Source: an uncultured Gammaproteobacteria bacterium (GTDB taxonomy: Bacteria > Patescibacteriota > Microgenomatia > CAYQLK01). Taken from it: a DNA stretch of 64,000 bases. The notes beneath the pieces are model-generated. The model saw only the letters and a program-made list of their open reading frames with translations. It made no database searches and had not been told where the DNA came from. The position numbers and the translations under genes are program-made. Location of the stretch: positions 131,494-195,493 of the forward strand of contig CAYOLO010000002.1 in NCBI GenBank assembly GCA_964404855.1. The letters run 5' to 3'. Shown one piece after another: positions 1 through 64,000 of the stretch (positions within the stretch are counted from its first letter, which is position 1; each line of letters begins with the position of its first letter).

Positions 1-275
1 TCTCTACCATTACAGCAAGTGGTGGTCTTTTTTCCCAAAGATCTTTTTGATTTTTTGTGTGAAGTTGCCCGTTAAGCGGACAAGGCTGATCTTTAACACC
101 AGCTTCATCAACCCCAGACTTATCAGTCAAATTAAATCCTGATTTTGACACCAAGCCACTACCAACAGAAGTTTTCGAGAAAAAAACTAACGATGATGCA
201 GTTGAAAGTATAAACAGAACTACACTTGAGACAATTAAAGTTTCCTTGGTAAGGCCCTTGTTAAAGATTTGCATT
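1..275 (-). CDS. N-terminal fragment of a secreted/membrane-anchored protein (runs off window start)
   Basis: Minus-strand ATG at 275..273 followed by a hydrophobic signal-like segment (MQIFNKGLTKETLIVSSVVLFILSTASS...). Open to window edge, not in ORF track because there is no stop in the window. Confidence 0.35.
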
Positions 276-533
276 AGGAAATTTTTGAAATAAAGTTTTA
301 CTTGTTTTTTTAAGGCAGGAGTACTAACTAACGATTAATTTTCTTCCTTTGGATAACTTATACATAATAGTCAAGTTATTTTCAATAGCTTTAACAGTTT
401 CTAAACTCAAAATAATTCGCATAGCTATTTAGAGTTATTGGTCTTTAGCCTCTTAATTGTTGTACAATTTTTCTGCAAGAAAAAACTTTTTTGGGCTTTT
501 TGCTAAAAACATAAAATTCGCCGAACGAACAAA

Positions 534-776
534 ATGGCATATAGAAAAAATATAAATCAAAACGAACGCAGACTCAGAGAATTGGCCGGCGCGATTAGGT
601 CACCGAAAAATGAACGGGTTTTGACTGACAAAACCAAAAAGCATTCAGATCTAAAAGAAATAACGATTAATACCGATGGCGATATCCCAAATATTAAGCC
701 AGACATAATCAAGGTCTTAATTATTGCTGTGGCGATTTTAAGTCTGCAAATTTGCATAAGCTTGACAAGCTTTTAA
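534..776 (+). CDS. hypothetical small protein (C-terminal hydrophobic segment)
   Basis: 80-aa ORF in an AT-rich intergenic region with no clear RBS. Confidence 0.25.
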   Translation: MAYRKNINQNERRLRELAGAIRSPKNERVLTDKTKKHSDLKEITINTDGDIPNIKPDIIKVLIIAVAILSLQICISLTSF

Positions 777-851
777 AAAAGGTGCTACTGTAGCTACAGG
801 CATAACTTAGCCTCAAATGAGGCTATATACAAAAAGGAGGTGAATGAATAA

Positions 852-995
852 ATGGAAGCATATTGCGTTAAGTGTCGTACAAAAAGAGAGATGAAAGATC
901 CAGTACCTGTTACTATGAAAAATGGTAAACCTGCAACCAAGGGTAATTGCCCAGTTTGTGGTTGTGGAATGTACAAAATCGGAGCATCCAAGTAG
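852..995 (+). CDS. DUF5679-like small zinc-ribbon protein (MEAYCVKCRTKREMKDPVPVTMKNGKPATKGNCPVCGCGMYKIGASK)
   Basis: Strong RBS AAAGGAGG 11 nt upstream of ATG. 47 aa with CxxC...CxxC and a YCVKC...VTMKNG...KG.CPVCG pattern typical of CPR DUF5679 mini-proteins. Below the ORF-track size cutoff. Confidence 0.6.
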   Translation: MEAYCVKCRTKREMKDPVPVTMKNGKPATKGNCPVCGCGMYKIGASK

Positions 996-1029
996 TTTTC
1001 TATTGGATTACCGTCTGAAGAAAACCCCC

Positions 1030-1088
1030 AAAGAAAAAATGTTTCCTTTCATTGAATAGAAACATGACTATGTTGGGGATTTTCTTTT
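1030..1088. terminator. bidirectional rho-independent terminator (nested hairpin CCCCAA...TTGGGG plus T-run)
   Basis: Inverted repeats ccccaa/ttgggg and atgtttc/gaaacat, followed by ttttcttttttt on + and A/T runs on -. Lies between the convergent DUF5679 gene and comM. Confidence 0.5.
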
Positions 1089-1092
1089 TTTA

Positions 1093-2622
1093 TTAAAGAC
1101 TCGGAAGATTAATTTTAAAGGCTAGGCTTTCTGAAAAATGTTTTTTCTCAACACAAATTGATTTATCCAAATCAGCAATCGTTCTTGATACTTTCAAAAT
1201 CTTACAGATTGATCTTGGCGATAAATTTAACTTGTCAACTGTTTCTACAAAATAATCTAAATCTTTTTTGGCAAAGTTAATTTTTTGAATTAAATTTTTA
1301 TTTGATAATCGAGAGTTGTACGCAAACTCCTTACCATTCCTTTCTTTTGCAAAATTGATTGCATCAATAATTCGAGCCTTGATAACGCTAGATGACTCCT
1401 CATTCACAGTTGAGACCATGACACTGGGAGGCAATTCATTGACTGAGACAAATATATCAATTCTGTCCAAAATCGGACCAGATAGTTTTTTTCTATAATT
1501 ATCAAGTTGAGAAAATGTACAACTACAGGCTTTTAGAGGGTTGCGATAATAACCGCACGGACAGGGATTAGTTGAGCCAACAAGAATAAAATCTGATGGA
1601 AAAGAGATCTTATTACCTGACCTAGAAATTAATATTTCATGGTCTTCCATTGGTTGTCTGATTGATTCGAGAACCGATCTTGGAAATTCTGACATCTCGT
1701 CTAAAAATAAAATTCCGTTGTGCGCGAGTGATAATTCTCCAGGTTTTGCTTTTGGTCCGCCGCCAACAATACCGACTAAAGACGCAGAGTGATGAGGACT
1801 CCTAAAAGGAGGCGCAAAGTACTCAGCCCTTTTTGATTCCAGATTAGCGTCGACAAAAATTGAATACACCTCTTTAGCCTTTTGGCTGGTTAGATCTGGA
1901 AGAATTGTTGGAAATGTTTTTGCAAGTAAGGTTTTCCCTGTTCCTGGTGGCCCATAAAAAAGCACATTGTGCCTGCCGGCTGCGGCAATTTCTAGTGCCC
2001 TTTTTGCCAAGGACTGTCCTTTAATGTATTGAAAATCAAGTTCGGATTTTGTGGTTTTATTTTTTAGTTTTTTAGCTGATATTGAACAAATTTTCGGTAT
2101 TTCAAGACCGTTCATTATTCTACAAACGGTTTTAAGTGAATCGACAAAGATAACGTTTAGATTAAGAAATGAATTTTCAATTTCTGACTTACATGAGAGC
2201 GGAGCAATAATATTTGTTTGACCCAAATTCTCAGCAATTAATAATTCTGACAAGATTCCTTTAGATAGTGTGAGTTGTCCATCTAAATAGGTTTCCCCAA
2301 AAAATAACCAATTTGAGTATTCACCAATTGATATTTGACCAGAAGCTGACAAAATACCAACTAGTATTGCCAAATCAAAATGTGAACCCTCTTTTTTTGC
2401 ATCGGCTGGGGTTAAATTAACAGTTAAATGGTGCATTGGGAAATTGAAACCTGAATTAACAATTGAGGATCTTACTCTCGACTTGGACTCCTCGACGGTT
2501 TTGTCACCAAGCCCAACTATTTCAAAGCTCGGCAACCCGTGGTTATTTAGGTCAACTTCAACCGTGACTAGAGAATTTTTGAGTAATGCTGATGTGGTTA
2601 ATATTTTTGTAGTCATGCCCAA
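1093..2622 (-). CDS. comM: YifB/ComM family Mg-chelatase-like AAA+ ATPase
   Basis: N-terminal Lon-like domain, Walker A GPPGTGKT, and the C4 zinc motif CPCGYY...CSC typical of ComM. Confidence 0.9.
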   Translation of the reverse strand: MGMTTKILTTSALLKNSLVTVEVDLNNHGLPSFEIVGLGDKTVEESKSRVRSSIVNSGFNFPMHHLTVNLTPADAKKEGSHFDLAILVGILSASGQISIGEYSNWLFFGETYLDGQLTLSKGILSELLIAENLGQTNIIAPLSCKSEIENSFLNLNVIFVDSLKTVCRIMNGLEIPKICSISAKKLKNKTTKSELDFQYIKGQSLAKRALEIAAAGRHNVLFYGPPGTGKTLLAKTFPTILPDLTSQKAKEVYSIFVDANLESKRAEYFAPPFRSPHHSASLVGIVGGGPKAKPGELSLAHNGILFLDEMSEFPRSVLESIRQPMEDHEILISRSGNKISFPSDFILVGSTNPCPCGYYRNPLKACSCTFSQLDNYRKKLSGPILDRIDIFVSVNELPPSVMVSTVNEESSSVIKARIIDAINFAKERNGKEFAYNSRLSNKNLIQKINFAKKDLDYFVETVDKLNLSPRSICKILKVSRTIADLDKSICVEKKHFSESLAFKINLPSL

Positions 2623-2645
2623 TATTTATGTTTGGGCAGAGGTTG

Positions 2646-2815
2646 TGTAAATAATACGAAGATAACACGAATATTGCAATAGGTAAATAATAGTTACTCG
2701 TTCAAATACCGCGCAATTTATGCCTCTGTCAAAATTGACTTATATTTGAGCTACGTCCTTCGCTTCAGGAAACCTGAAGCTAACGAAGATAACACGAATA
2801 TTGCAATAGGTAAAA
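2646..2815. repeat. two identical 32-bp direct repeats (acgaagataacacgaatattgcaataggtaaa) 138 bp apart, immediately upstream of the rnpB promoter
   Basis: Exact repeat at 2646-2677 and 2784-2815. The intervening sequence contains the hairpin cgcttcagg-aaa-cctgaagc. Confidence 0.6.
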
Positions 2816-2837
2816 ATTTAATTAATATCCTAGAGTA

Positions 2838-2872
2838 TTTTTATTTTGGTTAAAAATGATATAATTACGTTT
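2838..2872 (+). promoter_or_regulatory. sigma70-type promoter of rnpB (-10 TATAAT at 2862-2867)
   Basis: ttggTTAAAAatgaTATAATtacgtttG places +1 at the first base of the RNase P RNA P1 helix. Confidence 0.5.
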
Positions 2873-2874
2873 GT

Positions 2875-3209
2875 CAGGAAGCAGTTCGGCTACTGTAGCA
2901 ATACAGAGGAAAGTCCAGACTGCATGCAAAGGGTGCGCCGTGTAAACGGTGACGCGTAAGCGCTAGTCCTTGATTTGTCAAGGCGGGTTCGGAATCAACT
3001 GAACACGAGAGCAACAGTGACGATGCCTTCATTTATTTGAAGGAGTGAAACGGGCAATCCTCCCCGCAGCAACCACGAAATAAACCGTTTGAGGTATTTG
3101 CGCCAAGGTTTAAAAGTTGGGCATCTAATGGGAAAACCTTAGAAATATTGTCTTTTGGCAATACTAGATAGATGGCCGTTAAAACAGAATCTGGCTTATT
3201 CGCTTCCTG
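2875..3209 (+). ncRNA. rnpB: RNase P RNA (bacterial type A, compact)
   Basis: P4 signature AGAGGAAAGTCCAGAC near the 5' end. GGGTGCGCCGTGTAAACGGTGACGCGTAAGCGC core. 3' ACAGAATCTGGCTTAT. P1 pairing caggaagc...gcttcctg closes the molecule. Confidence 0.8.
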
Positions 3210-3216
3210 ATAAAAA

Positions 3217-4236
3217 TTAATCTTTCTTTGTTTTTGGAAGTCTACCGACAAAAAACTCGTTTGCAAATATTTTGATTGTGACCGCAACAGGTACCGCCAA
3301 CACTGCCCCCATTATTCCATAAAGCTTTGTTCCAATAATTAATGCCAGAATGGTTACTAGTGGATTAATACCGATTGCTCTTCTCATTACAGTCGGAACA
3401 ATTAAATTATTTTCTAGCTGTTGAATCACAAAATAGAGTGCAACAGTTGCAATTCCAATTATTGGTGAAACAGTAAATCCTGCAAGAATTGCCGGAATGG
3501 CTCCAACTATTGGACCGATTACTGGCACAATTTCTGATAACCCTGCGACAATTGCTAAAGGTAAGGCATAAGGCACACCAAGCAACGCCAAGCCGATATA
3601 GGTTATTACTCCAATAATTATTACTAGGGTTATTTGCCCTCTTACCCAAGCACCAAGCCCAAACTCTAAGTTCTTGATAAGTTTTTCAGCTCTTTTCTCG
3701 TTTTCGCCCGTAAAAAGCGATTTAACCATGTTCGTAATTTGTTCCCAATAAAGTAGTGAATAAAAAGTAATAACAAACATTGTCATGATTGAAAAAATAG
3801 AATTAAAAAATCCTGCAGTAATTGTCACAGCATTCGAACCAAAATTGCCAAGCTGCCCAGTAATTGAGCCGGATATCTGATCAGATGAAATATTATTAAT
3901 AATTAAAATATCGTTAACTTGGTTAATAAGACTCGGTAAATTTTCTATCAACAAAGAAGTCTGCTCAATAAGCGGAGGAATAATTACTCTGAAGATAAGA
4001 ATAATAAGACCAATTACTACTAAATAAATTATGCCAATCGAAAGCGGTCGGGGGATTTTGCGCTTAACTAAAAAATCGACTGGACTCCTTAATGTCGAAA
4101 CAAAGATAAAGGCGATAAAGATAAGAAATATTACATCTAATAATTTTAATAAAATCCAAGAAGTTGCCAAAGTTGCTAAGGTAAAAATAATTGTGCGATG
4201 TGAAATTTCTATTTTTTCAGGAAAGGTTTTCATCAT
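3217..4236 (-). CDS. AI-2E family transporter (PerM/YhhT-like, UPF0118)
   Basis: 8 TM helices with the characteristic C-terminal GLSEIVPVIGPIVGAIPA...VLAVP motifs. Confidence 0.85.
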   Translation of the reverse strand: MMKTFPEKIEISHRTIIFTLATLATSWILLKLLDVIFLIFIAFIFVSTLRSPVDFLVKRKIPRPLSIGIIYLVVIGLIILIFRVIIPPLIEQTSLLIENLPSLINQVNDILIINNISSDQISGSITGQLGNFGSNAVTITAGFFNSIFSIMTMFVITFYSLLYWEQITNMVKSLFTGENEKRAEKLIKNLEFGLGAWVRGQITLVIIIGVITYIGLALLGVPYALPLAIVAGLSEIVPVIGPIVGAIPAILAGFTVSPIIGIATVALYFVIQQLENNLIVPTVMRRAIGINPLVTILALIIGTKLYGIMGAVLAVPVAVTIKIFANEFFVGRLPKTKKD

Positions 4237-5183
4237 TTACTATTATACCAATCAAAAACGTCAGTTTGAATATCATTTTGTATTGTGTCGATGTTTTGGC
4301 TATTAATTTCGTAAACATGAGCATTTTTTGTATTACGCATCCACGTTAATTGGTTTTTGGCATATTTATATATTGCGATTGGCAAATGAATATCCAAGTA
4401 CTCTTTTGATATTTCTTCGTTTAGATATCTATTAACTTCGCGATAGACAAGACCAATTGAATTTAGAATTTCGTCAGAATATTGTGTTTTTAGTAATTTA
4501 ACCTCTTCGATTAGTCCCATATTGAGTTTTTCTTGATACCACGAATTAATTCTCAATCTTAATATTTCTGTATCTGGCTTAAGATAAATAAAAAAACAAT
4601 CATATTTATTTGCAACTGGCTCGTTTTTTTGTAACTTTTGAGAATTTAAAAGAACCTCAATTGCTCGAATAATTCTTCTTGGATTATTTTGGTCTGAAAA
4701 ATTCAAACTAAGATATTTTTCTGAACTAATTTTGTTTAAATAGGCTGTTAATTCCGATATGGTTTTTTTAGCAAGTTTGTCACGAAGTTTTTTATCTGGT
4801 GCGATTTCTAAACTTTCAATTGAATTAAGGAGACTACTTACATATAAACCTGTACCGCCAGCAATTATAGCCACATCCTTTGTCTTGAAAATATTATTCA
4901 AAACTTCTTGGGTGTCCCTATTAAAATCTGATACAGAGTATGTTTGGTCTGGCGATACAACATCGTACAAATTGACCTTTATGTTATCGATTACCCAATA
5001 TCTTTTTTCTTTTTTTACCAAATCTAACTTTGAAAATTTTCCAGTACCAATATCCAAGCTTTTAATTACTTGACGTGAATCAGCAGAAATAATTTCTGTT
5101 TTTAGTTTTTTTGCGAGTTTTATAGACAAACTGGTTTTTCCAGAAGTAGTTGGACCGTAAATAATTATTAATTTGTTTTTCAT
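4233..5183 (-). CDS. miaA: tRNA dimethylallyltransferase
   Basis: N-terminal P-loop IIYGPTTSGKTSLSIKLA and SADSRQVIKSLDIGTGK. Confidence 0.9.
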   Translation of the reverse strand: MKNKLIIIYGPTTSGKTSLSIKLAKKLKTEIISADSRQVIKSLDIGTGKFSKLDLVKKEKRYWVIDNIKVNLYDVVSPDQTYSVSDFNRDTQEVLNNIFKTKDVAIIAGGTGLYVSSLLNSIESLEIAPDKKLRDKLAKKTISELTAYLNKISSEKYLSLNFSDQNNPRRIIRAIEVLLNSQKLQKNEPVANKYDCFFIYLKPDTEILRLRINSWYQEKLNMGLIEEVKLLKTQYSDEILNSIGLVYREVNRYLNEEISKEYLDIHLPIAIYKYAKNQLTWMRNTKNAHVYEINSQNIDTIQNDIQTDVFDWYNSK

Positions 5184-5228
5184 TTAATTAAAGATTTTTA
5201 AGTTGAACTGAATTAGAATACTATATTT

Positions 5229-6893
5229 ATGGGCATAATTACGCTACATTCACGATTTTTTAAATTTTGTGCTAAGCACTGGATTTGGATAATTTTTCTA
5301 TTAACTAGTTTTTTGAGATTTTTTGACCTTAATTGGGATGGGGTTTACAAGCTACATCCAGACGAATTAAATATTTCAATTGCGATTCACAATATGGAAG
5401 AAAATCCTGATTTTAATCCTGATTTTTTTGCTTATGGAACTTTACCAATCGGGCTAATATTTACCATCAAACAATTCTTTTTAAGTTTTTTTGAGATTTC
5501 ACTTAATGACTACTTAGTGGGTAGGTTTATATCAGCAACTTTAAGTAGTTTATCGATTTTAATTTTTTATAAATGGATTAAATTATTTGCTAAAAAAATA
5601 TATCCGAAAAATGAGCAGCTTTTTTTGTTTATTTCGGTTTTTATACTTGCCTTTTCTCCTGCTGTTATTCAATCAGCGCATTTTATGACTTTCGAGTCGA
5701 TACTAATTTTTGAGTATTTACTGTTCTCTCTGGCAGCAACTAATTATTTGATAAAGAAATCTAAACTTTATTTATTTTTGGTTGGAGTAATTACTGGAGT
5801 TGCGATCGCTACAAAAATTACCAGCTTTTTCTTATTGCCAATTTTTGTTTTGATTATATTTTTATCTTATTACAAAAAACTTAACCAAAAAAAAAGTTTT
5901 TTAATAACTGTTCACCACTTGGCTTATTTTATTTTTATTTCAATACTAACCGCTTCAGTTTTGTCGCCGTTTTCAATTATGAATTGGAATAAGTTTTTAG
6001 ACATAATAAAATATGAAAGTTCGGTTGCAGATGGAGATTTGAGAGTTTTTTATACTCAACAGTTTTTTAATACTACACCAGTTATTTTTCAAACAAGAAG
6101 TGTTTTAGATTTTTTGCTTGGTGGATTTGTATGGTTGTTTTTTACAATATTAGGCTTTTATTATTTCGCAAGAAATTCAAAACGATATTACCTATATATA
6201 CCATTTGTTTTTTTATTGCTTGGATGGCTACCGACTAGTTTTCTATTTGTGAAATGGATACGATACTCCGTTTATTTCACGCCTTTTTTTGCAATCTTTG
6301 CCGCAGTTGGGATGATGGGGGTTTTAAGAAATCATATAAAAATACGCAACCTGTTATTAGTATCTACTTTTCTTATTAGCTTAATTAATTTGTGGATGTT
6401 TTATAGAGTTTATACTGCGGAAGACACAAGAATTACTACAGCAAAATGGGCTGAACATCACATACCTCAAAATTCAAATATTTTATCCGAGTCTTATGAT
6501 CTGAGCATAATACCGTTTAATAATAAATTTATGGATTCTATTACATTATTTGATTTTTATAATTTAAACGACATAGCGGCTTCAAAGTTTTTATCAAACC
6601 AACTTGAGAACACTGAATATATTATTTCTCCAAGCCAAAGAGTATGGGGAAATCTGAACCATCAAAAAGGCGACCTTTATAAAATCAATTACTATAATTC
6701 ACTAAATGATTCTAGGTTGGGATTTGAATTAGTATATACATCCAAAGTAGATACAGATTTCTTAATTTTTGGGTATGACCAAAAGAGATTGGAAGAGACG
6801 TTTTCTGTTTTTGATCATCCTGAAGTAAGAATCTACAAAAAAATTGGCCATAAAAGCTCAGAAGATTATTTAAAAATTATTACTGCTAAATAA
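5229..6893 (+). CDS. GT39/PMT-ArnT-like polytopic glycosyltransferase (CPR-type)
   Basis: Multi-TM protein with conserved HPDE(L/R)N loop motif after TM1. Paralog of the next gene, with which it forms an operon. Confidence 0.7.
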   Translation: MGIITLHSRFFKFCAKHWIWIIFLLTSFLRFFDLNWDGVYKLHPDELNISIAIHNMEENPDFNPDFFAYGTLPIGLIFTIKQFFLSFFEISLNDYLVGRFISATLSSLSILIFYKWIKLFAKKIYPKNEQLFLFISVFILAFSPAVIQSAHFMTFESILIFEYLLFSLAATNYLIKKSKLYLFLVGVITGVAIATKITSFFLLPIFVLIIFLSYYKKLNQKKSFLITVHHLAYFIFISILTASVLSPFSIMNWNKFLDIIKYESSVADGDLRVFYTQQFFNTTPVIFQTRSVLDFLLGGFVWLFFTILGFYYFARNSKRYYLYIPFVFLLLGWLPTSFLFVKWIRYSVYFTPFFAIFAAVGMMGVLRNHIKIRNLLLVSTFLISLINLWMFYRVYTAEDTRITTAKWAEHHIPQNSNILSESYDLSIIPFNNKFMDSITLFDFYNLNDIAASKFLSNQLENTEYIISPSQRVWGNLNHQKGDLYKINYYNSLNDSRLGFELVYTSKVDTDFLIFGYDQKRLEETFSVFDHPEVRIYKKIGHKSSEDYLKIITAK

Positions 6894-6897
6894 TTTA

Positions 6898-8568
6898 ATG
6901 CGAAATACTATTTTGGGTAACGTAAAGAAAAAAAACTTTCTTCCGCCTTTAATATTTTTAATAATCACAGGACTTACACTTTATTTTAGATTTTTTAATT
7001 TGAATTGGGATTTGAGTCATTCATTTCATCCTGATGAAAGAAATATTATTGGCTCAAGTGTAAACGCTAGCTGGTTTTATGATCCAGGTTTTTATTCTTA
7101 CGGAAGCCTTCCTAGTTATGTTTATAGAATAATTGCTGATTTTTTAACACAGATTACAGGAGTTAATTATGTAAGCTATTCAAACTTACTAATTATTGGG
7201 AGATCAACCTCAGCCTTTGTGGGAACGATCAGTGTTGTTTTATTTTATTTTTTACTTAAAAAGTTTTTTTCTAATTATTTTTCACTGCTTGGCATGTTGT
7301 TTATGTCCACAAGTATGTACCTTATTCAAACATCTCACTATGCAACAACAGAATCGTTGATGTTAATGTACACAATTTTGATTTTGCTTTCGACAATTAA
7401 CCTTGTAAACAAAAAGAATATTCTTTGGGCAATTATCCTTGGTACATTTTTTGGGGTATCGCTTGGAACAAAAATAACCTCGGTTAGTTATTTACTAATT
7501 ATTTTGTCAGGATATTTATGGATATTTATAAATAATTATAAAACAAAGCTGGTCCAGACTTTTGGATTATTATCTTTAACTTTGTTTACAGCGTTATGTT
7601 TTTTAATTATCACCTGGCCATGGTTATTTTTAAATTTTGATAAGTTTTTAGAAGCCTCAAAATATGAAATTGGAGTAATTAATGGATCACTAAATGTGCC
7701 GTACACTAAACAATATATTAGTTCTTTAAATTATTTTTACGAACTAAAGAATTTGTCGTTTTGGAGTTTAAATTTTCCAATATTATTTTTGTCTGCTTTT
7801 GGGTTAATAGTAATGTTAAAAAATTTTACTAAAAAAAGTTATGCAGTAGTTATTATTTTGCCTTATTTTATTTTGTACTTCTTAATAATTGGACAAAATT
7901 TTGCAAAGTTTAATAGATATATGATTCCAATTGTGCCAATTTTTATAATACTTTCAGTATTTGCACTAAAATTTTTATATTCTTATTTTAAAACTAAGTC
8001 TGTTAAGAAATATTATTTTCATGTATTAATTCTTATTTTAGTAATAACTCAAATATTTTTTGCGTTCTCTTATATGGCAATATACTTTTCCGAACAAACT
8101 AGAATTACAACATCAAAATGGATTTATGAAAATGTACCAATTGGATCAAAATTATTAACTGAACACTGGGACGATGGCCTACCAATACAAATTGATGGAT
8201 ATTCTGCAAGCTTTCAATCAGAAGAGCTTAAAATGTATGATCAAGATAATGAGGCAAAAATTTTTGAGCTTGCTGAAAAGTTATCATCATCAGATTATGT
8301 AATTTTATCTTCTCGTAAGTTGTGGTCTACAATAATCAAACTTGAAAATGAGTACCCGATATCTTCTGTCTACTACAAAAAGCTATTTTCAGGTGAACTT
8401 GGATATGATATTGAATATCAAGGCAGATCGTTTCCAAGACTAGGCAAAATGGTATTAAACGATAACTGGGCCGATGAATCGTTTCAGGATTATGATCACC
8501 CAGAAACCTATGTGTTTAAAAATCAAATTAAATTATCGGAAAATGAATTAATAAAGTTGCTTAAATAG
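6898..8568 (+). CDS. GT39/PMT-ArnT-like polytopic glycosyltransferase (paralog)
   Basis: FHPDERNI motif, same architecture and length as 5229..6893, with a 4-bp intergenic gap. Confidence 0.7.
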   Translation: MRNTILGNVKKKNFLPPLIFLIITGLTLYFRFFNLNWDLSHSFHPDERNIIGSSVNASWFYDPGFYSYGSLPSYVYRIIADFLTQITGVNYVSYSNLLIIGRSTSAFVGTISVVLFYFLLKKFFSNYFSLLGMLFMSTSMYLIQTSHYATTESLMLMYTILILLSTINLVNKKNILWAIILGTFFGVSLGTKITSVSYLLIILSGYLWIFINNYKTKLVQTFGLLSLTLFTALCFLIITWPWLFLNFDKFLEASKYEIGVINGSLNVPYTKQYISSLNYFYELKNLSFWSLNFPILFLSAFGLIVMLKNFTKKSYAVVIILPYFILYFLIIGQNFAKFNRYMIPIVPIFIILSVFALKFLYSYFKTKSVKKYYFHVLILILVITQIFFAFSYMAIYFSEQTRITTSKWIYENVPIGSKLLTEHWDDGLPIQIDGYSASFQSEELKMYDQDNEAKIFELAEKLSSSDYVILSSRKLWSTIIKLENEYPISSVYYKKLFSGELGYDIEYQGRSFPRLGKMVLNDNWADESFQDYDHPETYVFKNQIKLSENELIKLLK

Positions 8569-8570
8569 TA

Positions 8571-9170
8571 ATGATAAAAAAACGAAAAAAAATAAACATT
8601 GGTATTGATATCGACGGAATCTTTGTTGACAAACCACCACTGGTTCCAGCAAGGGTAATAAACTATTTGTACAGGAAAACTAATAATAAATCACTGGAAT
8701 ATAAAATACCTTTAAACTATTTTGACAAAAAAATACGAATTATTAGCCATTTAAAGATATTTAGGCCAATTATTAAAAATAATCTTAACTGGCTTAAAGA
8801 AAATTCAAGTAATACAAATATAAATATTTTTATTGTGTCGGGTAGATATTCGTTTTTAGAGAACAGGACAAAAAAATTACTTAAAAATAATGGCATTGTT
8901 CTTAAAAACGAAAGAATTAAGTTAAACACCAAAGACATTCAGCCTCATATTTTTAAAGATCAAATCGTTAAAAATCTGAATATTGACTATATGATTGATG
9001 ATGATATTTTTATGCTGAAGTACTTATCTACACTTAATCCAAATACTACTTTCGTTTGGTATGCTAACTCCCCATATTTTAAGGCTAATTTAAGCTACGA
9101 ATTAAATCACTTTAAAAATTTAATCAAAATTGATGACTTAAAAAATCTGAATCCACTAATAAAACAATGA
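8571..9170 (+). CDS. HAD-like hydrolase / deoxyribonucleotidase-like protein (tentative)
   Basis: N-terminal IGIDIDGIF resembles HAD motif I (DxDGxx). Translationally coupled to its neighbours. Confidence 0.4.
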   Translation: MIKKRKKINIGIDIDGIFVDKPPLVPARVINYLYRKTNNKSLEYKIPLNYFDKKIRIISHLKIFRPIIKNNLNWLKENSSNTNINIFIVSGRYSFLENRTKKLLKNNGIVLKNERIKLNTKDIQPHIFKDQIVKNLNIDYMIDDDIFMLKYLSTLNPNTTFVWYANSPYFKANLSYELNHFKNLIKIDDLKNLNPLIKQ

Positions 9171-11143
9171 TATTTACAATAATTCAGACATTATATATTT
9201 GGGTAATTTTTTTAATTTTATCTTTTGTTTTTTACCCAATTGCTAAATTATATTTTTTAAAGTCTTTTGACAAAGGCTGGGTAGCAGCAAAAGTAATTTC
9301 GCTACTTGTAATTTCATACACAGCATACTTAATAGGGATACTTAAAATTTTTAAATTTAGTACTTTGGAGTTGTGGTTAATCTTGGGATTCTTTTTTGTT
9401 TTTATTAGGTTTATTTTTTGGAAAAGAAACAGAACGAGAGACAATGCAATTATTATTGATACTAGGTTTGTTGTTGTTGAATTAATTTTTCTTCTTCTAC
9501 TTATTTTAATGTCGCTAATTAGAGGATTTCAGCCTGATATTTATGGGCTTGAAAAATTTATGGATTACGGATTTATTCGATCAATAACTGAGGGAGCATA
9601 TTTCCCCCCAAAGGATATTTGGTGGGCAGGGGAGCCAATTAACTATTATTATTATGGACATTTATGGATCGCTGTTTTAATCAAAATTTCAGGAATTGAC
9701 CCCGCTGTTGGATACAATATCGGCCTAAGTACTATCTTTGCCTTAAGTACTACTTTAATAATTATTACAGTCAGGACTTGGACAAAAAATATTTGGTTTG
9801 GCTTTTTGGGAGCGTTCATACACTCAGGGATTGGTAATTTACAATTTATTACAACCGTTTTCAAAAAGGGTTGGGATCAATACTGGTACCCTGATGCGTC
9901 AAGATTAATACCTGGAGTTATAACTGAGTTTCCTGTTTATAGTTATGTTGTTTATGATCTCCATGCTCATGTTATTAACATTCCCGTAGCAATCTTAATC
10001 TTGGGATTAATTGGTCAGATATTTTTGAATAAAACTTTTCGATATATAGACTCGGTTTTATTAGGGTTTATTTTAGGAATTTGTTTTATGTCTAACGCTT
10101 GGGACCTTCCAATTTATTTAACTGTTGCTTTTATTGCCGTAGCGTTTTTTACGTTGAAAAATGTTTTTACAAAAAAAGATTTATTTCACTTAATAAAAAA
10201 AATTGCTTTAACGTTTGCAACAATATCAATTACTGTTTTACCTTTTTTAATATTTTTCAAAAAGGTTGATGCTCCGATTTTATTTACTGATTATCACAGT
10301 CCAATATATATGATGTTTCAATTGTGGGGTTTCTGGTTAATTGTTGCGTTTAGTTTTTTTACTTTTTTATTAATTTTTAGAAGGAAAATTAAATATTTTG
10401 ATTGGTTTATAGTTGCTTTATTTATTTCCGCATTATTATTTTTAATAATTCCAGAATTTGTTTATGTTAAAGATATTTACGGTCAAGATTATCAAAGAGC
10501 AAATACGGTTTTCAAGCTAACTTATCAAAGTTGGAATATTTTTGCATTGGCATCTGCTTATGCTATTTGGCGTATTTTAACTAAAAATAATTTGGGCAAA
10601 TTTAGATTTGCTAAGTACGCTTGGATAATAGTTATCTTTGCTTTAATTGGAAGTTGTTTTGCATATACTATTAAAGCTTATATGACAGGTTATGGAGATT
10701 TTAAAAACTTTTATGGATTAAACGGAGAAAAATTTGTAAAACGAATCTATAGCGATGATGAAATGTTGGGAATAAATTGGATTAAAGATAATACAGATTC
10801 TGAAAATGTAGTTTTAGAAGCAAGTGGTGATAGTTATACAGACTACCAAAGAATATCCATAAATACCGGTCGTCCAACAGTGGTAGGTTGGGCTGTGCAT
10901 GAGTGGTTATGGAGAGGTGGATTTGATCCAGTTGGAGCAAGACAGGCTGACGTACAGACAATTTACACAACTAATGATGATCAAATTTTTAAAGAATTAG
11001 CAAATAAATATAAAATTTCATTTATATATTTAGGCAACTTAGAAAAGCAAAAATATTTAAATATTCCGGGACTTGGATTAATAAATAATACAACCGAGGT
11101 ATATTCGAATCCGAATGTGACTATTTATAAAGTTAAGAATTAG
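9167..11143 (+). CDS. large polytopic membrane protein with C-terminal soluble domain (DUF2298/oligosaccharyl-transferase-like, tentative)
   Basis: About 14 TM helices, a WWAGEP...YYYYGH loop, and a ~170-aa C-terminal extracytoplasmic domain. Overlaps the upstream gene by 4 bp. Confidence 0.55.
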   Translation: MIFTIIQTLYIWVIFLILSFVFYPIAKLYFLKSFDKGWVAAKVISLLVISYTAYLIGILKIFKFSTLELWLILGFFFVFIRFIFWKRNRTRDNAIIIDTRFVVVELIFLLLLILMSLIRGFQPDIYGLEKFMDYGFIRSITEGAYFPPKDIWWAGEPINYYYYGHLWIAVLIKISGIDPAVGYNIGLSTIFALSTTLIIITVRTWTKNIWFGFLGAFIHSGIGNLQFITTVFKKGWDQYWYPDASRLIPGVITEFPVYSYVVYDLHAHVINIPVAILILGLIGQIFLNKTFRYIDSVLLGFILGICFMSNAWDLPIYLTVAFIAVAFFTLKNVFTKKDLFHLIKKIALTFATISITVLPFLIFFKKVDAPILFTDYHSPIYMMFQLWGFWLIVAFSFFTFLLIFRRKIKYFDWFIVALFISALLFLIIPEFVYVKDIYGQDYQRANTVFKLTYQSWNIFALASAYAIWRILTKNNLGKFRFAKYAWIIVIFALIGSCFAYTIKAYMTGYGDFKNFYGLNGEKFVKRIYSDDEMLGINWIKDNTDSENVVLEASGDSYTDYQRISINTGRPTVVGWAVHEWLWRGGFDPVGARQADVQTIYTTNDDQIFKELANKYKISFIYLGNLEKQKYLNIPGLGLINNTTEVYSNPNVTIYKVKN

Positions 11144-12419
11144 TAATTAGATCAGAAATTTTTTTCGCTTCTCTTATTGCATAGTTTGTTCCTCTATCAA
11201 ATGGATAGATTTGTGACATAGTACAAAGATAAAGATTTTTTACAGGCGTTTTTTGTGTAGGTATAGATTTGTAATAGTTATTTTCGACAATTGGTTGAGC
11301 GTAAAGCGCGTTAAATTTTGAATAACTTTCAATCCATTTTTCCGAAAATTTTGGATTTATTTTTTTTAGATATGGAATAAATAATTTTAAATTATTTTCT
11401 ATAGAGTTAGTAAATAACTGATTAGTGTGATTTAAATAATTCCCAATATAAAGCACTGATTTGTTTTTGTATGGCTTACGAGGTACAAAGTTTGTATGTT
11501 CAATTAAAACTAAAAATGGAAAATCTTTTTCCATAATATTCAACCAGTAGTAATCCATAAAAGATTTTTTAAGTACCAAATTGAGGGTAGTTGCTGAAAT
11601 CATTTCTTTTAATTTTAAGTTTTTGGCATACTTTGTGTTTTTAATCTCAGGGGTTATTTTTTCAAATACAGAAGGCGGTGTGGTTGCAACGACATAATCA
11701 TATAATTTTGACTTTTGACCAAAGGTGATTTTGATTTTTTTATTTTTAGTTGATTTGATGTTGACTACTGGAGAGTCAAGATAAATGTTTCCGTTATTTT
11801 CTTTAATTTTTGCAACTAGTGATTTAAAAAATATTTCGTACCCACCAGTAAAATATCCCAGCTTGGCTGTTCGTGAGTGAATTCTTGCCCAAAACCAGGA
11901 CATTGATATTTTTTCAGAATAACTACCAAATTTTGCAACAAGTAATGGTTCCCAAACCTTGGTGTAACTTTGTAACCCAAAATATTTGATAATCCAATTT
12001 TTAGCTGTAATATTTTCGAATTTTTTGTAGTTTTTCGTTTTTTTTAAATATGCAGCAACTAATCCGGTTCGGATTCTTGAATAAATACTAATTGGTTTGA
12101 ATTTTAATAAATCAATTGGCGAGGAAAAAGGGAAAATTTTTCCATCAATAAACACACCATCTTTAGATTTTTTAAAATGAAGAGACTTTGATAGCCCTAA
12201 TTCCTGAACTAAACCTCTAAAATATTTATCACTATAAAACATATGGTGAACAAATTTTTCAGTTGGCTTACCTTCAACAGAATAAGATCCCCCTAATCCA
12301 CCGATATCACTACTACTTTCAAAAACATCAACCTTTAATCCTTTTTGTGATAGGTAGTAAGCCGCAGACAGACCACAAGCTCCCGCCCCAATAACTGCGA
12401 CTGATTTAGTTTTTAGCAT
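11133..12419 (-). CDS. FAD-dependent oxidoreductase (amine oxidase / protoporphyrinogen-oxidase-like fold)
   Basis: N-terminal dinucleotide-binding VAVIGAGACGLSAAYYL...DVFESSSDIGG. Confidence 0.7.
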   Translation of the reverse strand: MLKTKSVAVIGAGACGLSAAYYLSQKGLKVDVFESSSDIGGLGGSYSVEGKPTEKFVHHMFYSDKYFRGLVQELGLSKSLHFKKSKDGVFIDGKIFPFSSPIDLLKFKPISIYSRIRTGLVAAYLKKTKNYKKFENITAKNWIIKYFGLQSYTKVWEPLLVAKFGSYSEKISMSWFWARIHSRTAKLGYFTGGYEIFFKSLVAKIKENNGNIYLDSPVVNIKSTKNKKIKITFGQKSKLYDYVVATTPPSVFEKITPEIKNTKYAKNLKLKEMISATTLNLVLKKSFMDYYWLNIMEKDFPFLVLIEHTNFVPRKPYKNKSVLYIGNYLNHTNQLFTNSIENNLKLFIPYLKKINPKFSEKWIESYSKFNALYAQPIVENNYYKSIPTQKTPVKNLYLCTMSQIYPFDRGTNYAIREAKKISDLITNS

Positions 12420-13584
12420 TGGAATTAAAGACTTTAGGATTAGTTAATTTATCAAGGACGTGGAACCTTTGATTTTTTTCATCGGAAGAAATGTCGTCAC
12501 CAAAAGCCTTGTGGGCTGCGGTAATTGACCTATCTGAATATTCAGACACATACCCAACGCTAAACCCTACATTTTTACAAAGCTTGACCGTGTTATTAAA
12601 AGCTGCTTCGCTTTCGCCAGGGAACCCAACAATAATATCAGTACCGATTTCAACATTAGGAATATTTTTTCTAATTTTTTTAACTAAATTAAGATATTCT
12701 TTACTGGTATACCAGCGATTCATTTTTTTGAGTATTTCATCGTCTCCTGACTGCACTGGTAAATGGATATACCTGTCTATTGTTTGATTATCAGCAATAA
12801 CTTTTATCAGCTCGTCAGAAAAATCCCAAGGGTTCGATGTTAAAAACGATATTTTGGTCAATTTTTTATTTTTTGCCAATTCTTCAAGAAGCTGGGGGAA
12901 AATTGTTGGAATTCTTAATCTACCAAGATGTGAAACCCAAATTGGTTTAATTTTTTTTCCGTTAGGTAATTGATACAACTTACTTTTTTTAACCAAATCG
13001 GAACCATAAGAATTAACATTTTGACCAAGTAAGGTAATGTGATTGTAACCATTGTCGGTTAAATTTTTTACTTCAGAAATTATTTCTTCAAAAGGCCTTG
13101 AAACCTCTCTTCCTCTGGTGAAGGGGACAACACAAAAAGTGCAAAAATTATTGCATCCGTTTGAAATAGGAACCCAAGCATGTTTTAAATCTTTTCTAAT
13201 TGCAGGATACGAAAACCCAACTTCCTCTAGAGGTAAAAATTCGTCGACTTCAGGTAGCCAATATATTAGTTTTTTTAATGCTTTACCTGTTGGGTCGTGT
13301 GCTGCCATTCCCACCATACAACCTGTAAGGGTAATTTTTGCGGATGATTTTTGAGATTTAATATTAGTTACTAATCCTCTGACTCTATCTTCGGCACTTT
13401 GTCTTATTGAGCAGGTATTAATAATAATTTCGTCCGCTTGTCTTAAACTATTAACCTCTTCAAAACCTCGACTTTTATAAAAACCAGAAATTCTCTCTGA
13501 GTCAGAGTAATTAGCTTGACAGCCAAATGTTTTGATAAAATATTTAGGAGTTTTCTCCGCTTTTTTTGTCTTCATTTGATCCAA
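12406..13584 (-). CDS. MiaB/RimO-family radical-SAM methylthiotransferase
   Basis: N-terminal MTTase domain FIKTFGCQANYSDSE. Radical SAM CNNFCTFC. C-terminal TRAM-like region. Confidence 0.85.
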   Translation of the reverse strand: MDQMKTKKAEKTPKYFIKTFGCQANYSDSERISGFYKSRGFEEVNSLRQADEIIINTCSIRQSAEDRVRGLVTNIKSQKSSAKITLTGCMVGMAAHDPTGKALKKLIYWLPEVDEFLPLEEVGFSYPAIRKDLKHAWVPISNGCNNFCTFCVVPFTRGREVSRPFEEIISEVKNLTDNGYNHITLLGQNVNSYGSDLVKKSKLYQLPNGKKIKPIWVSHLGRLRIPTIFPQLLEELAKNKKLTKISFLTSNPWDFSDELIKVIADNQTIDRYIHLPVQSGDDEILKKMNRWYTSKEYLNLVKKIRKNIPNVEIGTDIIVGFPGESEAAFNNTVKLCKNVGFSVGYVSEYSDRSITAAHKAFGDDISSDEKNQRFHVLDKLTNPKVFNSNAKN

Positions 13585-13978
13585 ATATCCAAATTCCTTT
13601 TGATGAGTATTTTAGCGAACTAACAGGCTTGGCACCAATCAATTCACTTTTTAAAATTTTTTTATCTCTAACCTCGGCTCTTAATAAAGCTTTTCTTAGA
13701 CCACCGGTACCGTTTTCAATTCTACGAGCAATTCGCATAACAGTGTCGGTTCCAACCCCTGCTTTGCTAGCTGCCTGTCGAACAGATTGTCCTTGAGATA
13801 ATAATCTTGCTACATACCACCTGTGAGAAATCATTCTTAGTTCTGATTCTGTTAGCAAGTCAGTAATAAATGATTTCCAATTATCTCTGGAAGACGAAAG
13901 GTCAGTGAAAATGTCAAATAAAAACTCGACTTCAGATAATGACTTTTTATTAGCTTTGGAAAATTGAGGTTTTGCCAT
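13544..13978 (-). CDS. YerC/YecD-family TrpR-like DNA-binding protein
   Basis: ISHRWYVARLLSQGQSVRQAASKAGVGTDTVMRIARRIENGTGG matches the TrpR-related YerC family. Start trimmed to MAKPQF (the ORF-track start at 14017 adds 13 aa). Confidence 0.65.
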   Translation of the reverse strand: MAKPQFSKANKKSLSEVEFLFDIFTDLSSSRDNWKSFITDLLTESELRMISHRWYVARLLSQGQSVRQAASKAGVGTDTVMRIARRIENGTGGLRKALLRAEVRDKKILKSELIGAKPVSSLKYSSKGIWIFGSNEDKKSGENS

Positions 13979-14045
13979 ATGTATGGATACAGTTATTAAA
14001 GCGCAATAATAAACCATTATTAATAATAATTCAACTGAAAGTTAA

Positions 14046-14318
14046 TTATTTAATGTGTTTCTTAAGACTTTTTCCAGCCGTAAAGCCAGGAATTTTGTGT
14101 CCGGGGATGTTAATCTGGCCGCCAGTCTGAGGATTCCTGCCTCTTCTTGTTGCTCTTTTTCTAACTTTAAAGGTCCCAAAACCAGTCAATACAACCTTAT
14201 CGCCTTTTGCGAGAGAGTCTCTGATTGCAATTAGCATCGCATCGACTGCGGTAGATGCTGCTTTCTTGGTTAAGCCTGCTTTTTTAGCTACTTTTTCAAT
14301 TATTTCGTTTTTTGTCAT
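14046..14318 (-). CDS. hup: HU family DNA-binding protein
   Basis: MTKNEIIEKVA...GFGTFKVRKRATRRGRNPQTG. Strong RBS GGAGGTGA. Confidence 0.9.
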   Translation of the reverse strand: MTKNEIIEKVAKKAGLTKKAASTAVDAMLIAIRDSLAKGDKVVLTGFGTFKVRKRATRRGRNPQTGGQINIPGHKIPGFTAGKSLKKHIK

Positions 14319-14378
14319 TGAAGCCTTTCACCTCCTTGGTGAGGTTAATTATGAGATTTATACTATTCTAACAAACTT

Positions 14379-15953
14379 TTAATTAGTTTGGTCAGATGCT
14401 CTTGTTTCTCTGATGACAGTAACTTTAATTTGTCCAGGCCTCATCGCAATTTCTGTCTCAAGCCTTCTAGCAATATCATGAGCTAGGGTATTAATTCCTT
14501 TATCATCAACTTTTTCAGGCTTCACAATAACCCTAACTTCGCGACCAGCTTGAATTGCGAATGATTTCTCTACTTCAGGATAAGAGTCCGCAACTTTTTC
14601 AATATTGGACAATCTATCAATATACTCTTCAACTGGTTCGTGTCTTGCACCGGGACGAGAGCCAGAGATTGCGTCAGCAATATAAACAATCATTGATTCC
14701 ACTGAAGAAAATGGTTCATCCTCATGGTGTTGTGCAATACAATCAATCGCGGCTTGTGGAACGCTATATTTTTTTGCAAGCTCTACCCCTTTTGTAACGT
14801 GGGTTCCGTCAGTTTTGGCGACAATTTTACCAACGTCGTGAAGCAAACAACCAAGCTTGACGATATTCACATCAGCGCCGACTTCGTTAGCTAGCGCGAT
14901 ACCAATTTTGGTTTCTTCGAGCGTGTGAACAATTAAGTTTTGTCCGTACGAGAATCGATACTTAAATCGTCCAAGCATTTTGACTAAATCAGGATGTAAA
15001 TTATAGACTCCGACAGCATGACAAAGTTTTTGACCTTCTACGGCCATAATCTTTTCCAGTTCGCTCTTTGTCTGTTCGTATATTTCTTCAATTCTTGTGG
15101 GTTGAATTCTTTGATCTTTAATTAGACGTTCCATTGTGACTCTGGCAATTTCTCTCCTTACAGGATCAAAACATGAAAGGCGAATTTGATTTGGTACATC
15201 TGTATCAAAATCAACGTCGACCCCAGTAATTGTTTCATATGTACGGATATTGCGACCTTCTTTACCAATGATTCTACCCTTAATATCTTCGGATGGTAAA
15301 TTCACAACAGAAGTAGTGTACTCAGCAACATAATCAGTCGCCCCATGTAGCATCGAGTCAGTTAGTATTTCTCTGGCTTTTTCATCAGATTTTTCTTTAA
15401 TCGTCTCTTCTGCCTCTTTTATTCTTTTTTCTATTTCGTCGGATAGCTCCATTTCCAAACTTGAGAGTAATTTTTGCTGAGCTTCATTTTTTGTCATCCC
15501 TGCAGATTTTTCTAAAGTTTTTAGAAGTGCTTCACGGTCTTGTTCAAGTTTTTTCTTTAATTCTTCTATTTCCTTTGCTCTTTTTTCTAAATCAATGTTT
15601 TTTGACTCTGTTTCAGCAAGCGCACGAGTTATTTCTGCTTGCTCTCTTAAGATTTTTTGCTGCAATTCTAGAGATTTTCTTTGTGTATCTTTAAGGTCAT
15701 TTTCTACTTGTTTTTTCATTTGAAAAACCTGATCTCTGGCTTCAAGAATAATTTCTCTAGCTTTCGACTGGGCTTCAAGTACTACAGTGTGTTGTTCGAC
15801 AGAGACAGATTGTATTTTTACCGTTTTACCATCTGCTTGGCTTTGGGTTTGCTGTGATTGTGACGACACAACAGTAGAGACGCTTCGTTTTTTGACTGGC
15901 GCTACAGGCTGAGAGTCTTCGATTGTTTTGATGAATTTTCCAAATATTGACAT
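14379..15953 (-). CDS. rny: ribonuclease Y
   Basis: Coiled-coil region, KH domain (IIGKEGRNIRTYE), HD domain (LLHDVGK). Start moved to MSIFGK, which has an AAGGAG RBS (the ORF-track start at 15995 is 14 aa longer). Confidence 0.9.
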   Translation of the reverse strand: MSIFGKFIKTIEDSQPVAPVKKRSVSTVVSSQSQQTQSQADGKTVKIQSVSVEQHTVVLEAQSKAREIILEARDQVFQMKKQVENDLKDTQRKSLELQQKILREQAEITRALAETESKNIDLEKRAKEIEELKKKLEQDREALLKTLEKSAGMTKNEAQQKLLSSLEMELSDEIEKRIKEAEETIKEKSDEKAREILTDSMLHGATDYVAEYTTSVVNLPSEDIKGRIIGKEGRNIRTYETITGVDVDFDTDVPNQIRLSCFDPVRREIARVTMERLIKDQRIQPTRIEEIYEQTKSELEKIMAVEGQKLCHAVGVYNLHPDLVKMLGRFKYRFSYGQNLIVHTLEETKIGIALANEVGADVNIVKLGCLLHDVGKIVAKTDGTHVTKGVELAKKYSVPQAAIDCIAQHHEDEPFSSVESMIVYIADAISGSRPGARHEPVEEYIDRLSNIEKVADSYPEVEKSFAIQAGREVRVIVKPEKVDDKGINTLAHDIARRLETEIAMRPGQIKVTVIRETRASDQTN

Positions 15954-16130
15954 TTTTCTCCTTTTTTTTGGAGAAATCTGAAACCAAAAGAACAAAAATA
16001 GATTATGACTGATTAAAAATAAAAATCAGGTGAGATTCTAAACTATGAGAAAAATATGTTTTCTTTCCAAGAATCATAATACTATTACTTTTGATACAAA
16101 TTTCGCGTAACTAATAAATTTGAGCTGATT

Positions 16131-16760
16131 TTAGACTTTTTTTAGCTTTAAGTCAATTGCTTTTTTAGATGTTTGATAATCGAAACCCTTGGAAATCAAA
16201 TATCTAATTAGGTTGTTTTTTACTTTAAAGTCGATTTTGTCTTGAGGTTTAAAATTTTTAATTTTTTTATCCAAACATTTTTGGGCTAAGTCAATTTCTA
16301 ACACCTCTGAATACTTTAATATTTTATTAATTATTTCTTTATCTACTCCTTTTTGGGCTAATTCCATCTGAATTAATTTTTTACCTTTGTTTATCTTTTG
16401 CCTGGCTAACATAAACCAAGACGCAAAAGCCTCATCATTTATTACCGATAGTTTTTTAAGCTTTTTAATAATTCTTGAAATCTCTTTTTCGCTTTGTTCT
16501 TTTCTTTTTAGATAATCAGTTATTTCTTTTTCTGAGTGCGGTCTCGAGGTTGAAAATCGAAACGCCAAATCAAAAATATTTTTGTCGATTTTTGATTTTT
16601 TTAGCGATGTAATTTGTGATTTAGAAATTTCATCACCTAGTTTAATTTTTTTAGTAAAAACATCTTCAATATTTACTGAAAATGCATATTTCCCATCAAG
16701 AAAAATATTAACTAAGTCTTTTCTCCTAACTTGGGCAGAAATCTTGGTAACCTTTGGCAT
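16131..16760 (-). CDS. recX: RecX regulatory protein
   Basis: Helical repeat protein immediately downstream of recA, abutting its stop codon. Confidence 0.75.
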   Translation of the reverse strand: MPKVTKISAQVRRKDLVNIFLDGKYAFSVNIEDVFTKKIKLGDEISKSQITSLKKSKIDKNIFDLAFRFSTSRPHSEKEITDYLKRKEQSEKEISRIIKKLKKLSVINDEAFASWFMLARQKINKGKKLIQMELAQKGVDKEIINKILKYSEVLEIDLAQKCLDKKIKNFKPQDKIDFKVKNNLIRYLISKGFDYQTSKKAIDLKLKKV

Positions 16761-17801
16761 CTACGACTTTAGATTAAAAGCCTCGCGAATCTTTTTTTCA
16801 ATCTCTGATGATTTTTTAGGATTTTCAAGTAAAGCTATTTTTGCCGCTTCTTTGCCTTGACCTAATATTTCACCTTCGTATTTATAAAATGATCCAGATT
16901 TTTCAATTATCCCTAGTTCGATACCAATATCAATAAGACTACCTTCTTTAGATATACCACTGTCCCCCATAATATCGAATTCTGCCTGCTTAAAAGGCGG
17001 GGCTACTTTATTCTTTACAACTTTAACGCGATGACGAGAACCTATGACTACTTCACCGTCTTTTATGTTTTCAATCTTTCTGGAGTCAAGTCTAATAGTT
17101 GAATAAAATTTAAGTGCCTTACCTCCAGTGGTTGTTTCTGGATTACCAAACATAACACCAATTTTTTCTCTGAGTTGGTTGGTAAATACAACTACGGTTT
17201 TTGACTTAGAAATAGCGCCAGTTAATTTTCTTAACGCTTGTGACATTAGTCTGGCTTGAAGTCCCATTACGGAGTCACCCATTTCACCTTCTATTTCTGC
17301 CCTTGGGACAAGAGCAGCAACTGAGTCGATGACTAATACATCGATTGCACCAGACCTAATAAGGGTTTCGGCAATCTCTAAGGCTTGTTCACCAGTGTCG
17401 GGTTGAGAAATAAGCAATTCATCAAGATTAACTCCTATTTGCGAGGCTCTTTGCGGATCAAGAGCGTGTTCTGCGTCAATAAAGGCTGCAGAGCCACCTT
17501 TTTTTTGAGCTTCAGCAATTAAATGTAAGGCAATTGTTGTTTTACCTGAAGCTTCAGGTCCATATATTTCAATGATTCTTCCGCGTGGGAAACCGCCAAC
17601 TCCAAGTGCAAGATCTAGCGCAATTGAACCAGACGGGATTACTTCAATATCAAACTTTGGTCCATTTTCCCCCATCTTCATGATTGATCCTTTACCATAT
17701 GATTTTTCGATTGAATCAATAGCGTTTTGAATTGCTTGAAGACGCGCTGAAGAATCAGAGTGAGCGATAGTTTCTACGGGGGGGTTGTTGCTTTTTTTCA
17801 T
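16761..17801 (-). CDS. recA: recombinase RecA
   Basis: GPEASGKTT Walker A and the L1/L2 loop regions, colinear with bacterial RecA. Confidence 0.95.
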
Positions 17802-17955
17802 TGTTTTTTTATTTTTTATTTATACTGTGCTTATTCATACTAGCAAAGAAAACCCGAATGTCAATATTTTTTGAAAATTGATGTATTGATACGCTGGTAC
17901 AAATTAATTAAACAAAACTTATAGAAAAAGTTGTAGAATATCAAAGCTAAATTTT

Positions 17956-18029
17956 CGGGGTGTGGCGCAGCTGGCTAGCGCGCAGAGCTGGGGGCTCTGA
18001 GGTCGAAGGTTCAAGCCCTTTCACCCCGA
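17956..18029 (+). tRNA. tRNA-Pro (anticodon GGG)
   Basis: Cloverleaf: acceptor cggggtg/caccccg, D-arm GCGCAGCTGGCTAGCGC, anticodon stem cagag/ctctg with loop CTGGGGG (U33, G37), T-arm GGTTCAAGCCC. CCA is not encoded. Confidence 0.8.
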
Positions 18030-18030
18030 C

Positions 18031-18582
18031 TTAATTTGATTTTTTAGGAATTGCTGTGGGTTGAATCTGATTTTTAATAAGAAACGATTCGACGATTTTA
18101 TTGGATGGAGTTTCAACTTGCTCGTCTGATTCTTCAGAAAGTATGTAGTAGTTGTGATTGGTTACATCAGTTCCGCCTTGAAAGATATTTACATATGTAT
18201 CAGCGTTCTTAACTGCTGATCCGGCTTTAAAATATCTCGTTCCCCCTGTTTCATTTTTTTTTGCTAACCAGCCAATATATTGCTTGCCTTCACTTGGCTC
18301 TTTGAGGTTATTTATCTTGACATACAAAGTAAATGACCCGCCAAAGAACGAGGTGTGCGCTTTACCAGTAAGTCCTAAATTATTTACATCAACAATGTCG
18401 CCTGAATATTGATAACTTAGCTGATCTGGGCTGAGAATTTTTTCGTATTTTGATCCCGAATTTTGAATGCCTTGTGCTTGTGAAATTGATTTGGTCATAT
18501 TCTCGATTAGAATAAAACCAGCCATTATGACCGCCACAACAACAACTAATAGCAAAATAAGTACATTCCCTTTTTGGTCCAT
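18031..18582 (-). CDS. membrane-anchored hypothetical protein
   Basis: N-terminal TM helix (VLILLLVVVVAVIMAGFILI) followed by a soluble domain with no recognisable motif. Confidence 0.5.
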   Translation of the reverse strand: MDQKGNVLILLLVVVVAVIMAGFILIENMTKSISQAQGIQNSGSKYEKILSPDQLSYQYSGDIVDVNNLGLTGKAHTSFFGGSFTLYVKINNLKEPSEGKQYIGWLAKKNETGGTRYFKAGSAVKNADTYVNIFQGGTDVTNHNYYILSEESDEQVETPSNKIVESFLIKNQIQPTAIPKKSN

Positions 18583-18635
18583 TGTCTAATTTTTAAAAAC
18601 ATAGAAGATTAAGTCAACAGGTTGAAATTACAAAA

Positions 18636-18718
18636 AAAAAAAAAAAAGGAGGGAGTACTAAGCGTTTGGCGTTGACCAACCCTTTTAGCCAAGCTTTACA
18701 ACTTAGTACTCCCCGCAT
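18636..18718 (-). terminator. rho-independent terminator with a 12-bp perfect stem (gggagtactaag/cttagtactccc) and a 16-nt T-run
   Basis: Read on the minus strand, the inverted repeat is followed by T16 (A16 on +). Lies downstream of the 3D-domain gene. Confidence 0.5.
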
Positions 18719-18761
18719 GAACAAATTAAAACTCTAGCGATGCCGGTCGCTTATGGTCTTA

Positions 18762-19400
18762 CTATGGCACTTCTGATATTGCCATGTACCTGTTTGAGAT
18801 CCCAGACTTGTACAGCGACTCGTTCGTTTCAAAGAAGACATCGACCTGAGTGAACTCGAGGTGACCTCTATCCTCACAAACTACGATGCCATAGCCAGAA
18901 ATCTCCAGTTTTTGGCCCAGTTGCCATTTGGCACCACAAGCTGCGGCACCGACGTAGACGGCCTGACCGGAAGACATGTTTCCGCAATATCCTCCGCCGT
19001 CCCAGATTGGGAAACCACTAACCTGATGGCAGTAGTAACCAGTAACTTTGCTCTGAACCTGTACACCACCAGTTGAGGCTGCAGAAACCGCCTGAGCTGT
19101 TTCTGGAGTTGGTGTTGCGATTCTTGGTTGAACCGTTGGTGCTACCGTAGGCTCAATGGTAGGCGTGTTCGTGACCTCGACAACCAGTGTTGGTGATGAG
19201 GTAGGCAAATCAGCCTGAGTTGCGATCTCGTACACTTGAGGCGTCTGAGATGAAATCTCCGCAGCTGCTTTGGGTAGCTGTTCGGACTGAGATGGAACGC
19301 AGCTGGTCATAAAAATTATGACTAGCAGCATGACTCCGACCGGCCGCCAAAGATCTTGCAGCTGGTTTTCTGCGTGCTTTTGCGTAAACGCTTGGCGCAC
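18762..19400 (-). CDS. 3D-domain (MltA/YuiC-like) cell-wall-active protein with N-terminal TM and Thr/Pro linker
   Basis: C-terminal YYCHQVSGFPIWDGGGYCGNMSSGQAVYVGAAACGAKWQLGQKLEISGYGIVVCEDRG matches the 3D domain. GTG start with AGGAGG RBS 6 nt upstream. About 52% GC. Confidence 0.65.
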   Translation of the reverse strand: MRQAFTQKHAENQLQDLWRPVGVMLLVIIFMTSCVPSQSEQLPKAAAEISSQTPQVYEIATQADLPTSSPTLVVEVTNTPTIEPTVAPTVQPRIATPTPETAQAVSAASTGGVQVQSKVTGYYCHQVSGFPIWDGGGYCGNMSSGQAVYVGAAACGAKWQLGQKLEISGYGIVVCEDRGHLEFTQVDVFFETNESLYKSGISNRYMAISEVP

Positions 19401-19640
19401 AAAATCCTCCTGTTACTTCATTTGGTTACCCGGGGCAATTTTTGGGGAAGAAACGAAAAACCTCTGGTAAGATTTTAAAAATCCACACAGAGGAAGCGTA
19501 CTGAAACTTCCTTTGCACCCAAGTTGAGCGTAGGGTTGCGGATGCTTGCTGACTTGCGGTGGAAGAACCGCGGACTTGCTCTCACTTTTTAGGTGAGAAC
19601 AGTTTTGGCATCACTATATTTTAATTCTGAGGTATTTTAC
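19401..19640 (-). promoter_or_regulatory. ~230-nt 5' leader of the 3D-domain gene with upstream promoter (TTGTAC-17-TAAAAT on the minus strand, around 19630-19658). Candidate structured RNA or riboswitch
   Basis: Long GC-moderate untranslated leader with multiple complementary segments (ccgcgg..ccaccgc, cgcttcctctg..). Context and GUCAGC-containing segments are reminiscent of, but not demonstrably, ydaO-type leaders. Confidence 0.3.
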
Positions 19641-19680
19641 CTATTTTCTGGATATTGTACAACTCGCTACGAAAAAATTA

Positions 19681-19953
19681 CTATTCTTTGTTAGTAGTAG
19701 ACGATTCGGTGGATTGTGGATTTTGATCTTTGTAAGAAGTAGGTACTTCTTTAAAAACTTGCCCACTTTTAGTGGTACAAGCAGCATTGAGATAGTCGGA
19801 TTTAACAATACTAGACTGAAGCTTGGCACATTGTTCAAAACTACTCACTTCTATATCGGAGTCAGACATGTTTTTGATGTCGTTATGAATATAAAAAGCT
19901 GTAAGGCCTAAGATTAAAAATATAATACCGACTAGAATAAGATATTTCTTCAA
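19681..19953 (-). CDS. small membrane-anchored hypothetical protein
   Basis: N-terminal TM (YLILVGIIFLILGLTAFYI), 90 aa. Confidence 0.4.
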   Translation of the reverse strand: MKKYLILVGIIFLILGLTAFYIHNDIKNMSDSDIEVSSFEQCAKLQSSIVKSDYLNAACTTKSGQVFKEVPTSYKDQNPQSTESSTTNKE

Positions 19954-19955
19954 AC

Positions 19956-20570
19956 CTATTTCTGCTGAATCCTTGTAGCAACTCCTGCAACAATCCCACC
20001 AATTAACTGTGCTGAAAGAAACAATCCCAGAATGTTTAATGCTGATTGAATATTTGCTGTGTCAACTGCAACTGCACTCAATGTAATTGCTGGATTCAAA
20101 GCTGCACCTGAAATTCCTCCAACTGAGAATACTCCCGCCATAATTGCGAGTCCGATGGCAATACCAAAATATTGATTATTTTTTACGGCTTTGGCGGAAA
20201 CAGCAAGAACTACGAATGCCAAAAGGAAAGTAAACACCAACTCTGAAGCGAATACTTGAGCAGTAGATGCTTGCGGATTAGGCGTTAGGGTAAACGGCGA
20301 GCCAATAATTAGCGCAAAGGATACTGACGCAAGTACTGCGCCAACTATTTGCGATAAACAATAAAAAACTAATTCTTTGGAGCTAATTCTTTTGCTGATG
20401 AATTGAGCGATACTAACTGCTGGATTATAGTGTGCACCGGAAATATGACCACCTGAATAAACAAGTGCAACCAATACTGCGCCAATTGCGAAAGGACTAC
20501 CAGTGAGAGCTGCCACCAAAGTTAAAAAGAATGTACCAAGAATTTCTGTAAAAATTTTATTTTTTGTCAT
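19956..20570 (-). CDS. aqpZ: aquaporin (MIP family)
   Basis: Two NPA boxes (SGAHYNPAVS and GAALNPA) and six TM helices. Confidence 0.9.
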   Translation of the reverse strand: MTKNKIFTEILGTFFLTLVAALTGSPFAIGAVLVALVYSGGHISGAHYNPAVSIAQFISKRISSKELVFYCLSQIVGAVLASVSFALIIGSPFTLTPNPQASTAQVFASELVFTFLLAFVVLAVSAKAVKNNQYFGIAIGLAIMAGVFSVGGISGAALNPAITLSAVAVDTANIQSALNILGLFLSAQLIGGIVAGVATRIQQK

Positions 20571-20615
20571 AAGTAAAGAATACCAAATTGCTTGACGGGA
20601 CGCGATTATTAGTTT

Positions 20616-21827
20616 TTAGCGTTTGACGAATAATACCGCATTTGGCACATCTCTACCGGGTCCAGCTTTATAGCCACCTACCCAAAAGGCGGTCGAACCT
20701 CCACTGTCTAGGTTAAGTGAATTTTGAATCCCTAAAGTATGTAAAACTTTGGCAGCTTCTGCAACAGAAGCTGAATAAACTACACCCATAAAAACTTTAC
20801 TACCACTCGAACCAATAAAGCTTCGATTGGCTTTGCTTGTCTTTTTTGCATCTGAATCGCCACCAAAAAGCAACTGACCACCAAGAGTAAGAAGTGGCTG
20901 GTTAGCAATTACTCCATCTACACCAGTGTCTCTGCCCCATTCTAGTGATTGACTAACGAATCTTGCTTGTGAGGAAAAAATTGCCGCTGGCACTGTGCTG
21001 TAGACATTATTGTCTGAGTTAAAATAGGTTTTATTTTTATTCATTAGTAATGTGTCGAATGAATTTTTCTTATCAGTACAACTCGGGTAGCTGGCTGGAC
21101 AAAAGTAAGATCCATTAATTGCTGCGTATGCTCCACTACGCGAAGCGTAATTTCCGACCGACATTACAGGACAATCGTTACGACAATCTCCATTTGATGC
21201 TGTATCAACAATAACTCTGGTCGAACCTAGATCTCCATTGACAATATCGACAGCAAAACTTCCAATATCTGTTACGACTTGTTGTCTTCTGTAACCTGAA
21301 TCGGGTACTGAATTAGATGAGGTAAGATTTGCTGTCGAGACAGATGCGACTGTAGACACAGCTAGTTTGTCATTTTCTGTTTTGATTAAAGCTCTTGTTT
21401 GGGTAATTTTGGTTTCTGCATCTGAATATTTTCTTTCTGATAACGATTTGAGAAGGGACGAAAAATTTTCATCGATTTTTTGGGTATTAACTTTAGCAAT
21501 TTTTAGATCAACGATGTCTTCATAAACCGTAACTGCCTCATTAAAAGTTTTTTGAATTTTTTTTATTTCTGCATTTAGATCATTATTTACTTTGATTTGA
21601 TCAGAATTCTCCAATTCAGTCAAAACTTTACGAGTATCATCCAGCTCTTTTTGGAGAGCTGTTATTTGAATTGACGATTTATCAAGAAGATTGGTGGTTT
21701 GGCTGTTTTTAATAAAAAGACGATAAACAGACGAAACAGTCACTAAAATTAAAATCAATGAAACAAAACTAAAAATAATTAGACGAAAGGGAGGCGTGCG
21801 AAACCTTTTTGTAGTTTTTGATTTCAT
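20616..21827 (-). CDS. phosphodiester glycosidase (NAGPA/DUF2233) family protein, membrane-anchored
   Basis: N-terminal TM, coiled-coil, and C-terminal NLDSGGSTAFWVGG motif typical of the NAGPA domain. Confidence 0.55.
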   Translation of the reverse strand: MKSKTTKRFRTPPFRLIIFSFVSLILILVTVSSVYRLFIKNSQTTNLLDKSSIQITALQKELDDTRKVLTELENSDQIKVNNDLNAEIKKIQKTFNEAVTVYEDIVDLKIAKVNTQKIDENFSSLLKSLSERKYSDAETKITQTRALIKTENDKLAVSTVASVSTANLTSSNSVPDSGYRRQQVVTDIGSFAVDIVNGDLGSTRVIVDTASNGDCRNDCPVMSVGNYASRSGAYAAINGSYFCPASYPSCTDKKNSFDTLLMNKNKTYFNSDNNVYSTVPAAIFSSQARFVSQSLEWGRDTGVDGVIANQPLLTLGGQLLFGGDSDAKKTSKANRSFIGSSGSKVFMGVVYSASVAEAAKVLHTLGIQNSLNLDSGGSTAFWVGGYKAGPGRDVPNAVLFVKR

Positions 21828-21850
21828 GAGGCTGATTTTTAGTCTTTTAA

Positions 21851-22414
21851 CTACTCAACAATTTTGGCAATTTCTGGATATTTGGTTTTGAAATTTTGAC
21901 TCAAATTACAACCGTTCATACATTCTGGAAACCACCAGCTTATTTGCCCATTCTTCTTTTCAATTACAAACCCTGAATATCCACCTGACTCGTAAATTGC
22001 ATTAAACAAATAAGGAAATTCTGCTTTACTCACATTAGTGTTAGGTGAAATTGTAATTGAAACAACTGGTTGATCAATCTCATTTGTATGGTATTCAACA
22101 TATGGATCGATAATTCTTGCTTGAATTCCTGACTTGTCTCCGGCTGGTATTGATCCTTCGGCTTCAAAAACAACAACAGGCCCTTTTGTTTTAGATGGTG
22201 TTGGAGTGGGGGTTATGCTTTGGGATAGTTGAGGGTTTGGGGTCGCTTTAGCAGTTGTAGTAGCGGCAGGAGTGGCGGTGGTTTTAATCTGAGAATTAGA
22301 TACTTTGTTGGATAATTTTTGGTTTTGGTAGAAAAGATAACCAACAGCTGAAAATAAAACCGTACCCACAATGATAAAAGTCACAACTAGAATAATATTG
22401 CCTCTGGATTTCAT
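21851..22414 (-). CDS. membrane-anchored hypothetical protein with Thr/Pro-rich linker
   Basis: N-terminal TM, low-complexity TTATPAATTTAKATPNP linker, and a Cys-containing C-terminal domain. Confidence 0.5.
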   Translation of the reverse strand: MKSRGNIILVVTFIIVGTVLFSAVGYLFYQNQKLSNKVSNSQIKTTATPAATTTAKATPNPQLSQSITPTPTPSKTKGPVVVFEAEGSIPAGDKSGIQARIIDPYVEYHTNEIDQPVVSITISPNTNVSKAEFPYLFNAIYESGGYSGFVIEKKNGQISWWFPECMNGCNLSQNFKTKYPEIAKIVE

Positions 22415-22535
22415 TAGCTTAATGATGACAAAGAAAAGCTAGTTTTGCAATTCATTTTACTAGTCGGAGTCTTTTTGTTGAGTCACATGGCAAGCCGACA
22501 CCTTGTCTTTTTGTGAAGGTGAAATATAATGGCAA

Positions 22536-23195
22536 TTGTATTTTATGCAACTACTGCCAAGTTTTGATGAAGAAAAAAAGTCACTGATTTTTACGATTGT
22601 AATTTGTGCGTTTTTGAGTATATCGTTTGTTTTATTTATTGTGGCCTACAGGAATTTAAAGGCTGAGAATTCGTTTCTAAAATCACAAGTTGAATCAGGC
22701 GAAAAAGCCGAAATAGTAAAAGAAGCACAATCAGAAGAGGTAGCAAGTAGTGCAACTAGTCAGTTTGAATCAGAAACAAATAAAATTGAGACCAATCTAA
22801 CAAACTCTGTTTCACCAACACCTACACCTATTGTGACGGTAACCACACAGCCCACCCCAACAGCGATTGCAACTCCAACACCAATACCTTTTATAACTAC
22901 AGCTACTTTAAATATTGAACCAGCTAACGGCGATGTATGCGGAACTAATTTTAAATTTCGAGGTTATATTACCTCAAGTGGTCAGGGCATTGTTGCCTAT
23001 AGATGGAAAAGGACCGACGCGGAAAATGTAACGATGGAACCATATCCTACGGTAACGTTTGAATCTGCTGGAACAAAAGAGGTTAATTATTATTTAACTC
23101 TGACAAAAAATACTGATGCTGAAGCCTGGTTTGAAATCACCAGTCCAGAGTCAGTATCTTCTAATAGAGCAAGATTCATCCAACAAAACTGTTAA
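22536..23195 (+). CDS. membrane-anchored hypothetical protein with Thr/Pro-rich linker
   Basis: N-terminal TM and PTPTPIVTVTTQPTPTAIATPTPIP linker, with the same architecture as its neighbours. Confidence 0.5.
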   Translation: MYFMQLLPSFDEEKKSLIFTIVICAFLSISFVLFIVAYRNLKAENSFLKSQVESGEKAEIVKEAQSEEVASSATSQFESETNKIETNLTNSVSPTPTPIVTVTTQPTPTAIATPTPIPFITTATLNIEPANGDVCGTNFKFRGYITSSGQGIVAYRWKRTDAENVTMEPYPTVTFESAGTKEVNYYLTLTKNTDAEAWFEITSPESVSSNRARFIQQNC

Positions 23196-23201
23196 AAATG
23201 A

Positions 23202-24197
23202 TTATTTTTTGTAGATACTCTCAGCTTTTTCTTTAAGCGGTTTCCACCACCATTCGTTCTCTTTGTACCAATTAACTGTTTCGATTAGTCGATTATCAAA
23301 ACTTTCGGCAGGTTCCCAACCAAGCTCGTTTTTAATTTTTGTCCAGTTAAGAGCATAACGCCTATCATGTCCTGGCCTGTCGGTAACAAATTCAATTTTG
23401 TCTTCACCTAACCCGAGAATATTTAAAACTTTTTTGGAAACCTCAAGATTATTAACATCCTCAGTTGTTCCACCAATACAGTAAGTCTCCCCTGATTTGC
23501 CTTTTTCTAGAATCATATCGATAGCGCGACAATGATCTTCAACATCAACCCAGTCTCGAACGTTTAGCCCGTCACCATAAACTTTTATATTTTCTCCAGA
23601 AAGTAGGTTGGTGATCATCCTTGGTAAAAACTTTTCAGGATGTTGAAATGGTCCAAAATTATTACCACAGTTCGTGATTGTCACAGGTAAATTAAATGTT
23701 TCAAAATATGCTCTAACTAGATGATCTGATCCAGCCTTACTTGCCGAATACGGACTTCTAGGGTTGTAATTAGTATTTTCATGAAATTTTTTACCATCGT
23801 TTAATTCCAAAGACCCAAATACTTCGTCTGTTGAGATGTGATGAAATTTTTTGACACCGTTAATTTTTGCTTGGTTTAATAAAACTGAAGTACCTATCAC
23901 ATTGGTTTTAACAAAAACTTGAGGATCAAGAATTGCTCTATCGTTGTGACTTTCTGCTGCAAAATGAACGACTGTTTCGCATCCATTCATAGCTTTTTCG
24001 ACATCAGATGCTTTGGTAATATCGCCCTGAATAAAAGTGTAATTTGGATTATCAAAAACCGATTTTAGACTGTCGAGGTTGCCCGCATAAGTCAAAATAT
24101 CTAAATTAATAATTGAATCGTTGGGGTGGTTTTTAAGCCAGTAGTTAATAAAGTTGCTACCAATAAAACCAGCACCGCCAGTAACTAAAATTTTCAT
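23202..24197 (-). CDS. rfbB: dTDP-glucose 4,6-dehydratase
   Basis: MKILVTGGAGFIGSNF Rossmann motif and YSASKAGSDHLVRAY catalytic YxxxK. Confidence 0.9.
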   Translation of the reverse strand: MKILVTGGAGFIGSNFINYWLKNHPNDSIINLDILTYAGNLDSLKSVFDNPNYTFIQGDITKASDVEKAMNGCETVVHFAAESHNDRAILDPQVFVKTNVIGTSVLLNQAKINGVKKFHHISTDEVFGSLELNDGKKFHENTNYNPRSPYSASKAGSDHLVRAYFETFNLPVTITNCGNNFGPFQHPEKFLPRMITNLLSGENIKVYGDGLNVRDWVDVEDHCRAIDMILEKGKSGETYCIGGTTEDVNNLEVSKKVLNILGLGEDKIEFVTDRPGHDRRYALNWTKIKNELGWEPAESFDNRLIETVNWYKENEWWWKPLKEKAESIYKK

Positions 24198-24310
24198 GTT
24201 TAATTATTTACCCTTAGTTAAACTTATAATATCGTTGGTCGTTAATTTTGCTACGATTATTTTGTAATTAAAACTAGCACCATTGGATTCTGAGTTATTT
24301 TATCAGAATT

Positions 24311-24742
24311 TTATTCTATAATTTCTCCCTCAATAACTTTGTCCTTTTCCTTATTTTTTTCACCCAGTTTGTCTTTGGAGCGAGAAAATACACGATACAA
24401 AAGTATACTCGAAACTATTTGTAAGACAAAAAATGCAAAAAATGAGATAAGGGCATTAATTGACCCAAATATAACGAGAATTATGGCACTAATTACAAAT
24501 CCCCAAAATCCGTCGTGAGTATTGGTATTACTTAAGTTGGCAGTCAAACTAACTGAGTTGGTGACTGCAACATAGCTAAAAAGAAAACTAATTAATGAAT
24601 AGAAAAATAAAAAAGGCTTAATTTTTAGTTTGCGGTTCGTGGATATGGCCCTGAAACCAACCGTAATTGCTCCAATTAAAAAATAGAGAATGAAAAATAA
24701 TATTATCAACAGACCGGTAAAGAAAACCGTTCCTGGCTGCAT
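24311..24742 (-). CDS. small polytopic membrane protein, hypothetical
   Basis: Four predicted TM segments and a Lys/Glu-rich C-terminus. Confidence 0.45.
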   Translation of the reverse strand: MQPGTVFFTGLLIILFFILYFLIGAITVGFRAISTNRKLKIKPFLFFYSLISFLFSYVAVTNSVSLTANLSNTNTHDGFWGFVISAIILVIFGSINALISFFAFFVLQIVSSILLYRVFSRSKDKLGEKNKEKDKVIEGEIIE

Positions 24743-24754
24743 AAATAAAATATT

Positions 24755-25162
24755 TTAACGCTTTGGCGACTGTTTGCTCTTTCGGGCTTTTTGAGCATTA
24801 CCAATTTTGCGACGTTCTTTGGCTCGCGGATCACGGGTAATAAGTCCAGCTTTTTTCAGACTAGGTTTGAGCTTTTCATCAAACTTAACAAGTGATCTAG
24901 ATAAACCATGAACAACTGCATCTAATTGAGAAGATAGGCCTGAACCTTCGACTTTTACGCTACCTGAAAATTTACCTAAAAGACCTGAAATTACTAATGG
25001 TTTTTCAAAAATAGCCTTATCCTGAAGACGGCTAAAATATTCGAATACTGGCCGCTCGTTAATGGTGAAATCTCCAGTACCGGTAAAGATTCTTACGCGA
25101 GCTGTGGAAGTTTTGCGCCTGCCGACTGCTTGATAATGAGTGGTTTTTTTATCTTCTGCCAT
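24755..25162 (-). CDS. rpsI: 30S ribosomal protein S9
   Basis: GRRKTSTARVRI...C-terminal KARKSKQSPKR. Confidence 0.9.
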   Translation of the reverse strand: MAEDKKTTHYQAVGRRKTSTARVRIFTGTGDFTINERPVFEYFSRLQDKAIFEKPLVISGLLGKFSGSVKVEGSGLSSQLDAVVHGLSRSLVKFDEKLKPSLKKAGLITRDPRAKERRKIGNAQKARKSKQSPKR

Positions 25163-25164
25163 AA

Positions 25165-25578
25165 TTATTTTGTTTCAAATTTTGCTTTAAATCCATGTTC
25201 AGCGTTTGCAAAAACATGAAGTTTTTTTAGTTGAGCAGCTCCCATTTTGGTTTTTGGAAGCATACCTTTGACGGCTTTAGTTATAACATCCTCAGGTTTT
25301 TTGGCAATCATGGTCTTAAAATTAGCCTGCTTAAGTCCGCCTGGAAATCCTGTGTGTCTGTAATATATTTTGTTGTTTTCTTTCCTGCCGGAAACCATAA
25401 TTTTGGAGGCATTAATAACAACAACATGATCTCCACAATCAAGATTGCTGACGAACTCAGGTTTATTTTTGCCCATTAAGGTCTGAGCAATTTGAGTTGC
25501 AAGTCTGCCAAGTATTTGATCATTGGCGTCAACTAGTGTCCAATTGTTGGTAATTTGACTTTTTTTAATGCTTTTCAT
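25165..25578 (-). CDS. rplM: 50S ribosomal protein L13
   Basis: NWTLVDANDQILGRLATQIAQTLMGK. Confidence 0.9.
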   Translation of the reverse strand: MKSIKKSQITNNWTLVDANDQILGRLATQIAQTLMGKNKPEFVSNLDCGDHVVVINASKIMVSGRKENNKIYYRHTGFPGGLKQANFKTMIAKKPEDVITKAVKGMLPKTKMGAAQLKKLHVFANAEHGFKAKFETK

Positions 25579-25580
25579 AA

Positions 25581-26072
25581 TTACTGTTTAATAACCACTT
25601 TCTCTTTTTTGGTTTTTTCTGAACCTGTGATTACTTCTTCTGTTGTTTCACCGGTTTTTGTATCGGTGATTTTAACGGTAGTTTTTGATTCTGGCTTGGC
25701 TACCTTTTTGATCTCTTTTTGGACTACCCATTCAATATAAACCATAGGTGCAGCATCACCTCTGCGTGGCCCTTTGAGGACTACGCGAGTTGTGCCACCG
25801 TTTCTGTCCTTAAAACGAGGAGCTAGATCGTTGACCAGCTTTTTAACGCTTTTTTTGCTACCAAGACGAGCGTAAAGGAGGCGCTTGTCAGAAAGATTGG
25901 CGTCTTTGGCGCGAGTAACTAGGCGTTCGACAAAAGGCTTGAGAACCTGGGCTTTGGCGCGTGTTGTAAGAATCCTCTCTTGAAGGATAAGGTGATTGGC
26001 CAAGCTTTTTATTAGCATGGCTCTTTCAGCTTCGGTTCGACTTAGTTTTTTGCCAAAGACCTGATGTCTCAT
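25581..26072 (-). CDS. rplQ: 50S ribosomal protein L17 (with C-terminal extension)
   Basis: MRHQVFGKKLSRTEAERAMLIKSLANHLI. Confidence 0.9.
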   Translation of the reverse strand: MRHQVFGKKLSRTEAERAMLIKSLANHLILQERILTTRAKAQVLKPFVERLVTRAKDANLSDKRLLYARLGSKKSVKKLVNDLAPRFKDRNGGTTRVVLKGPRRGDAAPMVYIEWVVQKEIKKVAKPESKTTVKITDTKTGETTEEVITGSEKTKKEKVVIKQ

Positions 26073-26076
26073 TGTT

Positions 26077-27039
26077 TTACTTAGTTTCTTCTATTTCTTC
26101 TGTCTCACCAGAGATAATATTCTCTGCTGTGAGTTTTTTGTTCACAGTCTCGATTGACTTGGCACCAAAATTCTTGATTTCAAGAAGTTTTTCTTTTGGT
26201 GTTTCAAGATACTCTCCGACAGTGTTGATTCCTGCAGATTTAAGACTATTTGTAAGTCTTACAGGTAGATCAAGCTCTTCAAGAGCTAAATCCTGGTGGC
26301 TCATTGTGTCTTCTTTTGGATTAACCAAAGAAGCAACAATTTTGGCTGGTTTAGCCTTTTCCAACTCAGGGTTGGTCAACATTGTGAACTGGGATACTAA
26401 AATCTCAGCTGCAGCTTTGAAAGCTACGGATGGTTTGACTGTACCGTCAGTACGAAGTTCAAAAACCAATCGGTCAAAGTTAGTAACACGGCCAACACGA
26501 GTCTCTTCGACTTTGTAGTTAGCGAACTGAATTGGAGAATAATTAGCGTCAATTGGGATTACGCCAATTTCTGTTGATTTTCTCTCGGTTGCGAAGGAAT
26601 ATCCTTCACCGAGTTCAGCTGTTACAGAAAGAACTAACTTGGCCTTATCGTTGCTAAGGTTAGCAATAACTTGGTCAGGGTTAGTTATTTTGACTCCGGC
26701 TGGAAGCTCAAAATCTCCTGCAGTTACGACTTTTGGACCTTTGGCGTTGAGCTTTAATGTGACAGCACTATCTGACTCCATTAAAAGCCTGACCTTTTTT
26801 AGGTTCAAAATTACTTCAACAATATCCTCTTTTAAGCCGTCCAGTGTTGAAAACTGGTGACGAACTCCGTCAATTTTGACGGATGTGATAGCTGCTCCCG
26901 TTAATGACGAGAGAAGCACTCGACGAATACTCGAACCGAGAGTTGAACCATAACCCTGGTTGAGAGGTTCGACGACGATGATACCTTCTGAGTCGCTTTC
27001 CGACTTGATGGTTACCTCTGTTTCTTTAATATCAAGCAT
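26077..27039 (-). CDS. rpoA: DNA-directed RNA polymerase subunit alpha
   Basis: NTD (EPLNQGYGSTLG...) and CTD (LEELDLPVRLTNSLKSAGINTVGE). Confidence 0.9.
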   Translation of the reverse strand: MLDIKETEVTIKSESDSEGIIVVEPLNQGYGSTLGSSIRRVLLSSLTGAAITSVKIDGVRHQFSTLDGLKEDIVEVILNLKKVRLLMESDSAVTLKLNAKGPKVVTAGDFELPAGVKITNPDQVIANLSNDKAKLVLSVTAELGEGYSFATERKSTEIGVIPIDANYSPIQFANYKVEETRVGRVTNFDRLVFELRTDGTVKPSVAFKAAAEILVSQFTMLTNPELEKAKPAKIVASLVNPKEDTMSHQDLALEELDLPVRLTNSLKSAGINTVGEYLETPKEKLLEIKNFGAKSIETVNKKLTAENIISGETEEIEETK

Positions 27040-27075
27040 TTGTTTTAGCCTCCTTTTTGCTTATAAATAATGCTT

Positions 27076-27684
27076 CTACCTTGAATAGAACTCAACGATT
27101 AATTGTTCGTTGATTTCTTCTTTTATTTCTTCCCTCTCAGGAAGACGCTTAACTTTTGCCACGACTGACTTTTTTTCAAGCCATACTGGAACTTGATGAT
27201 TTTTGAGATCTTCAAGAGTCTGTTTGAGTTGTGGCGTAGCAAGAAACTTAGGAGAGAGTGTAACGACCTGCTCAGCCTTAAGTTGATATGAAGGGATGTT
27301 AACTTTTTTCCCGTCGACTAATACGTGTCCATGTGAAACGATTTGGCGAGCAAATGGGCGAGTATTAGCTAGACCCATACGATAAATAACATTATCTAAC
27401 CGTGTCTCCATTAGTGATAATAAATATGCACCCGTAGGCTTGTTAGAACGGTCAGCAATTGTAAAAATTCTGCGGAATTGTTTTTCTAAAACCCCGTAGG
27501 TTCTTTTTGCTTTTTGTTTTTCTCTTAACTGAAGTGAATATTCTGATGGTTTGCGGCGCATATTTGCACCGTGTTGTCCAGGAACAGTCGCGTTACGCCT
27601 GATGACAGGACATTTTGCAAGACCGCAAATAGCGGAACCTTCACGTCGACACAGCCTGTGTTTTGGACCTGTATATCTAGCCAT
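27076..27684 (-). CDS. rpsD: 30S ribosomal protein S4
   Basis: MARYTGPKHRLCRREG. Confidence 0.9.
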   Translation of the reverse strand: MARYTGPKHRLCRREGSAICGLAKCPVIRRNATVPGQHGANMRRKPSEYSLQLREKQKAKRTYGVLEKQFRRIFTIADRSNKPTGAYLLSLMETRLDNVIYRMGLANTRPFARQIVSHGHVLVDGKKVNIPSYQLKAEQVVTLSPKFLATPQLKQTLEDLKNHQVPVWLEKKSVVAKVKRLPEREEIKEEINEQLIVEFYSR

Positions 27685-27687
27685 AGT

Positions 27688-28083
27688 TTATCCTTTTCTC
27701 CTTTTTTTGCCTCTAACTCCATTGTGTGGAATGGGGGTGTTATCAGAAATAGATGTAATTTCAAGATTTGTACTTTTTAGACCACGAATTGCAGCGTCTC
27801 GTCCTGGTCCTGGACCTTTAACAAAAACATCAACGCTTTTGAGTCCATAAGTCTCTGTAACAATTTTGGCTGCTTTTTCAGCGGCAGTCGTGGCTGCGTA
27901 AGGCGTAGATTTGCGAGCACCTTTAAAGCCTGCATTACCAGCACTGGACCAATTGAGTACATTACCACCTTCGTCAGTAAAACTTACGATTGTATTATTA
28001 AAAGTTGCTTGAATGTATACGCGACCAGCGGTAACTGAGCGTGTAACTTTTTTCTTTGCGGTTTTTTTACTTTTTGCTGCCAT
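27688..28083 (-). CDS. rpsK: 30S ribosomal protein S11
   Basis: [30 protein letters not shown]. Confidence 0.9.
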
Positions 28084-28086
28084 ATT

Positions 28087-28458
28087 TTATTTATCTTCTT
28101 TTCGAACAGATCCGACGGTCATTCTGCGTCCTCGTTTGGTACGAGAATTGCTTCTGGTTCTTTGACCTCTGGCTGGTAGATTCCTGCGGTGACGTTCACC
28201 ACGGTAACTACCGATTTCTTGTAATCTTTTAATATTAGTCTGTACTTCTCTGCGAAGATCACCTTCGATTCGATACTCATCAAGAAGACGAGTAAGTGTG
28301 CTTATTTCATCATTTGTTAAATCTTTTGTACGCTTATCAAGGTCAATTTTAGCCTTAGTGAGGATTTCTTTCGATTTAGCTAGACCAACACCATAAATAT
28401 ATGGCAAGCTGTAGGATATTTTTTTCTGGTCTGGGATATCGGCACCTTTTATACGCAT
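28087..28458 (-). CDS. rpsM: 30S ribosomal protein S13
   Basis: MRIKGADIPDQKKI...GERHRRNLPARGQRTRSNSRT. Confidence 0.9.
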   Translation of the reverse strand: MRIKGADIPDQKKISYSLPYIYGVGLAKSKEILTKAKIDLDKRTKDLTNDEISTLTRLLDEYRIEGDLRREVQTNIKRLQEIGSYRGERHRRNLPARGQRTRSNSRTKRGRRMTVGSVRKEDK

Positions 28459-28461
28459 AAA

Positions 28462-28575
28462 TTATCCTTGTCTTTGTTTATGTCTTGGGTTTTTACAGAT
28501 AACAAAAATTACACTGCGGCGTTTAACCGTTTTGCAATCTCTACATCTTTTTTTTACCGAAGCTTGTACTTTCAT
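28462..28575 (-). CDS. rpmJ: 50S ribosomal protein L36
   Basis: Minus-strand translation [37 protein letters not shown] (37 aa). Missed by the ORF track because of its size. Confidence 0.85.
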
Positions 28576-28584
28576 TTTTTGTTT

Positions 28585-28827
28585 TTATCTTGAACGATAG
28601 GTTACCCGACCGCGTTCGAGGTCGTAAGGAGTTAACTCAATTTTGACCTTGTCGCCTGGAAGGATGCGAATATAATGCAAACGCATCTTACCTGACAAGT
28701 GGCAAAGTACCAATTGGTCTTTTTCTAATCCCGGAATTTGGCCTTTTTTAACCAAAACCCGAAACATTGTGTTCGGCAATGCTTCTTGAACATCACCTTC
28801 GACCTCTATAACTCCTTCTTTTGCCAT
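28585..28827 (-). CDS. infA: translation initiation factor IF-1
   Basis: [13 protein letters not shown]...S1-like fold sequence. Confidence 0.9.
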
Positions 28828-28933
28828 AATATTTTTGAGCAGAAACTATATTTATTAGGATTTTTAGTTAAATTCACTAAAAAATAATCCCAATTTAGCT
28901 TCAAATGGGCCCGTGAGGGCTAATTATAACGAC

Positions 28934-29695
28934 TTAGTTTACACCAGTCAAGACTATAGGTCCCGACTTTCCTACAAGCACTGTATCTTCAAAAAGTCCT
29001 GAGTCGGAACCGTCCTTAGTTGCCAGTGTCCAACCATCATTTTTGACATATTTAATAAGCGAGGTGCCTTTTGCATAAATTGTTTCTATAGCAATAGTCA
29101 TACCCTCAACCAACACTGGGCCACGACCTTCAGAGCCATAGCCTGGAATCGCGGGATCCTCGTGAAGTTCATGACCAATACCGTGACCAGTGAGCTCGCG
29201 AGAAACATGATATGGATTGTCTTTTTCAAGGATTTGCTGGATAACAGCAGAAATATCCCCAACTCGAATACCGTCTTTAACAATTTTTATAGCTTCTATT
29301 AGCGCCTTATGTCCTGCTTTTAAGAAGTCGTCCAATTCGCCTCCAACTATACGGCTGGTGGCACAGTCAGTGTGTAAACCGTTTAGCATTGTGCCTAGGT
29401 CAATGCTTAAAATGTCGCCTTTTTTTAGTTTTGTTTGATCTGGAATTCCATGAACAATCTCGTCATTAACTGTGATACAAGTCGCATATTTATAATCGTC
29501 AACAGTGGTAAAACTTAGCTCTCCACCTTCAGCCAGAATTGTTTTGGTTGCGATTGAGTTTAGTTCGCGCTTAGTAATCCCTTCTTCAATTGCATCAACT
29601 GCGCGCTGCATGGCAAGTCTTGAGATTCGGCCAGCCTCTTTCATGATGGCGATTTCGTTAGCTGATTTAATTTTTGTCATATATTTCCTTTTCAA
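28934..29695 (-). CDS. map: type I methionine aminopeptidase
   Basis: Metal ligands in the DxxxD...H...E...E arrangement (GHGIGHELHEDP). Confidence 0.9.
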   Translation of the reverse strand: MKRKYMTKIKSANEIAIMKEAGRISRLAMQRAVDAIEEGITKRELNSIATKTILAEGGELSFTTVDDYKYATCITVNDEIVHGIPDQTKLKKGDILSIDLGTMLNGLHTDCATSRIVGGELDDFLKAGHKALIEAIKIVKDGIRVGDISAVIQQILEKDNPYHVSRELTGHGIGHELHEDPAIPGYGSEGRGPVLVEGMTIAIETIYAKGTSLIKYVKNDGWTLATKDGSDSGLFEDTVLVGKSGPIVLTGVN

Positions 29696-30203
29696 TTAAC
29701 TTTGTAACTGTTTCGATATCTGGCGTGGCATCAATATCTCGAAGAATGTGTTTACTTCTAAATTCTTCAATTAATGGGCTTGTAAGGCTATAAAAGGTGT
29801 CTAAACGGGTTTTAATTGCTTCGGGGGTGTCATCCTCTCTTTTTCGCAGCAGAAGTCTTTTAATAGCTTCATCTCGAGGCAGGACTAAATTAATAACCAT
29901 ATCAAGTATGGGCATAAAAACATCAGATTGTTTTTTGTGCCTTGGATAGCCATCTAGGACAAACCCTTTTTGAGTATCAGGCTGAGATAGCCTGTTTTTA
30001 ACCAGTTCAGCAACAAGATCGTCCGGAGCAAGGCGACCATGTTCAATCAAATCGCGAGCTTGTTGTCCAATAGGGGTGTCTTTTTCTGCCTCATTACGAA
30101 CTAACTGTCCACTTTGAATGTGAGGAACGTTGAGTTTTTTAGCAAATATTTCTGCTTGTGTTGATTTGCCAGAACCTTGAACACCAATAAACAAAATCCG
30201 CAT
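29667..30203 (-). CDS. adk: adenylate kinase (short form)
   Basis: [17 protein letters not shown]-loop, located between secY and map. Confidence 0.85.
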   Translation of the reverse strand: MRILFIGVQGSGKSTQAEIFAKKLNVPHIQSGQLVRNEAEKDTPIGQQARDLIEHGRLAPDDLVAELVKNRLSQPDTQKGFVLDGYPRHKKQSDVFMPILDMVINLVLPRDEAIKRLLLRKREDDTPEAIKTRLDTFYSLTSPLIEEFRSKHILRDIDATPDIETVTKLIEKEIYDKN

Positions 30204-31486
30204 TATTTCAAAAAGCCTTCGTAGTTACGGCTAATCATCAGGCTTTCGACCTGTTTACTGGTTTCGAGAGCGACCGAGACTAAAATAAGCACACTGGTTC
30301 CACCAATAACAAGAGATGTGATTCCAGTAATGTTTTGAGCGATTGAAGGTAATATTGCAATGGTTCCCAAAAATAGCGCTCCAAAAAGTGTAATACGAAT
30401 ATTTATATAATCTAGGTATTTCTTGGTTTGCTCACCCGGTCTGATTCCTGGGATAAATCCACCATTTTTCATTAAGTTTTCGGTGATTTGTTTGGTGTTA
30501 AAAGCGACGGTCGAATAAAAATATGTAAAACCGACAACAAGACCAAAATAAGTCAAATTGTAAGCTACAGAGCTAGGTGAAAAAAACTGCACTATCTTGG
30601 CAGAAAAACCTGCTAAGGCTGGATTGGTCGAACCTTGGAGGAATTGCGCAAGAGTTGTGGGTAACAAAACTAAAGAGACGGCAAAAATAATTGGAATAAC
30701 CCCTGTTTGGTTGACCCTAAGTGGTAAATAACTATTCTGAGTAACAGTGCGACCACCGTAGCTTCTTTTGGAAAAATGAACCGGAATCTGTCTACGGCCT
30801 TCGTTGACAAGGACAATACCTAGAATAACCATAAGTGCAACCACTAGCATAATTAAAATGGTAGTAAATTGAACCTGGTCGATAACCTGAGCTTGTTGAA
30901 AAACAGTAATCGGAAGCCTGGCAACAATACCTGCAAAAATAATCATAGAAATACCATTACCGATTCCTTTTTCAGTAATCAGCTCTCCGAGCCACATTAG
31001 GAATATCGTGCCAGCTGTAAGAGTCGCAATAACTGAAAATAGATCAAAGACTGAAAGTGCTGAAATAATTCCTTGATTACGAAGAAGTACATAGACACCA
31101 AATGCCTGCATTATGGCTAGAGGAACAGTAAGATACCTTGTGTAAAGAGTAATTTTTTCTCGGCCGTAATTACCTTCTTTGGCCAACTCTTCGAGTTTAG
31201 GAAAGACCATTTGCAGTAGCTGCATAATGATTGAAGAGTTGATGTAAGGATTGAGACCAAGGGATAAGACCGAAAAGTTGGCTAAGGTTCCACCACTAAA
31301 AACATCCAAAAGAGATAAGAGTTGATTGCCTCCAAAAAGGTTTTTAAGATTGGCAGAGTCAACACCAGGAACTGGGACAAAAGCAAAAATACGGAAAATT
31401 ACAAGTATTAGCAGTGTAAAAAGAATACGATTTCGAAGCTCTTTAACCTTGAGTGCTCGGGCAATAACAGAAAAGATTTTTTGCAT
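30203..31486 (-). CDS. secY: preprotein translocase subunit SecY
   Basis: 10 TM helices and conserved [16 protein letters not shown]. Confidence 0.9.
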
Positions 31487-31489
31487 TAA

Positions 31490-32026
31490 TTATTTTTTCT
31501 TTTTCGGGCTTGTCTTTTTTTCGCCCTTAGTAGAATTCTTGTCGGTTTTGGTTGTTTCGTCAACTTCGACTTTTGGTTCAATATCCTTAACTTCAACGGT
31601 TTTGGGTTCGTATATTCCTCCAGCCTTGGTTATAGCAATAATGGCTGTTTTGGTCGCAGGAACCTTTACCGTAAGCGAAACAGTTAATTTGCCATTTGAA
31701 AGAATTTTAACCTGTTGTTTGCGAGTGATGATTTTTTCTTTAACTAAAAATTCTTTATCAATAACTGTGCCGACTGGATATTTTGACAAAGCTGTAAGTG
31801 AAATAAGATATGGCTTAAGACTTACTGGAGTATTACCTTTACCTCTAAGATAGGGCAATCTCTTAGTTAGCGGTCTTTGTCCACCTTCGTAATGTGAGTG
31901 TCTAATTGTAAGTGGATTACGAGCGTTTTGACCTTTGTAACCACGACCACCAGTTTTTACCTTACCCGAGCCGTGACCTTGACCTTTTCTTTTTTTTGAT
32001 TTGGTAACTATTCTTACAGTTGTCAT
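31490..32026 (-). CDS. rplO: 50S ribosomal protein L15 (C-terminally extended)
   Basis: RKGQGHGSGKVKTGGRGYKGQNAR. Confidence 0.85.
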   Translation of the reverse strand: MTTVRIVTKSKKRKGQGHGSGKVKTGGRGYKGQNARNPLTIRHSHYEGGQRPLTKRLPYLRGKGNTPVSLKPYLISLTALSKYPVGTVIDKEFLVKEKIITRKQQVKILSNGKLTVSLTVKVPATKTAIIAITKAGGIYEPKTVEVKDIEPKVEVDETTKTDKNSTKGEKKTSPKKKK

Positions 32027-32652
32027 TACTTTTTAGTTTTCTTTGTAGTTTTAGGAGCTGTTTCTTTTTCAGAGGTTTCGGTTTTTTTCTCAACTTTTGC
32101 AGCTTGGGTTTTGACTTTGATTGGCCTGGGTTTAAGTCTAGATAAACCAAGCAGTGTAGCTTGAACATTTGAGGCTTTGTTGTTGGTACCGAGAACTTTT
32201 GAAGAAATACTCAAAACACCGGCGGCTTCCACAACTGAACGAACTGCACCCCCAGCTATAACACCAGATCCAGCTGGAGCCGGCTTAAGGAGAATTTTTG
32301 CTGCACCTTCTTTAATATAAATTTCGTGAGGAATAGTTCCATTAATAAGTGGAACAGTGATTAGATGTTTTTTGGCGTAAGTTGAGCCTTTTCTGATAGC
32401 TGAAGAAACATCGGGAGCTTTACCAAGACCAACTCCGACTCTACCTTTGCGGTCACCGACAACTACTAGAGCAGTAAAACCCATTTTATTGCCACCAGTT
32501 GTTTTTTTGGAAACACGACGAATATGAACAATTTTTTCCTCAAACTCACTAGGGGCCTGTTGAAATTGAGAATTATCTCTGCGATTACGATTGTTACCGC
32601 GATTGTTATTAAAATTTGAATTTTGGCCTTGGCCTGAGTTGTTGCTTTGCAT
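32026..32652 (-). CDS. rpsE: 30S ribosomal protein S5 (N- and C-terminal extensions)
   Basis: IRRVSKKTTGGNKMGFTALVVVGDRKGRVGVGLGKA. It abuts rplO with no rpmD (L30) in between. Confidence 0.85.
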   Translation of the reverse strand: MQSNNSGQGQNSNFNNNRGNNRNRRDNSQFQQAPSEFEEKIVHIRRVSKKTTGGNKMGFTALVVVGDRKGRVGVGLGKAPDVSSAIRKGSTYAKKHLITVPLINGTIPHEIYIKEGAAKILLKPAPAGSGVIAGGAVRSVVEAAGVLSISSKVLGTNNKASNVQATLLGLSRLKPRPIKVKTQAAKVEKKTETSEKETAPKTTKKTKK

Positions 32653-32656
32653 AGTT

Positions 32657-33016
32657 TTAAAAATTTAACCCTCCAGCACGAGCAGCTTCAGCTAAAGCTT
32701 TGACTCTGCCGTGGTAAAGGTTACCACCCCTGTCAAAAACAACAGAAGTTATTTTTTTCTCAGCAAGTTTTTTGGCGATTTCTGTGCCAACTGCCTGAGC
32801 TTTTTCGCTTTTGGTTGATTTGGTTAATTTGATATCGCTAGCTTGAGCAAGAGTAACGCGGTTTAGGTCATCAATTGCTTGGGCTGAAATATGCTGATTT
32901 GATCGAAAAACCGCCAAACGAGGACGCTCTGGTGTACCAATAATTCTGGCACGAACCCTGCGATGTCTTTTTTCGCGATGAACTATTTTGCTGTTTGTCG
33001 ATAATTGATTTTTCAT
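32657..33016 (-). CDS. rplR: 50S ribosomal protein L18
   Basis: [17 protein letters not shown]...[13 protein letters not shown]. Confidence 0.9.
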
Positions 33017-33021
33017 ATTTT

Positions 33022-33564
33022 TTAGGCTGCGGCTTTTGCGGCTTTACCTGATTTGCGGCGTACATACTCACCAACATAGCGAATACCTTTACCTTTGTAA
33101 GGTTCTGGTTTACGTTTCTTGCGAATATCTGCTGCGACTTGACCAACGACTGTTTTGTCTATACCAGAAACAATAACTCGATTCTCGGCCGTGGCAAATT
33201 CTATACCCTCAGGTGCGATTATTTCAACTGGATGAGAAAATCCTAAAGAAAGAACAAGTTTATTGCCTTGAACATTGGCTCTGTATCCGACACCGATTAG
33301 CTCAAGTTCTTTTTTCCAAGCTTCTGAAACACCAGTAATCATGTTAAAAACTAGAGAACGGTACAGTCCATGCATACTTTTGGCGGTTTTGGATTCTGAA
33401 CTGCGCTCAACTAAAATTTCGGTATCATTAATGACAATTTTTGCTTCAGGGCGAACGAGTAAACTCAAACTTCCTTTTGGTCCGGTAATCGTAAGATTCC
33501 TGCCGTCTAAAACAGCGGTAACCCCAGATGGTATTGTAATTGGTTTCTGACCGATTTTTGACAT
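33022..33564 (-). CDS. rplF: 50S ribosomal protein L6
   Basis: Two-domain L6 fold sequence, [15 protein letters not shown]. Confidence 0.9.
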
Positions 33565-33570
33565 AAATAT

Positions 33571-33957
33571 TTAACTTACTTTACAAATTATTTCTCCACC
33601 GAGTTTTTTAGTGCGGGCTTTTCTGCCAGTCATTAACCCTTGAGGGGTTGAAATAATGACATCTCCAAGTCCTGATCTGACGAATGGAATACTCTTGTGG
33701 TCTTTATAAACTCTAATTGATGGGCTAGATACTCTTTTTATTTCGTTGAGTACAGGTGTTTTATCCTCGTTGTATTTAAGGGTCACAAGAATCTCTTTGT
33801 CGTTTTTGATTTTGGAATCAAGCACAAAACCAAGCTCAGTTAAAACCGAACCGATAGCGGCTTTGGCTTTTGAGTTGCGAACAACAACATTTTTTTTGCG
33901 AGCCATATATCCGTTACGGATAATGGTCAACATATCTGCAATTGGGTCGTTAATCAT
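33571..33957 (-). CDS. rpsH: 30S ribosomal protein S8
   Basis: MINDPIADMLTIIRNG. Confidence 0.9.
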   Translation of the reverse strand: MINDPIADMLTIIRNGYMARKKNVVVRNSKAKAAIGSVLTELGFVLDSKIKNDKEILVTLKYNEDKTPVLNEIKRVSSPSIRVYKDHKSIPFVRSGLGDVIISTPQGLMTGRKARTKKLGGEIICKVS

Positions 33958-33964
33958 AGTTTGT

Positions 33965-34147
33965 TTACCAAGAAGCCTTTCTGACTCCCGGGAGTTCTCC
34001 TTTTACGGCATACATTCTAAAGCAAAGTCTGCAAAGGCCAAATTTGCGCAAATAAGCTCTTGGTCTTCCGCAACGCATACAACGGTTTGGCTCACGAGTT
34101 GCGAGCTGAGGCTTTTTGCTTTTTGCTATTTTACTTACTTTTGCCAT
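33965..34147 (-). CDS. rpsN: 30S ribosomal protein S14 type Z (zinc-binding)
   Basis: [10 protein letters not shown]...CRLCFR. Confidence 0.9.
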
Positions 34148-34150
34148 ATT

Positions 34151-34702
34151 TTAGTTATTTTCTTTTTTCTCAAAAGGCATACCAAGAGCCTCAAGTAGTT
34201 TGCGTGCAGCTGGTATTTCTTTTGTCGAGGTGGTTAAAGTTACTTGAAGACCGCGGACTTTGTCAATTTGGGAATATTCAATTTCTGGGAACAAGATCTG
34301 TTCTTTGATTCCAAGACTGAAATTTGCTTCCTTATCAAAGGCTTTGTCTGAAATACCTCTAAAGTCACGTACACGAGGCAAAACAATATTAAAAAGTCTA
34401 TCCAAGAAATCGTACATTCTTTCACCGCGCAAGGTAACCTTGACTCCAATAGCTTGACCTTGACGAAGCTTAAAAGTCGAAATCGATTTTTTAGCTTTGG
34501 TAGCAATTGGTTTTTGTCCAGAAATAAGTGTGATTTGTTCAAGTACTTTGTCGATAACACCAGCATTACCTGTTGCTTCCCCCAAAGAAACATTAATCGT
34601 CACTTTTTCGATGTAAGGAATAGCCATCGTGTTTTTGATACCAAATTCCTTGGCAAGTTCTGGGGCTATTTCTTTGCGATATTTTTCTTTTAGTTGGTTC
34701 AT
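34151..34702 (-). CDS. rplE: 50S ribosomal protein L5
   Basis: Position in the spc cluster, plus NTMAIPYIEKVTINVSLGEA. Confidence 0.9.
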   Translation of the reverse strand: MNQLKEKYRKEIAPELAKEFGIKNTMAIPYIEKVTINVSLGEATGNAGVIDKVLEQITLISGQKPIATKAKKSISTFKLRQGQAIGVKVTLRGERMYDFLDRLFNIVLPRVRDFRGISDKAFDKEANFSLGIKEQILFPEIEYSQIDKVRGLQVTLTTSTKEIPAARKLLEALGMPFEKKENN

Positions 34703-34704
34703 TT

Positions 34705-35016
34705 TTATATTTTTTCTTTGGTTTTGGAACTAATACGGATTTTTTTACCGTTCTCAGTTATAAAACTAACCCTGGTAGCCTTATTGGTTTTGGGATCAAT
34801 AATTGCGATATTACCAAAAGGTAGTGCTCGGGAGAACTCCACAATTTGTGAAGGTCTTTGTGGGTCGAGGCTTTTTTTGTGTTTTTTGTATAGATTAACT
34901 CCACCAACAACAGCAGACAGTTTGTCGCGATTGATTTTAACAATCGAACCTGTTTTGCCTTTGTCTTTTCCGGCGGTAACTATTACTTTATCGTTGATTC
35001 TAAATTTTAGTGCCAT
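34705..35016 (-). CDS. rplX: 50S ribosomal protein L24
   Basis: KFRINDKVIVTAGKDKGKTG KOW motif. Confidence 0.9.
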   Translation of the reverse strand: MALKFRINDKVIVTAGKDKGKTGSIVKINRDKLSAVVGGVNLYKKHKKSLDPQRPSQIVEFSRALPFGNIAIIDPKTNKATRVSFITENGKKIRISSKTKEKI

Positions 35017-35020
35017 AGTT

Positions 35021-35389
35021 TTATATAACCTCCGGTGCTAATGAAATAATTTTTGAGAATCCTTTTTCGCGTAATTCTCTGGCAACTGGGCCAAAAATAC
35101 GAGTACCGATTGGATTCTTGTCTTTGTCGATTACAACTGCAGCGTTTTCAGAGAAACGAATATAGCTACCATCTGGACGTCTTACTTCTTTTCTGGTCCT
35201 AACCAGTACGGCTTTGACAACTTCGTGGGATTTGACGGTACCATTAGGATCAGCCTTCTTGACCGAAGCAGTAATAACATCACCAATTGAGGCAAATCTT
35301 TTTCCTGATCCACCACCAACATGAATAACTGCCAAATCTTTAGCACCTGAGTTATCGGCTACAACTAGTCTTGAACGGTGTTGGATCAT
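35021..35389 (-). CDS. rplN: 50S ribosomal protein L14
   Basis: [17 protein letters not shown]. Confidence 0.9.
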
Positions 35390-35619
35390 TTGGCAACAAC
35401 CTCCAATACTTTAAAGAACTTATTTTTGGAAATAGGCTTAACTGATTCGATAATAACGGTTTGTCCGATTTTGGCTCCAATAGTATTGTCAGCCAAAAAC
35501 TTTTTGTGAGATTTGATTCTCTTGCCGTATTTTGGATGTGTTTTGATCGTTTCGATCCTAACACTTGCTGTGCCAGTCATTTTGTCAGATGTAACGATAC
35601 CTTTAAATGTTTTTTTCAT
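35386..35619 (-). CDS. rpsQ: 30S ribosomal protein S17
   Basis: [18 protein letters not shown]. Confidence 0.9.
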
Positions 35620-35624
35620 ACTAT

Positions 35625-35867
35625 TTACTTTTTCAAGCTTGCAATTATGCGTGAAGCATTAAGTTTGGTCAAGGTGCGAGCTACTTCCTTCTTTTGCTTG
35701 TGGATAAGGCTGGTGTTTTTGATGCGACCAAGTTTGAGCTGAAGTTTGGTTTCAACTGCAGTTTTTCTCTGATCATGAACAATCCCATGTAGTGCCTTAA
35801 GCCCTGACTCGGACTTATTCTCATTTTTATTTTCAATTTTTGTTTCGGTTTTTTTTGTAGTTGCCAT
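35625..35867 (-). CDS. rpmC: 50S ribosomal protein L29
   Basis: Position between rplP and rpsQ, helical Lys-rich 80-aa protein. Confidence 0.75.
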   Translation of the reverse strand: MATTKKTETKIENKNENKSESGLKALHGIVHDQRKTAVETKLQLKLGRIKNTSLIHKQKKEVARTLTKLNASRIIASLKK

Positions 35868-35874
35868 ATATTTA

Positions 35875-36291
35875 TTAATTTATTTCGTGCTTTTCGACAA
35901 AAACAGTTTTGACTGGAAGCTTGTGAGCAGCAAGACGCATTGCTTCTTTTGCAACAACTTTGTCGACTGCGGCCATTTCAAAAAGCATCATTCCTGGCTT
36001 AACAACGGCTGCGTGCATGTAAACGTCACCTTTTCCAGAACCCATACGAACCTCAAGTGGTTTTTTGGTAATTGGTTTATTTGGAAAAATACGAATCCAG
36101 ATACGACCACCACGCTTTGTGTAATGAGTCATTGCACGACGAGCGGCTTCGATTTGACGATTAGTAATCCAAGCAGCTTCGAGTGATTTGAGTCCGAATT
36201 CACCAAAAGCAACCGTGTTGCGTCGCGTTGCGACACCTCGACGTTTGCCGCGGAACTCTTTACGAAATTTTTGTTTCTTAGGTTGCAACAT
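35875..36291 (-). CDS. rplP: 50S ribosomal protein L16
   Basis: [19 protein letters not shown]. Confidence 0.9.
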
Positions 36292-36293
36292 AA

Positions 36294-36935
36294 TTATTGA
36301 TTTTCTTGACCTCTAAAAATCCAAACTTTTACTCCAACAAGACCTGCTTTGGTTGGTGCTCCAATTGAAGCAAAATCAATGTCGGCCTTAATTGTTTGAA
36401 GGGGAATACTACCAAATTTTCCAGACTCTTTGCGAGCAATTTCTGCACCACCAAGTCGCCCTGAAAGAATAATTTTGCCACCTTTGGCGCCAGATCTTTG
36501 GATTCTTTCTAGTGAAGAGCCTATAACTCTTTTGTGTGGAATTCTTTTTGCTAATTGTTCTGCACAGCTAATTGCAATAAGTTTTGCATCAAGATCAGGA
36601 TTTTTTATTTCTTCAACTCTAAATTCCATTTTGCCTTCGTCTTTGAGTTTAAGTTTTTTCATTAACTGTTTTTTGGTCTCTTCAAGACCTGTTCCGCCAC
36701 GACCAATCACAATACCTGGCCGGGAAACAAAAACAGTAATAGTTCGTTTATCAAATGATCTTTCGATTTCGATTTTGGAAAGTCCGGCTGGTTTTAGGCG
36801 AATGTCTAAAAATTCTCTGGTTGCACGATCTTCGGCAAGAAGATCTTTGTAGTCAGCATCTCTTGAGAACCAACGGGATGACCAGTCTTTGTTAATACCT
36901 GTTCGAAATGAAATTGGATGTACTTTTTGTCCCAT
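36294..36935 (-). CDS. rpsC: 30S ribosomal protein S3
   Basis: [16 protein letters not shown] domain. Confidence 0.9.
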
Positions 36936-36940
36936 ATTTT

Positions 36941-37384
36941 TTAGACTTTTTTAGCTTTTGTAGTTAATTTTTTAGCTGGCTTTTCGGCTAATATTTGATC
37001 GATTTCGGTTTTTTGTTTGACTTTTTTCTGTTTTTCAATCTTAATTGGAGCTTTTTGCTCTAGAGTGACACGAATATGGCTAGTGCGACGGGTATATGGA
37101 GCAGCCATACCTTTAGAACGAGCACGGAAACGTTTGAACTTAATACCCTCTTCAATAATTATCGATTTGATGACGAGATCTTCGGTTTTGGCTGATTGGT
37201 TTTTGGCATCGGCTAGTGCGGTTTTTATTACGCTTGCAATAAGATTGGCAGATTTTTGTGGCATAAAATTAAGCTCAATTAGGGCTTTTTGAGGATCGGT
37301 TGTTTTCACAGCTTTAACTACCAGACGAGCTTTTCTGGGAGAGGTTCGTGAATGTTTAGCTAGTGAAGTAAAGGTCGTGTTCAT
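36941..37384 (-). CDS. rplV: 50S ribosomal protein L22 (C-terminally extended)
   Basis: Position between rpsS and rpsC, L22 core. Confidence 0.85.
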   Translation of the reverse strand: MNTTFTSLAKHSRTSPRKARLVVKAVKTTDPQKALIELNFMPQKSANLIASVIKTALADAKNQSAKTEDLVIKSIIIEEGIKFKRFRARSKGMAAPYTRRTSHIRVTLEQKAPIKIEKQKKVKQKTEIDQILAEKPAKKLTTKAKKV

Positions 37385-37389
37385 TATTT

Positions 37390-37674
37390 TTAAGTCTTAG
37401 AAATAGTTCTTTGGGTAATTTTGCCGTGACCTTTGAATGTTCTGGTTGGAGAGAACTCGCCCAAGCGGTGACCAACCATTGATTCATTAATAAATACTGA
37501 CAAATGTTTGCGACCATTGTGGACCAAAAATGTCCAACCGACGAACTCCGGCGCAATTTGCGAATCGCGAGCCCAAGTTTTGATTGGGTCTTTAGTACCG
37601 GCAGCTTTCTGTCGGTTTATTTTTTTCATTAGTTTTTCGTCGACGTATGGTCCTTTTTTAATTGAACGACTCAT
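37390..37674 (-). CDS. rpsS: 30S ribosomal protein S19
   Basis: [15 protein letters not shown]...GHRLGEF. Confidence 0.9.
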
Positions 37675-37676
37675 AA

Positions 37677-38507
37677 TTATTTTTTATTTCTCTTAGTAAC
37701 AATATATTTATTAGAAAACTTACGGCGGTTTCTGGTTATTTTACCCAAAGTCTTCTTACCCCACTTGCTCTTTGGTGAAGGCATACCGATTCCGGATTTT
37801 CCTTCTCCACCACCGTGTGGGTGATCAATTGGGTTTTGCGCAACACCACGAACTGAAGGTCTAATGTTTTTGTGACGACTGCGACCAGCTTTACCTAACT
37901 TGACGTTTTTAAGATCAAGATTTCCAAGCTGACCGATTGTAGCATAGGCGTCAATGTGAATTCTGCGTACTTCTCCAGATGGGAGTTTAACATTAGCGTA
38001 ACTACCTTCTTTGGATGAGATTGCTGCAAATGTACCTGCTGATCGAACTAGTTTGGCTCCAGCTCTTGGTTCTAATTCAATATTATGAATCTGTGTACCA
38101 ACAGGAATTTTGGATAATGGCAGGGAATTACCAACACGAATTGCAGCTTTTGGACCGCTTTCTATTTTGGCGTCTACCGCTAGACCAATAGGGGACAAAA
38201 TATAACGCTTGTCTCCGTCAGAGTAATTAATTAGGGAAATATCTGCAGTGCGGTTTGGATCATATTCAATCGAAACAACCCTACCAGAAACTCCAGCTTT
38301 GTTTCGCTTAAAATCTACTTTTCTAAAAAGCCGTTTGTGTCCGCCACCTTTGTGTCTGGTTGTAAGTTTTTTACCACCAGCTCGATGCCCTTTGACACTA
38401 CCCTTAGTAAGAGATCTGAGTGGACGATCTTTTGAAAGATCAGAGTTAACGATAGTACTCTTTAGACGACTGCCTGCTGTGGTTTTTTTATAAACTTTAA
38501 TAGCCAT
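37677..38507 (-). CDS. rplB: 50S ribosomal protein L2
   Basis: [14 protein letters not shown]...GGGEGK. Confidence 0.9.
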
Positions 38508-38512
38508 AGTGA

Positions 38513-38845
38513 TTATTTAGTTTCTTTTTTTGGTGACTTTTTAATCTTTTTTTCTTCTTTGGGTTCTTCAAAAATACTAATTGTTTGTCCTTTCTCAACA
38601 AAAACTGTAGCTTTTTTGTAACCAGAAATAGCGATAGTTTTGCGCTTGTTGTTAACTTTGGATGATGGTTTAACGATAGAAATTGTAACTTTGGTGGCAG
38701 TAACACCGAATAGACTGTTAGCAGCGCGAGCTACTGATGTTTTGGTCGCATCAGGGTGTACCTTAAATGAATACTGTCCAAACGGATGACCCTTGAGGCT
38801 TTTTTCGGTAATTATTGGTTTTAGAATTATTTGGCTTAGTTCCAT
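38513..38845 (-). CDS. rplW: 50S ribosomal protein L23
   Basis: ILKPIITEKS. Confidence 0.85.
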   Translation of the reverse strand: MELSQIILKPIITEKSLKGHPFGQYSFKVHPDATKTSVARAANSLFGVTATKVTISIVKPSSKVNNKRKTIAISGYKKATVFVEKGQTISIFEEPKEEKKIKKSPKKETK

Positions 38846-39540
38846 CGTTGTGTTAAAGCTTTTAGACTATCGGGGGTAAGAATAAGAGTTGTGTTGTTGA
38901 TAAGGTTGTAAGTTGTAAGGTCGACCGCGGATTTAATCGAAACATTAGCAAGGTTTCTGGAGCCAAGCTTGAATGCTGGTTGCTTCTCATTGAGAATAAC
39001 TAAATATTTAGATGATTTGGGTAGGGAATTGATAACTTTTGCGATTTGGGCAGTTTTGGCTGGTAATGTTTCTAATCCTTTGACGGCAATTATTTTTTCT
39101 TCTGTTAGTTTTTGGCTTAGCGCTGAAGATAATGCCTTAAGACGCATTTTTTTAGGTAGTGTTTGAGTAAAGGAGTGTGTTTGTGGACCAAATGTTGTTC
39201 CTCCACCAACCCAGAGCGGAGATCTGGTTGAACCAGCTCTAGCACGACTTGTACCTTTTTGTTTCCAAGGTTTTTTACCACCACCACTGACACTGCCACG
39301 AGTCTTGGTATTAGCATTACCAGCTCTTTGGTTGGTCAAATAAACGCGCACTGCTTGAGCAATTAGTGTTTGATTAACTTTGGCGCCAAATATTTCTACA
39401 GGTACTTCGATAACTCCAGCACTCTTACCTACTAGATCAAAAACTGGAATTGATAATTTTGCAGATTTTGGTTTATCAACTGAAACAGTCTTGGTTTTTG
39501 GTGCGACCTTCTTTGTAGTGGTTTTTTTGGTTGTTTCCAT
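38836..39540 (-). CDS. rplD: 50S ribosomal protein L4
   Basis: Position, plus GSVSGGGKKPWKQKGTSRARAGS. Confidence 0.9.
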   Translation of the reverse strand: METTKKTTTKKVAPKTKTVSVDKPKSAKLSIPVFDLVGKSAGVIEVPVEIFGAKVNQTLIAQAVRVYLTNQRAGNANTKTRGSVSGGGKKPWKQKGTSRARAGSTRSPLWVGGGTTFGPQTHSFTQTLPKKMRLKALSSALSQKLTEEKIIAVKGLETLPAKTAQIAKVINSLPKSSKYLVILNEKQPAFKLGSRNLANVSIKSAVDLTTYNLINNTTLILTPDSLKALTQRWN

Positions 39541-39545
39541 AGTAA

Positions 39546-40409
39546 TTATTTGACCTCTTTATCTGTTTCTTCTTGTGGAGTGGGGGAGTCTGAAGAATTT
39601 TCTGCAGGAGTTTCTGTTACTACTGTCTCCACTGTTTCACTACCCTCTTCGGTGGATTTTTCTTCGACTTGCTCTTGGCTTTCCCCTGCTGTGTTTTCTG
39701 CTTCAACTGCTTCTGTTTCTATTGCCTGCTCTTCAGCTGGCTCCTCTATCGCCTGCTCTTCAACATGAGCCTCAACGAGAGGTTTTTTGGATCCGACTTT
39801 TTCAATTAAAAGCAATGAGTTTGGCGCTCCAGGAATAGCACCTTTAACTAAAAGAAGATTGTTTTCTGTATCAACATCGTAGACAACGATACCTGATACG
39901 GTTTTTCTGGCGGAACCTGTGTGTCCGGCCATTTTTTTACCTTTGTAGACTCTTCCAGGGGTGGTTGTTTGACCGATTGATCCAGGCGCTCTTTCGCGAT
40001 CGGATTGACCATGAGTACGAGGACCACCAGCAAAACCCCATCTTTTGACTACTCCTGCAAACCCTTTACCGCGACTAGTGCCGGTAACTTTTAGAAGGTC
40101 ACCTGATGCAAAATCAGCGACACTAAGCTCGGCTCCAATCGATTGAGAGTTGTCATCTATTTCTTTGACGCGGAATTCTCTAACAGTTTTGGGGACAAAT
40201 TTAAGATCTTTGTAGCCTTTTTTTTGTGGATCTTTAGGTTTTTTGGCAATTCCGGCTCCAACTTGAAGTGCAACATATCCGTCTTTTTCTATTAAACGGT
40301 GGCCAACGACTAAATTAGGCGTAGCAGTAATTACTGTCACTGGTACAGCATTACCACGCGAATCGAAACGCGTTATCATGTTTTTCTTTTTGCCAATTAT
40401 TACTTGCAT
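39546..40409 (-). CDS. rplC: 50S ribosomal protein L3 with ~90-aa acidic C-terminal tail
   Basis: L3 core (GFAGVVKRWGFAGGPRTHGQS) followed by the EEQAIEEPAEEQAIETEAVEAENTAGESQEQVEE... tail. Confidence 0.9.
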   Translation of the reverse strand: MQVIIGKKKNMITRFDSRGNAVPVTVITATPNLVVGHRLIEKDGYVALQVGAGIAKKPKDPQKKGYKDLKFVPKTVREFRVKEIDDNSQSIGAELSVADFASGDLLKVTGTSRGKGFAGVVKRWGFAGGPRTHGQSDRERAPGSIGQTTTPGRVYKGKKMAGHTGSARKTVSGIVVYDVDTENNLLLVKGAIPGAPNSLLLIEKVGSKKPLVEAHVEEQAIEEPAEEQAIETEAVEAENTAGESQEQVEEKSTEEGSETVETVVTETPAENSSDSPTPQEETDKEVK

Positions 40410-40527
40410 TTTTTTATTTGTATTTCAAAACGGAAGCAGACTTCCTTAGTATTTGATAAGGCTGTCTGCGTCAAAACTATCGAACAATATTAGATATGGT
40501 GGCGTCTAAATTTAACTAGACGCGATT

Positions 40528-40836
40528 TTACATCTTGAGCTCGATGTCGATACCAGCAGGAAGCTGGAGATTCGTCAAAGAGTCTATCGTCTTACCAGTT
40601 GGTTCGATGATGTCGATGAGGCGCTTGTGAGTACGGACTTCAAAATGCTCTTGTGCATCCTTGTGGGTATGCGGAGACTTCAGGACTGTATATCGCCTGA
40701 CTTTGGTCGGCAGCGGGATCGGACCGACGATTTTAGCACCGGTTGATACAGCTGTGTTTAAGATTTCACGACAAGTCTGATCAATAACCCGACTGTCGTA
40801 ACTTTTTAAACGAACTCTAATTCTGCCTTTTGGCAT
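40528..40836 (-). CDS. rpsJ: 30S ribosomal protein S10
   Basis: MPKGRIRVRLKSYDSRVIDQ. Confidence 0.9.
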   Translation of the reverse strand: MPKGRIRVRLKSYDSRVIDQTCREILNTAVSTGAKIVGPIPLPTKVRRYTVLKSPHTHKDAQEHFEVRTHKRLIDIIEPTGKTIDSLTNLQLPAGIDIELKM

Positions 40837-40989
40837 ATTAATTTGCTTTTTTTATTTTTTAAAAACTTAATAGGCGAGTTTTATTCTCGCGTAAGGCGAG
40901 ATTTTATACCAGTTAAATATAAAATGCAACCAAGGTAATTATGACTTTTTTGTTTGGCAAAAGCGATGTTAACCAAAAGACAGGCAATG

Positions 40990-41030
40990 AAAAAGGCCGA
41001 CCATCTGAATTAAAGATGACCGGCCTAGGG
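40990..41030 (-). terminator. rho-independent terminator of the 41052..41543 unit (aggccggtcatc/gatggtcggcct stem plus T-run)
   Basis: 12-bp stem with two G-U pairs, followed by TTTTTC on the minus strand, 22 nt after the stop. Confidence 0.45.
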
Positions 41031-41051
41031 AATTGGAGCGAAAGGGCGCTA

Positions 41052-41543
41052 CTAGCCGACAGGTGCGGCGAGGATTTGGTTGGTGAATTCTACTGGAGAG
41101 ACCGCGCGGAACGCGACTCCTCCAGGGTACTTGAGCTCACCGCCGTCAGGTGCTACTCGCATCACGACCATCATCTCGTCTCGAGTGACGATGAACGAGG
41201 CGTGGGCGGCAAGATACTCCGAGCCTACCTCGAAGACCGTGTGTGTGCCGAGTCTGTCGAAGCTGGCGTGGTGCTCACGAAGATATACCATCGAGATGAC
41301 ACCTTCGGTGACGACGACGAACTTCTCGTCTTGGCCGAGTTGCCAGCGAGGGTTGTTGAGATCGTTTTGGATGTTTCGGAAGTCCGAAGAGCTAAGCGCT
41401 CCCCAGCCAATCCGACGGCCGTCAGTGTTGTACCAAACGGCATCAGCGACGACGACCTCGAATCCTGTCCTTTTTTGGCCGAGGACTAAGCCCCCAAAAG
41501 GAGCGCCGAAGTCGCTTTCCGGATCAATGTCCGGATCGATCAT
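41052..41543 (-). CDS. GC-rich hypothetical protein (163 aa), unit 4 of the rpsJ|tuf insertion
   Basis: About 58% GC ORF preceded by a family-type promoter. Its overlapping + strand ORF, 40941..41489, is judged an antisense artefact. Confidence 0.5.
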   Translation of the reverse strand: MIDPDIDPESDFGAPFGGLVLGQKRTGFEVVVADAVWYNTDGRRIGWGALSSSDFRNIQNDLNNPRWQLGQDEKFVVVTEGVISMVYLREHHASFDRLGTHTVFEVGSEYLAAHASFIVTRDEMMVVMRVAPDGGELKYPGGVAFRAVSPVEFTNQILAAPVG

Positions 41544-41640
41544 GCCAGGACTGAGCTTTACGGTAAGAATTGTCTTTCTCCATTTTTAGGGTGCGACTTT
41601 TACGACTGTGGTTTTGCAACCACAGGTCGAAAGTGCGATA

Positions 41641-41670
41641 TTTATATCATTTTTGAAGCTAAATGTCAAA
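41641..41670 (-). promoter_or_regulatory. family promoter copy A (minus strand: tagtaTTTGACA-17-TATAAA)
   Basis: -35 TTGACA (+ 41665-41670 as tgtcaa), 17-nt spacer tttagcttcaaaaatga, -10 at 41641-41646. Confidence 0.55.
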
Positions 41671-41703
41671 TACTAGAGGATACTTTTCTTTTTAAGAAAC
41701 GAG

Positions 41704-41846
41704 GTTTTTCAATTACTTTAATTAGCACATCAAAAATCCCCGCGTGATTTTTGATTCTCACTTTTTGTTCACTCTTTTGCTTGTGCAAAAACCATGCTCG
41801 TTCACAAAAAGAGGTCTAATTAAAGTAATTGAGGGATTAAATGACA
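41704..41846. repeat. conserved ~140-bp intergenic element, copy A
   Basis: About 85-90% identical to copies at 42571-42710 and 43974-44113. Contains hairpin caaaaatc-cccgcgt-gatttttg and stem ttttgc/gcaaaa at 41775-41790. Confidence 0.7.
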
Positions 41847-41854
41847 AAAAAAAA

Positions 41855-41880
41855 GAGCCCTCCTTTTTAGGGGAGGGCTT
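41855..41880 (-). terminator. family terminator hairpin GCCCTCC-TTTTTAGG-GGAGGGC plus T9 (minus-strand sense)
   Basis: 17 nt downstream of the stop of 41897..42415. Identical hairpins at 42745, 61966 and 62648. Confidence 0.7.
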
Positions 41881-41896
41881 GAGGAAAGGACGAGGA

Positions 41897-42415
41897 CTAC
41901 CACGTTGTGAGGGGTGTTCGCCCCGCAGACGCGGCTTGCTCGAATTGCTTTAACGCAAAGCTTTCGTCCGCTTCGGAATCGAAGAAGACTTTGAATTGCT
42001 GGGTTGGAACGTCGAAGTGAACAACCACAAGGCGCGCTTCGGTTTGGGTAAAGCCGCCAACGGCACCTTCGAGCGCATAGTCGACGACTGATCCCAGATT
42101 GAAGGACGCGTAAAGACAGATTGGCCGACTACCGTGTTTGTTAACGTAGTCGACGGCCGCGCCTAGAGCGTGTATATAAGCCTGCTCTGGCCTAAGGATG
42201 TTGATGTCCTCGTAGCGCATAAGTGGCGTACAGTTCTCGACGAGCGTCAGATCGCCGCGATTACTGAACAGCGTGAGATGACGCATACCTTGCGGCAAGA
42301 TGTCGAGGAGGCTGGGTGCTGGCTGGGTCGCATGTGATCCTGTCTTTTTAAGGAACAGAAAAACTGTCACAACAGCTACGACTACCAGACTGGTTACGAC
42401 AAGCGAGATGAACAA
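41897..42415 (-). CDS. GC-rich membrane-anchored hypothetical protein (172 aa), unit 3
   Basis: N-terminal TM (FISLVVTSLVVVAVVTVFLFL) followed by a soluble domain with no recognisable motif. About 56% GC. Confidence 0.55.
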   Translation of the reverse strand: MFISLVVTSLVVVAVVTVFLFLKKTGSHATQPAPSLLDILPQGMRHLTLFSNRGDLTLVENCTPLMRYEDINILRPEQAYIHALGAAVDYVNKHGSRPICLYASFNLGSVVDYALEGAVGGFTQTEARLVVVHFDVPTQQFKVFFDSEADESFALKQFEQAASAGRTPLTTW

Positions 42416-42483
42416 AGCTTATGGGGCTCCTTTTAGCTAAATGTGCTTCTGAGTGAGTTTTTACACTTACCCAATTGTTGTAA

Positions 42484-42511
42484 TTATATCATATTTTGAG
42501 CCTATAGTAAA
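42484..42511 (-). promoter_or_regulatory. family promoter copy C (diverged -35 TTTACT, 16-17 nt spacer, TATAAT)
   Basis: -10 at + 42484-42489 (attata), with spacer ...ctcaaaatatga similar to the other copies. Confidence 0.4.
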
Positions 42512-42570
42512 GAATCTGGTGAAATCTAATTTTAATATTACACAGTAGGGTTTTCTACTTTGTAGAAACA

Positions 42571-42710
42571 GTTTTTTCAATCCCCTTTCTTGGCACGTTC
42601 AAAATCCCTGCGAGATTTTTCTCTTTCACTTTTTGCTCGCTCTTTTGTCTTACAGACAAAAACCATGCCCACTACGCAAAAAGAGATCCAAGAATGAGAA
42701 TTGAGAGATA
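42571..42710. repeat. conserved ~140-bp intergenic element, copy C
   Basis: Same element. The covarying stem here is ttttgtct/agacaaaa (42643-42661). Confidence 0.7.
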
Positions 42711-42744
42711 TGAATTATGAAAATGAAGTCAAGCAAGAAGAAGC

Positions 42745-42772
42745 CCTCCTTTTTAGGGGAGGGCTATGGGCG
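42745..42772 (-). terminator. family terminator hairpin GCCCTCC-TTTTTAGG-GGAGGGC
   Basis: Downstream of the glpX stop (42798). Confidence 0.7.
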
Positions 42773-42797
42773 GATTGGTTTGTGAAGCGAACCGAGA

Positions 42798-43733
42798 CTA
42801 GTTGTCACGATCCCAATTGTGTTCGGTCTCGATCCGGCGAATAGTGCCGGTGAGGCCTCGCATCACGACTGAGTGACTGACCGTCACTCCGTGCGCCAGA
42901 GGCTGGATGCCTTGAAGCATGGTACCGTTGGTCACGCCTGTGGCCGCGAAATATGTATCCTGACTGGACACGAGATCGTCAAGGTTCATGACCCTGTTGG
43001 GGTCAATCCCCTTTTCGAGAATGGCACGCCGTTCTTCATCGCGAGAGATGAATGGCCGGCACTGCATGTCGCCGCGGAGAGCGATGATACCGCAGGCAGC
43101 CGTGACAGCCTCAGGCGACCCACCGCTGCCAAGCAGCATGTGAGCACCTGTGCCTGGCATGCAGGCAACCAGAGCGCCGGCAATGTCGCCGTCGCCAATG
43201 AGGTTGATGCGTGCACCCGCTGCCCGAACAGCTTTGATGATTTCGTTGTTGCGATCCCTTTTGAGGATGGTGACAACGACGCTGTTGACGGGAATGTCGA
43301 GAGCCTTGGCAACCTGCTCGATGTTCCAAGCGACCGGAGCGGTGATGTCGATTTTGCCCTTGGCTTCCTTGCCCACGACAATCTTGTCGAGGTAAAAGAA
43401 GTCACGGACGTCGATCATGGTCCCGCCTGGTGCGGCGGCGATAACAGCGATGGAACCTTCTCGCCCTTCGGAGAGAATGGTCGTCCCGTCGACTGGGTCG
43501 ACAGCAACATCCATCTTGGGTCCATTGCCGTTGCCGACCACTTGGCCGTTGAACAGCATCGGAGCTTCGTCTTTTTCGCCTTCGCCGATTCTGACGATAC
43601 CGTCCATGTCGACCGTGGCAAGCATGGCGTTCATGGCGTCGACGGCGGCTTGGTCGGCACCAATCTTGTCACCAAGACCGAACCAACGGACGGCACCGAG
43701 AGCGGCAGCTTCGGAAACCCGAATGAGCTCCAT
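42798..43733 (-). CDS. glpX: class II fructose-1,6-bisphosphatase (GlpX-type FBPase/SBPase)
   Basis: MELIRVSEAAALGAVRWFGLGDK...DGIVRIGEGEKDEAPML...VDPVDGTT...IGDGDIAGAL...LLGSGGSPEAV is colinear with GlpX. The ORF-track start at 43916 lies upstream of this unit's own promoter, so the start was set to the conserved MELIRV Met. About 58% GC. Confidence 0.8.
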   Translation of the reverse strand: MELIRVSEAAALGAVRWFGLGDKIGADQAAVDAMNAMLATVDMDGIVRIGEGEKDEAPMLFNGQVVGNGNGPKMDVAVDPVDGTTILSEGREGSIAVIAAAPGGTMIDVRDFFYLDKIVVGKEAKGKIDITAPVAWNIEQVAKALDIPVNSVVVTILKRDRNNEIIKAVRAAGARINLIGDGDIAGALVACMPGTGAHMLLGSGGSPEAVTAACGIIALRGDMQCRPFISRDEERRAILEKGIDPNRVMNLDDLVSSQDTYFAATGVTNGTMLQGIQPLAHGVTVSHSVVMRGLTGTIRRIETEHNWDRDN

Positions 43734-43887
43734 CCCGATATTGCGATCGGGCGTGGGAGTGTAGTTCCTGACCTTGAGTGGTCCGGAAGGGATGACGAGG
43801 GTTTGTGCCGATGTAATGGGTTTGGTTCTCCTTCTCCAAATAAATGAGCTGTAACGGACGTCCGTAACGGTTGTCCAAAACGGCGAA

Positions 43888-43916
43888 ATCTTACCACTTT
43901 TGAAGCTGTATGTCAA
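43888..43916 (-). promoter_or_regulatory. family promoter copy B (tagtaTTTGACA-17-TAAGAT)
   Basis: -35 at + 43911-43916 (tgtcaa), spacer tacagcttcaaaagtgg, -10 at 43888-43893. Confidence 0.5.
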
Positions 43917-43973
43917 ATACTACGGGCCTAAATAATAGTTATTTTGGAAAATATTAGTTTTTAATTACAAATT

Positions 43974-44113
43974 GTTTTCAATCCACTTTCTTGGCACACC
44001 AAAAATCCCAGCGTGATTTTTGTTTTTCACTTTTTGTTTGTTCTTTTGCTTGTTAAGCAAAAACCATGCCCACTCACAAAAAGAGATCCAAGAAAGTAAA
44101 TTGAGGGATAGTG
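43974..44113. repeat. conserved ~140-bp intergenic element, copy B
   Basis: Same element. The covarying stem here is tttgctt/aagcaaa (44044-44062). Confidence 0.7.
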
Positions 44114-44151
44114 AAAAAACAGATAGGAAGTTTGGAGTATTAAAGACAAGA

Positions 44152-44180
44152 AAAAGCCCTCGGGGTGAGCCGAGGGCTGG
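44152..44180 (-). terminator. family terminator variant GCCCTCGG-GGTGAGC-CGAGGGC plus T-run
   Basis: Immediately downstream of the stop at 44204. Same outer stem as the main family. Confidence 0.6.
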
Positions 44181-44203
44181 GGGGTGAACTTGGGAGGTGT
44201 TGG

Positions 44204-44716
44204 CTAGGCCAACGCGAGACTGGCGCGACGCATCAGCGAGACGACGTCGCCGCCTTGGGGCATGCCTTCTTCGAAGCGCTCGATGGCGTCGCAGTAGGGT
44301 TTGTCGGCGAGATACTCGTCGGTATGGATCCGCATCAAAAACGGAACGATTTCCGTGATGGCGGAGCTGTTGCCGTGGACTACTTCGCCTCCCCGCTTGT
44401 GGCGGAAGAAGAACGAATAACCAATGGTCAGCTCGGTTTCGAGCAGCCACTCGTCGGTCTCGAGGTCGGAAACGTGGAGCCTGCCGGTCTTGACGGACTC
44501 ATTACGGTTAATGAGCACGCCGTTCTCGGTCAGGAGATACATGTTGCCGCTTCGGCTGGTAAGCAGAACGGCGTTGAACTTGTCCCCACCGAGGAGCATT
44601 GCACCTTCACTGAACATGTCGCTCAGCCTGAAGACCCTGTCCGAATTGGCTCGGTCGATCCGATGGGCAAGGTGGTTACCCTTAACCTGGACCAGAATTG
44701 CTTCGGCGCTAGCCAA
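44204..44716 (-). CDS. GC-rich hypothetical protein (170 aa), unit 1
   Basis: TTG start with AGAGG RBS. No recognisable motif. The overlapping + strand ORF 44165..44746 is judged an antisense artefact. Confidence 0.5.
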   Translation of the reverse strand: MASAEAILVQVKGNHLAHRIDRANSDRVFRLSDMFSEGAMLLGGDKFNAVLLTSRSGNMYLLTENGVLINRNESVKTGRLHVSDLETDEWLLETELTIGYSFFFRHKRGGEVVHGNSSAITEIVPFLMRIHTDEYLADKPYCDAIERFEEGMPQGGDVVSLMRRASLALA

Positions 44717-44751
44717 AGTGTCTACACCTCTTTCTTAATGTTCTAAGGTAT

Positions 44752-44780
44752 ATTATACCATATTATAGGCTTATTTTCAA
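44752..44780 (-). promoter_or_regulatory. sigma70-type promoter for unit 1 (TTGAAA-17-TATAAT, minus strand)
   Basis: + strand tttcaa at 44775-44780 and attata at 44752-44757. Confidence 0.45.
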
Positions 44781-44802
44781 TTCTGATTAAATGAAAATGG
44801 TC

Positions 44803-44836
44803 ACAAAAAACCCGCCTCACAGGACGGGTCTTTTGT
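44803..44836 (-). terminator. rho-independent terminator of tuf
   Basis: Minus-strand gacccgtcc-tgtgag-gcgggtttttt. Confidence 0.6.
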
Positions 44837-44958
44837 TTAAGTTGTTGCTTATATTAAGCGATTACTTAGTTATAGATGCTCGCCAAAATTCGTTTAATTT
44901 CTGCCGCTGGCAAAATTGCACTCAGTTTTGGCTACGCTCTTTCACAAAGCTACTTGCC

Positions 44959-46140
44959 TTAGGCAATTACCTTTGTGATGACTCCAGCACCTACGGTGTG
45001 GCCACCTTCGCGGATAGCAAAACGTAGACCTTCTTCCATAGCGACAGGTACGATGAGTTTGATTGTCATCTTGACTGTGTCACCAGGCATAACCATTTCG
45101 GTTCCTTCTGGAAGTTTAGCTTCACCAGTTACGTCAGTTGTACGGACGTAGAACTGTGGGCGGTATCCAGAGAAGAATGGAGTGTGGCGTCCACCTTCTT
45201 CTTTGGTGAGGATATAAACCTCAGCTTCGAATTCGGTGTGAGGGGTGGAAGTTCCTGGTTTAGTAAGAACTTGTCCACGCTCGACGTCGTCTTTTTCAAC
45301 TCCACGAAGTAGAACTCCAACGTTGTCTCCAGCTTGACCTTCGTCTAGCTGTTTGTTGAACATTTCGACTCCTGTGACGGTAGATTTCTTGATCGGGTTG
45401 ATACCAACGATTTCGATTTCTTCACCGACTTTGACAACTCCTCTTTCGATACGTCCTGTAACAACAGTTCCACGACCTTTAATCGAGAAAACGTCTTCGA
45501 CAGGCATCAAAAATGGCTTGTCAGTGTCGCGTTCAGGTGTTGGAACGAATTCGTCAACAGCTTTAAGCAATTCTTCGATACTCTTAACCCCTTCAGCGTC
45601 TCCTTCGAGAGCTTTGAGTGCAGAACCGCGAATAATCGGGGTTGTGTCTCCAGGGTATTGATACTTGGTCAAAAGTTCACGAATTTCCATCTCGACTAGA
45701 TCAAGAAGTTCTGGATCTTGAACCATATCAACCTTGTTCATAAAAACAACGATTGAAGGTACACCAACTTGACGTGCTAGCAAAATATGCTCGCGAGTCT
45801 GTGGCATTGGACCATCTGGAGCGGAAACAACAAGAATAGCACCGTCCATTTGAGCGGCACCGGTAATCATGTTCTTGATGTAGTCAGCGTGACCAGGGGC
45901 ATCAATGTGTGCGTAGTGTCTAGCTTCTGTCTCGTACTCAACGTGAGCGATAGAAATAGTAATACCACGCTGTCTTTCTTCAGGTGCCTTGTCGATTTGA
46001 TCGAAGGCTTTGAAGTTTGCCATTCCTTTGTCGGATTGGACTTTTGTAATAGCAGCAGTTGTAGTTGTTTTACCGTGGTCGACGTGACCGATGGTACCAA
46101 CGTTAACGTGCGGCTTGGTTCTTTCGAATTTGTCAGCCAT
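44959..46140 (-). CDS. tuf: elongation factor Tu
   Basis: [25 protein letters not shown]-motifs. 393 aa. Confidence 0.95.
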
Positions 46141-46270
46141 TTTTGGTTTTTCTCCTTAAATTAAACTTATATAAATAAGCCAAAAAAGCTCCTTTGCAAT
46201 TGAAGCTTTTTTTGGGCTTGTGTATTATTCAAATTACTACACGGTTTGTCAATATATAAAGTCTCTATGG

Positions 46271-47077
46271 CTAGTTGGCTAAACATTTGCCGGCGGAGTA
46301 GATTCGGGAGAAAATATTGTTCGATATCAAAAAATGATCCAATTTTGCCATAAGCAGGTTTTGCTTAGCCTCGTCTTGAGATTTGCAGCTTAGAATAAAT
46401 TGTTCAACAAAATAAACAATCGTGAGCAGTTTGGTGAGATTGGAATTAATGAATACCCCATTTTGGGTTAGTTTTTGAACAATCAGATCAAAATCCAGTG
46501 AAAAACCATCCGCAAAAAGTAGTGAATTACAAAACTCATATTCGAGAGGTCCAAATTGGAAGTGTTCAAAATCAATTATTTTAACCCCTGAATCGGTAAT
46601 GATCAGGTTGCCAATATGTAGATCTCGGTGCAGTGGTTGTGAAGGGAAATTGTCCCAGTCTACTCTGTTTATATAATCGATAATTTGGGTTATTTTCCCC
46701 GTTCGATCAGACCCGAGTTTTTGCCGTAAGACACGGATATTTGACTGAAATTGGCTCTTATTTGCTTGCAGATAATTGATCCATTCTGTGTTACCGGATA
46801 ATTGAGTCTTGTTGAGCTTAGTAATAATATCTGAAAGCTGGTCGCATATTAGCGGTTTGTTTATCTGGTCATTACTCTTTAGTTTGTCAAAAATCGTCAA
46901 ACGACCCAGACGAAAAACAATTTTCGGCGCACTACCCGGACTATTGAAATAGAAAGTATTGATTCCTAATTCCTCTCTTCTGGCTAGTTCGGCGGATGTG
47001 TAGAACTTGAGAATGAATTTGTCCATTACATCAATCACGTTGTGTACTCCCCTTCCGGTTTGGATTAATTTGATCAT
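46271..47077 (-). CDS. APH/ChoK-fold phosphotransferase (aminoglycoside-phosphotransferase-like kinase family)
   Basis: Brenner motif HRDLHIGNLII and IDFE(H) metal-binding motif. 268 aa. Confidence 0.65.
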   Translation of the reverse strand: MIKLIQTGRGVHNVIDVMDKFILKFYTSAELARREELGINTFYFNSPGSAPKIVFRLGRLTIFDKLKSNDQINKPLICDQLSDIITKLNKTQLSGNTEWINYLQANKSQFQSNIRVLRQKLGSDRTGKITQIIDYINRVDWDNFPSQPLHRDLHIGNLIITDSGVKIIDFEHFQFGPLEYEFCNSLLFADGFSLDFDLIVQKLTQNGVFINSNLTKLLTIVYFVEQFILSCKSQDEAKQNLLMAKLDHFLISNNIFSRIYSAGKCLAN

Positions 47078-47084
47078 TGATGTG

Positions 47085-47804
47085 TTAAATTTTTAAGTCG
47101 AAGAGTACACTTGGGAATTTTGGATTGAGTGTAAAAGCTTCGGCATATTCATTCTCTTTGCTGCGCCTAAGATGATAACCGCGGACACACGAAAGTGACT
47201 TCTCGAATACAGTTGATTTTGAATCAGCCTGAGACTCGTAAATACCGAATAGCTGCATCTTCTGATCAATATAATCAGTGATATCGACCAAAACCTGCGG
47301 CACTATCGGCAACATACCTTCACCATACAGAACGATAGGTGTGCGGTGAGGATCACCTAGTTCTGGTTTGACTCCGGTAGCGGACCAAAAGGAAGCCTCT
47401 TCGACGACATGAGCCGCTTCTCGGTGGTCAGAGTGGTAGTCAAGCGGATTCATAGTAAAAATCACTTCCGGCCTAACTTGTCTAATTATTTTGACTACTT
47501 TGAACATTAGTTTTTTGGAAAACTGAAGATTGAGGTCTTCTTCGGCAAGTAGGAATTTTTGTTTTAGACCCAAAAATTCAGTCGCTTTGTCAAATTCTCC
47601 CTCGCGCAAGTTAATAACCGTATTTTTCGCACTCTTTGATCCGTTTCGTCTATCTCTGCCCTCTTGAGAGTTAGTCAGCAGTATTTCGTAGGCATTGAAT
47701 CCTTGATTTTGGAGCTTGAATACACTGCCGGCACAGGTAATGTGATCGTCGGCGTGAGCTGAAACGATAAGTATATTTTTGGTACTAATGGGTTTTTTGG
47801 ACAT
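47085..47804 (-). CDS. PIG-L/LmbE-family N-acetylglucosaminyl deacetylase
   Basis: ILIVSAHADDHITCAGS zinc-binding motif, plus HSDHREA. Confidence 0.75.
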   Translation of the reverse strand: MSKKPISTKNILIVSAHADDHITCAGSVFKLQNQGFNAYEILLTNSQEGRDRRNGSKSAKNTVINLREGEFDKATEFLGLKQKFLLAEEDLNLQFSKKLMFKVVKIIRQVRPEVIFTMNPLDYHSDHREAAHVVEEASFWSATGVKPELGDPHRTPIVLYGEGMLPIVPQVLVDITDYIDQKMQLFGIYESQADSKSTVFEKSLSCVRGYHLRRSKENEYAEAFTLNPKFPSVLFDLKI

Positions 47805-47815
47805 GTTCCTCCTTT

Positions 47816-49822
47816 TTATTTGGTAATAATTTGACTTGTAATTAGCTGGCGCTTGCTGCCGCCACCACTGGATGCTTCCAGTGAAGTGGTTACCCGATAC
47901 GCCGAGTGAGACTGTCCTTGGAAATAGTAGACGTATGGCTCTACCTCAACCACAGCCTTCTGTTTGCCGCCTTGAAAATCTGCATCCCTAAGCTCAAAAG
48001 CATTCTTAACGATACTGATCAGCTCTGGGTGGGCTAAATAAAAACCAATATCCAAACCATCACCGGTGGATGCAACTGAACCGCCAGGAACTACCCTGAC
48101 AACGGGCGAGACAAGAGCTTTGGTATTGGTACCAACGGATAACGGCGCAACGTAGTTACTGCCTAGTGAAGTGTTTTTGTGTGCAACAACTATTGGAGTG
48201 TCGAAGTGGTGTTCGAGCTGCTGAAGAAGAAGTGCCCAGCCATTACCGCCGAGTGTCAGCCCTTGTTCTTTGAGATCAGCTAGGAGTATATCCCCTTCAA
48301 GATCGAAGTGATTAATGTCTGGCTCGGACTCTTCGATAGGCCTAATTAGCTTGCGTGTCGCAATGTCCCACGGCCCGTTACCAAAAACTCCCCGTGCAAA
48401 ACCACTTTTTGCGCTGTCATCGAAATATGTTTCTGCAAGTCTCTGATGGAACTGATCATAGTGATTTTTACTGGCTTCAGTTACTAAGGCACCAAAATCG
48501 GTAATATCTGAAAGCTTAGCTTGGGTTGCAGCAAAAAGTTCGCTACTTGGCGTGTGAAAGATACCCAGTCTCTGGCATAGTTGTTTATTGAGGGCGTCGT
48601 AAAGCTGGGCGAATGTTGATGGGTTTGATTTTGAAAGGGTTTTGAGTTTGATTAAATAATCAGAAAAATCGGCTGAGTCAAACATTCGGTCTAATTCATC
48701 TAGATCGATATCTGAATTACTGTCCAAATTTTGAAGTTTGGCTTTGGTGTCAGGCAACTGTTCAGGTGGCATAAGACCAGTCGAAACCAGCGAAGGTATT
48801 AATACTCGTTCCAAGTATGACTTCACGGAGTGAGAATCGGGGTCGGTATCATAAAACGATACCCTTGTTGAGACTGTTCCATCCGGGTTTTTAAAGCTGG
48901 CAGCGACAGACAACATAATCGCTTCTACCGGGTTGGCAAAATCAGTTGTGCCGTAGTTGAAAACCGAGTGTTCGTCTAATTGCGATTTTTCGGCTAGAGT
49001 TAAGACAATAGGATCACCTTCTCGGTGTCCCAGAGCGGTCGCGACTCCAAGCACTGAGGACGGCAAAACATTATCGGGAATGCCGAAAATCGAGGCAATT
49101 TTGGGTTTTGGGACAGAATTTGCCTGTGCAGAATTAACTTTGACCGTTTTGGGTAATGGTGGGTGGAATTTGTCGTTGACGATTTTTGTGCGCTCCAGGT
49201 CATCGACCTGGTCTGCCATTGTTTGTAATATCTCAATGGCTTGTTTTGGATCCATGCCAGTAATCCGCTGATTGAAAAAACGAGTATCGAATATATCCTC
49301 GCCGAAAAATTCGGCAAACATTACCCAAACCCCGCTAACTACTAATCGATTGTGAATTAAGTCGAGCGTTTGGTTGAACTGCGCGGTTTGAGATCGATCA
49401 ACAAATATTTGGGGGTTAAGTGAGATAGACTCAGATAAGTGAATTGCCGTCTTGGGTAATATCTGCTCATTGAGCACAACCTTATCAGGATGCTCTAGCC
49501 GCGCAATGGTTACCTGAACAAGGTGATCAAAATTCTTAACCATTTTGCGTAATTCCTGAACTCTTAGCTGATCTGAGGTTGAAACATCAACCTGATTAGC
49601 TTTGGCAAGGCCAGCAATTCTGGATAGTTCAGTCCCAGGAATGAAGTTGACCGTGAATTTGGCTTGATTTGGTTTTGGGTGCTTACTTGCTTCAAGGCTT
49701 ACAAAATGTGAAGCCGAGTTAAAAACCTGTGTAAGCTCAATCGGCGGGAGTTCTGAAATATCTTTTAGCGGGTTAGCAAGTTCAGGACTGGTATTTGGTA
49801 TGGTTGGTCTTTCTTTAGTCAT
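47816..49822 (-). CDS. large hypothetical protein (668 aa), no recognisable domain
   Basis: Long uninterrupted ORF at ~47% GC with no TM and no signature motifs. Confidence 0.55.
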   Translation of the reverse strand: MTKERPTIPNTSPELANPLKDISELPPIELTQVFNSASHFVSLEASKHPKPNQAKFTVNFIPGTELSRIAGLAKANQVDVSTSDQLRVQELRKMVKNFDHLVQVTIARLEHPDKVVLNEQILPKTAIHLSESISLNPQIFVDRSQTAQFNQTLDLIHNRLVVSGVWVMFAEFFGEDIFDTRFFNQRITGMDPKQAIEILQTMADQVDDLERTKIVNDKFHPPLPKTVKVNSAQANSVPKPKIASIFGIPDNVLPSSVLGVATALGHREGDPIVLTLAEKSQLDEHSVFNYGTTDFANPVEAIMLSVAASFKNPDGTVSTRVSFYDTDPDSHSVKSYLERVLIPSLVSTGLMPPEQLPDTKAKLQNLDSNSDIDLDELDRMFDSADFSDYLIKLKTLSKSNPSTFAQLYDALNKQLCQRLGIFHTPSSELFAATQAKLSDITDFGALVTEASKNHYDQFHQRLAETYFDDSAKSGFARGVFGNGPWDIATRKLIRPIEESEPDINHFDLEGDILLADLKEQGLTLGGNGWALLLQQLEHHFDTPIVVAHKNTSLGSNYVAPLSVGTNTKALVSPVVRVVPGGSVASTGDGLDIGFYLAHPELISIVKNAFELRDADFQGGKQKAVVEVEPYVYYFQGQSHSAYRVTTSLEASSGGGSKRQLITSQIITK

Positions 49823-49844
49823 ATTTTGGCTATAAAAAAACCTC

Positions 49845-49915
49845 CCGGTGTGGGAGGTTGTTTGGCTTTTATTTAAAGCTGTGGCTCTTTAGATAAGAGA
49901 CCTCCCACATGAAGA
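49845..49915 (-). promoter_or_regulatory. terminator/antiterminator-like leader upstream of the 668-aa gene
   Basis: Minus-strand 5'-tgtgggagg...(40 nt)...cctcccacacc-gggagg-ttttttt. The central cctcccaca can pair either with upstream tgtgggagg or with downstream gggagg, which is the terminator followed by T7. Confidence 0.4.
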
Positions 49916-50033
49916 AATGCGCAAAAAGCGCATCCAGGTCTGGTGGAGATAAATACAGTTAGAATTCAAATTTTGTACAGATAGAATATCCATAGTTGAA
50001 GTAGATAATACGATTGGGATAATGATTTGTCAA

Positions 50034-50354
50034 TTAATTACTAAAGTCTGTTTGAGTGTCTTGACCATCTTGAATTAATTCCTGATATTTTTCTTGATTT
50101 TTCATTCTGGCCTCTTCAGCTCTTTCCAGCTGTGCCTGGGGATTAACAGAAACGAAAATGGCGGCGGCAAATATCAAAAACCAAATCAGAACAAAAAAGG
50201 CAAAAATTCCGGTAACGAGGAATTTGACCCATTTGGGCCAAGCGGTCCAAATCCACATCAGTACAAAACCTGCAGGAAAGGCAAAAACCAATAACAAAAC
50301 TGTTACAAGTGTTTTGGTGTCACTGGACATTCCTTCAGACTTAGTGTTTACCAT
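50034..50354 (-). CDS. small two-TM membrane protein, hypothetical
   Basis: TVLLLVFAFPAGFVLMWIW and FLVTGIFAFFVLIWFLIFAAAIFV, with a Gln/Glu-rich C-terminus. Confidence 0.45.
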   Translation of the reverse strand: MVNTKSEGMSSDTKTLVTVLLLVFAFPAGFVLMWIWTAWPKWVKFLVTGIFAFFVLIWFLIFAAAIFVSVNPQAQLERAEEARMKNQEKYQELIQDGQDTQTDFSN

Positions 50355-50396
50355 ATGTTTTCATTGTGACTATTTTGGATGATTTTTGCAAAAAAA

Positions 50397-50420
50397 GCCC
50401 CCGGGGGTTAGCCGAGGGCG
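50397..50420 (-). terminator. family terminator variant GCCCCCGG-GGGTTAG-CCGAGGGC
   Basis: Downstream of the stop at 50448. Same arm sequence as the variant at 44152. Confidence 0.5.
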
Positions 50421-50447
50421 AATAAAGGGTGGTGGCAAAAGCTGTGG

Positions 50448-50993
50448 CTAGTTGCCCAGCCAGCTGCCGTGTGTGCCGATGATCTGCGTACCGTCGCGGA
50501 ACACGACCATGTCGTGGCTCGCACTAAAAATCCGCTTGCGCTGATCCTTGACTTCCAGCTTGAGGACCCAGCCGTTGAAGGACTGGGCCTGGACGTAGAC
50601 TCGGACCTGGCCGATCGGATTGGTCCTGATGTACTTCAGCCGATTGTTGATGATCTTGGTCGCGTCGAAGTTGACGACTTGGGCGCTGGCCAGGGTCATT
50701 TTTTCGAGGCTTGCAAGAAGAGTCTCCTCTGCAACGTTGGCATTGTCTACCTTAGCCATCTCCTCGCGGAATTTGGCAATGGCAAGCTCAAGCGGTTGGT
50801 CTTGGAGGTCAATGGCGAGGGTGGAGAAGATCGTCAGGACGACTGTCCTGTCTGCGTACGCGGCTTCAACAAGCCGAGTCAGCGTCCTCACACCGTGAGT
50901 ACGTCCGACGACCTCAAACATATACGGAAGCTGAAGTCCGTATGGAATGAGATCTTCGACCGAAGGGTATATTGTCCTTTTTTTGCGGGGCAA
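50448..50993 (-). CDS. GC-rich hypothetical protein (181 aa) directly downstream of fusA
   Basis: About 57% GC. TTG start with AGGAAG RBS. No recognisable motif. The + strand ORFs 50469..51029 and 50620..50898 are antisense artefacts. Confidence 0.5.
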   Translation of the reverse strand: MPRKKRTIYPSVEDLIPYGLQLPYMFEVVGRTHGVRTLTRLVEAAYADRTVVLTIFSTLAIDLQDQPLELAIAKFREEMAKVDNANVAEETLLASLEKMTLASAQVVNFDATKIINNRLKYIRTNPIGQVRVYVQAQSFNGWVLKLEVKDQRKRIFSASHDMVVFRDGTQIIGTHGSWLGN

Positions 50994-51028
50994 ACTTCAC
51001 TTCCTTTTTCAGGTGCGATTTACAGCTA

Positions 51029-51057
51029 ATTATAACCTATAATAATGTAAATTGCAA
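51029..51057 (-). promoter_or_regulatory. sigma70-type promoter for the 50448..50993 unit (TTGCAA-17-TATAAT)
   Basis: + strand attata at 51029-51034 and ttgcaa at 51052-51057. Sits between the fusA stop and the GC-rich ORF. Confidence 0.45.
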
Positions 51058-51072
51058 TTATGTAGGAGGAGG

Positions 51073-53193
51073 TTAAACTGACTGACCTTTGGATTTGGCG
51101 ACGATGGTGGCAGCGATATTGCTAGGCACGACATCATAATGACTGGGAAGAAGAACTGATGTCCCGCGACCCTGAGTCATCGAACGAAGATTGGTTGTGT
51201 AGCCAAACATCTCTGATAATGGAACGAGTGCTCGAATAATTGTGGCATTACCGCGGCTTTCGGAACCTTGGATCTGTGCTCTTTTGCTGGAAAGATCGCC
51301 CATAATGTCACCCATAAATTCGTCAGGGACGGTGACTTCGACGTTCATAATAGGCTCAAGCAGAACCATATCTGCATGTTTGGCCGCGTCTTCGATAGCC
51401 ATACTGCCCGCAATTTTGAAAGCCATTTCGGACGAGTCGACATCATGGAAAGAGCCGTCATAAACAGTGACCTTCATGTCAACCACGGGGTAGCCGGCTA
51501 AAATACCTGAGGCCATTTTTTCGGTAACACCTTTGTTGATTGGAGTAATAAATTCCTGAGGAATTGCCCCGCCTTTGATTTCACTTGCCCAAATATAACC
51601 TTCTCCGCGACCAAGCGGTTCGACACGCAACAGACAGTGACCATATTGACCACGACCTCCAGATTGACGAATATATTTACCCTCTCCGTTTGCCTGCTTG
51701 GTGATTGTTTCTCTGTAGGCAACCTGGGGTTGACCAACATTAGCCTCGACTTTGAATTCGCGCTTCATACGATCAGCAAGAATCTCAAGGTGAAGTTCTC
51801 CCATTCCGGAAATGATGGTCTGTCCGGTCTCGTGATCGGTTTTGATCCTGAATGTCGGGTCCTCTTCGGAGAGTTTGGAGAGAGCCAGACCCATTTTTTC
51901 CTGATCGGCTTTGGTTTTTGGCTCGATCGCTAAATCGATAACCGGCTCTGGGAAGGTAATACTTTCAAGGACGATGGGCTTGGTTTCTTCAGCAAGAGTG
52001 TCTCCGGTAATTGTCTTTTGCAAACCAATAACGGCAACGATTTCTCCAGCAAAGGCTTCTTTGATCTCTTCGCGCTTGTCAGCATGCATTAACAGTAATC
52101 GTCCGGCACGCTCTTTTTCTCCTTTGGTTGTGTTGGTGATATACGAGCCAGAAGATAATGTGCCGGAATAGACACGGACAAAAGTTAATTTACCAACGTG
52201 GGGATCGACTTGGATTTTGAATGCAAGACCACAGAATGGTTCTTCGGGGGTATTCTTACGAACTTCTGGTTCGCCTGTTTTGGGATTAGTTCCGTGTGTT
52301 TCGCCAACATCCTGAGGAGAAGGAAGGAATTGTACAACTGCATCAAGCAAGGGTTGGACGCCTTTGTTGCGCAAACTGGAACCGGCAAGTACCGGAACAA
52401 TCTGATAATTGATAACGGCTTTTCTGAGTGCGGTATAAAGCTCATCGAGCGTGGGCTCCTGACCATTAAGGAATTTTTCGATCAGGTTATCGTCGGTTTC
52501 GGAGATCTTCTCGATTAAAATCGCGCGATATTTTTCGACTTCAGCTTTGTGTTCTTCGGTTACGTCCGAAAGAGTGTATTTAGCACCTGTTTCGTCAGTT
52601 TCCCAAATATATTCTTTGCGTGTAAGCAGGTCGATAACACCCTTAAAGTCGTTTTCGGAACCGATAGGAATATTATATGCTACTGCCGGAGCAGCAAGCC
52701 GATCCTTGATCGATTGAAGAGTTGCGTGAAAGTCTGCACCAAGTTTGTCCATTTTGTTAACAAAACAAACTCTAGGAACTTTGTATTTGTCTGCTTGACG
52801 CCAAACGGTTTCTGATTGTGACTGAACACCTTCTTCGGCATCCAGAACTGTAACACCGCCGTCCAAAACACGCAGGGCGCGCTCAACCTCGGCAGTGAAA
52901 TCGACATGACCCGGAGTGTCGATAATATTGATTCGGTGTTCAATTCCTTCAAAAAGATTGCCTGTGGGTGTCCAAAATGTAGTCGTCGCAGCTGAGGTGA
53001 TGGTGATGCCACGCTCCTTTTCCTGCTCCATCCAGTCCATTGTGGCTGCACCTTCGTGAACTTCACCAATTTTGTAACTTTTGCCTGTGTAATAGAGAAT
53101 TCTTTCTGAAGTTGTAGTTTTGCCTGCGTCGATATGGGCAATGATTCCGATGTTTCTAATTCTGTCGAGTGGGTAGGAACGTGTGTCAGCCAT
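51073..53193 (-). CDS. fusA: elongation factor G
   Basis: [21 protein letters not shown]. 706 aa. Confidence 0.95.
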
Positions 53194-53199
53194 AGTTGA

Positions 53200-53679
53200 T
53201 TACCACCTAAAGTGTGCGAAGGCTTTGTTAGCTTCGGCCATTCTAATCGTGTCTTCTCGTTTCTTAATCGCTGCACCAATATTGTTACTGGCATCGATAA
53301 GCTCAGCGACTAATTTGTCTTTCATAGTGTGGTATTCACGCGATGGACGGTCATGGGCTGCTTTGATGATCCAGCGGATAGCCAGAGCCTCTTTGCGGTC
53401 ACCGCGAACTTCGACCGGAACCTGATAGTTGGCACCACCGACACGACGGGGACGAACTTCAACGCGCGGAGCGACATTATTAATAGCGGTTTCAAAAACA
53501 TCCAAAGCGTCTTTTTTGGTTTTGGCAGCAATTTCGTCAAAGGCGGAATAAACGATTTTTTGTGCGATTGTTTTTTTACCGGATTCCATTACACGGTTAA
53601 TAAAACGGGTAACAACCAGTGAATTGTAGATCGGGTCCGGTTCAATTGTTCGTTTAGCAATAGCTTTGTTTCTTGACAT
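53200..53679 (-). CDS. rpsG: 30S ribosomal protein S7
   Basis: Position between rpsL and fusA, plus [28 protein letters not shown]. Confidence 0.9.
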
Positions 53680-53688
53680 AAAATATTT

Positions 53689-54135
53689 TTAGATTCCTTT
53701 AGCAGCAGCCTCTGCGGCGCTGGTAGCTCCGCCTTTTTTGGTTCCATATAGAGAGCGAGCTTTTTTGCGATTAACAACACCGGTAGCGTCGAGTTTGCCG
53801 CGAATGATGTGATATTTGACACCTGGCAAGTCTTTAACACGACCCCCGCGTACCATAACGACTGAGTGCTCAGCCAGCTGGTGACCAATACCCGGAATAT
53901 AAGCCGTAACTTCTTGCTTGTTACTCAATCTGACACGGGCAACCTTGCGAAGTGCTGAGTTAGGTTTTTTCGGGGTCATTGTTTTGACCACGGTACAGAC
54001 ACCTCTCTTTTGCGGAGCCGTGCCGGTTGTCGGACGGTTAATGAGCGAGTTAAAACTCTTACGCAAAACCGTGGCTTTGATTTTTTTTGGCTTGGATTTA
54101 CGTCCGTGCCTGATAAGTTGCTGTACTGTTGGCAT
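53689..54135 (-). CDS. rpsL: 30S ribosomal protein S12 (C-terminally extended)
   Basis: [13 protein letters not shown]...[16 protein letters not shown]. Confidence 0.9.
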
Positions 54136-54170
54136 ATTTTTTTATTGCCGCGGGATTATACCTAAGCTTT

Positions 54171-57100
54171 TTAAGCTGCGTCAACCTCACCTTCTGCGGG
54201 AATGTTGTCGACGATAGCGCGATCGACTGAAGTTGGAATCAGGCGTCCAATAATTACGTTTTCCTTCATACCTAATAATGGATCAACTTTACCTTCAGAA
54301 GCAGCCTGTGTTAGGACATTGGTAGTTTCCTGGAACGAAGCGGCTGACAAGAAGCTTTCTGTGTAAAGAGAAGCTCTGGTGATACCTAAAATTACCAACT
54401 CTGCGGTAGCAGGCTCACCGCCTTCGGCGATTGTTTTGGCATTTTCGTACTCATATACATGCTTAGCAATGTGTTCGCCAGGCAGGAATTTGGTGTCACC
54501 TGAGGAGGTAATTTTGACTTTCTCACTCATCTTGCGAATGATGACTTCGAAGTGCTTGTCGTCGATAGGTACACCTTGGGCCTCATAAACACTCTGCGCT
54601 TCGTCGGCGATGTATTTTTGAGCTTCACGCAAACCTTTGACTCTTAGAATTTCTTTAACGTCAAGATGACCTTTTGAAAGCGGTTCTCCGGCTTTTATAG
54701 TGTCGCCGGTAGTGATATTAAGATCTTCAGTCAAAGGCAAGAGGTACTGTTTTTCGGTGACGGGTTTTTCGGAACCTTTGATCGTGATAACAAAACCCTC
54801 AGCAGTCTCATCAACTGTGACCTTACCGGTTATTTCAGCAATCGGCGCGGAAACTTTGGGTGTTCGGGCCTCAAGCAGTTCTTCAACACGCGGTAGACCT
54901 TGGGTAATATCGGTTCCAACAATACCTCCGGTGTGGAAGGTTCTCATTGTCAGCTGTGTTCCCGGCTCACCAATACTTTGAGCGGCGATGACACCAACCG
55001 GCGTACCGATCTCAACTAGTTTGCGGGTTGAAGTGTCCCGACCGTAACAAAGTGCACAAAGTCCAATCGTAGCTTCACAAGTCAACGGCGAGCGGACGAT
55101 AATTTCATCAGCTGAGTCGGCGACTTTTTTGGCGGTAGTGAGATCGAGAAGGTCTCCGGCTTTTGCCACACCTTTGACGTCTTTAGCAAGAACCATACCA
55201 ATAATTCGATTCTCAAAAGCTGCACGGCGAGCCGGATCGGTTTTGAAAACAGTTATACCTTCCTTGGTACCACAGTCAAGCTGACGAATGATTACGTCGT
55301 GAGAAACATCAACCAAACGTCGAGTTAGATATCCTGACTCAGCTGTACGCAGAGCACGGTCTGCCAGACCTTTTCTGGCACCACGACTCGAGGTGAAGTA
55401 CTCAAAGACACTTAACCCCTGGCGGAAATTACTCTTGGTTGGAAGAGGAACAATCTTACCGGAAGGGTCTTGAACCAAACCTTTCATACCCGAAAGCTGT
55501 TTAATTTGGTCTGAAGATGCACGACTTCCACCTGAATCAGAAATCATTTTGACCGAGTTGTCGTTTTTGATCGCCGCCCAGGTCTTCTGGTACACGACAT
55601 CGGTTGTTTCTGTCCAGATGTCGTTGGTTAGGCGACGCTTTTCTGCTTCGGTGATCAGACCGTCGTCGAATTTCTTTTCGATTTCGTCAACGCGCTTATC
55701 TGCTTCAGCGATAATTTCGTCCTTTTCGGGCACGATCTCATTATCAAAAACAGAGACAGACAGACCGGAGACCGTAGCGAACCTGAATCCGATATTTTTG
55801 ACGTTGTCGATTAGTTTAAGCAGTTCTTCTTCTGTCAGGTTCTCAAGATGAGCACTGATTGTGGATTTAATTGTCGAGTTGCGGAAAGTCTCGTTAAGGA
55901 ATGGAATTTTGTCTGGCAACATGCGGTTGAAATTGATTCGACCGACAGTAGTCTCTACAACCTTGTCCTCCATTCTAACTTTGATTGGCTGACGCATGCC
56001 GATTTTGCCGTTCTGCCAAGCAAAAATCGCCTCTTCAGAGTCAACAAAAATCGTGTCAACCGGCTGAGCATCTTCATCGATCGAAGTGATGTAGTAAGCT
56101 CCAAGTGCCATTTCCTTGTTGGGGATCGTGATTGGAGTACCATCAGCTGGACGAAGAATATTCTGTGAAGCCATCATCAAACGACGCGCTTCAGCTTGTG
56201 CGTCGCTAGATAGCGGAACGTGGACTGCCATTTGGTCTCCGTCAAAGTCAGCGTTAAATCCTGCACAGATACAAGGGTGAATTCTAATTGCGTCACCTTC
56301 GATTAGTACCGGATAGAAGGCTTGAATACCAAGCTTGTGAAGAGTTGGAGCACGGTTAATCAAAACCGGGTGTTCACGGGTAATTTCTTCAAGAATATCC
56401 CAAACTTCGGGCGGTCTTTTCTCAAGTACGTGTTTTGCGCTCTTAACGTTAGGAGCCAGCCCAAGACCGATGAGGTCGCGAAGAACGAAAGGTTTGAACA
56501 TTTCAAGAGCCATTTCCTTGGGGATACCCACCTGGTCAAGATCGAGTTCCGGACCAACAACGATAACCGATCGTCCAGAGTAGTCAACACGCTTACCTAG
56601 AAGATTCTGACGGAATCTTCCCTGCTTACCGCGTAACATGTCAGAGAGGGAACGTAGCTCAGCCTGAGTTGTGCGAGTAGTGGTTGAACGGGAATTAGTA
56701 TCAATGAGAGCGTCAACTGCTTCCTGCAACATACGCTTTTCGTTGCGAAGAATGATTTCCGGTGCACCGAGGTCAATTAGTTTTTTGAGACGATTATTGC
56801 GGTTGATCACGCGACGGTATAGATCGTTAAGGTCACTTGTTGCAAAACGTCCACCGGATAGCTGGACCATCGGACGAAGATCGGGCGGAAGAACCGGAAG
56901 GACAGTAAGAACCATCCAAGTCGGGTCGATATCTGCCTTGCGCATACCTTCGGCAACTCTTAAACGCTTAGCGGCTTTGATATGTTTGATACCGGAGACT
57001 TCAGTAAGCTCTTTTCTTAGATCAGTAACAAGTGCGTCAAGATCGATGTTTTCAAGAATAGTCTTAATGGCTTCTGAACCCATTCCGACTTTGAGGAATG

Positions 57101-57869
57101 ATGCGACACCGAGATAATCGAGTGTTAAGTAGTCTTCCTCGGAAAGCAGGTTGAGGGGCTTGACTGAGGACATTAATTTCTCGAGCTTTTTGTACTTTTC
57201 TTCGATTTTGGCGAGTTCAATGCTGTGTGCATCACGAAGCAAAGCAATTTTGTGACGAGAAGCTAATTCCATCTCTTCGACTTTGAGGTCGAGATTGCTT
57301 TTTTCTTTAGTTTTTTTGACTTCTTTTACCTCTGCTTCGGATTCTTTTTTGACTGCACCGATTTGTTCTTCAAGAACCTTGACAGCCGAAGCGATTTCTT
57401 TTTCCTGAAGAGTTTTGAGTTTTTCTATGTCTTCTTTGCGCTTCTCAGGATCAAGGGAAATAACAATATAACTAGCAAAATAAATGACTGCATCAAGACT
57501 GCGCGGAGAAATATCCAGTAGTAAGCCGAGTTTGCTGGGCGCACCACGGAAGAACCAACTGTGAACGACAGGAGCTGAAAGAGACAAGTGCCCCATTCTT
57601 TCGCGGCGGACGCGTGCCTGAGTTACTTCAACGCCACATTTTTCACAAATAATACCGCGGAATCTGATCCTCTTGTATTTACCACAGTAACATTCCCAGT
57701 CTTTGACTGGTCCAAAAATACGCTCATCAAAAAGACCATCCTTCTCTGGTTTGAGGGTACGATAGTTGATGGTTTCCGGTTTGGTAATCTCTCCATGAGA
57801 CCATTCTTTGATATTTTCCGGTGAAGCTAGAGTGATTTTTAGTGCTTTGAAATCAAGCAGGGCTTTCAT
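54171..57869 (-). CDS. rpoC: DNA-directed RNA polymerase subunit beta'
   Basis: Zn finger CYCGKYKRIRFRGIICEKCGVEV and NADFDGDQMAVH catalytic motif. Confidence 0.95.
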   Translation of the reverse strand: MKALLDFKALKITLASPENIKEWSHGEITKPETINYRTLKPEKDGLFDERIFGPVKDWECYCGKYKRIRFRGIICEKCGVEVTQARVRRERMGHLSLSAPVVHSWFFRGAPSKLGLLLDISPRSLDAVIYFASYIVISLDPEKRKEDIEKLKTLQEKEIASAVKVLEEQIGAVKKESEAEVKEVKKTKEKSNLDLKVEEMELASRHKIALLRDAHSIELAKIEEKYKKLEKLMSSVKPLNLLSEEDYLTLDYLGVASFLKVGMGSEAIKTILENIDLDALVTDLRKELTEVSGIKHIKAAKRLRVAEGMRKADIDPTWMVLTVLPVLPPDLRPMVQLSGGRFATSDLNDLYRRVINRNNRLKKLIDLGAPEIILRNEKRMLQEAVDALIDTNSRSTTTRTTQAELRSLSDMLRGKQGRFRQNLLGKRVDYSGRSVIVVGPELDLDQVGIPKEMALEMFKPFVLRDLIGLGLAPNVKSAKHVLEKRPPEVWDILEEITREHPVLINRAPTLHKLGIQAFYPVLIEGDAIRIHPCICAGFNADFDGDQMAVHVPLSSDAQAEARRLMMASQNILRPADGTPITIPNKEMALGAYYITSIDEDAQPVDTIFVDSEEAIFAWQNGKIGMRQPIKVRMEDKVVETTVGRINFNRMLPDKIPFLNETFRNSTIKSTISAHLENLTEEELLKLIDNVKNIGFRFATVSGLSVSVFDNEIVPEKDEIIAEADKRVDEIEKKFDDGLITEAEKRRLTNDIWTETTDVVYQKTWAAIKNDNSVKMISDSGGSRASSDQIKQLSGMKGLVQDPSGKIVPLPTKSNFRQGLSVFEYFTSSRGARKGLADRALRTAESGYLTRRLVDVSHDVIIRQLDCGTKEGITVFKTDPARRAAFENRIIGMVLAKDVKGVAKAGDLLDLTTAKKVADSADEIIVRSPLTCEATIGLCALCYGRDTSTRKLVEIGTPVGVIAAQSIGEPGTQLTMRTFHTGGIVGTDITQGLPRVEELLEARTPKVSAPIAEITGKVTVDETAEGFVITIKGSEKPVTEKQYLLPLTEDLNITTGDTIKAGEPLSKGHLDVKEILRVKGLREAQKYIADEAQSVYEAQGVPIDDKHFEVIIRKMSEKVKITSSGDTKFLPGEHIAKHVYEYENAKTIAEGGEPATAELVILGITRASLYTESFLSAASFQETTNVLTQAASEGKVDPLLGMKENVIIGRLIPTSVDRAIVDNIPAEGEVDAA

Positions 57870-60800
57870 TATTTGTCTTCTCCTTCTTTTTCATCCTCGT
57901 CCGAGGAAGTACTTTCTTCTAGTTCGGTGAGTTCAGCTTCTGCCTCGGCGTCTTCAGCCGATTCGTCTTCAGTAATTTCGTTTTCTGCTTCGACACTCTT
58001 GATGTCAGGAACGATTTCGGAAAGAATTTCTTCTTCAGCGACATCGGCTTTGGCTTCGACTTTTTCTTCGGGTTTGCCGTCTTCGGATTTGTCTGACTCG
58101 TCAATGATCGTAGCACCTAAAGCTTCGACATTGAGTGAAAGCGATTGAAGTTCTTTGACAAGGACTTTGAATGATTCCGGAATTTGAGGAGTTGGAATAT
58201 CGGTTCCTTTGACTATAGCTTCGAATGCTTTTGGTCGGCCGACAATGTCGTCGGACTTAATCGTTAACATTTCCTGAAGGATGTGGGCGGCACCGTAAGC
58301 TTCGAGAGCCCAAACCTCCATTTCTCCAAGACGCTGTCCACCCATTTGAGCTTTACCACCGAGTGGCTGCTGAGTAATGAGTGAGTAGGGTCCGGTAGAA
58401 CGTGCGTGAGTCTTGTCCTCAACCATGTGGATAAGTTTGAGAATATAACTAGTTCCGACAACGATCGGACGATCGAATGCTTCACCCGTGCGGCCGTCGT
58501 AGAGAGTAGTTTTACCGTTGACCGGCAGACCGGCTTTGCCAAACTGTTCGACAATGACATCCTCGTCAACCTCTTCGAATACAGGAAGGGCTACTTTGTA
58601 ACCGAGTTTTTCGGCACTAACTCCAAGGTGGGCCTCCATCAATTGGCCAAGGTTCATACGAGCAAGAACAGACAAAGGACTAATGATGATATCAACAGGC
58701 TTGCCTTCTGCTGTGTGTGGCATATCAGCTTCGGGAACAATCTTTGAGATGACACCTTTGTTTCCGTGGCGACCACAAAGTTTGTCTCCAACAACGACTT
58801 TGCGCATTTGAGCAATTTTGACGGTAATCTTTTTGATCGCACCAGGCTCCAATTCGTCACCGGCGGCACGTGATAAGACTTTGATTCCGATAACGGTACC
58901 GCGCTCACCGTGAGGAACTCTCAAGGAAGTATCTCTGACCTCGCGGGCTTTTTCACCAAAAATTGCGCGTAGCAGACGCTCCTCAGCAGTAAGCTCGGTC
59001 TCACCTTTTGGAGCAATTTTTCCAACAAGAATATCGTTAGGTCCGACTTCTGCACCGATAACAATAACTCCGTCTTCGTCGAGGTTGGCTAGATCTTCTT
59101 CAGAAACGTTTGGGATATCGCGTGTGGTCTCTTCTGGTCCGAGCTTGGTGTCAACAACAACTGCGGTGTGTTCTTCGATGTGAACAGAGGTCAAAAGATC
59201 ACTCTTAACGAGGCGGTCGGAAATAACAATAGCGTCTTCGTACCCCAAACCGTCGTAACTCATGTAAGCAATGGTTAGGTTCTGTCCGAGTGCTAATTCT
59301 CCGCCCTCTGAAGCTGGACCATCAACCAGAACATCGCCTGCTTTGAAGCTGTCGCCGGTATAAACAAATGGTCTCTGTGAGTAACAAGTAGATTGCTGCG
59401 AACGAACGAATTTTTTGATCGGGTAGGTAACCAGCTCTTTTTCGCCAGCGTAGCGAACTACGACTTTGTTGGCGTCAGCGAATTCGACTTTACCGTCTTT
59501 TTCGGCGGTAATAACCCGACCCATTGTTACCGAAACTGGATTTTCCATACCTGTACCAATAATCGGTGAGTGAGGGATAAGAAGCGGTACTGCCTGACAC
59601 TGCATGTGTGTACCCATCAAAGCACGGTTAGCATCGTCGTGGCTAAGGAATGGAATAAGCGAAGCTGATGTACCAATGATCTGGCGAGGAATAATATCGA
59701 TATAGTCTACGTCGGTAGCTAGTGCGGTAGTGAATTCACCCATGTGGCGAACCGGAACACGGTTTTCGACGATTGTACCGTCTTTTGCTAGCTCTATTTC
59801 TGAATGAGTGATGATGGCTTCATCCTCGTCGTCAGCAGTGATATAAACGATTTCGTCGGTTACGACAGCCTTGTCGCCTTTTTTGACCACTTTGCGATAA
59901 GGTGCTTCGATAAAACCTAATTCGTTGATACGGGCATAAAGAGCAAGATAGGTAACCAGACCAATGTTCGGACCTTCAGGACTTCTGACTGGGCAAATAC
60001 GTGAATACTGCGAGGAGTTGATATCGCGAATCGAGAAAGCTGCTCTTTCACGGGTAATACCGCCCGTACCCATAACTGACAGTCTGCGCATTGTGTCAAC
60101 TTCGGCCAGAGGATTAGTCTGATCAAGAATTGTTGCCAACTGCGAAGTGCGGAAGAATTCGTTAATTGCAGACATAACAGGTCGGGCATTAACTAACGTA
60201 GCTGGTGTTGGTGGAATTTCCGGATTAGCTGTGGTCATTCTTTCGCGAATAACGCGCTCAAGACGAAGAATACCGACACGGAAGGCGTTCTGCTGAGTCA
60301 GTTCACCAACTGAGCGTACGCGGCGGTTACCAAGATGGTCAATGTCATCAACGCGGCCTTTGTTAAAACTCAGACCAATTAGGTAAGCAATTGAAGCAAG
60401 AAGGTCGGTTTTGTTGAGAATAAGAGGATTAGAATCTTCTGAATCAGCGGATTTGACTAGCGGTTTGATGTCTTTGAGCTTGCGGTCCATTTTGTAACGG
60501 CCGACTTCGGCGAGGTTGTAACGACGATCATTGAAGAACATTCCTTCAACCATAGCTCTGGCTGTATCGAGAACCAGAGGATCGCCGGGTCGCATACGGC
60601 GGTATATTTCCAGCAGAGCTTCGTCGGAGTTGGTAGTTGTGTCTTTTGCCAGGGTATTGTGAATAAAAGCCATCTCTTCTTCAGGTAAGAATTTGAAAGC
60701 TTCGATTATCTGTTCATCACTGCTGAGTCCGATCGCGCGCAAAAAGGTAGTAACCGGGAATTTGCGGCGGCGGTCGATTTTGACATTGATCGTGTCGGTA

Positions 60801-61318
60801 CGACTAAGTGAAAATTCGAGCCAGGAACCTCTAAGCGGACGAACCTCGGCTGTGTAGAGGATTTTTCCGGTACCGGGATCCATAGCTGCGGAGTAATAAA
60901 CACCAGGAGCTCGAACTAGCTGATGAACAATTGCACGCTCAACACCATTGACAATGAAAGTACCGCGTTCAAGCATTAGAGGGATATCACAGAGGAATAC
61001 TTCCTGATTGATTGTCTCTTCGGTTTGTTTGTTTGTGAGTTTGGCCTGAACTTTGAGTGGTGCGTCGTAGGTAAGGCCCTTTTCTACTGCTTCTTCCGGG
61101 GTAATGGCCGGCTTGCCAAGTGTTAATTTGGAGAATTCCAGTCGATAGTTCTTGCCGGTAACATCCTCGATAGGGCTGATCTCGCGGATAACTTCTTCTA
61201 GACCCGTGTCTAGGAATTTCTGGAATGATGTCTTGTGGATTTTGAGCAGATCAAGATTAGGAAGGTTGGGTGTCTGACGACCCCAATAAAGACGTGTTTT
61301 GTAATTTGTTTCAGCCAT
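57869..61318 (-). CDS. rpoB: DNA-directed RNA polymerase subunit beta (acidic C-terminal tail)
   Basis: Colinear with bacterial RpoB. Ends in ...SSDEDEKEGEDK. Its stop overlaps the rpoC start. Confidence 0.95.
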   Translation of the reverse strand: MAETNYKTRLYWGRQTPNLPNLDLLKIHKTSFQKFLDTGLEEVIREISPIEDVTGKNYRLEFSKLTLGKPAITPEEAVEKGLTYDAPLKVQAKLTNKQTEETINQEVFLCDIPLMLERGTFIVNGVERAIVHQLVRAPGVYYSAAMDPGTGKILYTAEVRPLRGSWLEFSLSRTDTINVKIDRRRKFPVTTFLRAIGLSSDEQIIEAFKFLPEEEMAFIHNTLAKDTTTNSDEALLEIYRRMRPGDPLVLDTARAMVEGMFFNDRRYNLAEVGRYKMDRKLKDIKPLVKSADSEDSNPLILNKTDLLASIAYLIGLSFNKGRVDDIDHLGNRRVRSVGELTQQNAFRVGILRLERVIRERMTTANPEIPPTPATLVNARPVMSAINEFFRTSQLATILDQTNPLAEVDTMRRLSVMGTGGITRERAAFSIRDINSSQYSRICPVRSPEGPNIGLVTYLALYARINELGFIEAPYRKVVKKGDKAVVTDEIVYITADDEDEAIITHSEIELAKDGTIVENRVPVRHMGEFTTALATDVDYIDIIPRQIIGTSASLIPFLSHDDANRALMGTHMQCQAVPLLIPHSPIIGTGMENPVSVTMGRVITAEKDGKVEFADANKVVVRYAGEKELVTYPIKKFVRSQQSTCYSQRPFVYTGDSFKAGDVLVDGPASEGGELALGQNLTIAYMSYDGLGYEDAIVISDRLVKSDLLTSVHIEEHTAVVVDTKLGPEETTRDIPNVSEEDLANLDEDGVIVIGAEVGPNDILVGKIAPKGETELTAEERLLRAIFGEKAREVRDTSLRVPHGERGTVIGIKVLSRAAGDELEPGAIKKITVKIAQMRKVVVGDKLCGRHGNKGVISKIVPEADMPHTAEGKPVDIIISPLSVLARMNLGQLMEAHLGVSAEKLGYKVALPVFEEVDEDVIVEQFGKAGLPVNGKTTLYDGRTGEAFDRPIVVGTSYILKLIHMVEDKTHARSTGPYSLITQQPLGGKAQMGGQRLGEMEVWALEAYGAAHILQEMLTIKSDDIVGRPKAFEAIVKGTDIPTPQIPESFKVLVKELQSLSLNVEALGATIIDESDKSEDGKPEEKVEAKADVAEEEILSEIVPDIKSVEAENEITEDESAEDAEAEAELTELEESTSSDEDEKEGEDK

Positions 61319-61635
61319 ACAAAGTAACTTTTTTAGTATAAAAAGATTCAGGCAGCACGAACAATATTTATATGTATAAAGGATTTCCTAGTTACCCGAG
61401 CCCTATTGCGAGGCGCAACCAAATAGAGTTGCTTTTGATGCTCAAATCTTTCAGACAAAAGACCACAAAACCACAGGAATTACTCCCCTGCTGTCAAGTG
61501 GTTAAGGGCAAATATATACGTATTTGCTGAATGTGTCAATAGTCTTTTTTATAGTTTCTTTTTAAAAAACAATTATTATATTTCCCTCTTCACTTTTTGA
61601 TGACTGGCAGTTTGTGTATTACCGGCCACTCATCA

Positions 61636-61707
61636 AGCTAGATTTTCAGATTTAGAAATCACTTGTTGTGTTGATTTGTATTTTATTTTTAAGGAATATC
61701 TGAAAAT
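61636..61707. repeat. 12-bp perfect inverted repeat (agattttcagat / atctgaaaatct) separated by 48 nt in the rpoB leader region
   Basis: Exact reverse-complement segments at 61636-61647 and 61696-61707. Confidence 0.5.
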
Positions 61708-61766
61708 CTAAAGCCGTTCAGAGGAAAATGTGATCAGTTTATGAGGAGCTTATTTTCTCCTTTTTC

Positions 61767-61928
61767 TTATGGCTTTTTTAGTTTTTTTAAGAAAAAGCCC
61801 CGTGGGTTGAGCACGGGGCGGGGTGTGGATTGGTCAGCCTGCCAAGGCAACAAAGTAGAGCACAGAATACGACCGCGCGCCCTATCGGGTTTATCGGACA
61901 TGTTCCAGAACGCCCTTGAACAGGTCAT
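61767..61928 (-). other. GC-rich ~150-nt transcription unit: candidate sRNA or 53-aa ORF (MTCSRAFWNMSDKPDRARG...), its 3' end spanning the 61796-61830 terminator
   Basis: Minus-strand -10 TATAAT at + 61948-61953, GC-rich segment 61830-61945, then hairpin gccccgtg-ctcaaccc-acggggc plus TTTTTCTT. The ORF reads through the terminator hairpin. Confidence 0.3.
61796..61830 (-). terminator. rho-independent terminator (gccccgtg/cacggggc stem plus T-run)
   Basis: Hairpin followed by tttttctt on the minus strand. Confidence 0.5.
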
Positions 61929-61965
61929 CCACACCAGGTAATTATATTACCGCTGGTCAAATAAT

Positions 61966-61993
61966 AAAAAACCCTCCTTTTTAGGGGAGGGCT
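61966..61993 (-). terminator. family terminator hairpin (A)CCCTCC-TTTTTAGG-GGAGGG(T) plus T-run
   Basis: 18 nt downstream of the stop at 62011. Confidence 0.65.
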
Positions 61994-62010
61994 AAGAGGG
62001 TCGGAAGTTC

Positions 62011-62475
62011 CTACAGAGGGAGCGCCACCTTGCGTTCCCGCCGGTGTCGGACTCGGGTAAGAGCCGCGGCGATACCGTTGCGGATCGCCTGGAGCGGGGC
62101 GCGATGGCCGACCAGCTGCATCTTATCGTCGATGGTTTCCATGACCAGCTCGGCCTGCTCGGGGTCGAGCATGAAGCCGTTTTTGGGGTACCGCGGTTTG
62201 GGGGTAAAAACTCCCGGACCGCCGTACTCGAGCAGCTGAACTTCGACTCCGGCAGCTTCGTAGCCGTCGAGGGCGCCGACGTAGAGGTCGAGCGGTCCAT
62301 CGCAGTGCAATGCGATAACCTGGTCTCCTGTCATGGCAACCGCGTCCTCGAATGCGCGACGGTAAGCCTCCTCGTACGCTTGCTCCAGGTGGGTATCAGA
62401 CCGCCTGGCAAAGAGGTATCTGTCGACATTGTCGGGACTGAACGTCCGACTATGTACGTCGGGCAGAGGCGGCAT
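62011..62475 (-). CDS. GC-rich hypothetical protein (154 aa)
   Basis: About 62% GC. The ORF-track start (62634) lies upstream of this unit's own promoter (62532-62560), so the start was moved to the first ATG downstream of the TSS (MPPLPDV). No recognisable motif. Confidence 0.5.
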   Translation of the reverse strand: MPPLPDVHSRTFSPDNVDRYLFARRSDTHLEQAYEEAYRRAFEDAVAMTGDQVIALHCDGPLDLYVGALDGYEAAGVEVQLLEYGGPGVFTPKPRYPKNGFMLDPEQAELVMETIDDKMQLVGHRAPLQAIRNGIAAALTRVRHRRERKVALPL

Positions 62476-62531
62476 CACACAGATGATTCTCAAGTTTCTG
62501 TTTGAACTCCTTTTGGTAATGAACTGAGGCG

Positions 62532-62560
62532 AATTATACTTGTTTTTAGATAAAAAATCA
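62532..62560 (-). promoter_or_regulatory. family promoter copy D (ctagtaTTTGATT-17-TATAAT)
   Basis: + strand attata at 62532-62537 and aatcaa at 62555-62560. Confidence 0.5.
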
Positions 62561-62647
62561 AATACTAGAGGATAGTCTGACACATATTTAATTATTTTTT
62601 GAAAGGGATTTGTAGACTCTAGCTTTTTTGCCAAACCAGCAAAATAA

Positions 62648-62678
62648 AAGCCCTCCTTTTTAGGGGAGGGCTAGGGCG
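62648..62678 (-). terminator. family terminator hairpin GCCCTCC-TTTTTAGG-GGAGGGC
   Basis: 13 nt downstream of the stop of the 56-aa ORF. Confidence 0.65.
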
Positions 62679-62690
62679 GGAAGCTGAAGA

Positions 62691-62861
62691 TCACCTCAAC
62701 TCGTTGCAGATCACGGCGAACGAATCGCCGATCAGAGGAATACTGCTCTGGCATTCCTGAGCGACATTCGGACGCTCGGGCAGACCGATGAGACTGATTG
62801 CGACCAGCGCGATCGTAATGGCGACCAGAGTGGTTCCGAAAACACGGGTCAAGTTGGCCAT
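62691..62861 (-). CDS. GC-rich 56-aa single-TM peptide (MANLTRVFGTTLVAITIALVAISLIGLPERPNVAQECQSSIPLIGDSFAVICNELR)
   Basis: AAGGAG RBS 9 nt upstream of ATG, family promoter 47 nt upstream, family terminator downstream. Not in the ORF track (size). Confidence 0.5.
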   Translation of the reverse strand: MANLTRVFGTTLVAITIALVAISLIGLPERPNVAQECQSSIPLIGDSFAVICNELR

Positions 62862-62912
62862 GAACAAGGTCGTTTTCTCCTTAGAGGTAGTTGGTAATGT
62901 TCAGTGGAGACA

Positions 62913-62941
62913 ATTATACCGCATTTTAGGCAAAAAATCAA
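62913..62941 (-). promoter_or_regulatory. family promoter copy E (atagtaTTTGATT-17-TATAAT)
   Basis: + strand attata at 62913-62918 and aatcaa at 62936-62941. Confidence 0.5.
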
Positions 62942-63021
62942 ATACTATAGGGCTTAAATAGTACATGGGAAAAAATTTATAATGGACTTATGATGGATTG
63001 GACTGGCACTTCAGGTGTATA

Positions 63022-63729
63022 ATGCCTCAGGCAAAAATCATGACATTAATAATTACAGTTATCGAAAAAGACCATATTTGGCAATCGTCTGACCATCGGA
63101 TTACAAAAATTAACGGTGATCTGTTTGACGATAAGTCGATCAAACATATTCACCTGAACTGCACAGACGGAAAAGCACTTTTGTCCTGGACTGGACTGGC
63201 CGAACTCAAAGACAAAACCAGACTGAACGTTTGGCTTAAAGATGTGCTTAAAGCCGGAGTTGGAACGGTAGATGAGACGCTGAAGACAATTACGGATCGG
63301 GCAAGTACAGATATTGGCGGAAGTTTTGAATTAGTGGTGAGTGTCGGCGCTTTTATTAATGACCAGCCTTGGTATTATGAAATAACTAATTTAGTTGAAG
63401 ATAAGGGTAAGGCGAAGTTAAAAAATAAATTCACAATCAAAAAAACCAAAGCGGACAAGGATGGATTGTTCCATGGCGGAAGCGGTAAGATCGGTTTGAC
63501 CCAGAAGGACATTAATGCAATTAAAAAAGAGGCAAAAAAGGCTACAGGTGACCCTGATCAATTTTCTAAGACTTTGGCAAATATCAACAAAAAGGTGTCG
63601 GGAAACGTAAAGACCGTAAGCCCGAGCTGTACGACCGCATATATCACGTCAGTCGGCGGAATTACTACCGAGATCCACTCTAACGAGGATCAGGACGATT
63701 ATGTTTATATCGTCCCGACGTCGGTATAA
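63022..63729 (+). CDS. hypothetical protein (~235 aa), divergently transcribed from unit E
   Basis: ORF-track ORF 62998..63729. An extended -10 (gTGtaTAATg) overlaps the ORF-track start, so the start was moved to an internal ATG. No recognisable motif. Confidence 0.45.
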   Translation: MPQAKIMTLIITVIEKDHIWQSSDHRITKINGDLFDDKSIKHIHLNCTDGKALLSWTGLAELKDKTRLNVWLKDVLKAGVGTVDETLKTITDRASTDIGGSFELVVSVGAFINDQPWYYEITNLVEDKGKAKLKNKFTIKKTKADKDGLFHGGSGKIGLTQKDINAIKKEAKKATGDPDQFSKTLANINKKVSGNVKTVSPSCTTAYITSVGGITTEIHSNEDQDDYVYIVPTSV

Positions 63730-63751
63730 AACTCCAGGTTTTTCATTCATT

Positions 63752-63785
63752 GATAAAAAAAGGCACCGCTTTTTGGTATTGTGCG
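63752..63785 (-). terminator. rho-independent terminator (ggcaccgc/gcggtgcc stem, T7 on the minus strand)
   Basis: Perfect 8-bp stem with 13-nt loop, followed by ttttttt in minus sense. Terminates the GC-rich partial gene to the right. Confidence 0.5.
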
Positions 63786-63820
63786 GTGCCGATAAGGGCA
63801 TTGTAATGATGTCGGAGCCT

Positions 63821-64000
63821 AGTTCTGGGCTCGGATCCGATTTTTGATTTTTTTGCGCTCGATATCCCACTCCACCTCTTGCCACTGGTCATCCACGAAC
63901 CTGAAGCAGTGGCGGATCTTACGGTTCGGGCTGGTAACCATGAAGAATCCTCTATTGAGGTTGTTCTCGAAGAAGTCTCTGATCCGGCTGGCTGAGTCTT
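63821..64000 (-). CDS. 3' end of a GC-rich gene continuing beyond the window (...FFENNLNRGFFMVTSPNRKIRHCFRFVDDQWQEVEWDIERKKIKNRIRAQN*)
   Basis: Open minus-strand frame from the window edge to TAG at 63821-63823, about 55% GC, followed by a hairpin terminator. Confidence 0.35.

Follow-up and report, generated by a model that had tools for sequence, protein, structure and literature searches.

A recurrent terminator hairpin on GC-rich single-gene units among bacterial core genes, and the expression scaffold of which it is probably part

The window (the whole 64,000-nucleotide stretch of DNA analyzed here) harbors at least eight GC-rich units; the six given in the initial annotation are real, although that count was low. 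The units are as follows:

41052–41543, minus strand: unit A, a 163-aa orphan ORF, GC3 0.66
41897–42415, minus strand: unit B, a 172-aa orphan ORF with a hydrophobic N-terminus, GC3 0.60
42798–43733, minus strand: unit C, the class II fructose-1,6-bisphosphatase GlpX, GC3 0.67
44204–44716, minus strand: unit D, a 170-aa orphan ORF, GC3 0.76
50448–50993, minus strand: unit E, a 181-aa orphan ORF with fusA on one side and a 106-aa gene on the other, GC3 0.71
61820–61940, minus strand: unit H, a probable non-coding RNA (~120 nt) that carries a −10 box and a terminator of its own and is conserved at five related loci
62011–62493, minus strand: unit F, a ~160-aa orphan ORF upstream of rpoB
62691–62867, minus strand: unit G, a 58-aa hydrophobic ORF, GC3 0.71

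The true start of unit C is probably an earlier conserved ATT at 43817, and the GC3 of unit F is 0.63 over a 207-aa version of the ORF and 0.73 in locus L039, where the identical gene spans 160 aa. The unit ORFs of the window share no relationship with each other, in agreement with their earlier description as independent genes, and they represent real proteins, given that the third codon position is less conserved than the first two. Most of the unit genes are orphans restricted to one clade, and mostly of unknown function. The unit A protein is represented by 3 clusters in a set of 5.8 billion proteins, in which units A and F have no homologue outside the clade (for F, this extends to 1.84 billion cluster representatives), and ten unit proteins have no match in PHROGs. 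For glpX, the nearest genes outside the clade are those of Chloroflexota/Dehalococcoidia, at ~60% identity. The GC/AT boundary is sharp at the unit start and stop codons, and the scaffold model described below gives no account of this boundary.

The predicted terminators of units B to G lie 17–32 nt 3′ of the stop codon, on the same strand as the gene; the placement behind GC-rich ORFs had been recognized before, with a gap of 13–35 nt that is replaced by the counted one. The exact 22-mer GCCCTCCTTTTTAGGGGAGGGC is present at 41857–41878, 42743–42764, and 62650–62671 (expectation in shuffled windows 0.00; 100 shuffles), and a copy with one mismatch (ACCCTCC...) is found at 61971–61992. The four near-identical copies of the initial annotation (at 41855, 42745, 61966, and 62648, i.e., 2–5 nt off) therefore comprise three exact copies and one inexact copy. 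The terminator hairpins of the window are:

40994–41026, minus strand: terminator hairpin of the GC-rich unit A, unrelated to types 1 and 2
41856–41879, minus strand: type-1 terminator hairpin of unit B, AGCCCUCC-CCUAAAAA-GGAGGGCU, then a U-run; −15.6 kcal/mol
42742–42765, minus strand: type-1 terminator hairpin of unit C (glpX), exact 22-mer
44155–44178, minus strand: type-2-like terminator hairpin of unit D, AGCCCUCGG-CUCACC-CCGAGGGCU (window DNA, GCCCTCGGCTCACCCCGAGGGC)
50397–50419, minus strand: type-2-like terminator hairpin of unit E, GCCCUCGG-CUAACCC-CCGGGGGC (GCCCCCGGGGGTTAGCCGAGGGC on the plus strand)
61797–61819, minus strand: type-2 terminator hairpin of the small-RNA candidate H, GCCCCGUG-CUCAACC-CACGGGGC
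61971–61992, minus strand: type-1 terminator hairpin of unit F, stem one pair shorter through one mismatch
62649–62672, minus strand: type-1 terminator hairpin of unit G, exact 22-mer

The variants of units D and E had been noted previously (at 44152 and 50397), and the related hairpin of unit H is an addition. The type-1, type-2, and type-2-like hairpins of the window have folding energies of −15.6 to −17.7 kcal/mol with a U-run next to them, and the shared terminators have a G+C-rich stem of 7–9 bp and a loop of 6–8 nt; on these features, they are predicted to be ordinary Rho-independent terminators. All copies in the clade face as terminator of the ORF 5′ of them, with the U-run behind. The type-1 stem letters are unchanged in more than 50 copies from several genomes and the loops vary a little, with the frequency of the 22-mer and the share of canonical loops inflated because the relatives' loci were retrieved by the canonical 22-mer. 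There are no compensatory changes within type 1, so that the stem sequence itself is kept and not pairing alone; this constancy is needless for termination and hints at a further, sequence-specific role. In the second hairpin type, the loop (CUMAACC) is conserved and the stems covary. In line with the description at the outset, two host genes terminate at other hairpins: tuf (44811–44830) and the 106-aa gene (49839–49859).

The conserved 5′ module of the units consists of a predicted promoter, TAGTATTTGACA-N17-TATAAT, and an AT-rich leader, and the shared promoter has conserved positions also outside the −35 and −10 boxes. The scaffold promoter motif is absent from IMG/VR. In the window, the predicted promoters are:

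41640–41679, minus strand: scaffold promoter of unit A, TAGTATTTGACA-N17-TATAAA
42483–42511, minus strand: promoter of unit B, TTTACT-17-TATAAT, TG present
43888–43916, minus strand: scaffold promoter of unit C
44752–44780, minus strand: promoter of unit D, TTGAAA-17-TATAAT, TG present
51029–51057, minus strand: promoter of unit E, TTGCAA-17-TATAAT
62532–62571, minus strand: scaffold promoter of unit F, of a subtype in common with G
62912–62951, minus strand: scaffold promoter of unit G

Some of the units are additionally separated by structured intergenic repeats of 140 nt:

41690–41838, minus strand: structured repeat between units B and A
42560–42710, minus strand: structured repeat between units C and B
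43960–44110, minus strand: structured repeat between units D and C

The repeat contains a covarying stem of 16 bp with 14 compensatory pairs, in which pairing is kept more than sequence, and its ends are CTCAATT...AATTGAAAA in all nine aligned copies. The repeats are dispensable, as none occurs in the L033 array and they are deleted in L024. A 93%-identical copy in L002 stands behind an unrelated AT-rich gene, which indicates that the repeat does not move with the cassette.

The hairpin-bearing ORFs of the window have a GC3 of 0.60–0.76, versus 0.26–0.49 for the host genes. This pairing of hairpin and GC-rich ORF recurs in close relatives (RpoB 92–94% identical; core genes in common verified for five of the MAGs), where tabulation of the flanking genes places 38 of 45 ORF-following type-1 hairpins behind an ORF of GC3 ≥ 0.55. 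The hairpin is borne by 27 GC-rich ORFs and by none of the 126 ORFs with GC3 below 0.45 in these relatives (median GC3 of 0.63 and 0.38 in the composition comparison; p = 4e-13), and it is thus not the general terminator of the genome. Its exclusivity to GC-rich units, as initially claimed, stands as specificity; it is not universal among them, because unit A has an unrelated terminator. Among 185,579 species genomes searched, the hairpin is restricted to one narrow clade and three loci (L004, L014, and L019) that look unrelated to the clade and whose hairpin-flanking DNA is not GC-rich. One copy lies behind a capsid-like gene on a viral contig.

The initial annotation explained the near-identical terminators by recent duplication of a scaffold or by a templated insertion process. 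In L033, glpX and unit A are syntenic, with four-fold-site identity of 0.47–0.52, on a par with ribosomal-protein genes (0.43–0.55), and the glpX hairpin is kept; the same hairpin occurs on orthologous glpX units across lineages with 39–47% identical four-fold sites. The units are old, since they are syntenic in lineages with nearly saturated synonymous sites. The position of glpX, A, and E is constant in every relative examined, and cassette order varies among genomes, as does cassette content upstream of rpoB. Unit D behaves as an insertion, given that tuf adjoins glpX in the relative L006, with no D between them. Sequence likeness stops at the edges of the 22–24 nt hairpin and the ~36–45 nt promoter, with dissimilar flanks. 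Because likeness ends at these module edges, the ORFs are unrelated, and the hairpin is kept at near-saturated divergence, recent duplication is unsupported.

A templated process fares better, in the form of gene conversion between scaffold modules. The orthologues of unit D in L024 and of unit E in L011 and L024 have type-1 hairpins, versus the type-2-like hairpins of the window, and the orthologue of unit H in L005 has a type-1 hairpin, versus type 2 in the window. Window units D and E have the same hairpin variant, rare loop variants are common to neighbouring hairpins of one genome, and the window F promoter is closer to that of its neighbour G than to orthologous F promoters. As judged from this handful of cases, the differing hairpin types of D, E, and H, the shared rare variants, and the likeness of the F and G promoters support gene conversion. 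Polarised synonymous changes comprise 31 GC-to-AT versus 14 AT-to-GC.

The reading we favor, and consider somewhat probable, is that the terminators are the 3′ module of a clade-specific standard scaffold, that the units are old, and that near-identity is kept by selection together with gene conversion. Such a scaffold would comprise, in order, a sigma-70 promoter that is close to consensus and carries a conserved extension (CC-Y-R-TAGTATTTGACAT...TATAAT), a leader rich in AT and bearing a strong Shine-Dalgarno sequence, a single GC3-rich ORF, and the hairpin followed by a U-run, and each would form an autonomous, moron-like transcription unit. These units lie co-directionally among core genes (tuf/rpsJ, fusA, rpoB) of a small, uncultured, Curtissbacteria-like CPR bacterium. 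Near-identity of hairpin and promoter would be maintained by purifying selection on the particular hairpin sequence plus inter-unit gene conversion.

Several other explanations may be weighed against this scaffold. The unit composition strongly unlike that of the host, the ~60% identity of glpX to Chloroflexota/Dehalococcoidia genes, and the GC-to-AT excess (31 versus 14), as expected under amelioration, would be in keeping with recent horizontal transfer, whereby a GC-rich donor's genes came with their terminators or a single unit was imported and then recently duplicated. This is very unlikely, and its "recent" component is largely refuted: apart from L004, L014, and L019, the hairpin occurs only in the AT-rich clade and in no GC-rich genome; the scaffold's own parts (promoter, leader, and terminator) are rich in AT and particular to the clade; synteny of the units persists where synonymous sites are nearly saturated; and A and F are without homologues outside the clade (5.8 billion proteins). 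The data are compatible with an ancient transfer and gradual amelioration since then. It is highly improbable that the hairpin is a selfish palindrome (REP/REPIN- or MITE-like) or a DNA-uptake pair in which termination is incidental, although there are many near-identical copies with unrelated flanks, the stem sequence is conserved beyond pairing, comM lies in the window, and one copy follows the capsid-like gene of the viral contig. REP/REPIN elements are extragenic palindromes in both orientations, often in inverted doublets, with a RAYT transposase, whereas here every clade copy has one orientation relative to the upstream gene, as its terminator with a U-run, there are no inverted doublets, and no RAYT-type transposase is seen among the 25 most frequent neighbour families; moreover, the copies are confined to GC-rich units rather than general intergenic DNA. 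Inverted uptake-sequence pairs (Neisseria DUS, Haemophilus USS) double as terminators and give unrelated genes identical stems, much as many unrelated genes here have a sequence-identical terminator stem. Uptake sequences are numerous and are found as single copies within genes as well, whereas all 7 copies of the GCCCTCC arm in the 64 kb sit inside hairpins, with no single copies. A role of the hairpin beyond termination (as a site for a clade-specific protein or as a Shine-Dalgarno/anti-Shine-Dalgarno mimic, with effects on the stability or co-regulation of transcripts from a promoter-sharing regulon) is unlikely. The mimic arms (5′ CCCUCC; 3′ arm plus loop AAAGGAGGG), the stem invariant in more than 50 copies from several genomes beside slightly variable loops, the promoter positions conserved outside −35/−10, and the conserved loop and covarying stems of the second type are consistent with it, but the swap from type 1 to type 2 is tolerated in orthologous units and gene conversion by itself could hold the stems identical.

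Two further readings concern the capture of genes. The promoter-leader and terminator, perhaps together with the repeats, might act as a dedicated landing pad with which this CPR clade takes up GC-rich orphan ORFs, expresses them, and reshuffles them in a templated manner, a proposal we regard as doubtful. The mechanism might be gene conversion, or some recombinase or reverse transcriptase, and a separate force (such as biased gene conversion at recombining sites, or selection) would hold ORF GC3 far above that of the rest of the genome; if true, the landing pad would be a functional analogue of the integron without IntI or attC. An integron-like or rAID-like platform, with cassettes moved by a site-specific recombinase, the 140-nt repeats or hairpins attC-like, and the arrays CALIN-like, is quite unlikely. 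CALINs are clusters of attC sites without integrase. The likeness to these and to sedentary chromosomal integrons lies in co-directional arrays of single, mainly orphan genes with a composition unlike the host, in structured inter-cassette repeats of ~140 nt (the covarying 16-bp stem with 14 compensatory pairs), in a cassette order that differs among genomes, and in an AT-rich gene pair within the L005 array (~5940–6530) that is, by reading of its translation, a putative toxin-antitoxin; rAID-1 also has skewed GC and repetitive intergenic sequences. On the other side, the window ORFs examined, the gene tables, and the top 25 of 82 neighbour Pfam families by frequency show neither IntI nor another recombinase, and the repeats end in CTCAATT...AATTGAAAA and not in the R″/R′ boxes RYYYAAC...GTTRRRY. 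The repeats are also optional (none in L033, deleted in L024) and occur away from cassettes (the L002 copy), every cassette comes with a promoter and a terminator of its own, and glpX, A, and E are fixed in position across the relatives examined.

In comparison with known systems, the hairpins of the scaffold resemble intrinsic terminators in general, having a G+C-rich stem-loop and U-run just past the stop codon in the orientation of the gene. The terminators of unrelated genes do not normally resemble each other in hairpin sequence; here, in contrast, a single 22-mer recurs on many genes and across genomes, and only in one compositional gene class. The rAID-1 arrays of Bacteroidales immunity genes have a 5′ XerD-like recombinase and a GC content lower than that of the host (bioRxiv 10.1101/471110). 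The units are similar to them in forming small co-directional gene arrays with skewed GC and repetitive intergenic sequences, but have GC above that of the host, no recombinase seen beside the arrays examined, and no detectable homology to interbacterial immunity families (Pfam for the eight window units; PHROGs and NCBIfam for ten unit proteins). Phage morons are single ORFs of deviant composition with their own promoter and terminator, located between two genes (PMC4378225). Similarly, at the sequence level, each unit is a single ORF between a predicted sigma-70-type promoter and an intrinsic terminator, with a composition different from that of its neighbours, and unit D is inserted between tuf and glpX, which adjoin each other in L006. 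Unlike morons, the units lie outside phage or prophage, among tuf, rpsJ, fusA, and rpoB, and are old and syntenic, not recent; they also have a single promoter type and a single terminator type in common, and a standard expression scaffold of this kind, with the same promoter type and the same 22-base hairpin, is apparently described here for the first time.

The 22-mer GCCCTCCTTTTTAGGGGAGGGC occurs in the window as three exact copies (positions 41857, 42743, and 62650) and one copy with a single mismatch (61971), while none are expected by chance in shuffled sequence; this confirms the proposal in the initial annotation that a near-identical hairpin family is present at GC-rich units. Related hairpins are found at 44155-44178, 50397-50419, and 61797-61819, the last of which adds to those originally listed. 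Hairpins carrying the canonical 22-mer or a close variant of it are here termed type 1, and the related hairpins of the second family are termed type 2 or type-2-like. On the minus strand, the hairpins have a stem of 7-9 G+C-rich pairs, a loop of 6-8 nt, and a subsequent U-run, with free energies of -15.6 to -17.7 kcal/mol and a gap of 17-32 nt from the stop codon of the minus-strand ORF. The window hairpins are therefore predicted to be textbook Rho-independent terminators. No Rfam family was found for them in the window (gathering threshold), in the 40.8-45 kb region (E <= 1), or in six related loci. The type-1 arms (window 41856-41879 and other copies) resemble anti-Shine-Dalgarno (CCCUCC) and Shine-Dalgarno (AAAGGAGGG) sequences, and the same arm design is present in an unrelated host terminator at 49839-49859 (AACCUCCC...GGGAGGUU).

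At least eight minus-strand, single-gene transcription units are located within the window, and at least nine occur in ~75 kb; most are orphan genes, and they form a compositional class of their own.

Minus-strand units of the window
41052-41543, minus strand: unit A, orphan ORF (163 aa)
41897-42415, minus strand: unit B, orphan ORF (172 aa)
42798-43733, minus strand: unit C, GlpX (Pfam E = 7e-118)
44204-44716, minus strand: unit D, orphan ORF (170 aa)
50448-50993, minus strand: unit E, orphan ORF (181 aa)
62011-62493, minus strand: unit F, orphan ORF (about 160 aa)
62691-62867, minus strand: unit G, hydrophobic ORF (58 aa)
61820-61940, minus strand: unit H, probably a small RNA

The GC content at the third codon position (GC3) is 0.60-0.76 in the units, compared with 0.26-0.49 in tuf, fusA, rpoB, rpoC, and the ribosomal-protein genes; GC at the first and second positions is alike in units and host genes. 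The unit ORFs show no mutual relatedness, and GlpX was the sole match in searches against Pfam (eight window units) and against PHROGs and NCBIfam (ten unit proteins). Among 5.8 billion proteins, units A and F correspond to 3 and 8 protein clusters, respectively, all from this lineage. A profile of F searched against 1.84 billion representatives yielded nothing credible: besides its own cluster, it matched only the FG-GAP repeats of a giant protein, through a short motif that was judged spurious. AlphaFold2 models of A (pLDDT 39.6) and F (pLDDT 54.5) are of too low confidence to support a fold search. The unit ORFs are real genes, because comparisons of orthologues show much stronger conservation at codon positions 1 and 2 than at position 3. 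For glpX, gene callers place the start at an internal ATG; the gene appears to start at a conserved ATT at window ~43817 (minus strand), 7-9 nt past a Shine-Dalgarno sequence and with equivalents in the related loci L024, L033, and L006, which would give GlpX an N-terminal extension of ~28 aa with a conserved RNYTPT-x-DRNIG motif.

Each unit has its own predicted promoter. Those of A, C, F, and G share TAGTATTTGA(C/T)-N-TATAAT along with spacer similarity, looser versions precede B, D, and E, and an AT-rich leader ending in AAGGAG comes after the promoter. Beyond the promoter-leader and the 22-24 nt hairpin, the units no longer resemble one another; the hairpin thus forms the 3′ module of a two-part scaffold, whose 5′ module is the promoter-leader, on ORFs that are otherwise unrelated. 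The units have the orientation of the adjacent core genes, and form the arrays tuf-[D, C, B, A]-rpsJ, fusA-[E], and [G, F, H]-rpoB. While the hairpin taken alone is a predicted ordinary terminator, the noteworthy object is this clade-specific, standard scaffold, whose modules show signs of exchange and which frames GC3-rich, mostly orphan genes located between core operons. At four promoters (41640-41679, 43888-43916, 62532-62571, and 62912-62951, minus strand), and likewise in L005, L007, L010, L033, and L039, sequence is shared beyond the -35 and -10 boxes (CC-Y-R-TAGTATTTGACAT-NN-AGCYTCAAAA), and a small hairpin (GTTTCT-N4-6-AGAAAC) is often present upstream of unit promoters. These features could mark an operator or be the signature of a regulon.

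In a collection of one genome for each of 185,579 species, the exact 22-mer was identified in 23 loci and never in GC-rich genomes. One source gives a cluster member the name Candidatus Curtissbacteria. Twenty of these loci, from eight metagenome-assembled genomes (MAGs), are flanked by GC-rich DNA on the ORF side of the hairpin and by AT-rich DNA on the other. The core-gene comparison covers five of the eight MAGs, labelled Gammaproteobacteria or Saccharibacteria; their RpoB and EF-G are 92-94% and 93-98% identical to those of the window, which belongs to the CPR, and these MAGs are thus close relatives with unreliable public taxonomic labels. The other three are labelled proteobacterium, Pseudomonadales, and Paceibacterota. 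The remaining loci, L004 (Pseudomonadota), L014 (Bacteroidetes), and L019 (Leptospira), have flanks that are not GC-rich and appear unrelated by label. In all clade loci the orientation is uniform, with the U-run downstream and the GC-rich ORF upstream. The ORF has a GC3 of at least 0.55 for 38 of the 45 type-1 hairpins that follow one. For ORFs of 120 aa or longer, taken from the window and its relatives, median GC3 is 0.63 with the hairpin (27 ORFs) and 0.38 without it (156 ORFs; p = 4e-13). Given this tie to GC3-rich ORFs, the hairpin is not a ubiquitous terminator that is blind to composition. The suggestion that it is exclusive to GC-rich units holds in one direction: none of 126 ORFs with GC3 below 0.45 carry it, but it is not universal among GC-rich units, and other hairpins terminate unit A and several units of relatives. 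An 11 kb IMG/VR contig (L035, GC 0.44) has an exact type-1 hairpin and U-run at 8319-8340, past a capsid-like gene, and may be a phage of this clade. This was the one IMG/VR contig with the hairpin and none had the promoter motif, and a viral origin of the units was set aside.

The units are old. A more distant relative (L033/L034) has the syntenic array glpX-B'-(142 aa)-A'-rpsJ, and its identity to the window at four-fold sites is near saturation, at 43-55% for ribosomal-protein genes and 47-52% for glpX and A; the glpX hairpin differs by a single loop base. In L006, the hairpin stem is unchanged despite a glpX four-fold identity of 0.39. Promoter identity is 75-89% between orthologues and 81-86% between paralogues. 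Conservation of the scaffold thus far exceeds that of neutral sites, and a recent duplication, one of the two origins proposed from the near-identity of the copies, cannot account for the sequence that the units share.

Exchange of modules is suggested by hairpin types that differ between orthologous units. In the window, unit E ends in GCCCTCGG-CTAACCC-CCGGGGGC, a type-2-like hairpin, and in L011 and L024 it has type 1; unit D has a type-2-like hairpin in the window, closely resembling that of E, and type 1 in L024, despite 83% four-fold identity between the two D ORFs; and RNA H has type 2 in the window and type 1 in L005. Within a genome, rare loop variants are common to neighbouring, non-orthologous hairpins (CGTAAAAA in L007, CTTAAATAA in L020, and CCTTAAAA in L010, each found twice), and the window F promoter is 83% identical to that of its neighbour G, compared with 61-64% to orthologous F promoters. 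These patterns, which comprise few cases from loci chosen by the canonical hairpin, point to gene conversion between scaffold modules.

The arrays themselves also vary. Upstream of rpoB, the window has the order G-F-H, L010 has G-F-cluster 6, L007 has cluster 6-F, and L005 has H-F with another small ORF after it; L006 has no unit D between tuf and glpX; and L039, which has an identical F, has one further unit just past the window end (124 aa, GC3 0.86, type-1 hairpin). Contigs that encode an identical EF-Tu frequently break off less than about 350 nt past tuf. Relatedness between the window and L024 is mosaic, with tuf and its neighbouring units much more alike than the remainder of the str-operon region: four-fold identity is 0.28-0.53 from rpoC to the APH gene, compared with 0.92 for tuf (44959-46140), 0.83 for D, 0.75 for glpX, and 0.57 for B, which indicates a recent exchange of the tuf-array segment, by recombination, between diverged lineages. 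Within the GC-rich array upstream of rpoB in L005 (~5940-6530) there is also an AT-rich gene pair, which we took from its translation to be a putative toxin-antitoxin system (DUF433-like and PIN/DUF5615-like).

Several explanations were considered for the GC-richness of the units. Their codon usage agrees partially (r = 0.54) with the preference of highly expressed host genes for C-ending codons, but the units also favour G-ending codons, which those genes avoid; the shift is one of general GC3, and translational selection was rejected as its cause. GC3 of glpX is 0.64-0.69 in four lineages, which at first suggested active maintenance. Synonymous changes polarised by parsimony, a method biased here by saturated outgroups, comprise 31 GC-to-AT and 14 AT-to-GC changes; this ratio exceeds the 1:1 of equilibrium but falls short of the value of about 3.8:1 for neutral decay, and the claim of active GC3 maintenance was withdrawn. 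The closest glpX genes outside the clade are from Chloroflexota, at about 60% identity. Ancient acquisition from a very GC-rich source followed by slow, parallel amelioration is possible.

Structured repeats accompany the units. A repeat of ~140 nt is situated past the upstream terminator and ahead of the next promoter.

Copies of the ~140-nt repeat in the window
41690-41838, minus strand: between units
42560-42710, minus strand: between units
43960-44110, minus strand: between units

Further copies occur in L002, L006, L009, L010 (two), L015, L024, and L027. The repeat folds into a three-way junction with an outer stem of 16 bp, compensatory changes affect 14 of 35 pairs (nine copies), and the G-U pairs are biased towards the gene-sense strand. 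The repeat is optional; L002 has a copy of 93% identity at another locus, where an unrelated AT-rich gene precedes it. Unit H is a candidate small non-coding RNA of ~120 nt, with its own predicted -10 box and terminator; it is bracketed by a closing stem (GGUGUGGAU/AUCCACACC), shows little covariation, and is conserved in the related loci L039 (10554-10671), L010 (6977-7089), L005 (4128-4244), L020 (1379-1493), and L002 (4912-5041). Neither the 140-nt repeats nor RNA H matched an Rfam family in the window, in 40.8-45 kb at E <= 1, or in six related loci. A second structured intergenic family (TTCACTGTGAACGCC...GGTGCCCGAC...CAAAGGGC..GAAGTGAACAGTGAAAT) occurs upstream of unit promoters in relatives (L005 200-400, 990-1130, 4370-4550, 6590-6680, and 7060-7260; L039 about 7385-7480). 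A third repeat is directly 3′ of some type-1 hairpins and begins with a further small hairpin, after which comes GCAGGCTTGTAGCTC ... GGGGGACTCA ... GAGAACCTATAAA (L024 11990-12100; beside type-1 hairpins in L001, L007, L016, and L020; L033 1-60); after unit D it is present in L024 and absent from the same place in the window.

The arrays, orphan genes, and structured repeats are suggestive of an integron- or rAID-like platform, but the 140-nt repeat has no attC boxes, and its optional occurrence and the L002 copy further weaken its identification as attC. Also against such a platform, no recombinase was seen in the window, which likewise yielded no transposase or phage gene, or among the 25 most frequent of 82 Pfam families in neighbouring ORFs. 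Nothing relevant was found in the literature on integrons or cassettes in Patescibacteria. An origin of the hairpin as a REP-like element or uptake sequence fails because the hairpin is strictly oriented as a terminator, is confined to GC-rich units, and has no arms that occur singly, the last of which led us to reject a DNA uptake sequence. The hairpin may, however, have a sequence-specific role beyond termination.

The genomes of CPR bacteria are tiny, and little is understood of the accessory genes they hold. In this case, mostly orphan, compositionally distinct genes are wired to a single standard promoter and terminator and sit next to the genome's most conserved genes. Should the scaffold be a device for capture or exchange, genes would have a new route of flux in CPR bacteria, in which the neighbouring tuf, rpsJ, fusA, and rpoB would serve as homology arms when genes pass from one lineage to another. 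Should it be no more than a regulon, its conserved promoter and hairpin would provide a simple sequence handle for finding this gene class in metagenomes, as well as a predicted strong promoter/terminator pair for emerging CPR genetics. Among known systems, the scaffold units are closest in architecture to phage morons, and their arrays are closest in organisation to those of integrons or rAIDs, though they depart from the defining criteria of each.

Follow-up and report, generated by a model that had tools for sequence, protein, structure and literature searches.

In bacteria, the genes encoding the elongation factors EF-G and EF-Tu, fusA and tuf, are normally adjacent. Small sets of unrelated genes, among them tusDCB, bfd-bfr and nrdHEF, have been inserted into the rpoBC-str-S10 cluster and then inherited by clades, mostly between operons, with the exception of nrdHEF within the rpoBC operon (Brandis 2021, PMC8046335; Brandis et al. 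2019, PMC6735719). The locus described here, in a stretch of patescibacterial DNA of 64,000 nucleotides that was analysed as a whole (the window), is of a similar nature in that unrelated small gene sets entered and were later inherited by a clade. It differs from those cases in lying inside the str operon, at the fusA/tuf site, and in belonging to a phylum that reuses that site. As a gene-order event it is ordinary: an old, fixed, lineage-specific insertion of an already documented kind. What the insertion contains is less familiar, namely a regulated operon of three enzyme genes whose leader resembles a ribosome-dependent attenuator and whose first enzyme belongs to a very rare family.

The window keeps the str operon order, with rpsL (53689-54135), rpsG (53200-53679), fusA (51073-53193, a 706-aa ORF with the full EF-G Pfam domain set) and tuf (44959-46140, a 393-aa ORF with EF-Tu domains) all on the minus strand, as is every feature below. 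Between the upstream boundary, fusA, and the downstream boundary, tuf, lie 4932 nt (46141-51072) holding exactly five ORFs, the number given by an earlier, sequence-only reading of this DNA. The adjacency and co-transcription of fusA and tuf that define the operon are accordingly not found here: the two are separated by five genes and a strong terminator (50419-50397), and tuf has a promoter of its own. That promoter (TTGACA-17 nt-AATAAT, 46224-46252, 11/12 matches in the promoter scan) is followed, ahead of the tuf ribosome-binding site, by a long A/U-rich hairpin and UUAUUUAU (46177-46219, fold z -3.47), which may be an operon-end terminator, a structure of the tuf 5' UTR, or both; all relatives show 100% identity over positions 46101-46200.

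In deeper Patescibacteria (L003, L007 and L008 among others) the fusA-tuf gap measures 67-170 nt, and relative to that state the 4.9-kb stretch is, by comparison of gene order, an insertion. To this extent the sequence-only reading, which had described a break in the str operon, was right, but the break is not recent. The same gene order is present in 11 contigs of one genus-level clade (L001, L081-L085, L087, L088 and L095-L097), among which fusA products are 95-100% identical in amino acids; that reading had itself named a gene order shared by relatives as the sign of an ancestral arrangement. Since all close relatives have this order and their core genes are only ~81% identical in DNA (~19% different), synteny marks the arrangement as an ancestral one that has become fixed in the clade. 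The rival view, that a genomic island or mobile element entered recently and broke the operon in this genome, is contradicted by this shared synteny and must be considered very improbable. It might draw on the foreign composition of the GC-rich gene orf181 (GC3 0.71), on the three additional genes that L087 carries at the junction after fusA, and on the IS200-type transposase that a relative, L005, has in its own fusA-tuf gap. However, no integrase or transposase was found in the insert with Pfam, NCBIfam or PHROG, no PHROG match names a mobility or core phage function, no tRNA lies within the insert or nearby, and there are no convincing flanking repeats. Likewise, the kinase, deacetylase and orf668 genes have the GC3 of the host (0.41), the high GC3 of orf181 is maintained in every orthologue, no orf181 relative occurs among the viral contigs scanned, and the insert is present in all clade contigs rather than patchily.

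An assembly artefact, in which a chimeric contig fused unrelated pieces at the conserved tuf, has in its favour that the window matches L081 and L082 at 100% identity as far down as about 46101 and is L001-like (97-99%) thereafter, with L081 and L082 dropping to 84-95% past the switch. It is nonetheless extremely unlikely, as the order of enzyme genes followed by tuf is found independently in L001, L082, L085, L088 and L097, and the order fusA, orf181, tm106 and then the enzyme genes in L001, L081, L083-L085, L088, L095 and L096. A chimera would in any case touch only which tuf-side haplotype is attached, and not the existence of the insert. Nor is the interruption of fusA-tuf unusual in Patescibacteria: the same site holds pilin-like genes, a histidine kinase, an IS200-type transposase, a subtilase and more in other CPR lineages, and thus accepts accessory genes repeatedly.

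What had been described as a single insert resolves into three separately signalled modules of differing composition and history (orf181; tm106; a leader with three enzyme genes), which would have been fixed long ago in the fusA-tuf spacer. The first begins within the 79-nt spacer after fusA, where a scan found no terminator-like site and folding found no stable structure (z -0.36 against shuffled sequence) and where a sigma-70-type promoter, TTGCAA-17-TATAAT, lies at 51029-51057. The absence of a terminator before this promoter and the provision of orf181 with a promoter and a family-variant terminator of its own had all been anticipated by the sequence-only reading. orf181 itself (50448-50993, 181 aa, TTG start) has a GC content of 0.55 and a GC3 of 0.71 as compared with a GC3 of ~0.41 in neighbouring genes, and its orthologues share 64-76% identity, keep a GC3 of 0.62-0.71 and differ mostly at third positions. 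Given that it differs from the L084 orthologue at 30, 20 and 66 sites in codon positions 1, 2 and 3, orf181 is, judged by its pattern of substitution, a genuine coding sequence, one with no Pfam, NCBIfam, PHROG or PADLOC match. The GC-rich orphans of the window (orf181, orf170, orf172 and orf163) were compared as possible paralogues and are unrelated. The intrinsic terminator of orf181 (50390-50419 in the terminator scan) consists of a hairpin at 50419-50397, with an 8-bp stem of which 7 pairs are G-C, followed by T7, and belongs, as a variant, to the AGCCCTC...GAGGGCT hairpin family repeated in the window; the idea that these shared terminators are part of a larger repeat was rejected, the similarity being limited to the 24-nt hairpin. 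Because nothing terminates after fusA, the orf181 terminator probably also stops read-through from rpsL-rpsG-fusA, in which case tuf would be served by its own promoter. The second module, tm106 (50034-50354, identified as an ORF and from its translation), is a small membrane protein of two hydrophobic helices that is 71-86% identical in relatives, is tandemly duplicated in L085 and has a marginal PHROG match to a phage membrane-protein family.

The third module is driven by a promoter (TTGACA-17 nt-TATTAT, 50005-50033, 11/12 matches in the promoter scan) that overlaps the tm106 stop codon and is conserved in relatives. Promoter (50033-50005) and terminator (49859-49839) frame a 211-nt leader before orf668, as expected from the earlier proposal of an attenuator-like leader at this place. 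About 4 nt past the predicted transcription start begins a uORF, MDILSVQNLNSNCIYLHQTWMRFLRISSCGRSLI (49889-49993, read from the sequence), of 34 codons and a stop. Segment 1, the putative anti-antiterminator (49928-49948), lies inside the uORF and is the 5' half of the leader hairpin in the minimum-free-energy fold; segment 2, the putative antiterminator AUGUGGGAGGUC (49899-49910), occupies uORF codons 28-32 and can base-pair with the terminator's 5' arm; and segments 3 and 4 make up the terminator, AACCUCCC-ACACC-GGGAGGUU followed by U7 (49832-49859, terminator scan), which ends 10 nt before the orf668 ATG and is invariant within the clade. The minimum-free-energy fold of the leader has a z of -4.16, and the leader retains 90-92% DNA identity as against 76-80% for the fusA 3' end and 52-66% for orf668. 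Pairing of segment 2 with the terminator arm has an RNAduplex energy of -18.9 kcal/mol in the window, equalled by none of 500 shuffles.

The arrangement of uORF, antiterminator and terminator is repeated in five distant lineages, with short uORF counterparts in L086, L089, L090, L091 and L093, and the motif of the leader terminator occurs 14 times in the 3.2 Mb searched, 13 of these directly upstream of operons of the same three enzyme genes. The corresponding duplexes of segments 2 and 3 have energies of -14 to -20 kcal/mol, are equalled by 0-2 of 500 shuffles and reach into lineage-specific flanks; this covariation comes from a few distant lineages only, aligned by eye and by duplex search, the leader being almost invariant within the clade. 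All six lineages have a uORF, whose end falls on segment 2 or a few codons past it in four and just ahead of segment 2 in L089 and L091. The window's uORF contains no run of one amino-acid codon, the six uORFs share no tandem or enriched codon, and their sole common residue is one Trp near the CUCC element.

The leader thus has the layout of a ribosome-dependent attenuator: it contains a uORF, its intrinsic terminator precedes the first gene, and the 5' arm of that terminator can be captured by an alternative pairing. In the proposed mechanism, the nearly leaderless 34-codon frame would span segments 1 and 2, and segment 2 (GUGGGAGGU) would pair alternatively with segment 1 or with the terminator arm. 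A ribosome keeping pace and translating the last 8-10 codons would cover segment 2, allowing the terminator to form and the operon to remain off, and lagging or stalled leader translation would free segment 2 to take the terminator arm, such that RNA polymerase enters the enzyme genes. Ribosome-masking folds of truncated leaders, which imitate co-transcriptional folding, give the expected on/off pattern in five of six lineages, with L091 mixed. Equilibrium folding of the full leader with a masked ribosome reproduces the switch in only two of six lineages, with the terminator prevailing in four, and consequently the attenuator model relies on co-transcriptional kinetics. It is distinctly unlikely that the leader acts instead as a ligand-binding riboswitch, or constitutes a small RNA gene, with an incidental uORF. 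The best arguments for this are that the 90-92% nucleotide conservation includes third codon positions, above what a 34-aa peptide needs, and that only ~5 of 13 variable uORF sites are synonymous. In opposition, Rfam returned no match at gathering scores (and only chance-level matches at E below 1), distant lineages keep only the uORF and three complementary segments and have no common aptamer-like sequence, the uORF is present in every one of the six lineages, and a 3-nt indel in clade relatives leaves its frame intact.

The genes behind the leader encode orf668 ('X'; 47816-49822, 668 aa), a PIG-L/LmbE-family N-acetylglucosaminyl deacetylase (47085-47804, 239 aa) and an APH/ChoK-fold small-molecule kinase (46271-47077, 268 aa), the latter two in the fold classes originally assigned to them. 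The deacetylase matches PF02585 (E 1.9e-20; 74.1 bits against a cut-off of 28.2) and carries the AHADDH and HSDH metal-site motifs in its translation, which place it in the family; its nearest solved structures are 2ixd, diacetylchitobiose deacetylases (Dac) and BshB1. It scores below the NCBIfam equivalog cut-offs, with 97.4 against 182.5 for BshB1 (TIGR04001) and lower still for BshB2, MshB and Mca, and the PHROG search of insert proteins gave a PIG-L-like family of unknown function. The kinase matches PF01636 (34.3 bits against a cut-off of 23.2) and has the catalytic HRDLHIGN and IDFE sequences expected of the APH family (HxDxxxxN, D-F/W-E); it has no substrate-specific equivalog, and thiamine, methylthioribose and AmgK kinases matched below threshold only. 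No insert protein matches a PADLOC anti-phage defence model. X, deacetylase and kinase are adjacent in every lineage in which they were found, including unrelated loci in five other CPR lineages (L086, with HAD and GT2 genes; L090, with HAD; L089; L091/L092; and L093, with NUDIX), and each recurrence follows a short uORF, antiterminator and terminator. Leader and trio would form a portable regulated operon; it adjoins translation-factor genes twice, in L091 and in the window's clade.

X had been listed as an orphan. It is instead the signature gene of this rare conserved trio, with its own putative attenuator and with other sites in other lineages. The family is very rare, with 10 clusters or representatives among 1.84 billion proteins; an exact-match look-up of orf668 gave no record, repeat homologue searches with alignments returned the same six proteins and no others, and a metagenome scan with the family alignment added just three contigs, all of the same clade. 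The idea that orf668 is hypervariable was rejected: its 57% identity, beside ~93% for RpoB, falls within the usual spread of rates among accessory enzymes, and conservation of its C-terminal domain is high. Structure prediction, a check that the sequence-only reading had recommended, gave a confident AF2 model (pLDDT 84, pTM 0.81) of a helical N-terminal domain (~residues 30-217), a disordered linker and a conserved enzyme-like C-terminal domain (239-668); a second model, of the minimal family member P0006, has a pLDDT of 87. Foldseek placed BshC (4wbd) first for orf668, followed by class I aminoacyl-tRNA synthetases (CysRS, ArgRS, MetRS and GltX), and for P0006 gave cyclodipeptide synthases, PanC and GltX as best matches without reproducing the top rank of BshC. 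With E about 1e-2 and TM 0.19-0.35 these matches are weak, and the models suggest a weak resemblance of X to class-I aminoacyl-tRNA-synthetase-like enzymes such as BshC and cyclodipeptide synthases. For the 14 family members, there was no sequence match to BshC or to any family in Pfam, NCBIfam or PDB sequences, Pfam at E up to 10 gave scattered noise only, and a regular-expression search found neither a HIGH-like motif nor a conserved motif of the KMSKS type; searching PDB sequences with the X profile gave nothing useful. The family's own conserved motifs are YGTTDFANPxE, LGGNGW, AHKxTxxGxNY and GDGLDIG.

Considered together, the trio probably remodels an amino sugar. PIG-L would deacetylate an N-acetylglucosamine-containing compound, X would attach a new acyl group, probably that of an amino acid, to the amine so freed, and the kinase would phosphorylate substrate or product, a scheme that parallels BshB/BshC in bacillithiol synthesis and MshB/MshC in mycothiol synthesis. 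The explanation that we regard as best, and lean towards by a little, is that three modules were fixed long ago and that a ribosome-dependent attenuator controls the deacetylation and re-acylation of an N-acetylglucosamine-type compound. Gene content, gene order, the conservation of the trio and of the leader layout, and the complementarity of the leader segments are observations; switch logic, chemistry and signal are what we infer. The same genes might otherwise serve inducible resistance to, or detoxification of, an amino-sugar antibiotic that targets ribosomes; drug-stalled uORF ribosomes would then switch on three enzymes that modify the drug. This is unlikely, yet it has several points of contact with the data: APH is the fold of aminoglycoside and macrolide phosphotransferases, PIG-L relatives include aminoglycoside-pathway deacetylases and the conjugate amidases Mca and Bca (PMC5790435), read-through upon lagging translation is the logic of antibiotic-responsive leaders, and in the window's clade and L091 the trio sits beside translation-factor genes. 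However, the kinase has no specific similarity to characterised resistance kinases, its best matches being sub-threshold; the recurring partners (HAD phosphatase, GT2 glycosyltransferase and NUDIX) look biosynthetic; and the uORF peptides, whose sequence varies between lineages, contain no known arrest motif by eye. More speculatively, and improbable as matters stand, trio and leader could be a translation-status-responsive system in which X is a new class-I-aaRS-like enzyme that aminoacylates the deacetylated amino sugar from aminoacyl-tRNA, on which cyclodipeptide synthases also draw, in which the leaderless uORF reports the relative pace of ribosome and RNA polymerase, and in which repeated placement beside fusA and tuf reflects a link in function with the elongation machinery. 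If this were true, an aminoacyl-tRNA-using X could hint at the activated cysteine source of the BshC reaction, which has never been reconstituted.

CPR bacteria (Patescibacteria) are ultra-small, have tiny genomes with few recognisable regulators and are thought to lack most biosynthesis. A conserved leader-peptide attenuator would be a concrete and easily tested example of a regulatory RNA in these organisms. X is a rare, unannotated enzyme family with good models, always beside an amino-sugar deacetylase and a small-molecule kinase, and the trio points to an uncharacterised glucosamine-conjugate pathway, possibly one leading to a low-molecular-weight thiol or a cell-envelope precursor. More broadly, the fusA-tuf spacer as a repeated landing site bears on the erosion of the most conserved operon cluster of bacteria.

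Among known systems, the enzymes are closest in logic to the bacillithiol (BshA/BshB/BshC) and mycothiol (MshA/MshA2/MshB/MshC) pathways, which pair a PIG-L/LmbE deacetylase with a class-I aaRS-like enzyme, as the trio may do. BshC is the top structural match for the X of the window, among NCBIfam models the deacetylase scores best with BshB1, and in the L086 cluster a glycosyltransferase and a phosphatase are added, which correspond to the MshA and MshA2 steps; the cluster of the window's clade has neither gene. In contrast to those pathways, X resembles neither BshC nor MshC in sequence and its second model did not reproduce the BshC match, the L086 glycosyltransferase is GT2 and not GT4, the deacetylase scores under the BshB cut-offs, and the APH-fold kinase, always present in the trio, has no counterpart in either. 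Cyclodipeptide synthases (AlbC, YvmC and Rv2275), the best though weak structural matches for P0006 (E 1.7e-2, TM 0.19/0.35), may share with X a Rossmann fold of the class-I aaRS kind and likewise lack the HIGH and KMSKS motifs, but X is twice as large, has its own motifs and shares no sequence similarity with them. Finally, the CPR leader shares with the trp, his, pyrBI, bmrB-bmrCD and vmlR leaders a short uORF, mutually exclusive pairings and a terminator just before the first gene. It differs in having no run of regulatory codons; it belongs to no Rfam family and has so far been seen only ahead of this CPR operon. It is further distinguished from known attenuators by a nearly leaderless uORF, by an antiterminator that lies inside the last uORF codons in four of six lineages and just past the stop in two, and by paired segments that all derive from Shine-Dalgarno-like GGGAGG and anti-SD-like CCUCCC.

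On the minus strand the window runs rpoB, rpoC, rpsL, rpsG, fusA, then tuf, rpsJ, rplC and so on, and between the end of fusA (51073) and the start of tuf (46140) lie 4932 nt with five minus-strand ORFs: orf181 (50448-50993), tm106 (50034-50354), orf668 (47816-49822), a PIG-L/LmbE deacetylase (47085-47804; PF02585, E 1.9e-20) and an APH-fold kinase (46271-47077; PF01636, score over its cut-off). The sequence-only reading had described five genes at 46141-51072 as a 4.9-kb insert breaking the str operon, and the five genes are there. The signal scan likewise located both signals it had ascribed to orf181, a promoter (TTGCAA-17-TATAAT, 51057-51029, minus) directly after fusA and a strong terminator followed by seven T (50419-50397, minus). 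Also as claimed, no terminator was found between the fusA stop and this promoter; given that the fusA-orf181 spacer holds neither terminator nor structure (fold z -0.36), fusA read-through into orf181 is expected, and str transcripts would in effect end at the orf181 terminator. A separate promoter serves tuf (46252-46224, minus), with a 43-nt hairpin (46219-46177, minus) between it and the tuf ribosome-binding site. Positions 46101-46200, comprising this hairpin, the ribosome-binding site and the first tuf codons, show 100% identity in every relative compared, including those with a tuf coding sequence that diverges by 5-15%.

The nearest relatives, sought by an EF-G scan of the genome collection, are Patescibacteria, the nearest named being Candidatus Daviesbacteria at 69% EF-G identity. 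Several relatives' contigs (L001, L002, L003, L006, L007 and others) are titled 'uncultured Gammaproteobacteria' or 'Pseudomonadales' despite Patescibacteria-type EF-G and gene order, and these titles look like placeholder or wrong taxonomy labels. Since fusA and tuf are adjacent in deeper relatives (EF-G 63-71% identical; gaps of 67-170 nt in L003, L007 and L008 among others), and since the order fusA, orf181, tm106, orf668, PIG-L, kinase, tuf is constant in every contig of the window's own genus-level clade that covers the region (L001, L081-L085, L087, L088, L095-L097), the stretch is, measured against the ground state of the phylum, an insertion, and it is old and fixed. Within that clade core genes are about 81% identical at the DNA level, and RpoB and RpoC 92-94% at the protein level. 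The sequence-only reading had taken relatives sharing the order as evidence against an insertion, and the synteny comparison found such relatives within the clade; relative to the deeper Patescibacteria the insertion stands, but it is not a recent break. That the genes arrived lately as an island is very improbable, being contradicted by the shared synteny. Nothing points to a mobile element: the insert contains no mobility genes by Pfam, NCBIfam and PHROG searches, no match to the PADLOC defence-system models and no tRNA, and repeats at its flanks are not meaningful. One direct repeat of 28 nt (75% identity) lies over the stop codons of the kinase and orf181 (46265-46292 and 50442-50469) and so brackets tm106, the leader of orf668 and the genes after it, where a recombination scar would be expected; it is probably due to chance.

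In the contigs compared, the fusA-tuf site has been used repeatedly across the phylum. Unrelated cargo occupies it in L011 (2598-6168) and L017 (12067-13854), both with pilin-like (type-IV-pilin-like) genes, and in L005 (7599-16912), where 9.3 kb carries a PAS histidine kinase, an IS200-type transposase, an SPFH protein and a subtilase with Ig domains; the rpsG-fusA junction holds further unrelated cargo in L005 (1661-5509) and L006 (4884-7982). In the clade member L087, fusA and orf181 are separated by three additional genes (1014-4216), namely a 75-aa ORF, a 459-aa protein with weak methyltransferase matches and a 540-aa membrane protein; the junction after fusA still takes up genes. At the other end of the insert, the nearest relative changes: the window is 100% DNA-identical to the clade contigs L081 and L082 from rpoB to about 46101, and from the tuf start to glpX it is 97-99% identical to L001 while L081 and L082 fall to 84-95%. 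This switch at 46100-46200 arose either by recombination in the invariant 5' end of tuf or through a chimeric assembly. Neither touches the existence of the insert, which is confirmed on both sides by independent contigs, and an assembly artefact as the source of the whole arrangement is scarcely credible.

The insert is three modules, not one. Four of its genes have a GC3 of 0.37-0.41, the same as core genes, whereas orf181 reaches 0.71, a difference that sets it apart in composition. It is a genuine gene, because it differs from its orthologues mostly at third codon positions, keeps its TTG start and has a GC3 of 0.62-0.71 in all of them; searches of Pfam, NCBIfam, PHROG and viral contigs detected no relatives outside the clade. 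High GC3 and a hairpin-type terminator are common to orf181, the orphans between tuf and rpsJ and a further two islands of the window. Paralogy among the GC-rich orphans was rejected, the genes being unrelated, as was a larger shared repeat, the similarity being confined to the 24-nt hairpin. The GC3-rich class (0.60-0.76 against about 0.41) covers 41052-44716, 50448-50993, 18762-19400 and 62011-62634 and consists of four orphans, a GlpX fructose-bisphosphatase and two further ORFs, all within or beside the ribosomal/RNA-polymerase operon cluster; orf181 and each of the four genes in the tuf-rpsJ gap have a promoter and a terminator of their own. The hairpin, AGCCCTCC-TTTTTAGG-GGAGGGCT, occurs in the window as four near-identical copies (41856-41879, 42742-42765, 61970-61993, 62649-62672) and two variants (44155-44178, 50397-50419); shuffled sequence yields about one match.

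Far from being an orphan, as first supposed, orf668 is the signature gene of a trio (X, the orf668 family; PIG-L deacetylase; APH-fold kinase) that recurs in other lineages. Word-based searches recovered only six proteins, and searching 1.84 billion representatives exhaustively with HMMER gave ten X proteins, all at E below 1e-51, with no Pfam domain in any of the ten and only the C-terminal 430 residues common to all members. X is accompanied by PIG-L and by homologous APH-like kinase genes in every lineage with readable context: HAD, X, PIG-L, GT2, kinase between aspS and relA in L086; HAD, X, PIG-L, kinase in L090; X, PIG-L, kinase in L089; the same three followed by an EF-G-like gene in L091 and L092; and PIG-L, kinase, X, NUDIX in L093. 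The EF-G-like gene directly after the trio (L091 12243-12536; L092 10079-10372) is 72% identical to EF-G over its first 91 residues, where the contig ends, and independently places the trio beside fusA a second time, in a distant lineage; only in the window's clade does the trio lie between fusA and tuf.

The 211 nt of the orf668 leader, from promoter (50033-50005, minus) to start codon, are 90-92% identical between window and relatives, against 76-80% for the fusA 3' end, 52-66% for orf668 and 57% for the kinase. The parts of an attenuator, suspected from the sequence, are present, and their layout is shared by other trio operons: a uORF (short leader reading frame) of 34 codons starting about 4 nt past the predicted transcription start, a hairpin with GUGGGAGGU in its 3' half, two small hairpins, and a terminator (49859-49839, minus) of the form AACCUCCC-ACACC-GGGAGGUU followed by U7. 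The 5' arm of the terminator is complementary to GUGGGAGGU, and the leader thus has the four segments of a classic attenuator. In L086, L089, L090, L091 and L093 the trio proteins share only 25-37% identity with those of the window, but the operons carry the same device: a promoter, a uORF of 17-44 codons (short, often nearly leaderless), a GGGAGG-type segment at or just after its end, a spacer of about 40 nt, and a CCUCCC/GGGAGG terminator with U-run before the first gene. In all six lineages the GGGAGG-type segment is the best upstream partner of the terminator arm (-14 to -20 kcal/mol), a duplex matched by 0-2 of 500 shuffles, and the pairing reaches into lineage-specific flanks (CUAAG with CUUAG in L093; UGUAGGU with ACUUACA in L091). 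Further, 13 of the 14 occurrences of the device pattern in 3.2 Mb of scanned sequence lie directly upstream of trio operons. We regard this comparative evidence as decisive for the predicted leader device. When the transcript up to the terminator loop was folded with a 28-nt ribosome footprint at successive codons, the antiterminator kept the terminator arm unless the ribosome stood on the last 8-10 codons in five of six lineages, L091 being mixed. Efficient, coupled uORF translation would thereby lead to termination, and lagging or stalled translation to read-through. A riboswitch or small RNA in place of a ribosome-dependent leader is quite unlikely. The leader is strongly folded relative to shuffled sequence (z -4.16) and matches no Rfam family. 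The uORFs of the six lineages contain no run of codons for one amino acid, and their peptides outside the window's clade are mostly hydrophobic. A weak promoter-like site (TTGCAA-17-CACAAT, 50363-50391), seen by eye and below the scan threshold, ends 8 nt before the tm106 ATG; tm106 may perhaps be translated from nearly leaderless mRNA, as the uORFs of the leader family are. In the clade contig L085, a second tandem tm106-like small membrane gene lies at about 7860-8100, between tm106 and the leader promoter.

Structure prediction for orf668, advocated in the sequence-only reading, gave confident AlphaFold models from a 14-sequence alignment (pLDDT 84, pTM 0.81 for the window protein; pLDDT 87, pTM 0.88 for P0006, the minimal member of the family), although the fold matches are weak. 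Against the PDB, Foldseek ranked BshC of Bacillus subtilis first for the window protein (E 6.5e-3, probability 0.97), followed by CysRS, ArgRS, MetRS and GltX, and for P0006 returned cyclodipeptide synthases (AlbC, E 1.7e-2, probability 0.85), pantothenate synthetase and GltX. All of these are Rossmann enzymes of the class-I aminoacyl-tRNA-synthetase-like kind, and their reactions activate or transfer acyl or aminoacyl groups. TM is 0.35 or less, the BshC match is not recovered with the P0006 model, and X lacks the HIGH and KMSKS motifs; membership of this superfamily is a lead from modelling and not an assignment.

The nearest solved structures to the deacetylase are an LmbE-related protein, diacetylchitobiose deacetylases and BshB1, all of which act on N-acetylglucosaminyl compounds. 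Known pathways pair a PIG-L deacetylase, which exposes an amine, with an enzyme that acylates it again (BshB then BshC; MshB then MshC) (PMC5790435), and it is on this logic that re-acylation is proposed here: the core operon would deacetylate an amino sugar and then re-acylate it. The kinase and the HAD, GT2 and NUDIX genes of other lineages fit a sugar-phosphate or nucleotide-sugar pathway. An inducible drug-modifying operon would suit the APH fold and a leader that responds to stalling, but is at odds with the HAD, GT2 and NUDIX partners; we consider it unlikely. Somewhat favoured overall is the reading of three modules fixed long ago in the fusA-tuf spacer, with a portable, attenuator-controlled operon for amino-sugar deacetylation and re-acylation at their core. 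The original observation holds, and its interpretation is supported in part. As far as searches of Rfam, Pfam, NCBIfam and the literature show, the trio operon and its leader are undescribed, and the valuable part is this rare X/PIG-L/kinase operon with its conserved leader-peptide attenuator. The break, taken alone, is of an ordinary type and common at the fusA-tuf site in the phylum, and insertion of genes into the rpoBC-str-S10 cluster is a class of event already documented (PMC8046335).

Follow-up and report, generated by a model that had tools for sequence, protein, structure and literature searches.

In the window (the whole stretch of 64,000 nucleotides analysed here), from an uncultured Saccharibacteria bacterium, three small units lie just upstream of rpoB, on the minus strand and co-oriented with it (Table 1). 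They encode a membrane peptide of 56 or 58 aa with a single transmembrane (TM) segment (ORF56/58), a GC-rich protein of 160 aa (ORF160), and a GC-rich RNA unit of ~112 nt, each closed by a predicted intrinsic terminator. The GC content is 0.61 for ORF160 (GC3 0.73) and 0.56 for ORF56 (GC3 0.70), against GC3 values of 0.39–0.43 for rpoB, rpoC, and tuf and of 0.39–0.45 for the neighbours of the locus. In all relatives the neighbouring genes are rpoB, PGA_cap, mltG, ruvX, and a sortase gene, and rplKAJL is not found upstream of rpoB in the window or in the relatives. A first-pass annotation of the window had described GC-rich segments in front of rpoB, their division into three autonomous units with a promoter/terminator family common to other loci of the window, and the lack of a preceding rplKAJL, and the present comparison agrees with it on all of these points.

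Table 1. Features between the rpoB leader and the promoter of the peptide cassette (window positions)
Feature	Position	Strand	Remarks
rpoB promoter and conserved ~185-nt 5' leader	61319..61539	-	predicted; array boundary, not an array member
AT-rich spacer	61545..61789 (about)	-	restricted to the window species (L024, L026-L028, L031)
Terminator of the sRNA unit	61790..61819	-	predicted; GCCCCGTGCTCAACCCACGGGGC + T-run
Candidate structured sRNA core	61823..61934	-	~112 nt
-10 box of the sRNA unit	61941..61946	-	TATAAT, conserved (alignment of four sequence types, by reading)
Family intrinsic terminator (ORF160)	61962..61993	-	predicted; AGCCCTCCCCTAAAAAGGAGGGTT + T-run
ORF160	62011..62493	-	TTG start; AAGGAG at 62512-62507; GC-rich, lineage-restricted, under purifying selection
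Promoter module, ORF160 cassette	62533..62571	-	predicted; CCTCTAGTA, TTGATT, 17-nt spacer, TATAAT
Family intrinsic terminator (peptide cassette)	62641..62672	-	predicted; AGCCCTCCCCTAAAAAGGAGGGCT then T-run
ORF56/58	62691..62867	-	AAGGAG at 62882-62877; start TTG 62867 or ATG 62861
Promoter module, peptide cassette	62913..62951	-	predicted; upstream CCTATAGTA, -35 TTGATT (62941-62936), 17-nt spacer, -10 TATAAT (62918-62913)

Judged from the sequence comparisons, ORF160 and ORF56 are real coding genes under purifying selection, restricted to one Saccharibacteria lineage and always located in the interval before rpoB. ORF160 most likely starts at the TTG codon at 62493; the relatives use the homologous start codon (MRxICV), and a 160-residue database entry matches the product with 100% identity. 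Eight homologues, with 62–68% identity and 55 invariant residues, all belong to the same lineage and the same locus. The dN/dS ratio is 0.1–0.2, the GC content by codon position (GC1/GC2/GC3) is 0.71/0.41/0.73, and the distances are star-like (pN 0.24–0.31 for all pairs), while those of the adjacent ORF243 extend from pN 0.04 to 0.32. This gene had been annotated as a GC-rich orphan of 154 aa; the composition stands, the length is corrected to 160 aa, and the term orphan, given the eight homologues, holds only in the sense that no family exists outside its own lineage. The product would be a soluble protein. When 1.84 billion representative proteins were searched with a profile, no family outside the cluster of ORF160 itself was found, and a weak repeat-level match to the FG-GAP repeats of a 3,562-aa protein was judged uninformative. 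The AlphaFold model has a pLDDT of 54.5, and a Foldseek search with it against the PDB gave nothing below E = 0.26.

The peptide consists of an N-terminal hydrophobic helix, with a hydrophobic segment of 20 residues, and a C-terminal tail of ~30 aa that contains two invariant cysteines and an IPLIG motif. It is predicted to adopt an N-in/C-out orientation, which would place the two-cysteine tail outside the cytoplasm. The start may be the TTG at 62867, in which case the peptide has 58 aa. The amino acid identity is 59–75% in L002, L006-8, L010, and L015 (pN 0.14–0.27, pS 0.52–0.63, GC3 0.65–0.70); the single-TM peptide first proposed from the window is thus conserved in the relatives, and the AAGGAG ribosome-binding site (RBS) noted in front of it is confirmed and precedes ORF160 as well. 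A wider homologue search with ORF56 returned only the query itself and one homologue of 75% identity. Neither protein has a significant profile match in Pfam, NCBIfam, PHROGs, or PADLOC, and neither has a homologue outside the lineage among 5.8 billion proteins.

The promoters and terminators described below are predictions from sequence and conservation. Two sigma70-type promoters of the form TTGATT-17-TATAAT are found on the minus strand (62941-62913 and 62561-62533), and the module of the peptide cassette recurs, besides the ORF160 cassette (62533-62571), at 41640-41679 and in the relatives. Searching for a GC-rich stem of at least 5 bp and a loop of 3–8 nt followed by a T-run gave three minus-strand terminators with 8-bp stems (62672-62649, 61993-61970, and 61819-61797), against 2.1 expected for both strands of the region. 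Four copies of the 22-nt terminator core CCCTCCTTTTTAGGGGAGGGCT are present in the window, with none expected by chance. The same promoter and terminator motifs were found in nine related loci, and in relatives they are 90–100% identical, compared with only ~67% for the DNA of ORF160. The promoters and family terminators originally assigned to the two protein genes are accordingly retained as sequence-level predictions. Four parts make up a protein cassette: a sigma70-type promoter module common to the cassettes (TAGTATTTGAY, 17 nt, TATAAT), in which the spacer TTTAGCCTYAAA is frequent; a short 5' UTR that contains AAGGAG; a single ORF; and an intrinsic terminator, likewise common to the cassettes, with the stem GCCCTCC/GGAGGGC and a T-run.

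The boundary of the array on the rpoB side is formed by a near-consensus promoter, TTGACA-17-TATATT (61539-61511, 11 of 12 matches), located ~190 nt upstream of the rpoB start. The AT-rich leader of ~450 nt that had been assigned to rpoB therefore resolves into a lineage-specific spacer, a separate rpoB promoter, and a conserved leader of ~185 nt. In the close relative L025 (96.6% identical) the place of the AT-rich spacer is taken by another cassette and a D element. The terminators of the cassettes should block read-through, and rpoB would be transcribed from its own promoter through the conserved leader.

All cassettes point in the same direction as rpoBC, and the order map of nine genomes shows differences in both their order and their content. 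Near-identical strains differ in the presence of whole cassettes, and at least one indel junction lies inside a terminator repeat: in strain L031, whose junction was the one examined base by base, an extra promoter, a 62-aa TM peptide, and a terminator are found between two GGAGGGTTTTT repeats, with 100% identical flanks, at the position of the ORF160 terminator. Strain L025 has its extra cassette between the sRNA unit and the rpoB promoter. Not all cassettes are GC-rich or equipped with the family modules; in the f32 cassette (L002, L025) the GC3 is 0.25, and a D element stands behind it in place of the family terminator. The D element is a structured repeat with the ends TCAATT...AATTGA, present between some of the cassettes; relaxed Rfam scans of this element and of the rpoB leader gave nothing credible. 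Similar arrays occur after fusA and in the interval from tuf to rpsJ; the latter array keeps its synteny in the relatives. The locus is probably one end, that nearest to rpoB, of a variable array in a Saccharibacteria chromosome, made up of insulated expression cassettes with one gene each.

The first-pass annotation had regarded the units as inserted material. A recent insertion is not supported, because the same cassette families fill the interval from PGA_cap to rpoB in lineages in which synonymous sites are saturated; on this comparative evidence the units are long-standing members of the array. The related possibility, that they represent recently acquired foreign DNA (remnants of a prophage, or morons brought in by phages from a GC-rich donor, whose composition has not yet drifted to that of the host), agrees in several respects with the data. 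The promoter-ORF-terminator architecture with atypical GC fits the definition of a moron (PMC3594210), an identical family terminator directly follows the major head gene of a phage contig, the GlpX cassette of a sister array is closest outside the lineage to Chloroflexota (58–63% identity), and the presence or absence of whole cassettes between near-identical strains is of the kind expected. However, phage genes do not flank the locus in any of the nine genomes, a set of 5.8 billion proteins contains no homologue of ORF160 or ORF56 from outside the lineage, and a scan of 2.9 million viral contigs detected neither the promoter module nor the sRNA nor the D element, apart from a single chance match (L034). 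Moreover, in the synonymous-saturated lineages the same families, in the same interval, still show GC3 values of 0.65–0.73. Across these lineages the GC3 of the cassettes in general stays at 0.65–0.8, beside native genes at 0.3–0.45 and the one cassette at 0.25. A recent foreign origin is thus considered unlikely. An origin from the host (Actinobacteria) was also considered and rejected: beyond the lineage, GlpX finds its closest relatives in Chloroflexota (~60% identity), and ORF160 and ORF56 have none.

The third unit carries a conserved -10 box (TATAAT), for which a canonical -35 element was not found, and a terminator that overlaps the 3' end of a 55-aa minus-strand ORF; both features had been noted in the first-pass annotation, which left the choice between an sRNA and a small gene. 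The plus strand holds an ORF of 66 aa. The DNA of the unit is 83–94% identical in the relatives, compared with ~67% for the adjacent ORF160, and both ORFs hold in-frame stops or frameshifts in L006-8, L013, and the L002 type. The unit always ends in a terminator, which in L013 is a different one, of the family type. In the predicted fold, a closing helix GUGUGGAU/AUCCACAC is followed by CCUG/CAGG and YYAAGG/CYUUGG helices and by an inner hairpin GGGCG/YGCYC. In this structure 98% of the cells pair; one change is compensatory, and six are of the wobble type and pair only on the minus strand. The covariation is statistically weak, with 110 of 500 shuffles reaching the observed score and only four distinct sequences available. 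Because of the high DNA conservation, the broken ORFs, the retained TATAAT, and the constant presence of a terminator, the 61790-61945 unit is best read as a non-coding structured sRNA. An RNA of ~112 nt would be transcribed from a -10-only promoter; as the -35 element is missing, the RNA may instead be processed from read-through transcripts.

No match to the sRNA was obtained in Rfam 15 (4,227 families), where only tRNA-Pro exceeded the gathering threshold in the window, and relaxed scans gave nothing credible at E <= 10 for the window sequence and no hit at E <= 5 for that of L002. The SRP RNA and the 6S RNA were tried as candidates and rejected: neither was matched in Rfam, and the conserved motif of SRP domain IV is absent by eye. 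A pattern scan of metagenomes returned two further copies of the L002 type and four other matches attributable to chance, and 35 loci searched with a covariance model yielded no diverged copy. The mRNAs of neighbouring genes and the rpoB leader show no meaningful complementarity to the sRNA.

With its structured domain directly before a terminator, and its place ahead of rpoB on the same strand, the unit could also act in cis, as a leader or riboswitch that controls rpoB through this terminator. However, the downstream element varies: it is rpoB in the window and in L006, a D element and then the ORF56 cassette in L002, and the ORF160 cassette in L013, the two cassettes having promoters of their own. 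In addition, the promoter of rpoB is located downstream of the unit, the unit is missing in L010 and L012, and no Rfam family was matched, which makes such a role very unlikely. The occurrence of a ~56-aa hydrophobic peptide and an sRNA within 1 kb, each with its own promoter and terminator, recalls a type I toxin-antitoxin pair with a hydrophobic toxin and an RNA antitoxin. The small hydrophobic peptide is present, but a linked antisense or complementary RNA is not: the peptide gene and the sRNA neither overlap nor are antisense, no complementary stretch of at least 10 nt to either neighbouring cassette exists, and the duplexes of the sRNA with the 5' region of the ORF56 mRNA are not more stable than shuffled controls (z = -0.8). 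The two also occur apart, the peptide without the sRNA in L010 and the sRNA without the peptide in the sampled interval of L013, and the conserved two-cysteine tail was read as untypical of type I toxins; a pair of this kind is highly improbable. Finally, a small protein gene with the terminator embedded in its coding sequence would account for the ORFs of 55 and 66 aa, but these are interrupted in the relatives despite the high DNA identity, the unit lacks a ribosome-binding site, and its GC content by codon position (0.45/0.52/0.59) shows no coding pattern. This reading is barely conceivable, and of the two options left by the first-pass annotation the sRNA is kept.

An integron-like system, in which a site-specific recombinase captures and shuffles cassettes at structured sites, would produce a tandem, co-oriented array of single-gene cassettes for mostly orphan small proteins, with strain-dependent order and content and, as with the D element, a structured repeat between some of them. 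However, Pfam scans of 20 non-ribosomal ORFs of the window (at least 157 aa, 1093-24197) and the gene tables of the relatives contain no integrase or recombinase. An intI gene beside the array, attC sites at the 3' ends of the cassettes, and promoterless cassettes under a common Pc are all missing; cassettes of integrons have no promoters, and every protein cassette here has its own TTGAY-17-TATAAT promoter and a terminator. The assignment of the terminators or of the D element as attC sites was rejected, the repeats being 24-nt terminator hairpins compared with attC sites of 57–141 bp, and the ends of the D element not fitting the R''/R' cores RYYYAAC/GTTRRRY. An integron is hardly tenable here. 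As to an artefact, in which GC-rich foreign DNA would have been joined to a Saccharibacteria contig by misassembly or contamination, the base composition does jump sharply, but this possibility, which the first-pass annotation had raised, is excluded for all practical purposes, because independent assemblies reproduce the locus: seven from other samples (L024, L026, L027, L028, L030, L032, L033) carry the segment with 98.3–99.7% identity, the first four running through it into rpoB, L001 matches the window with 100% identity over 1,018 nt, and diverged relatives show the same architecture.

For the variable array of insulated cassettes, the repeated promoter and terminator modules would be the sites of the recombination that causes gain, loss, and reordering. 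The repeats, of ~11–24 nt, are short for RecA-dependent exchange; the window contains recA, and natural competence is a trait of Saccharibacteria (PMC10633639). The units would be strongly and constitutively expressed, and their products may be accessory envelope or host-interaction factors, the variable content and the many small membrane peptides being the two grounds for this suggestion. Tentatively, and with more doubt than confidence, we consider that the lineage might maintain a recombinase-free cassette system, in which standardised promoter/terminator modules have two roles, as signals for expression and as joints for recombination. Single genes (for small surface peptides, orphan proteins, and an sRNA) would be swapped or reordered, and passed from strain to strain, at a few sites beside the most conserved operons, from a pool that keeps its own base composition through long periods of evolution. 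The array would then represent a diversifying envelope or host-interaction repertoire and would include two undescribed classes of structured RNA, the sRNA and the D element. A description of these cassettes in Saccharibacteria was not found in the literature.

Saccharibacteria live as obligate epibionts and have very small genomes, in which most lineage-specific genes are of unknown function. A compact array for small membrane peptides, orphan proteins, and an sRNA, with strong signals and rapid reshuffling, near rpoBC and the ribosomal operons, is a place to seek host-interaction or envelope factors, and the common modules suggest a simple route of gene flux without a dedicated recombinase in a naturally competent phylum. 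The stable GC3 of 0.65–0.8 is explained neither by slow drift of foreign DNA nor by a locus-wide mutational bias. The promoter, RBS, and terminator modules are also candidate expression parts for the emerging genetic tools for Patescibacteria.

In respect to known systems, the sRNA unit resembles stand-alone bacterial sRNA genes in its conserved -10 box, its structured core of ~112 nt, its terminator hairpin with a U-run, and its conservation beyond that of the flanking coding DNA. It differs from them in the missing -35 element, the lack of an Rfam match and of a target in the searches made, and its behaviour as a movable member of a cassette array. With integron arrays the locus has in common the co-oriented tandem single-gene cassettes, mostly for small orphan proteins, and the shuffled order and content, whereas it is without intI, attC, and Pc, each cassette has its own promoter, RBS, and terminator, and the junctions are terminator hairpins.

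Variable content between conserved housekeeping genes is also known from flexible islands that are exchanged by homologous recombination in naturally competent bacteria, e.g. the minimal mobile elements of Neisseria. The array shares with them the absence of a dedicated recombinase, the natural competence of the phylum (PMC10633639), and the presence of recA, but it is itself modular, with internal repeated promoter/terminator modules and at least one indel junction located there. Phage morons are units of promoter, gene, and terminator that stand independently in the genomes of phages and prophages (PMC3594210). Like them, the units of the array are single genes with their own promoter and intrinsic terminator (at the sequence level), placed between co-oriented backbone genes, with a deviant base composition (GC3 0.70–0.73 versus 0.39–0.45), present or absent between close relatives, and with accessory or unknown functions; the terminator shared with a phage contig is a further likeness. 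Unlike morons, they are not located in a prophage but at junctions of core operons of the chromosome (before rpoB, with PGA_cap, mltG, ruvX, and a sortase gene nearby; after fusA; and in the tuf-rpsJ interval), and the cassette proteins have no PHROG matches. They are arranged in tandem, share one promoter/terminator family, include a unit that encodes an sRNA, and are retained in the same interval across the synonymous-saturated lineages.

The interval upstream of rpoB is best read, from its sequence in nine genomes, as a shuffled array of cassettes and not as a recent insert. Its minus strand carries a small membrane peptide gene (ORF56), a long GC-rich ORF (ORF160), and a third GC-rich unit (sRNA unit). 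The promoter/terminator scan located exactly two minus-strand promoters and exactly three terminators, matching the sites listed for these units in the table. Four copies of the 22-nt terminator core are present in the window (vs 0 in 100 shuffles): two belong to the units above, and a second array in the tuf-rpsJ interval contains the remaining two together with the same promoter module. Across genomes, the promoter and terminator modules are 90–100% identical and their ORFs have diverged to ~67%. The GC3 values of ORF160 and ORF56 are 0.73 and 0.70, against 0.39–0.43 for rpoB, rpoC, tuf, and fusA; for genes within the window's initial 22 kb they are 0.22–0.27. Given this contrast and the located signals, the first-pass annotation of GC-rich units with their own promoters and family terminators is accurate, apart from the corrections that follow.

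Features of the window and D element copies in related loci
Feature	Position	Strand	Remarks
tuf-rpsJ array	40900-44800		four cassettes
D element copies	41706-41837, 42574-42709, 43975-44109	minus
fusA-adjacent cassette	50400-51060		directly 3' of fusA
rpoB	57869-61318	minus
rpoB 3' end	57869-58200		C-terminal extension
rpoB 5' UTR region	61319-61539	minus
rpoB promoter	61539-61511	minus	near-consensus TTGACA-17-TATATT (promoter scan)
Spacer	61545-61789		~245 nt
sRNA unit terminator	61819-61790	minus	other sequence type, GCCCCGTGCTCAACCCACGGGGC + T-run
sRNA unit -10 box	61946-61941	minus	TATAAT, then GC-rich stretch
ORF160 terminator	61993-61962	minus	second copy of ORF56 terminator
ORF160	TTG 62493 to 62011	minus	AAGGAG precedes
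ORF160 promoter	62571-62533	minus	second copy of promoter module
ORF56 terminator	62672-62641	minus	hairpin AGCCCTCCCCTAAAAAGGAGGGCT + T-run
ORF56	ATG 62861 (56 aa) or TTG 62867 (58 aa), end 62691	minus	AAGGAG precedes
ORF56 promoter module	62951-62913	minus	CCTATAGTA, TTGATT, 17-nt spacer, TATAAT
ORF243 neighbour	63040-63729	plus	229 aa from ATG 63040; listed as 243-aa ORF
D element copies, L002	10700-10896, 12278-12366
D element copy, L006	4992-5114
D element copy, L025	7772-7905

ORF160 is a real gene, most likely of 160 aa and not of the 154 aa first annotated, because its TTG corresponds to the codon at which relatives begin (MRxICV). It was called an orphan, but eight homologues (62–68% identity) were found among 5.8 billion proteins; the term holds only for the absence of a family beyond the lineage. 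Neither ORF160 nor ORF56 has a match in Pfam, NCBIfam, PHROGs, or PADLOC. When 1.84 billion representative proteins were searched with a profile, only the ORF160 family itself came back, apart from a weak repeat-level likeness to FG-GAP repeats. The AlphaFold model is poor (pLDDT 54.5), and the fold search run with it gave no match. The ORF160 alignment contains 55 invariant residues, with His, Cys, and Asp positions included. In the four lineages compared, pS is saturated (0.65–0.78) and pN is 0.24–0.31 (dN/dS ~0.1–0.2), which shows that the minus strand is coding and under purifying selection. In the case of ORF56, the single transmembrane segment claimed earlier corresponds to one N-terminal hydrophobic helix, and the peptide is 59–75% conserved in five further lineages, with two invariant cysteines and the IPLIG motif kept. 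By the positive-inside rule, its topology would be N-in/C-out, with a ~30-aa tail outside the cytoplasm.

The third unit, annotated as either an sRNA or a small gene with an embedded terminator, is probably a non-coding RNA gene for a new sRNA. Its ~112-nt core is 83–94% identical to relatives, and both ORFs found here in the window (55 aa minus, 66 aa plus) contain stops or require frame changes in relatives, which argues against the small gene. The segment 61993–61788 is 80–86% identical to relatives, compared with only ~67% for the adjoining ORF160 DNA. A TATAAT 6–7 nt upstream of a conserved GUGGAUG is invariant in 4/4 sequence types, and each copy of the unit ends in a terminator. In one relative (L013), this is a GCCCTCC family hairpin in place of the GCCCCGTG hairpin, so the terminator function is kept and the sequence is not. 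The proposed fold comprises an 8-bp closing helix, a 10-bp interrupted helix, and a 7-bp inner hairpin, with 98% of alignment cells paired (32–43% when the 3' partners are slid by 1–3 columns). There is a single compensatory change plus six of the wobble type, all pairing on the minus strand only; covariation among the four distinct sequences is not statistically decisive (110/500 shuffles reach the observed score). At relaxed thresholds the unit matches no Rfam family, and it falls into no RNA family so far described. No canonical -35 was found, so transcription from a -10-only promoter and processing from read-through transcripts are both possible. No complementarity to nearby targets was found, and a type I toxin-antitoxin pair of peptide and sRNA is not supported.

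The ~450-nt AT-rich leader ascribed to rpoB is in fact composed of its own promoter, conserved in relatives with a ~185-nt 5' UTR, and a spacer present in the window species only (L024, L026–L028, L031), with no counterpart in other lineages. The UTR is 76–83% conserved across lineages and carries long invariant blocks (e.g. GTCTGAAAGATTTGAGCAT) as well as predicted hairpins. No Rfam family matches it, and it may serve as a cis-regulatory leader for rpoBC. The rpoB product has a C-terminal extension (~110 aa) that is acidic and of low complexity, with abundant E, D, and K.

Contamination or misassembly, raised by the first-pass annotation, is excluded by independent assemblies: seven from other samples (L024, L026, L027, L028, L030, L032, L033) reproduce the locus at 98.3–99.7% identity, the first four of them continuing into rpoB, and L001 matches it at 100% along 1,018 nt. 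Every ORF160 homologue lies in the same interval, between a PGA_cap gene (with mltG, ruvX, and a sortase before it) and rpoB. As noted earlier for the window, rplKAJL does not precede rpoB, and because it is missing in every homologue locus, its absence is a lineage feature. The divergent neighbour ORF243 has normal GC, is 79–94% conserved among close lineages (L010: about 50%), and occurs in 7/9 of the loci mapped; in an eighth, L012, it sits at the contig edge. It matches no family in any library searched.

Cassette families, terminators, sRNA, and D element (an AT-rich repeat) were mapped on the nine genomes. In the window and L024, the order is f6, f13, (ORF243 on the opposite strand), ORF56, ORF160, sRNA, rpoB. 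It is ORF56, D, ORF160, f15, f7, sRNA, rpoB in L006; ORF160, sRNA, D, ORF56, f7, f32, D, rpoB in L002; and ORF160, (ORF243), f15, f7, ORF56, rpoB in L010. L012 and L013 are without ORF56 and with f23, and the sRNA is missing in L012 and L010. Near-identical strains vary as well. In strain L031, with flanks 100% identical to the window, an extra unit (1078–1385) lies between the ORF160 terminator and the sRNA, consisting of a promoter, an f7 62-aa single-TM two-cysteine peptide, and a terminator, with GGAGGGTTTTT of a terminator on both sides of the segment. Where the window has its spacer, L025 (96.6% identity) carries a 213-aa membrane protein with AT-rich sequence plus a D element (7079–7983). 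The ORF160 distances are star-like (pN about 0.25 even for window vs L006), while ORF243 gives 0.04 for window vs L006 and 0.30–0.32 to L010; this favours cassette alleles having been replaced over purely vertical inheritance. The "inserted material" described earlier is not a recent insertion, as relatives carry shuffled arrays of the same families with saturated synonymous sites.

ORF160 and ORF56 keep a GC3 of 0.65–0.73 in every lineage, with rpoB and ORF243 at 0.31–0.51, even though synonymous sites in the genomes compared are saturated or close to it (rpoB pS 0.56–0.66). Candidate explanations are selection acting on the individual genes and recurrent replacement from differently composed pools. 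Locus-wide bias or GC-biased gene conversion is not explanatory, since f32 in the same array has a GC3 of ~0.25. Foreign DNA not yet drifted to host composition fails, as GC3 is stable despite saturation. A second compositional outlier, in the opposite direction, is the markedly AT-rich block at ~4200–12400 (GC 0.27–0.30, GC3 0.22–0.25), with two PMT_2-type glycosyltransferases, a DUF2298 membrane protein, and an amine-oxidase-like flavoprotein.

The tuf-rpsJ array consists of four similarly built cassettes (170 aa, GlpX, 172 aa, 163 aa), each followed by the family terminator and 3/4 by a D element. GlpX, alone among the cassettes in belonging to a known family, is syntenic and 80–94% identical in relatives at the same site; its next-best matches reach 58–63% identity (those with a source name are Chloroflexota), and its best solved-structure match is chain 6ayy_A, 'Fructose-1,6-bisphosphatase class 2'. 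The single GC-rich cassette next to fusA (181 aa, GC3 0.71) follows this design too, with TTGCAA-17-TATAAT as promoter and GCCCTCGGCTAACCCCCGGGGGC as a variant terminator. The D element (~135 nt) follows cassette terminators, and in L025 lies directly 3' of a stop codon. RNAalifold on seven copies gives 43 pairs, 18 with compensatory changes, plus many G-U pairs that work on the cassette strand only; some unpaired blocks, such as GGGCAYGGTTTTT, are invariant. Neither Rfam nor viral contigs contain a match, and the element, tied to cassette arrays, is probably either a structured RNA not described before or MITE-like.

Judged by their sequence signals, the units would each act as an insulated monocistronic expression cassette, with terminators that keep its transcription out of rpoB, which is served by a promoter of its own. 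Gain, loss, and reordering would proceed by recombination at the repeated modules, as suggested by the L031 junction, the order map, recA in the window, and natural competence documented for the phylum (PMC10633639). The variable content and the many small membrane peptides (ORF56, f7, f23) hint that the products have accessory functions in the envelope or in interaction with the host.

Integron arrays are alike in organisation but differ in each of the defining features tested: integrase, attC sites, and promoterless cassettes. The cassette architecture is that of phage morons (PMC3594210), although the array itself lies outside any prophage. On the phage contig L020 (IMGVR_UViG_3300037483_000162), the exact family terminator AGCCCTCCCCTAAAAAGGAGGGCT directly follows the major head protein gene (7393–8345), and a GC-rich helix-turn-helix-like ORF is present at 504–953; L020 may be a phage of this lineage. 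The cassette proteins and other modules are absent from viral collections. In general, the feature is reproducible and evolutionarily maintained, and represents a new form of the cassette/moron theme in a poorly studied phylum.
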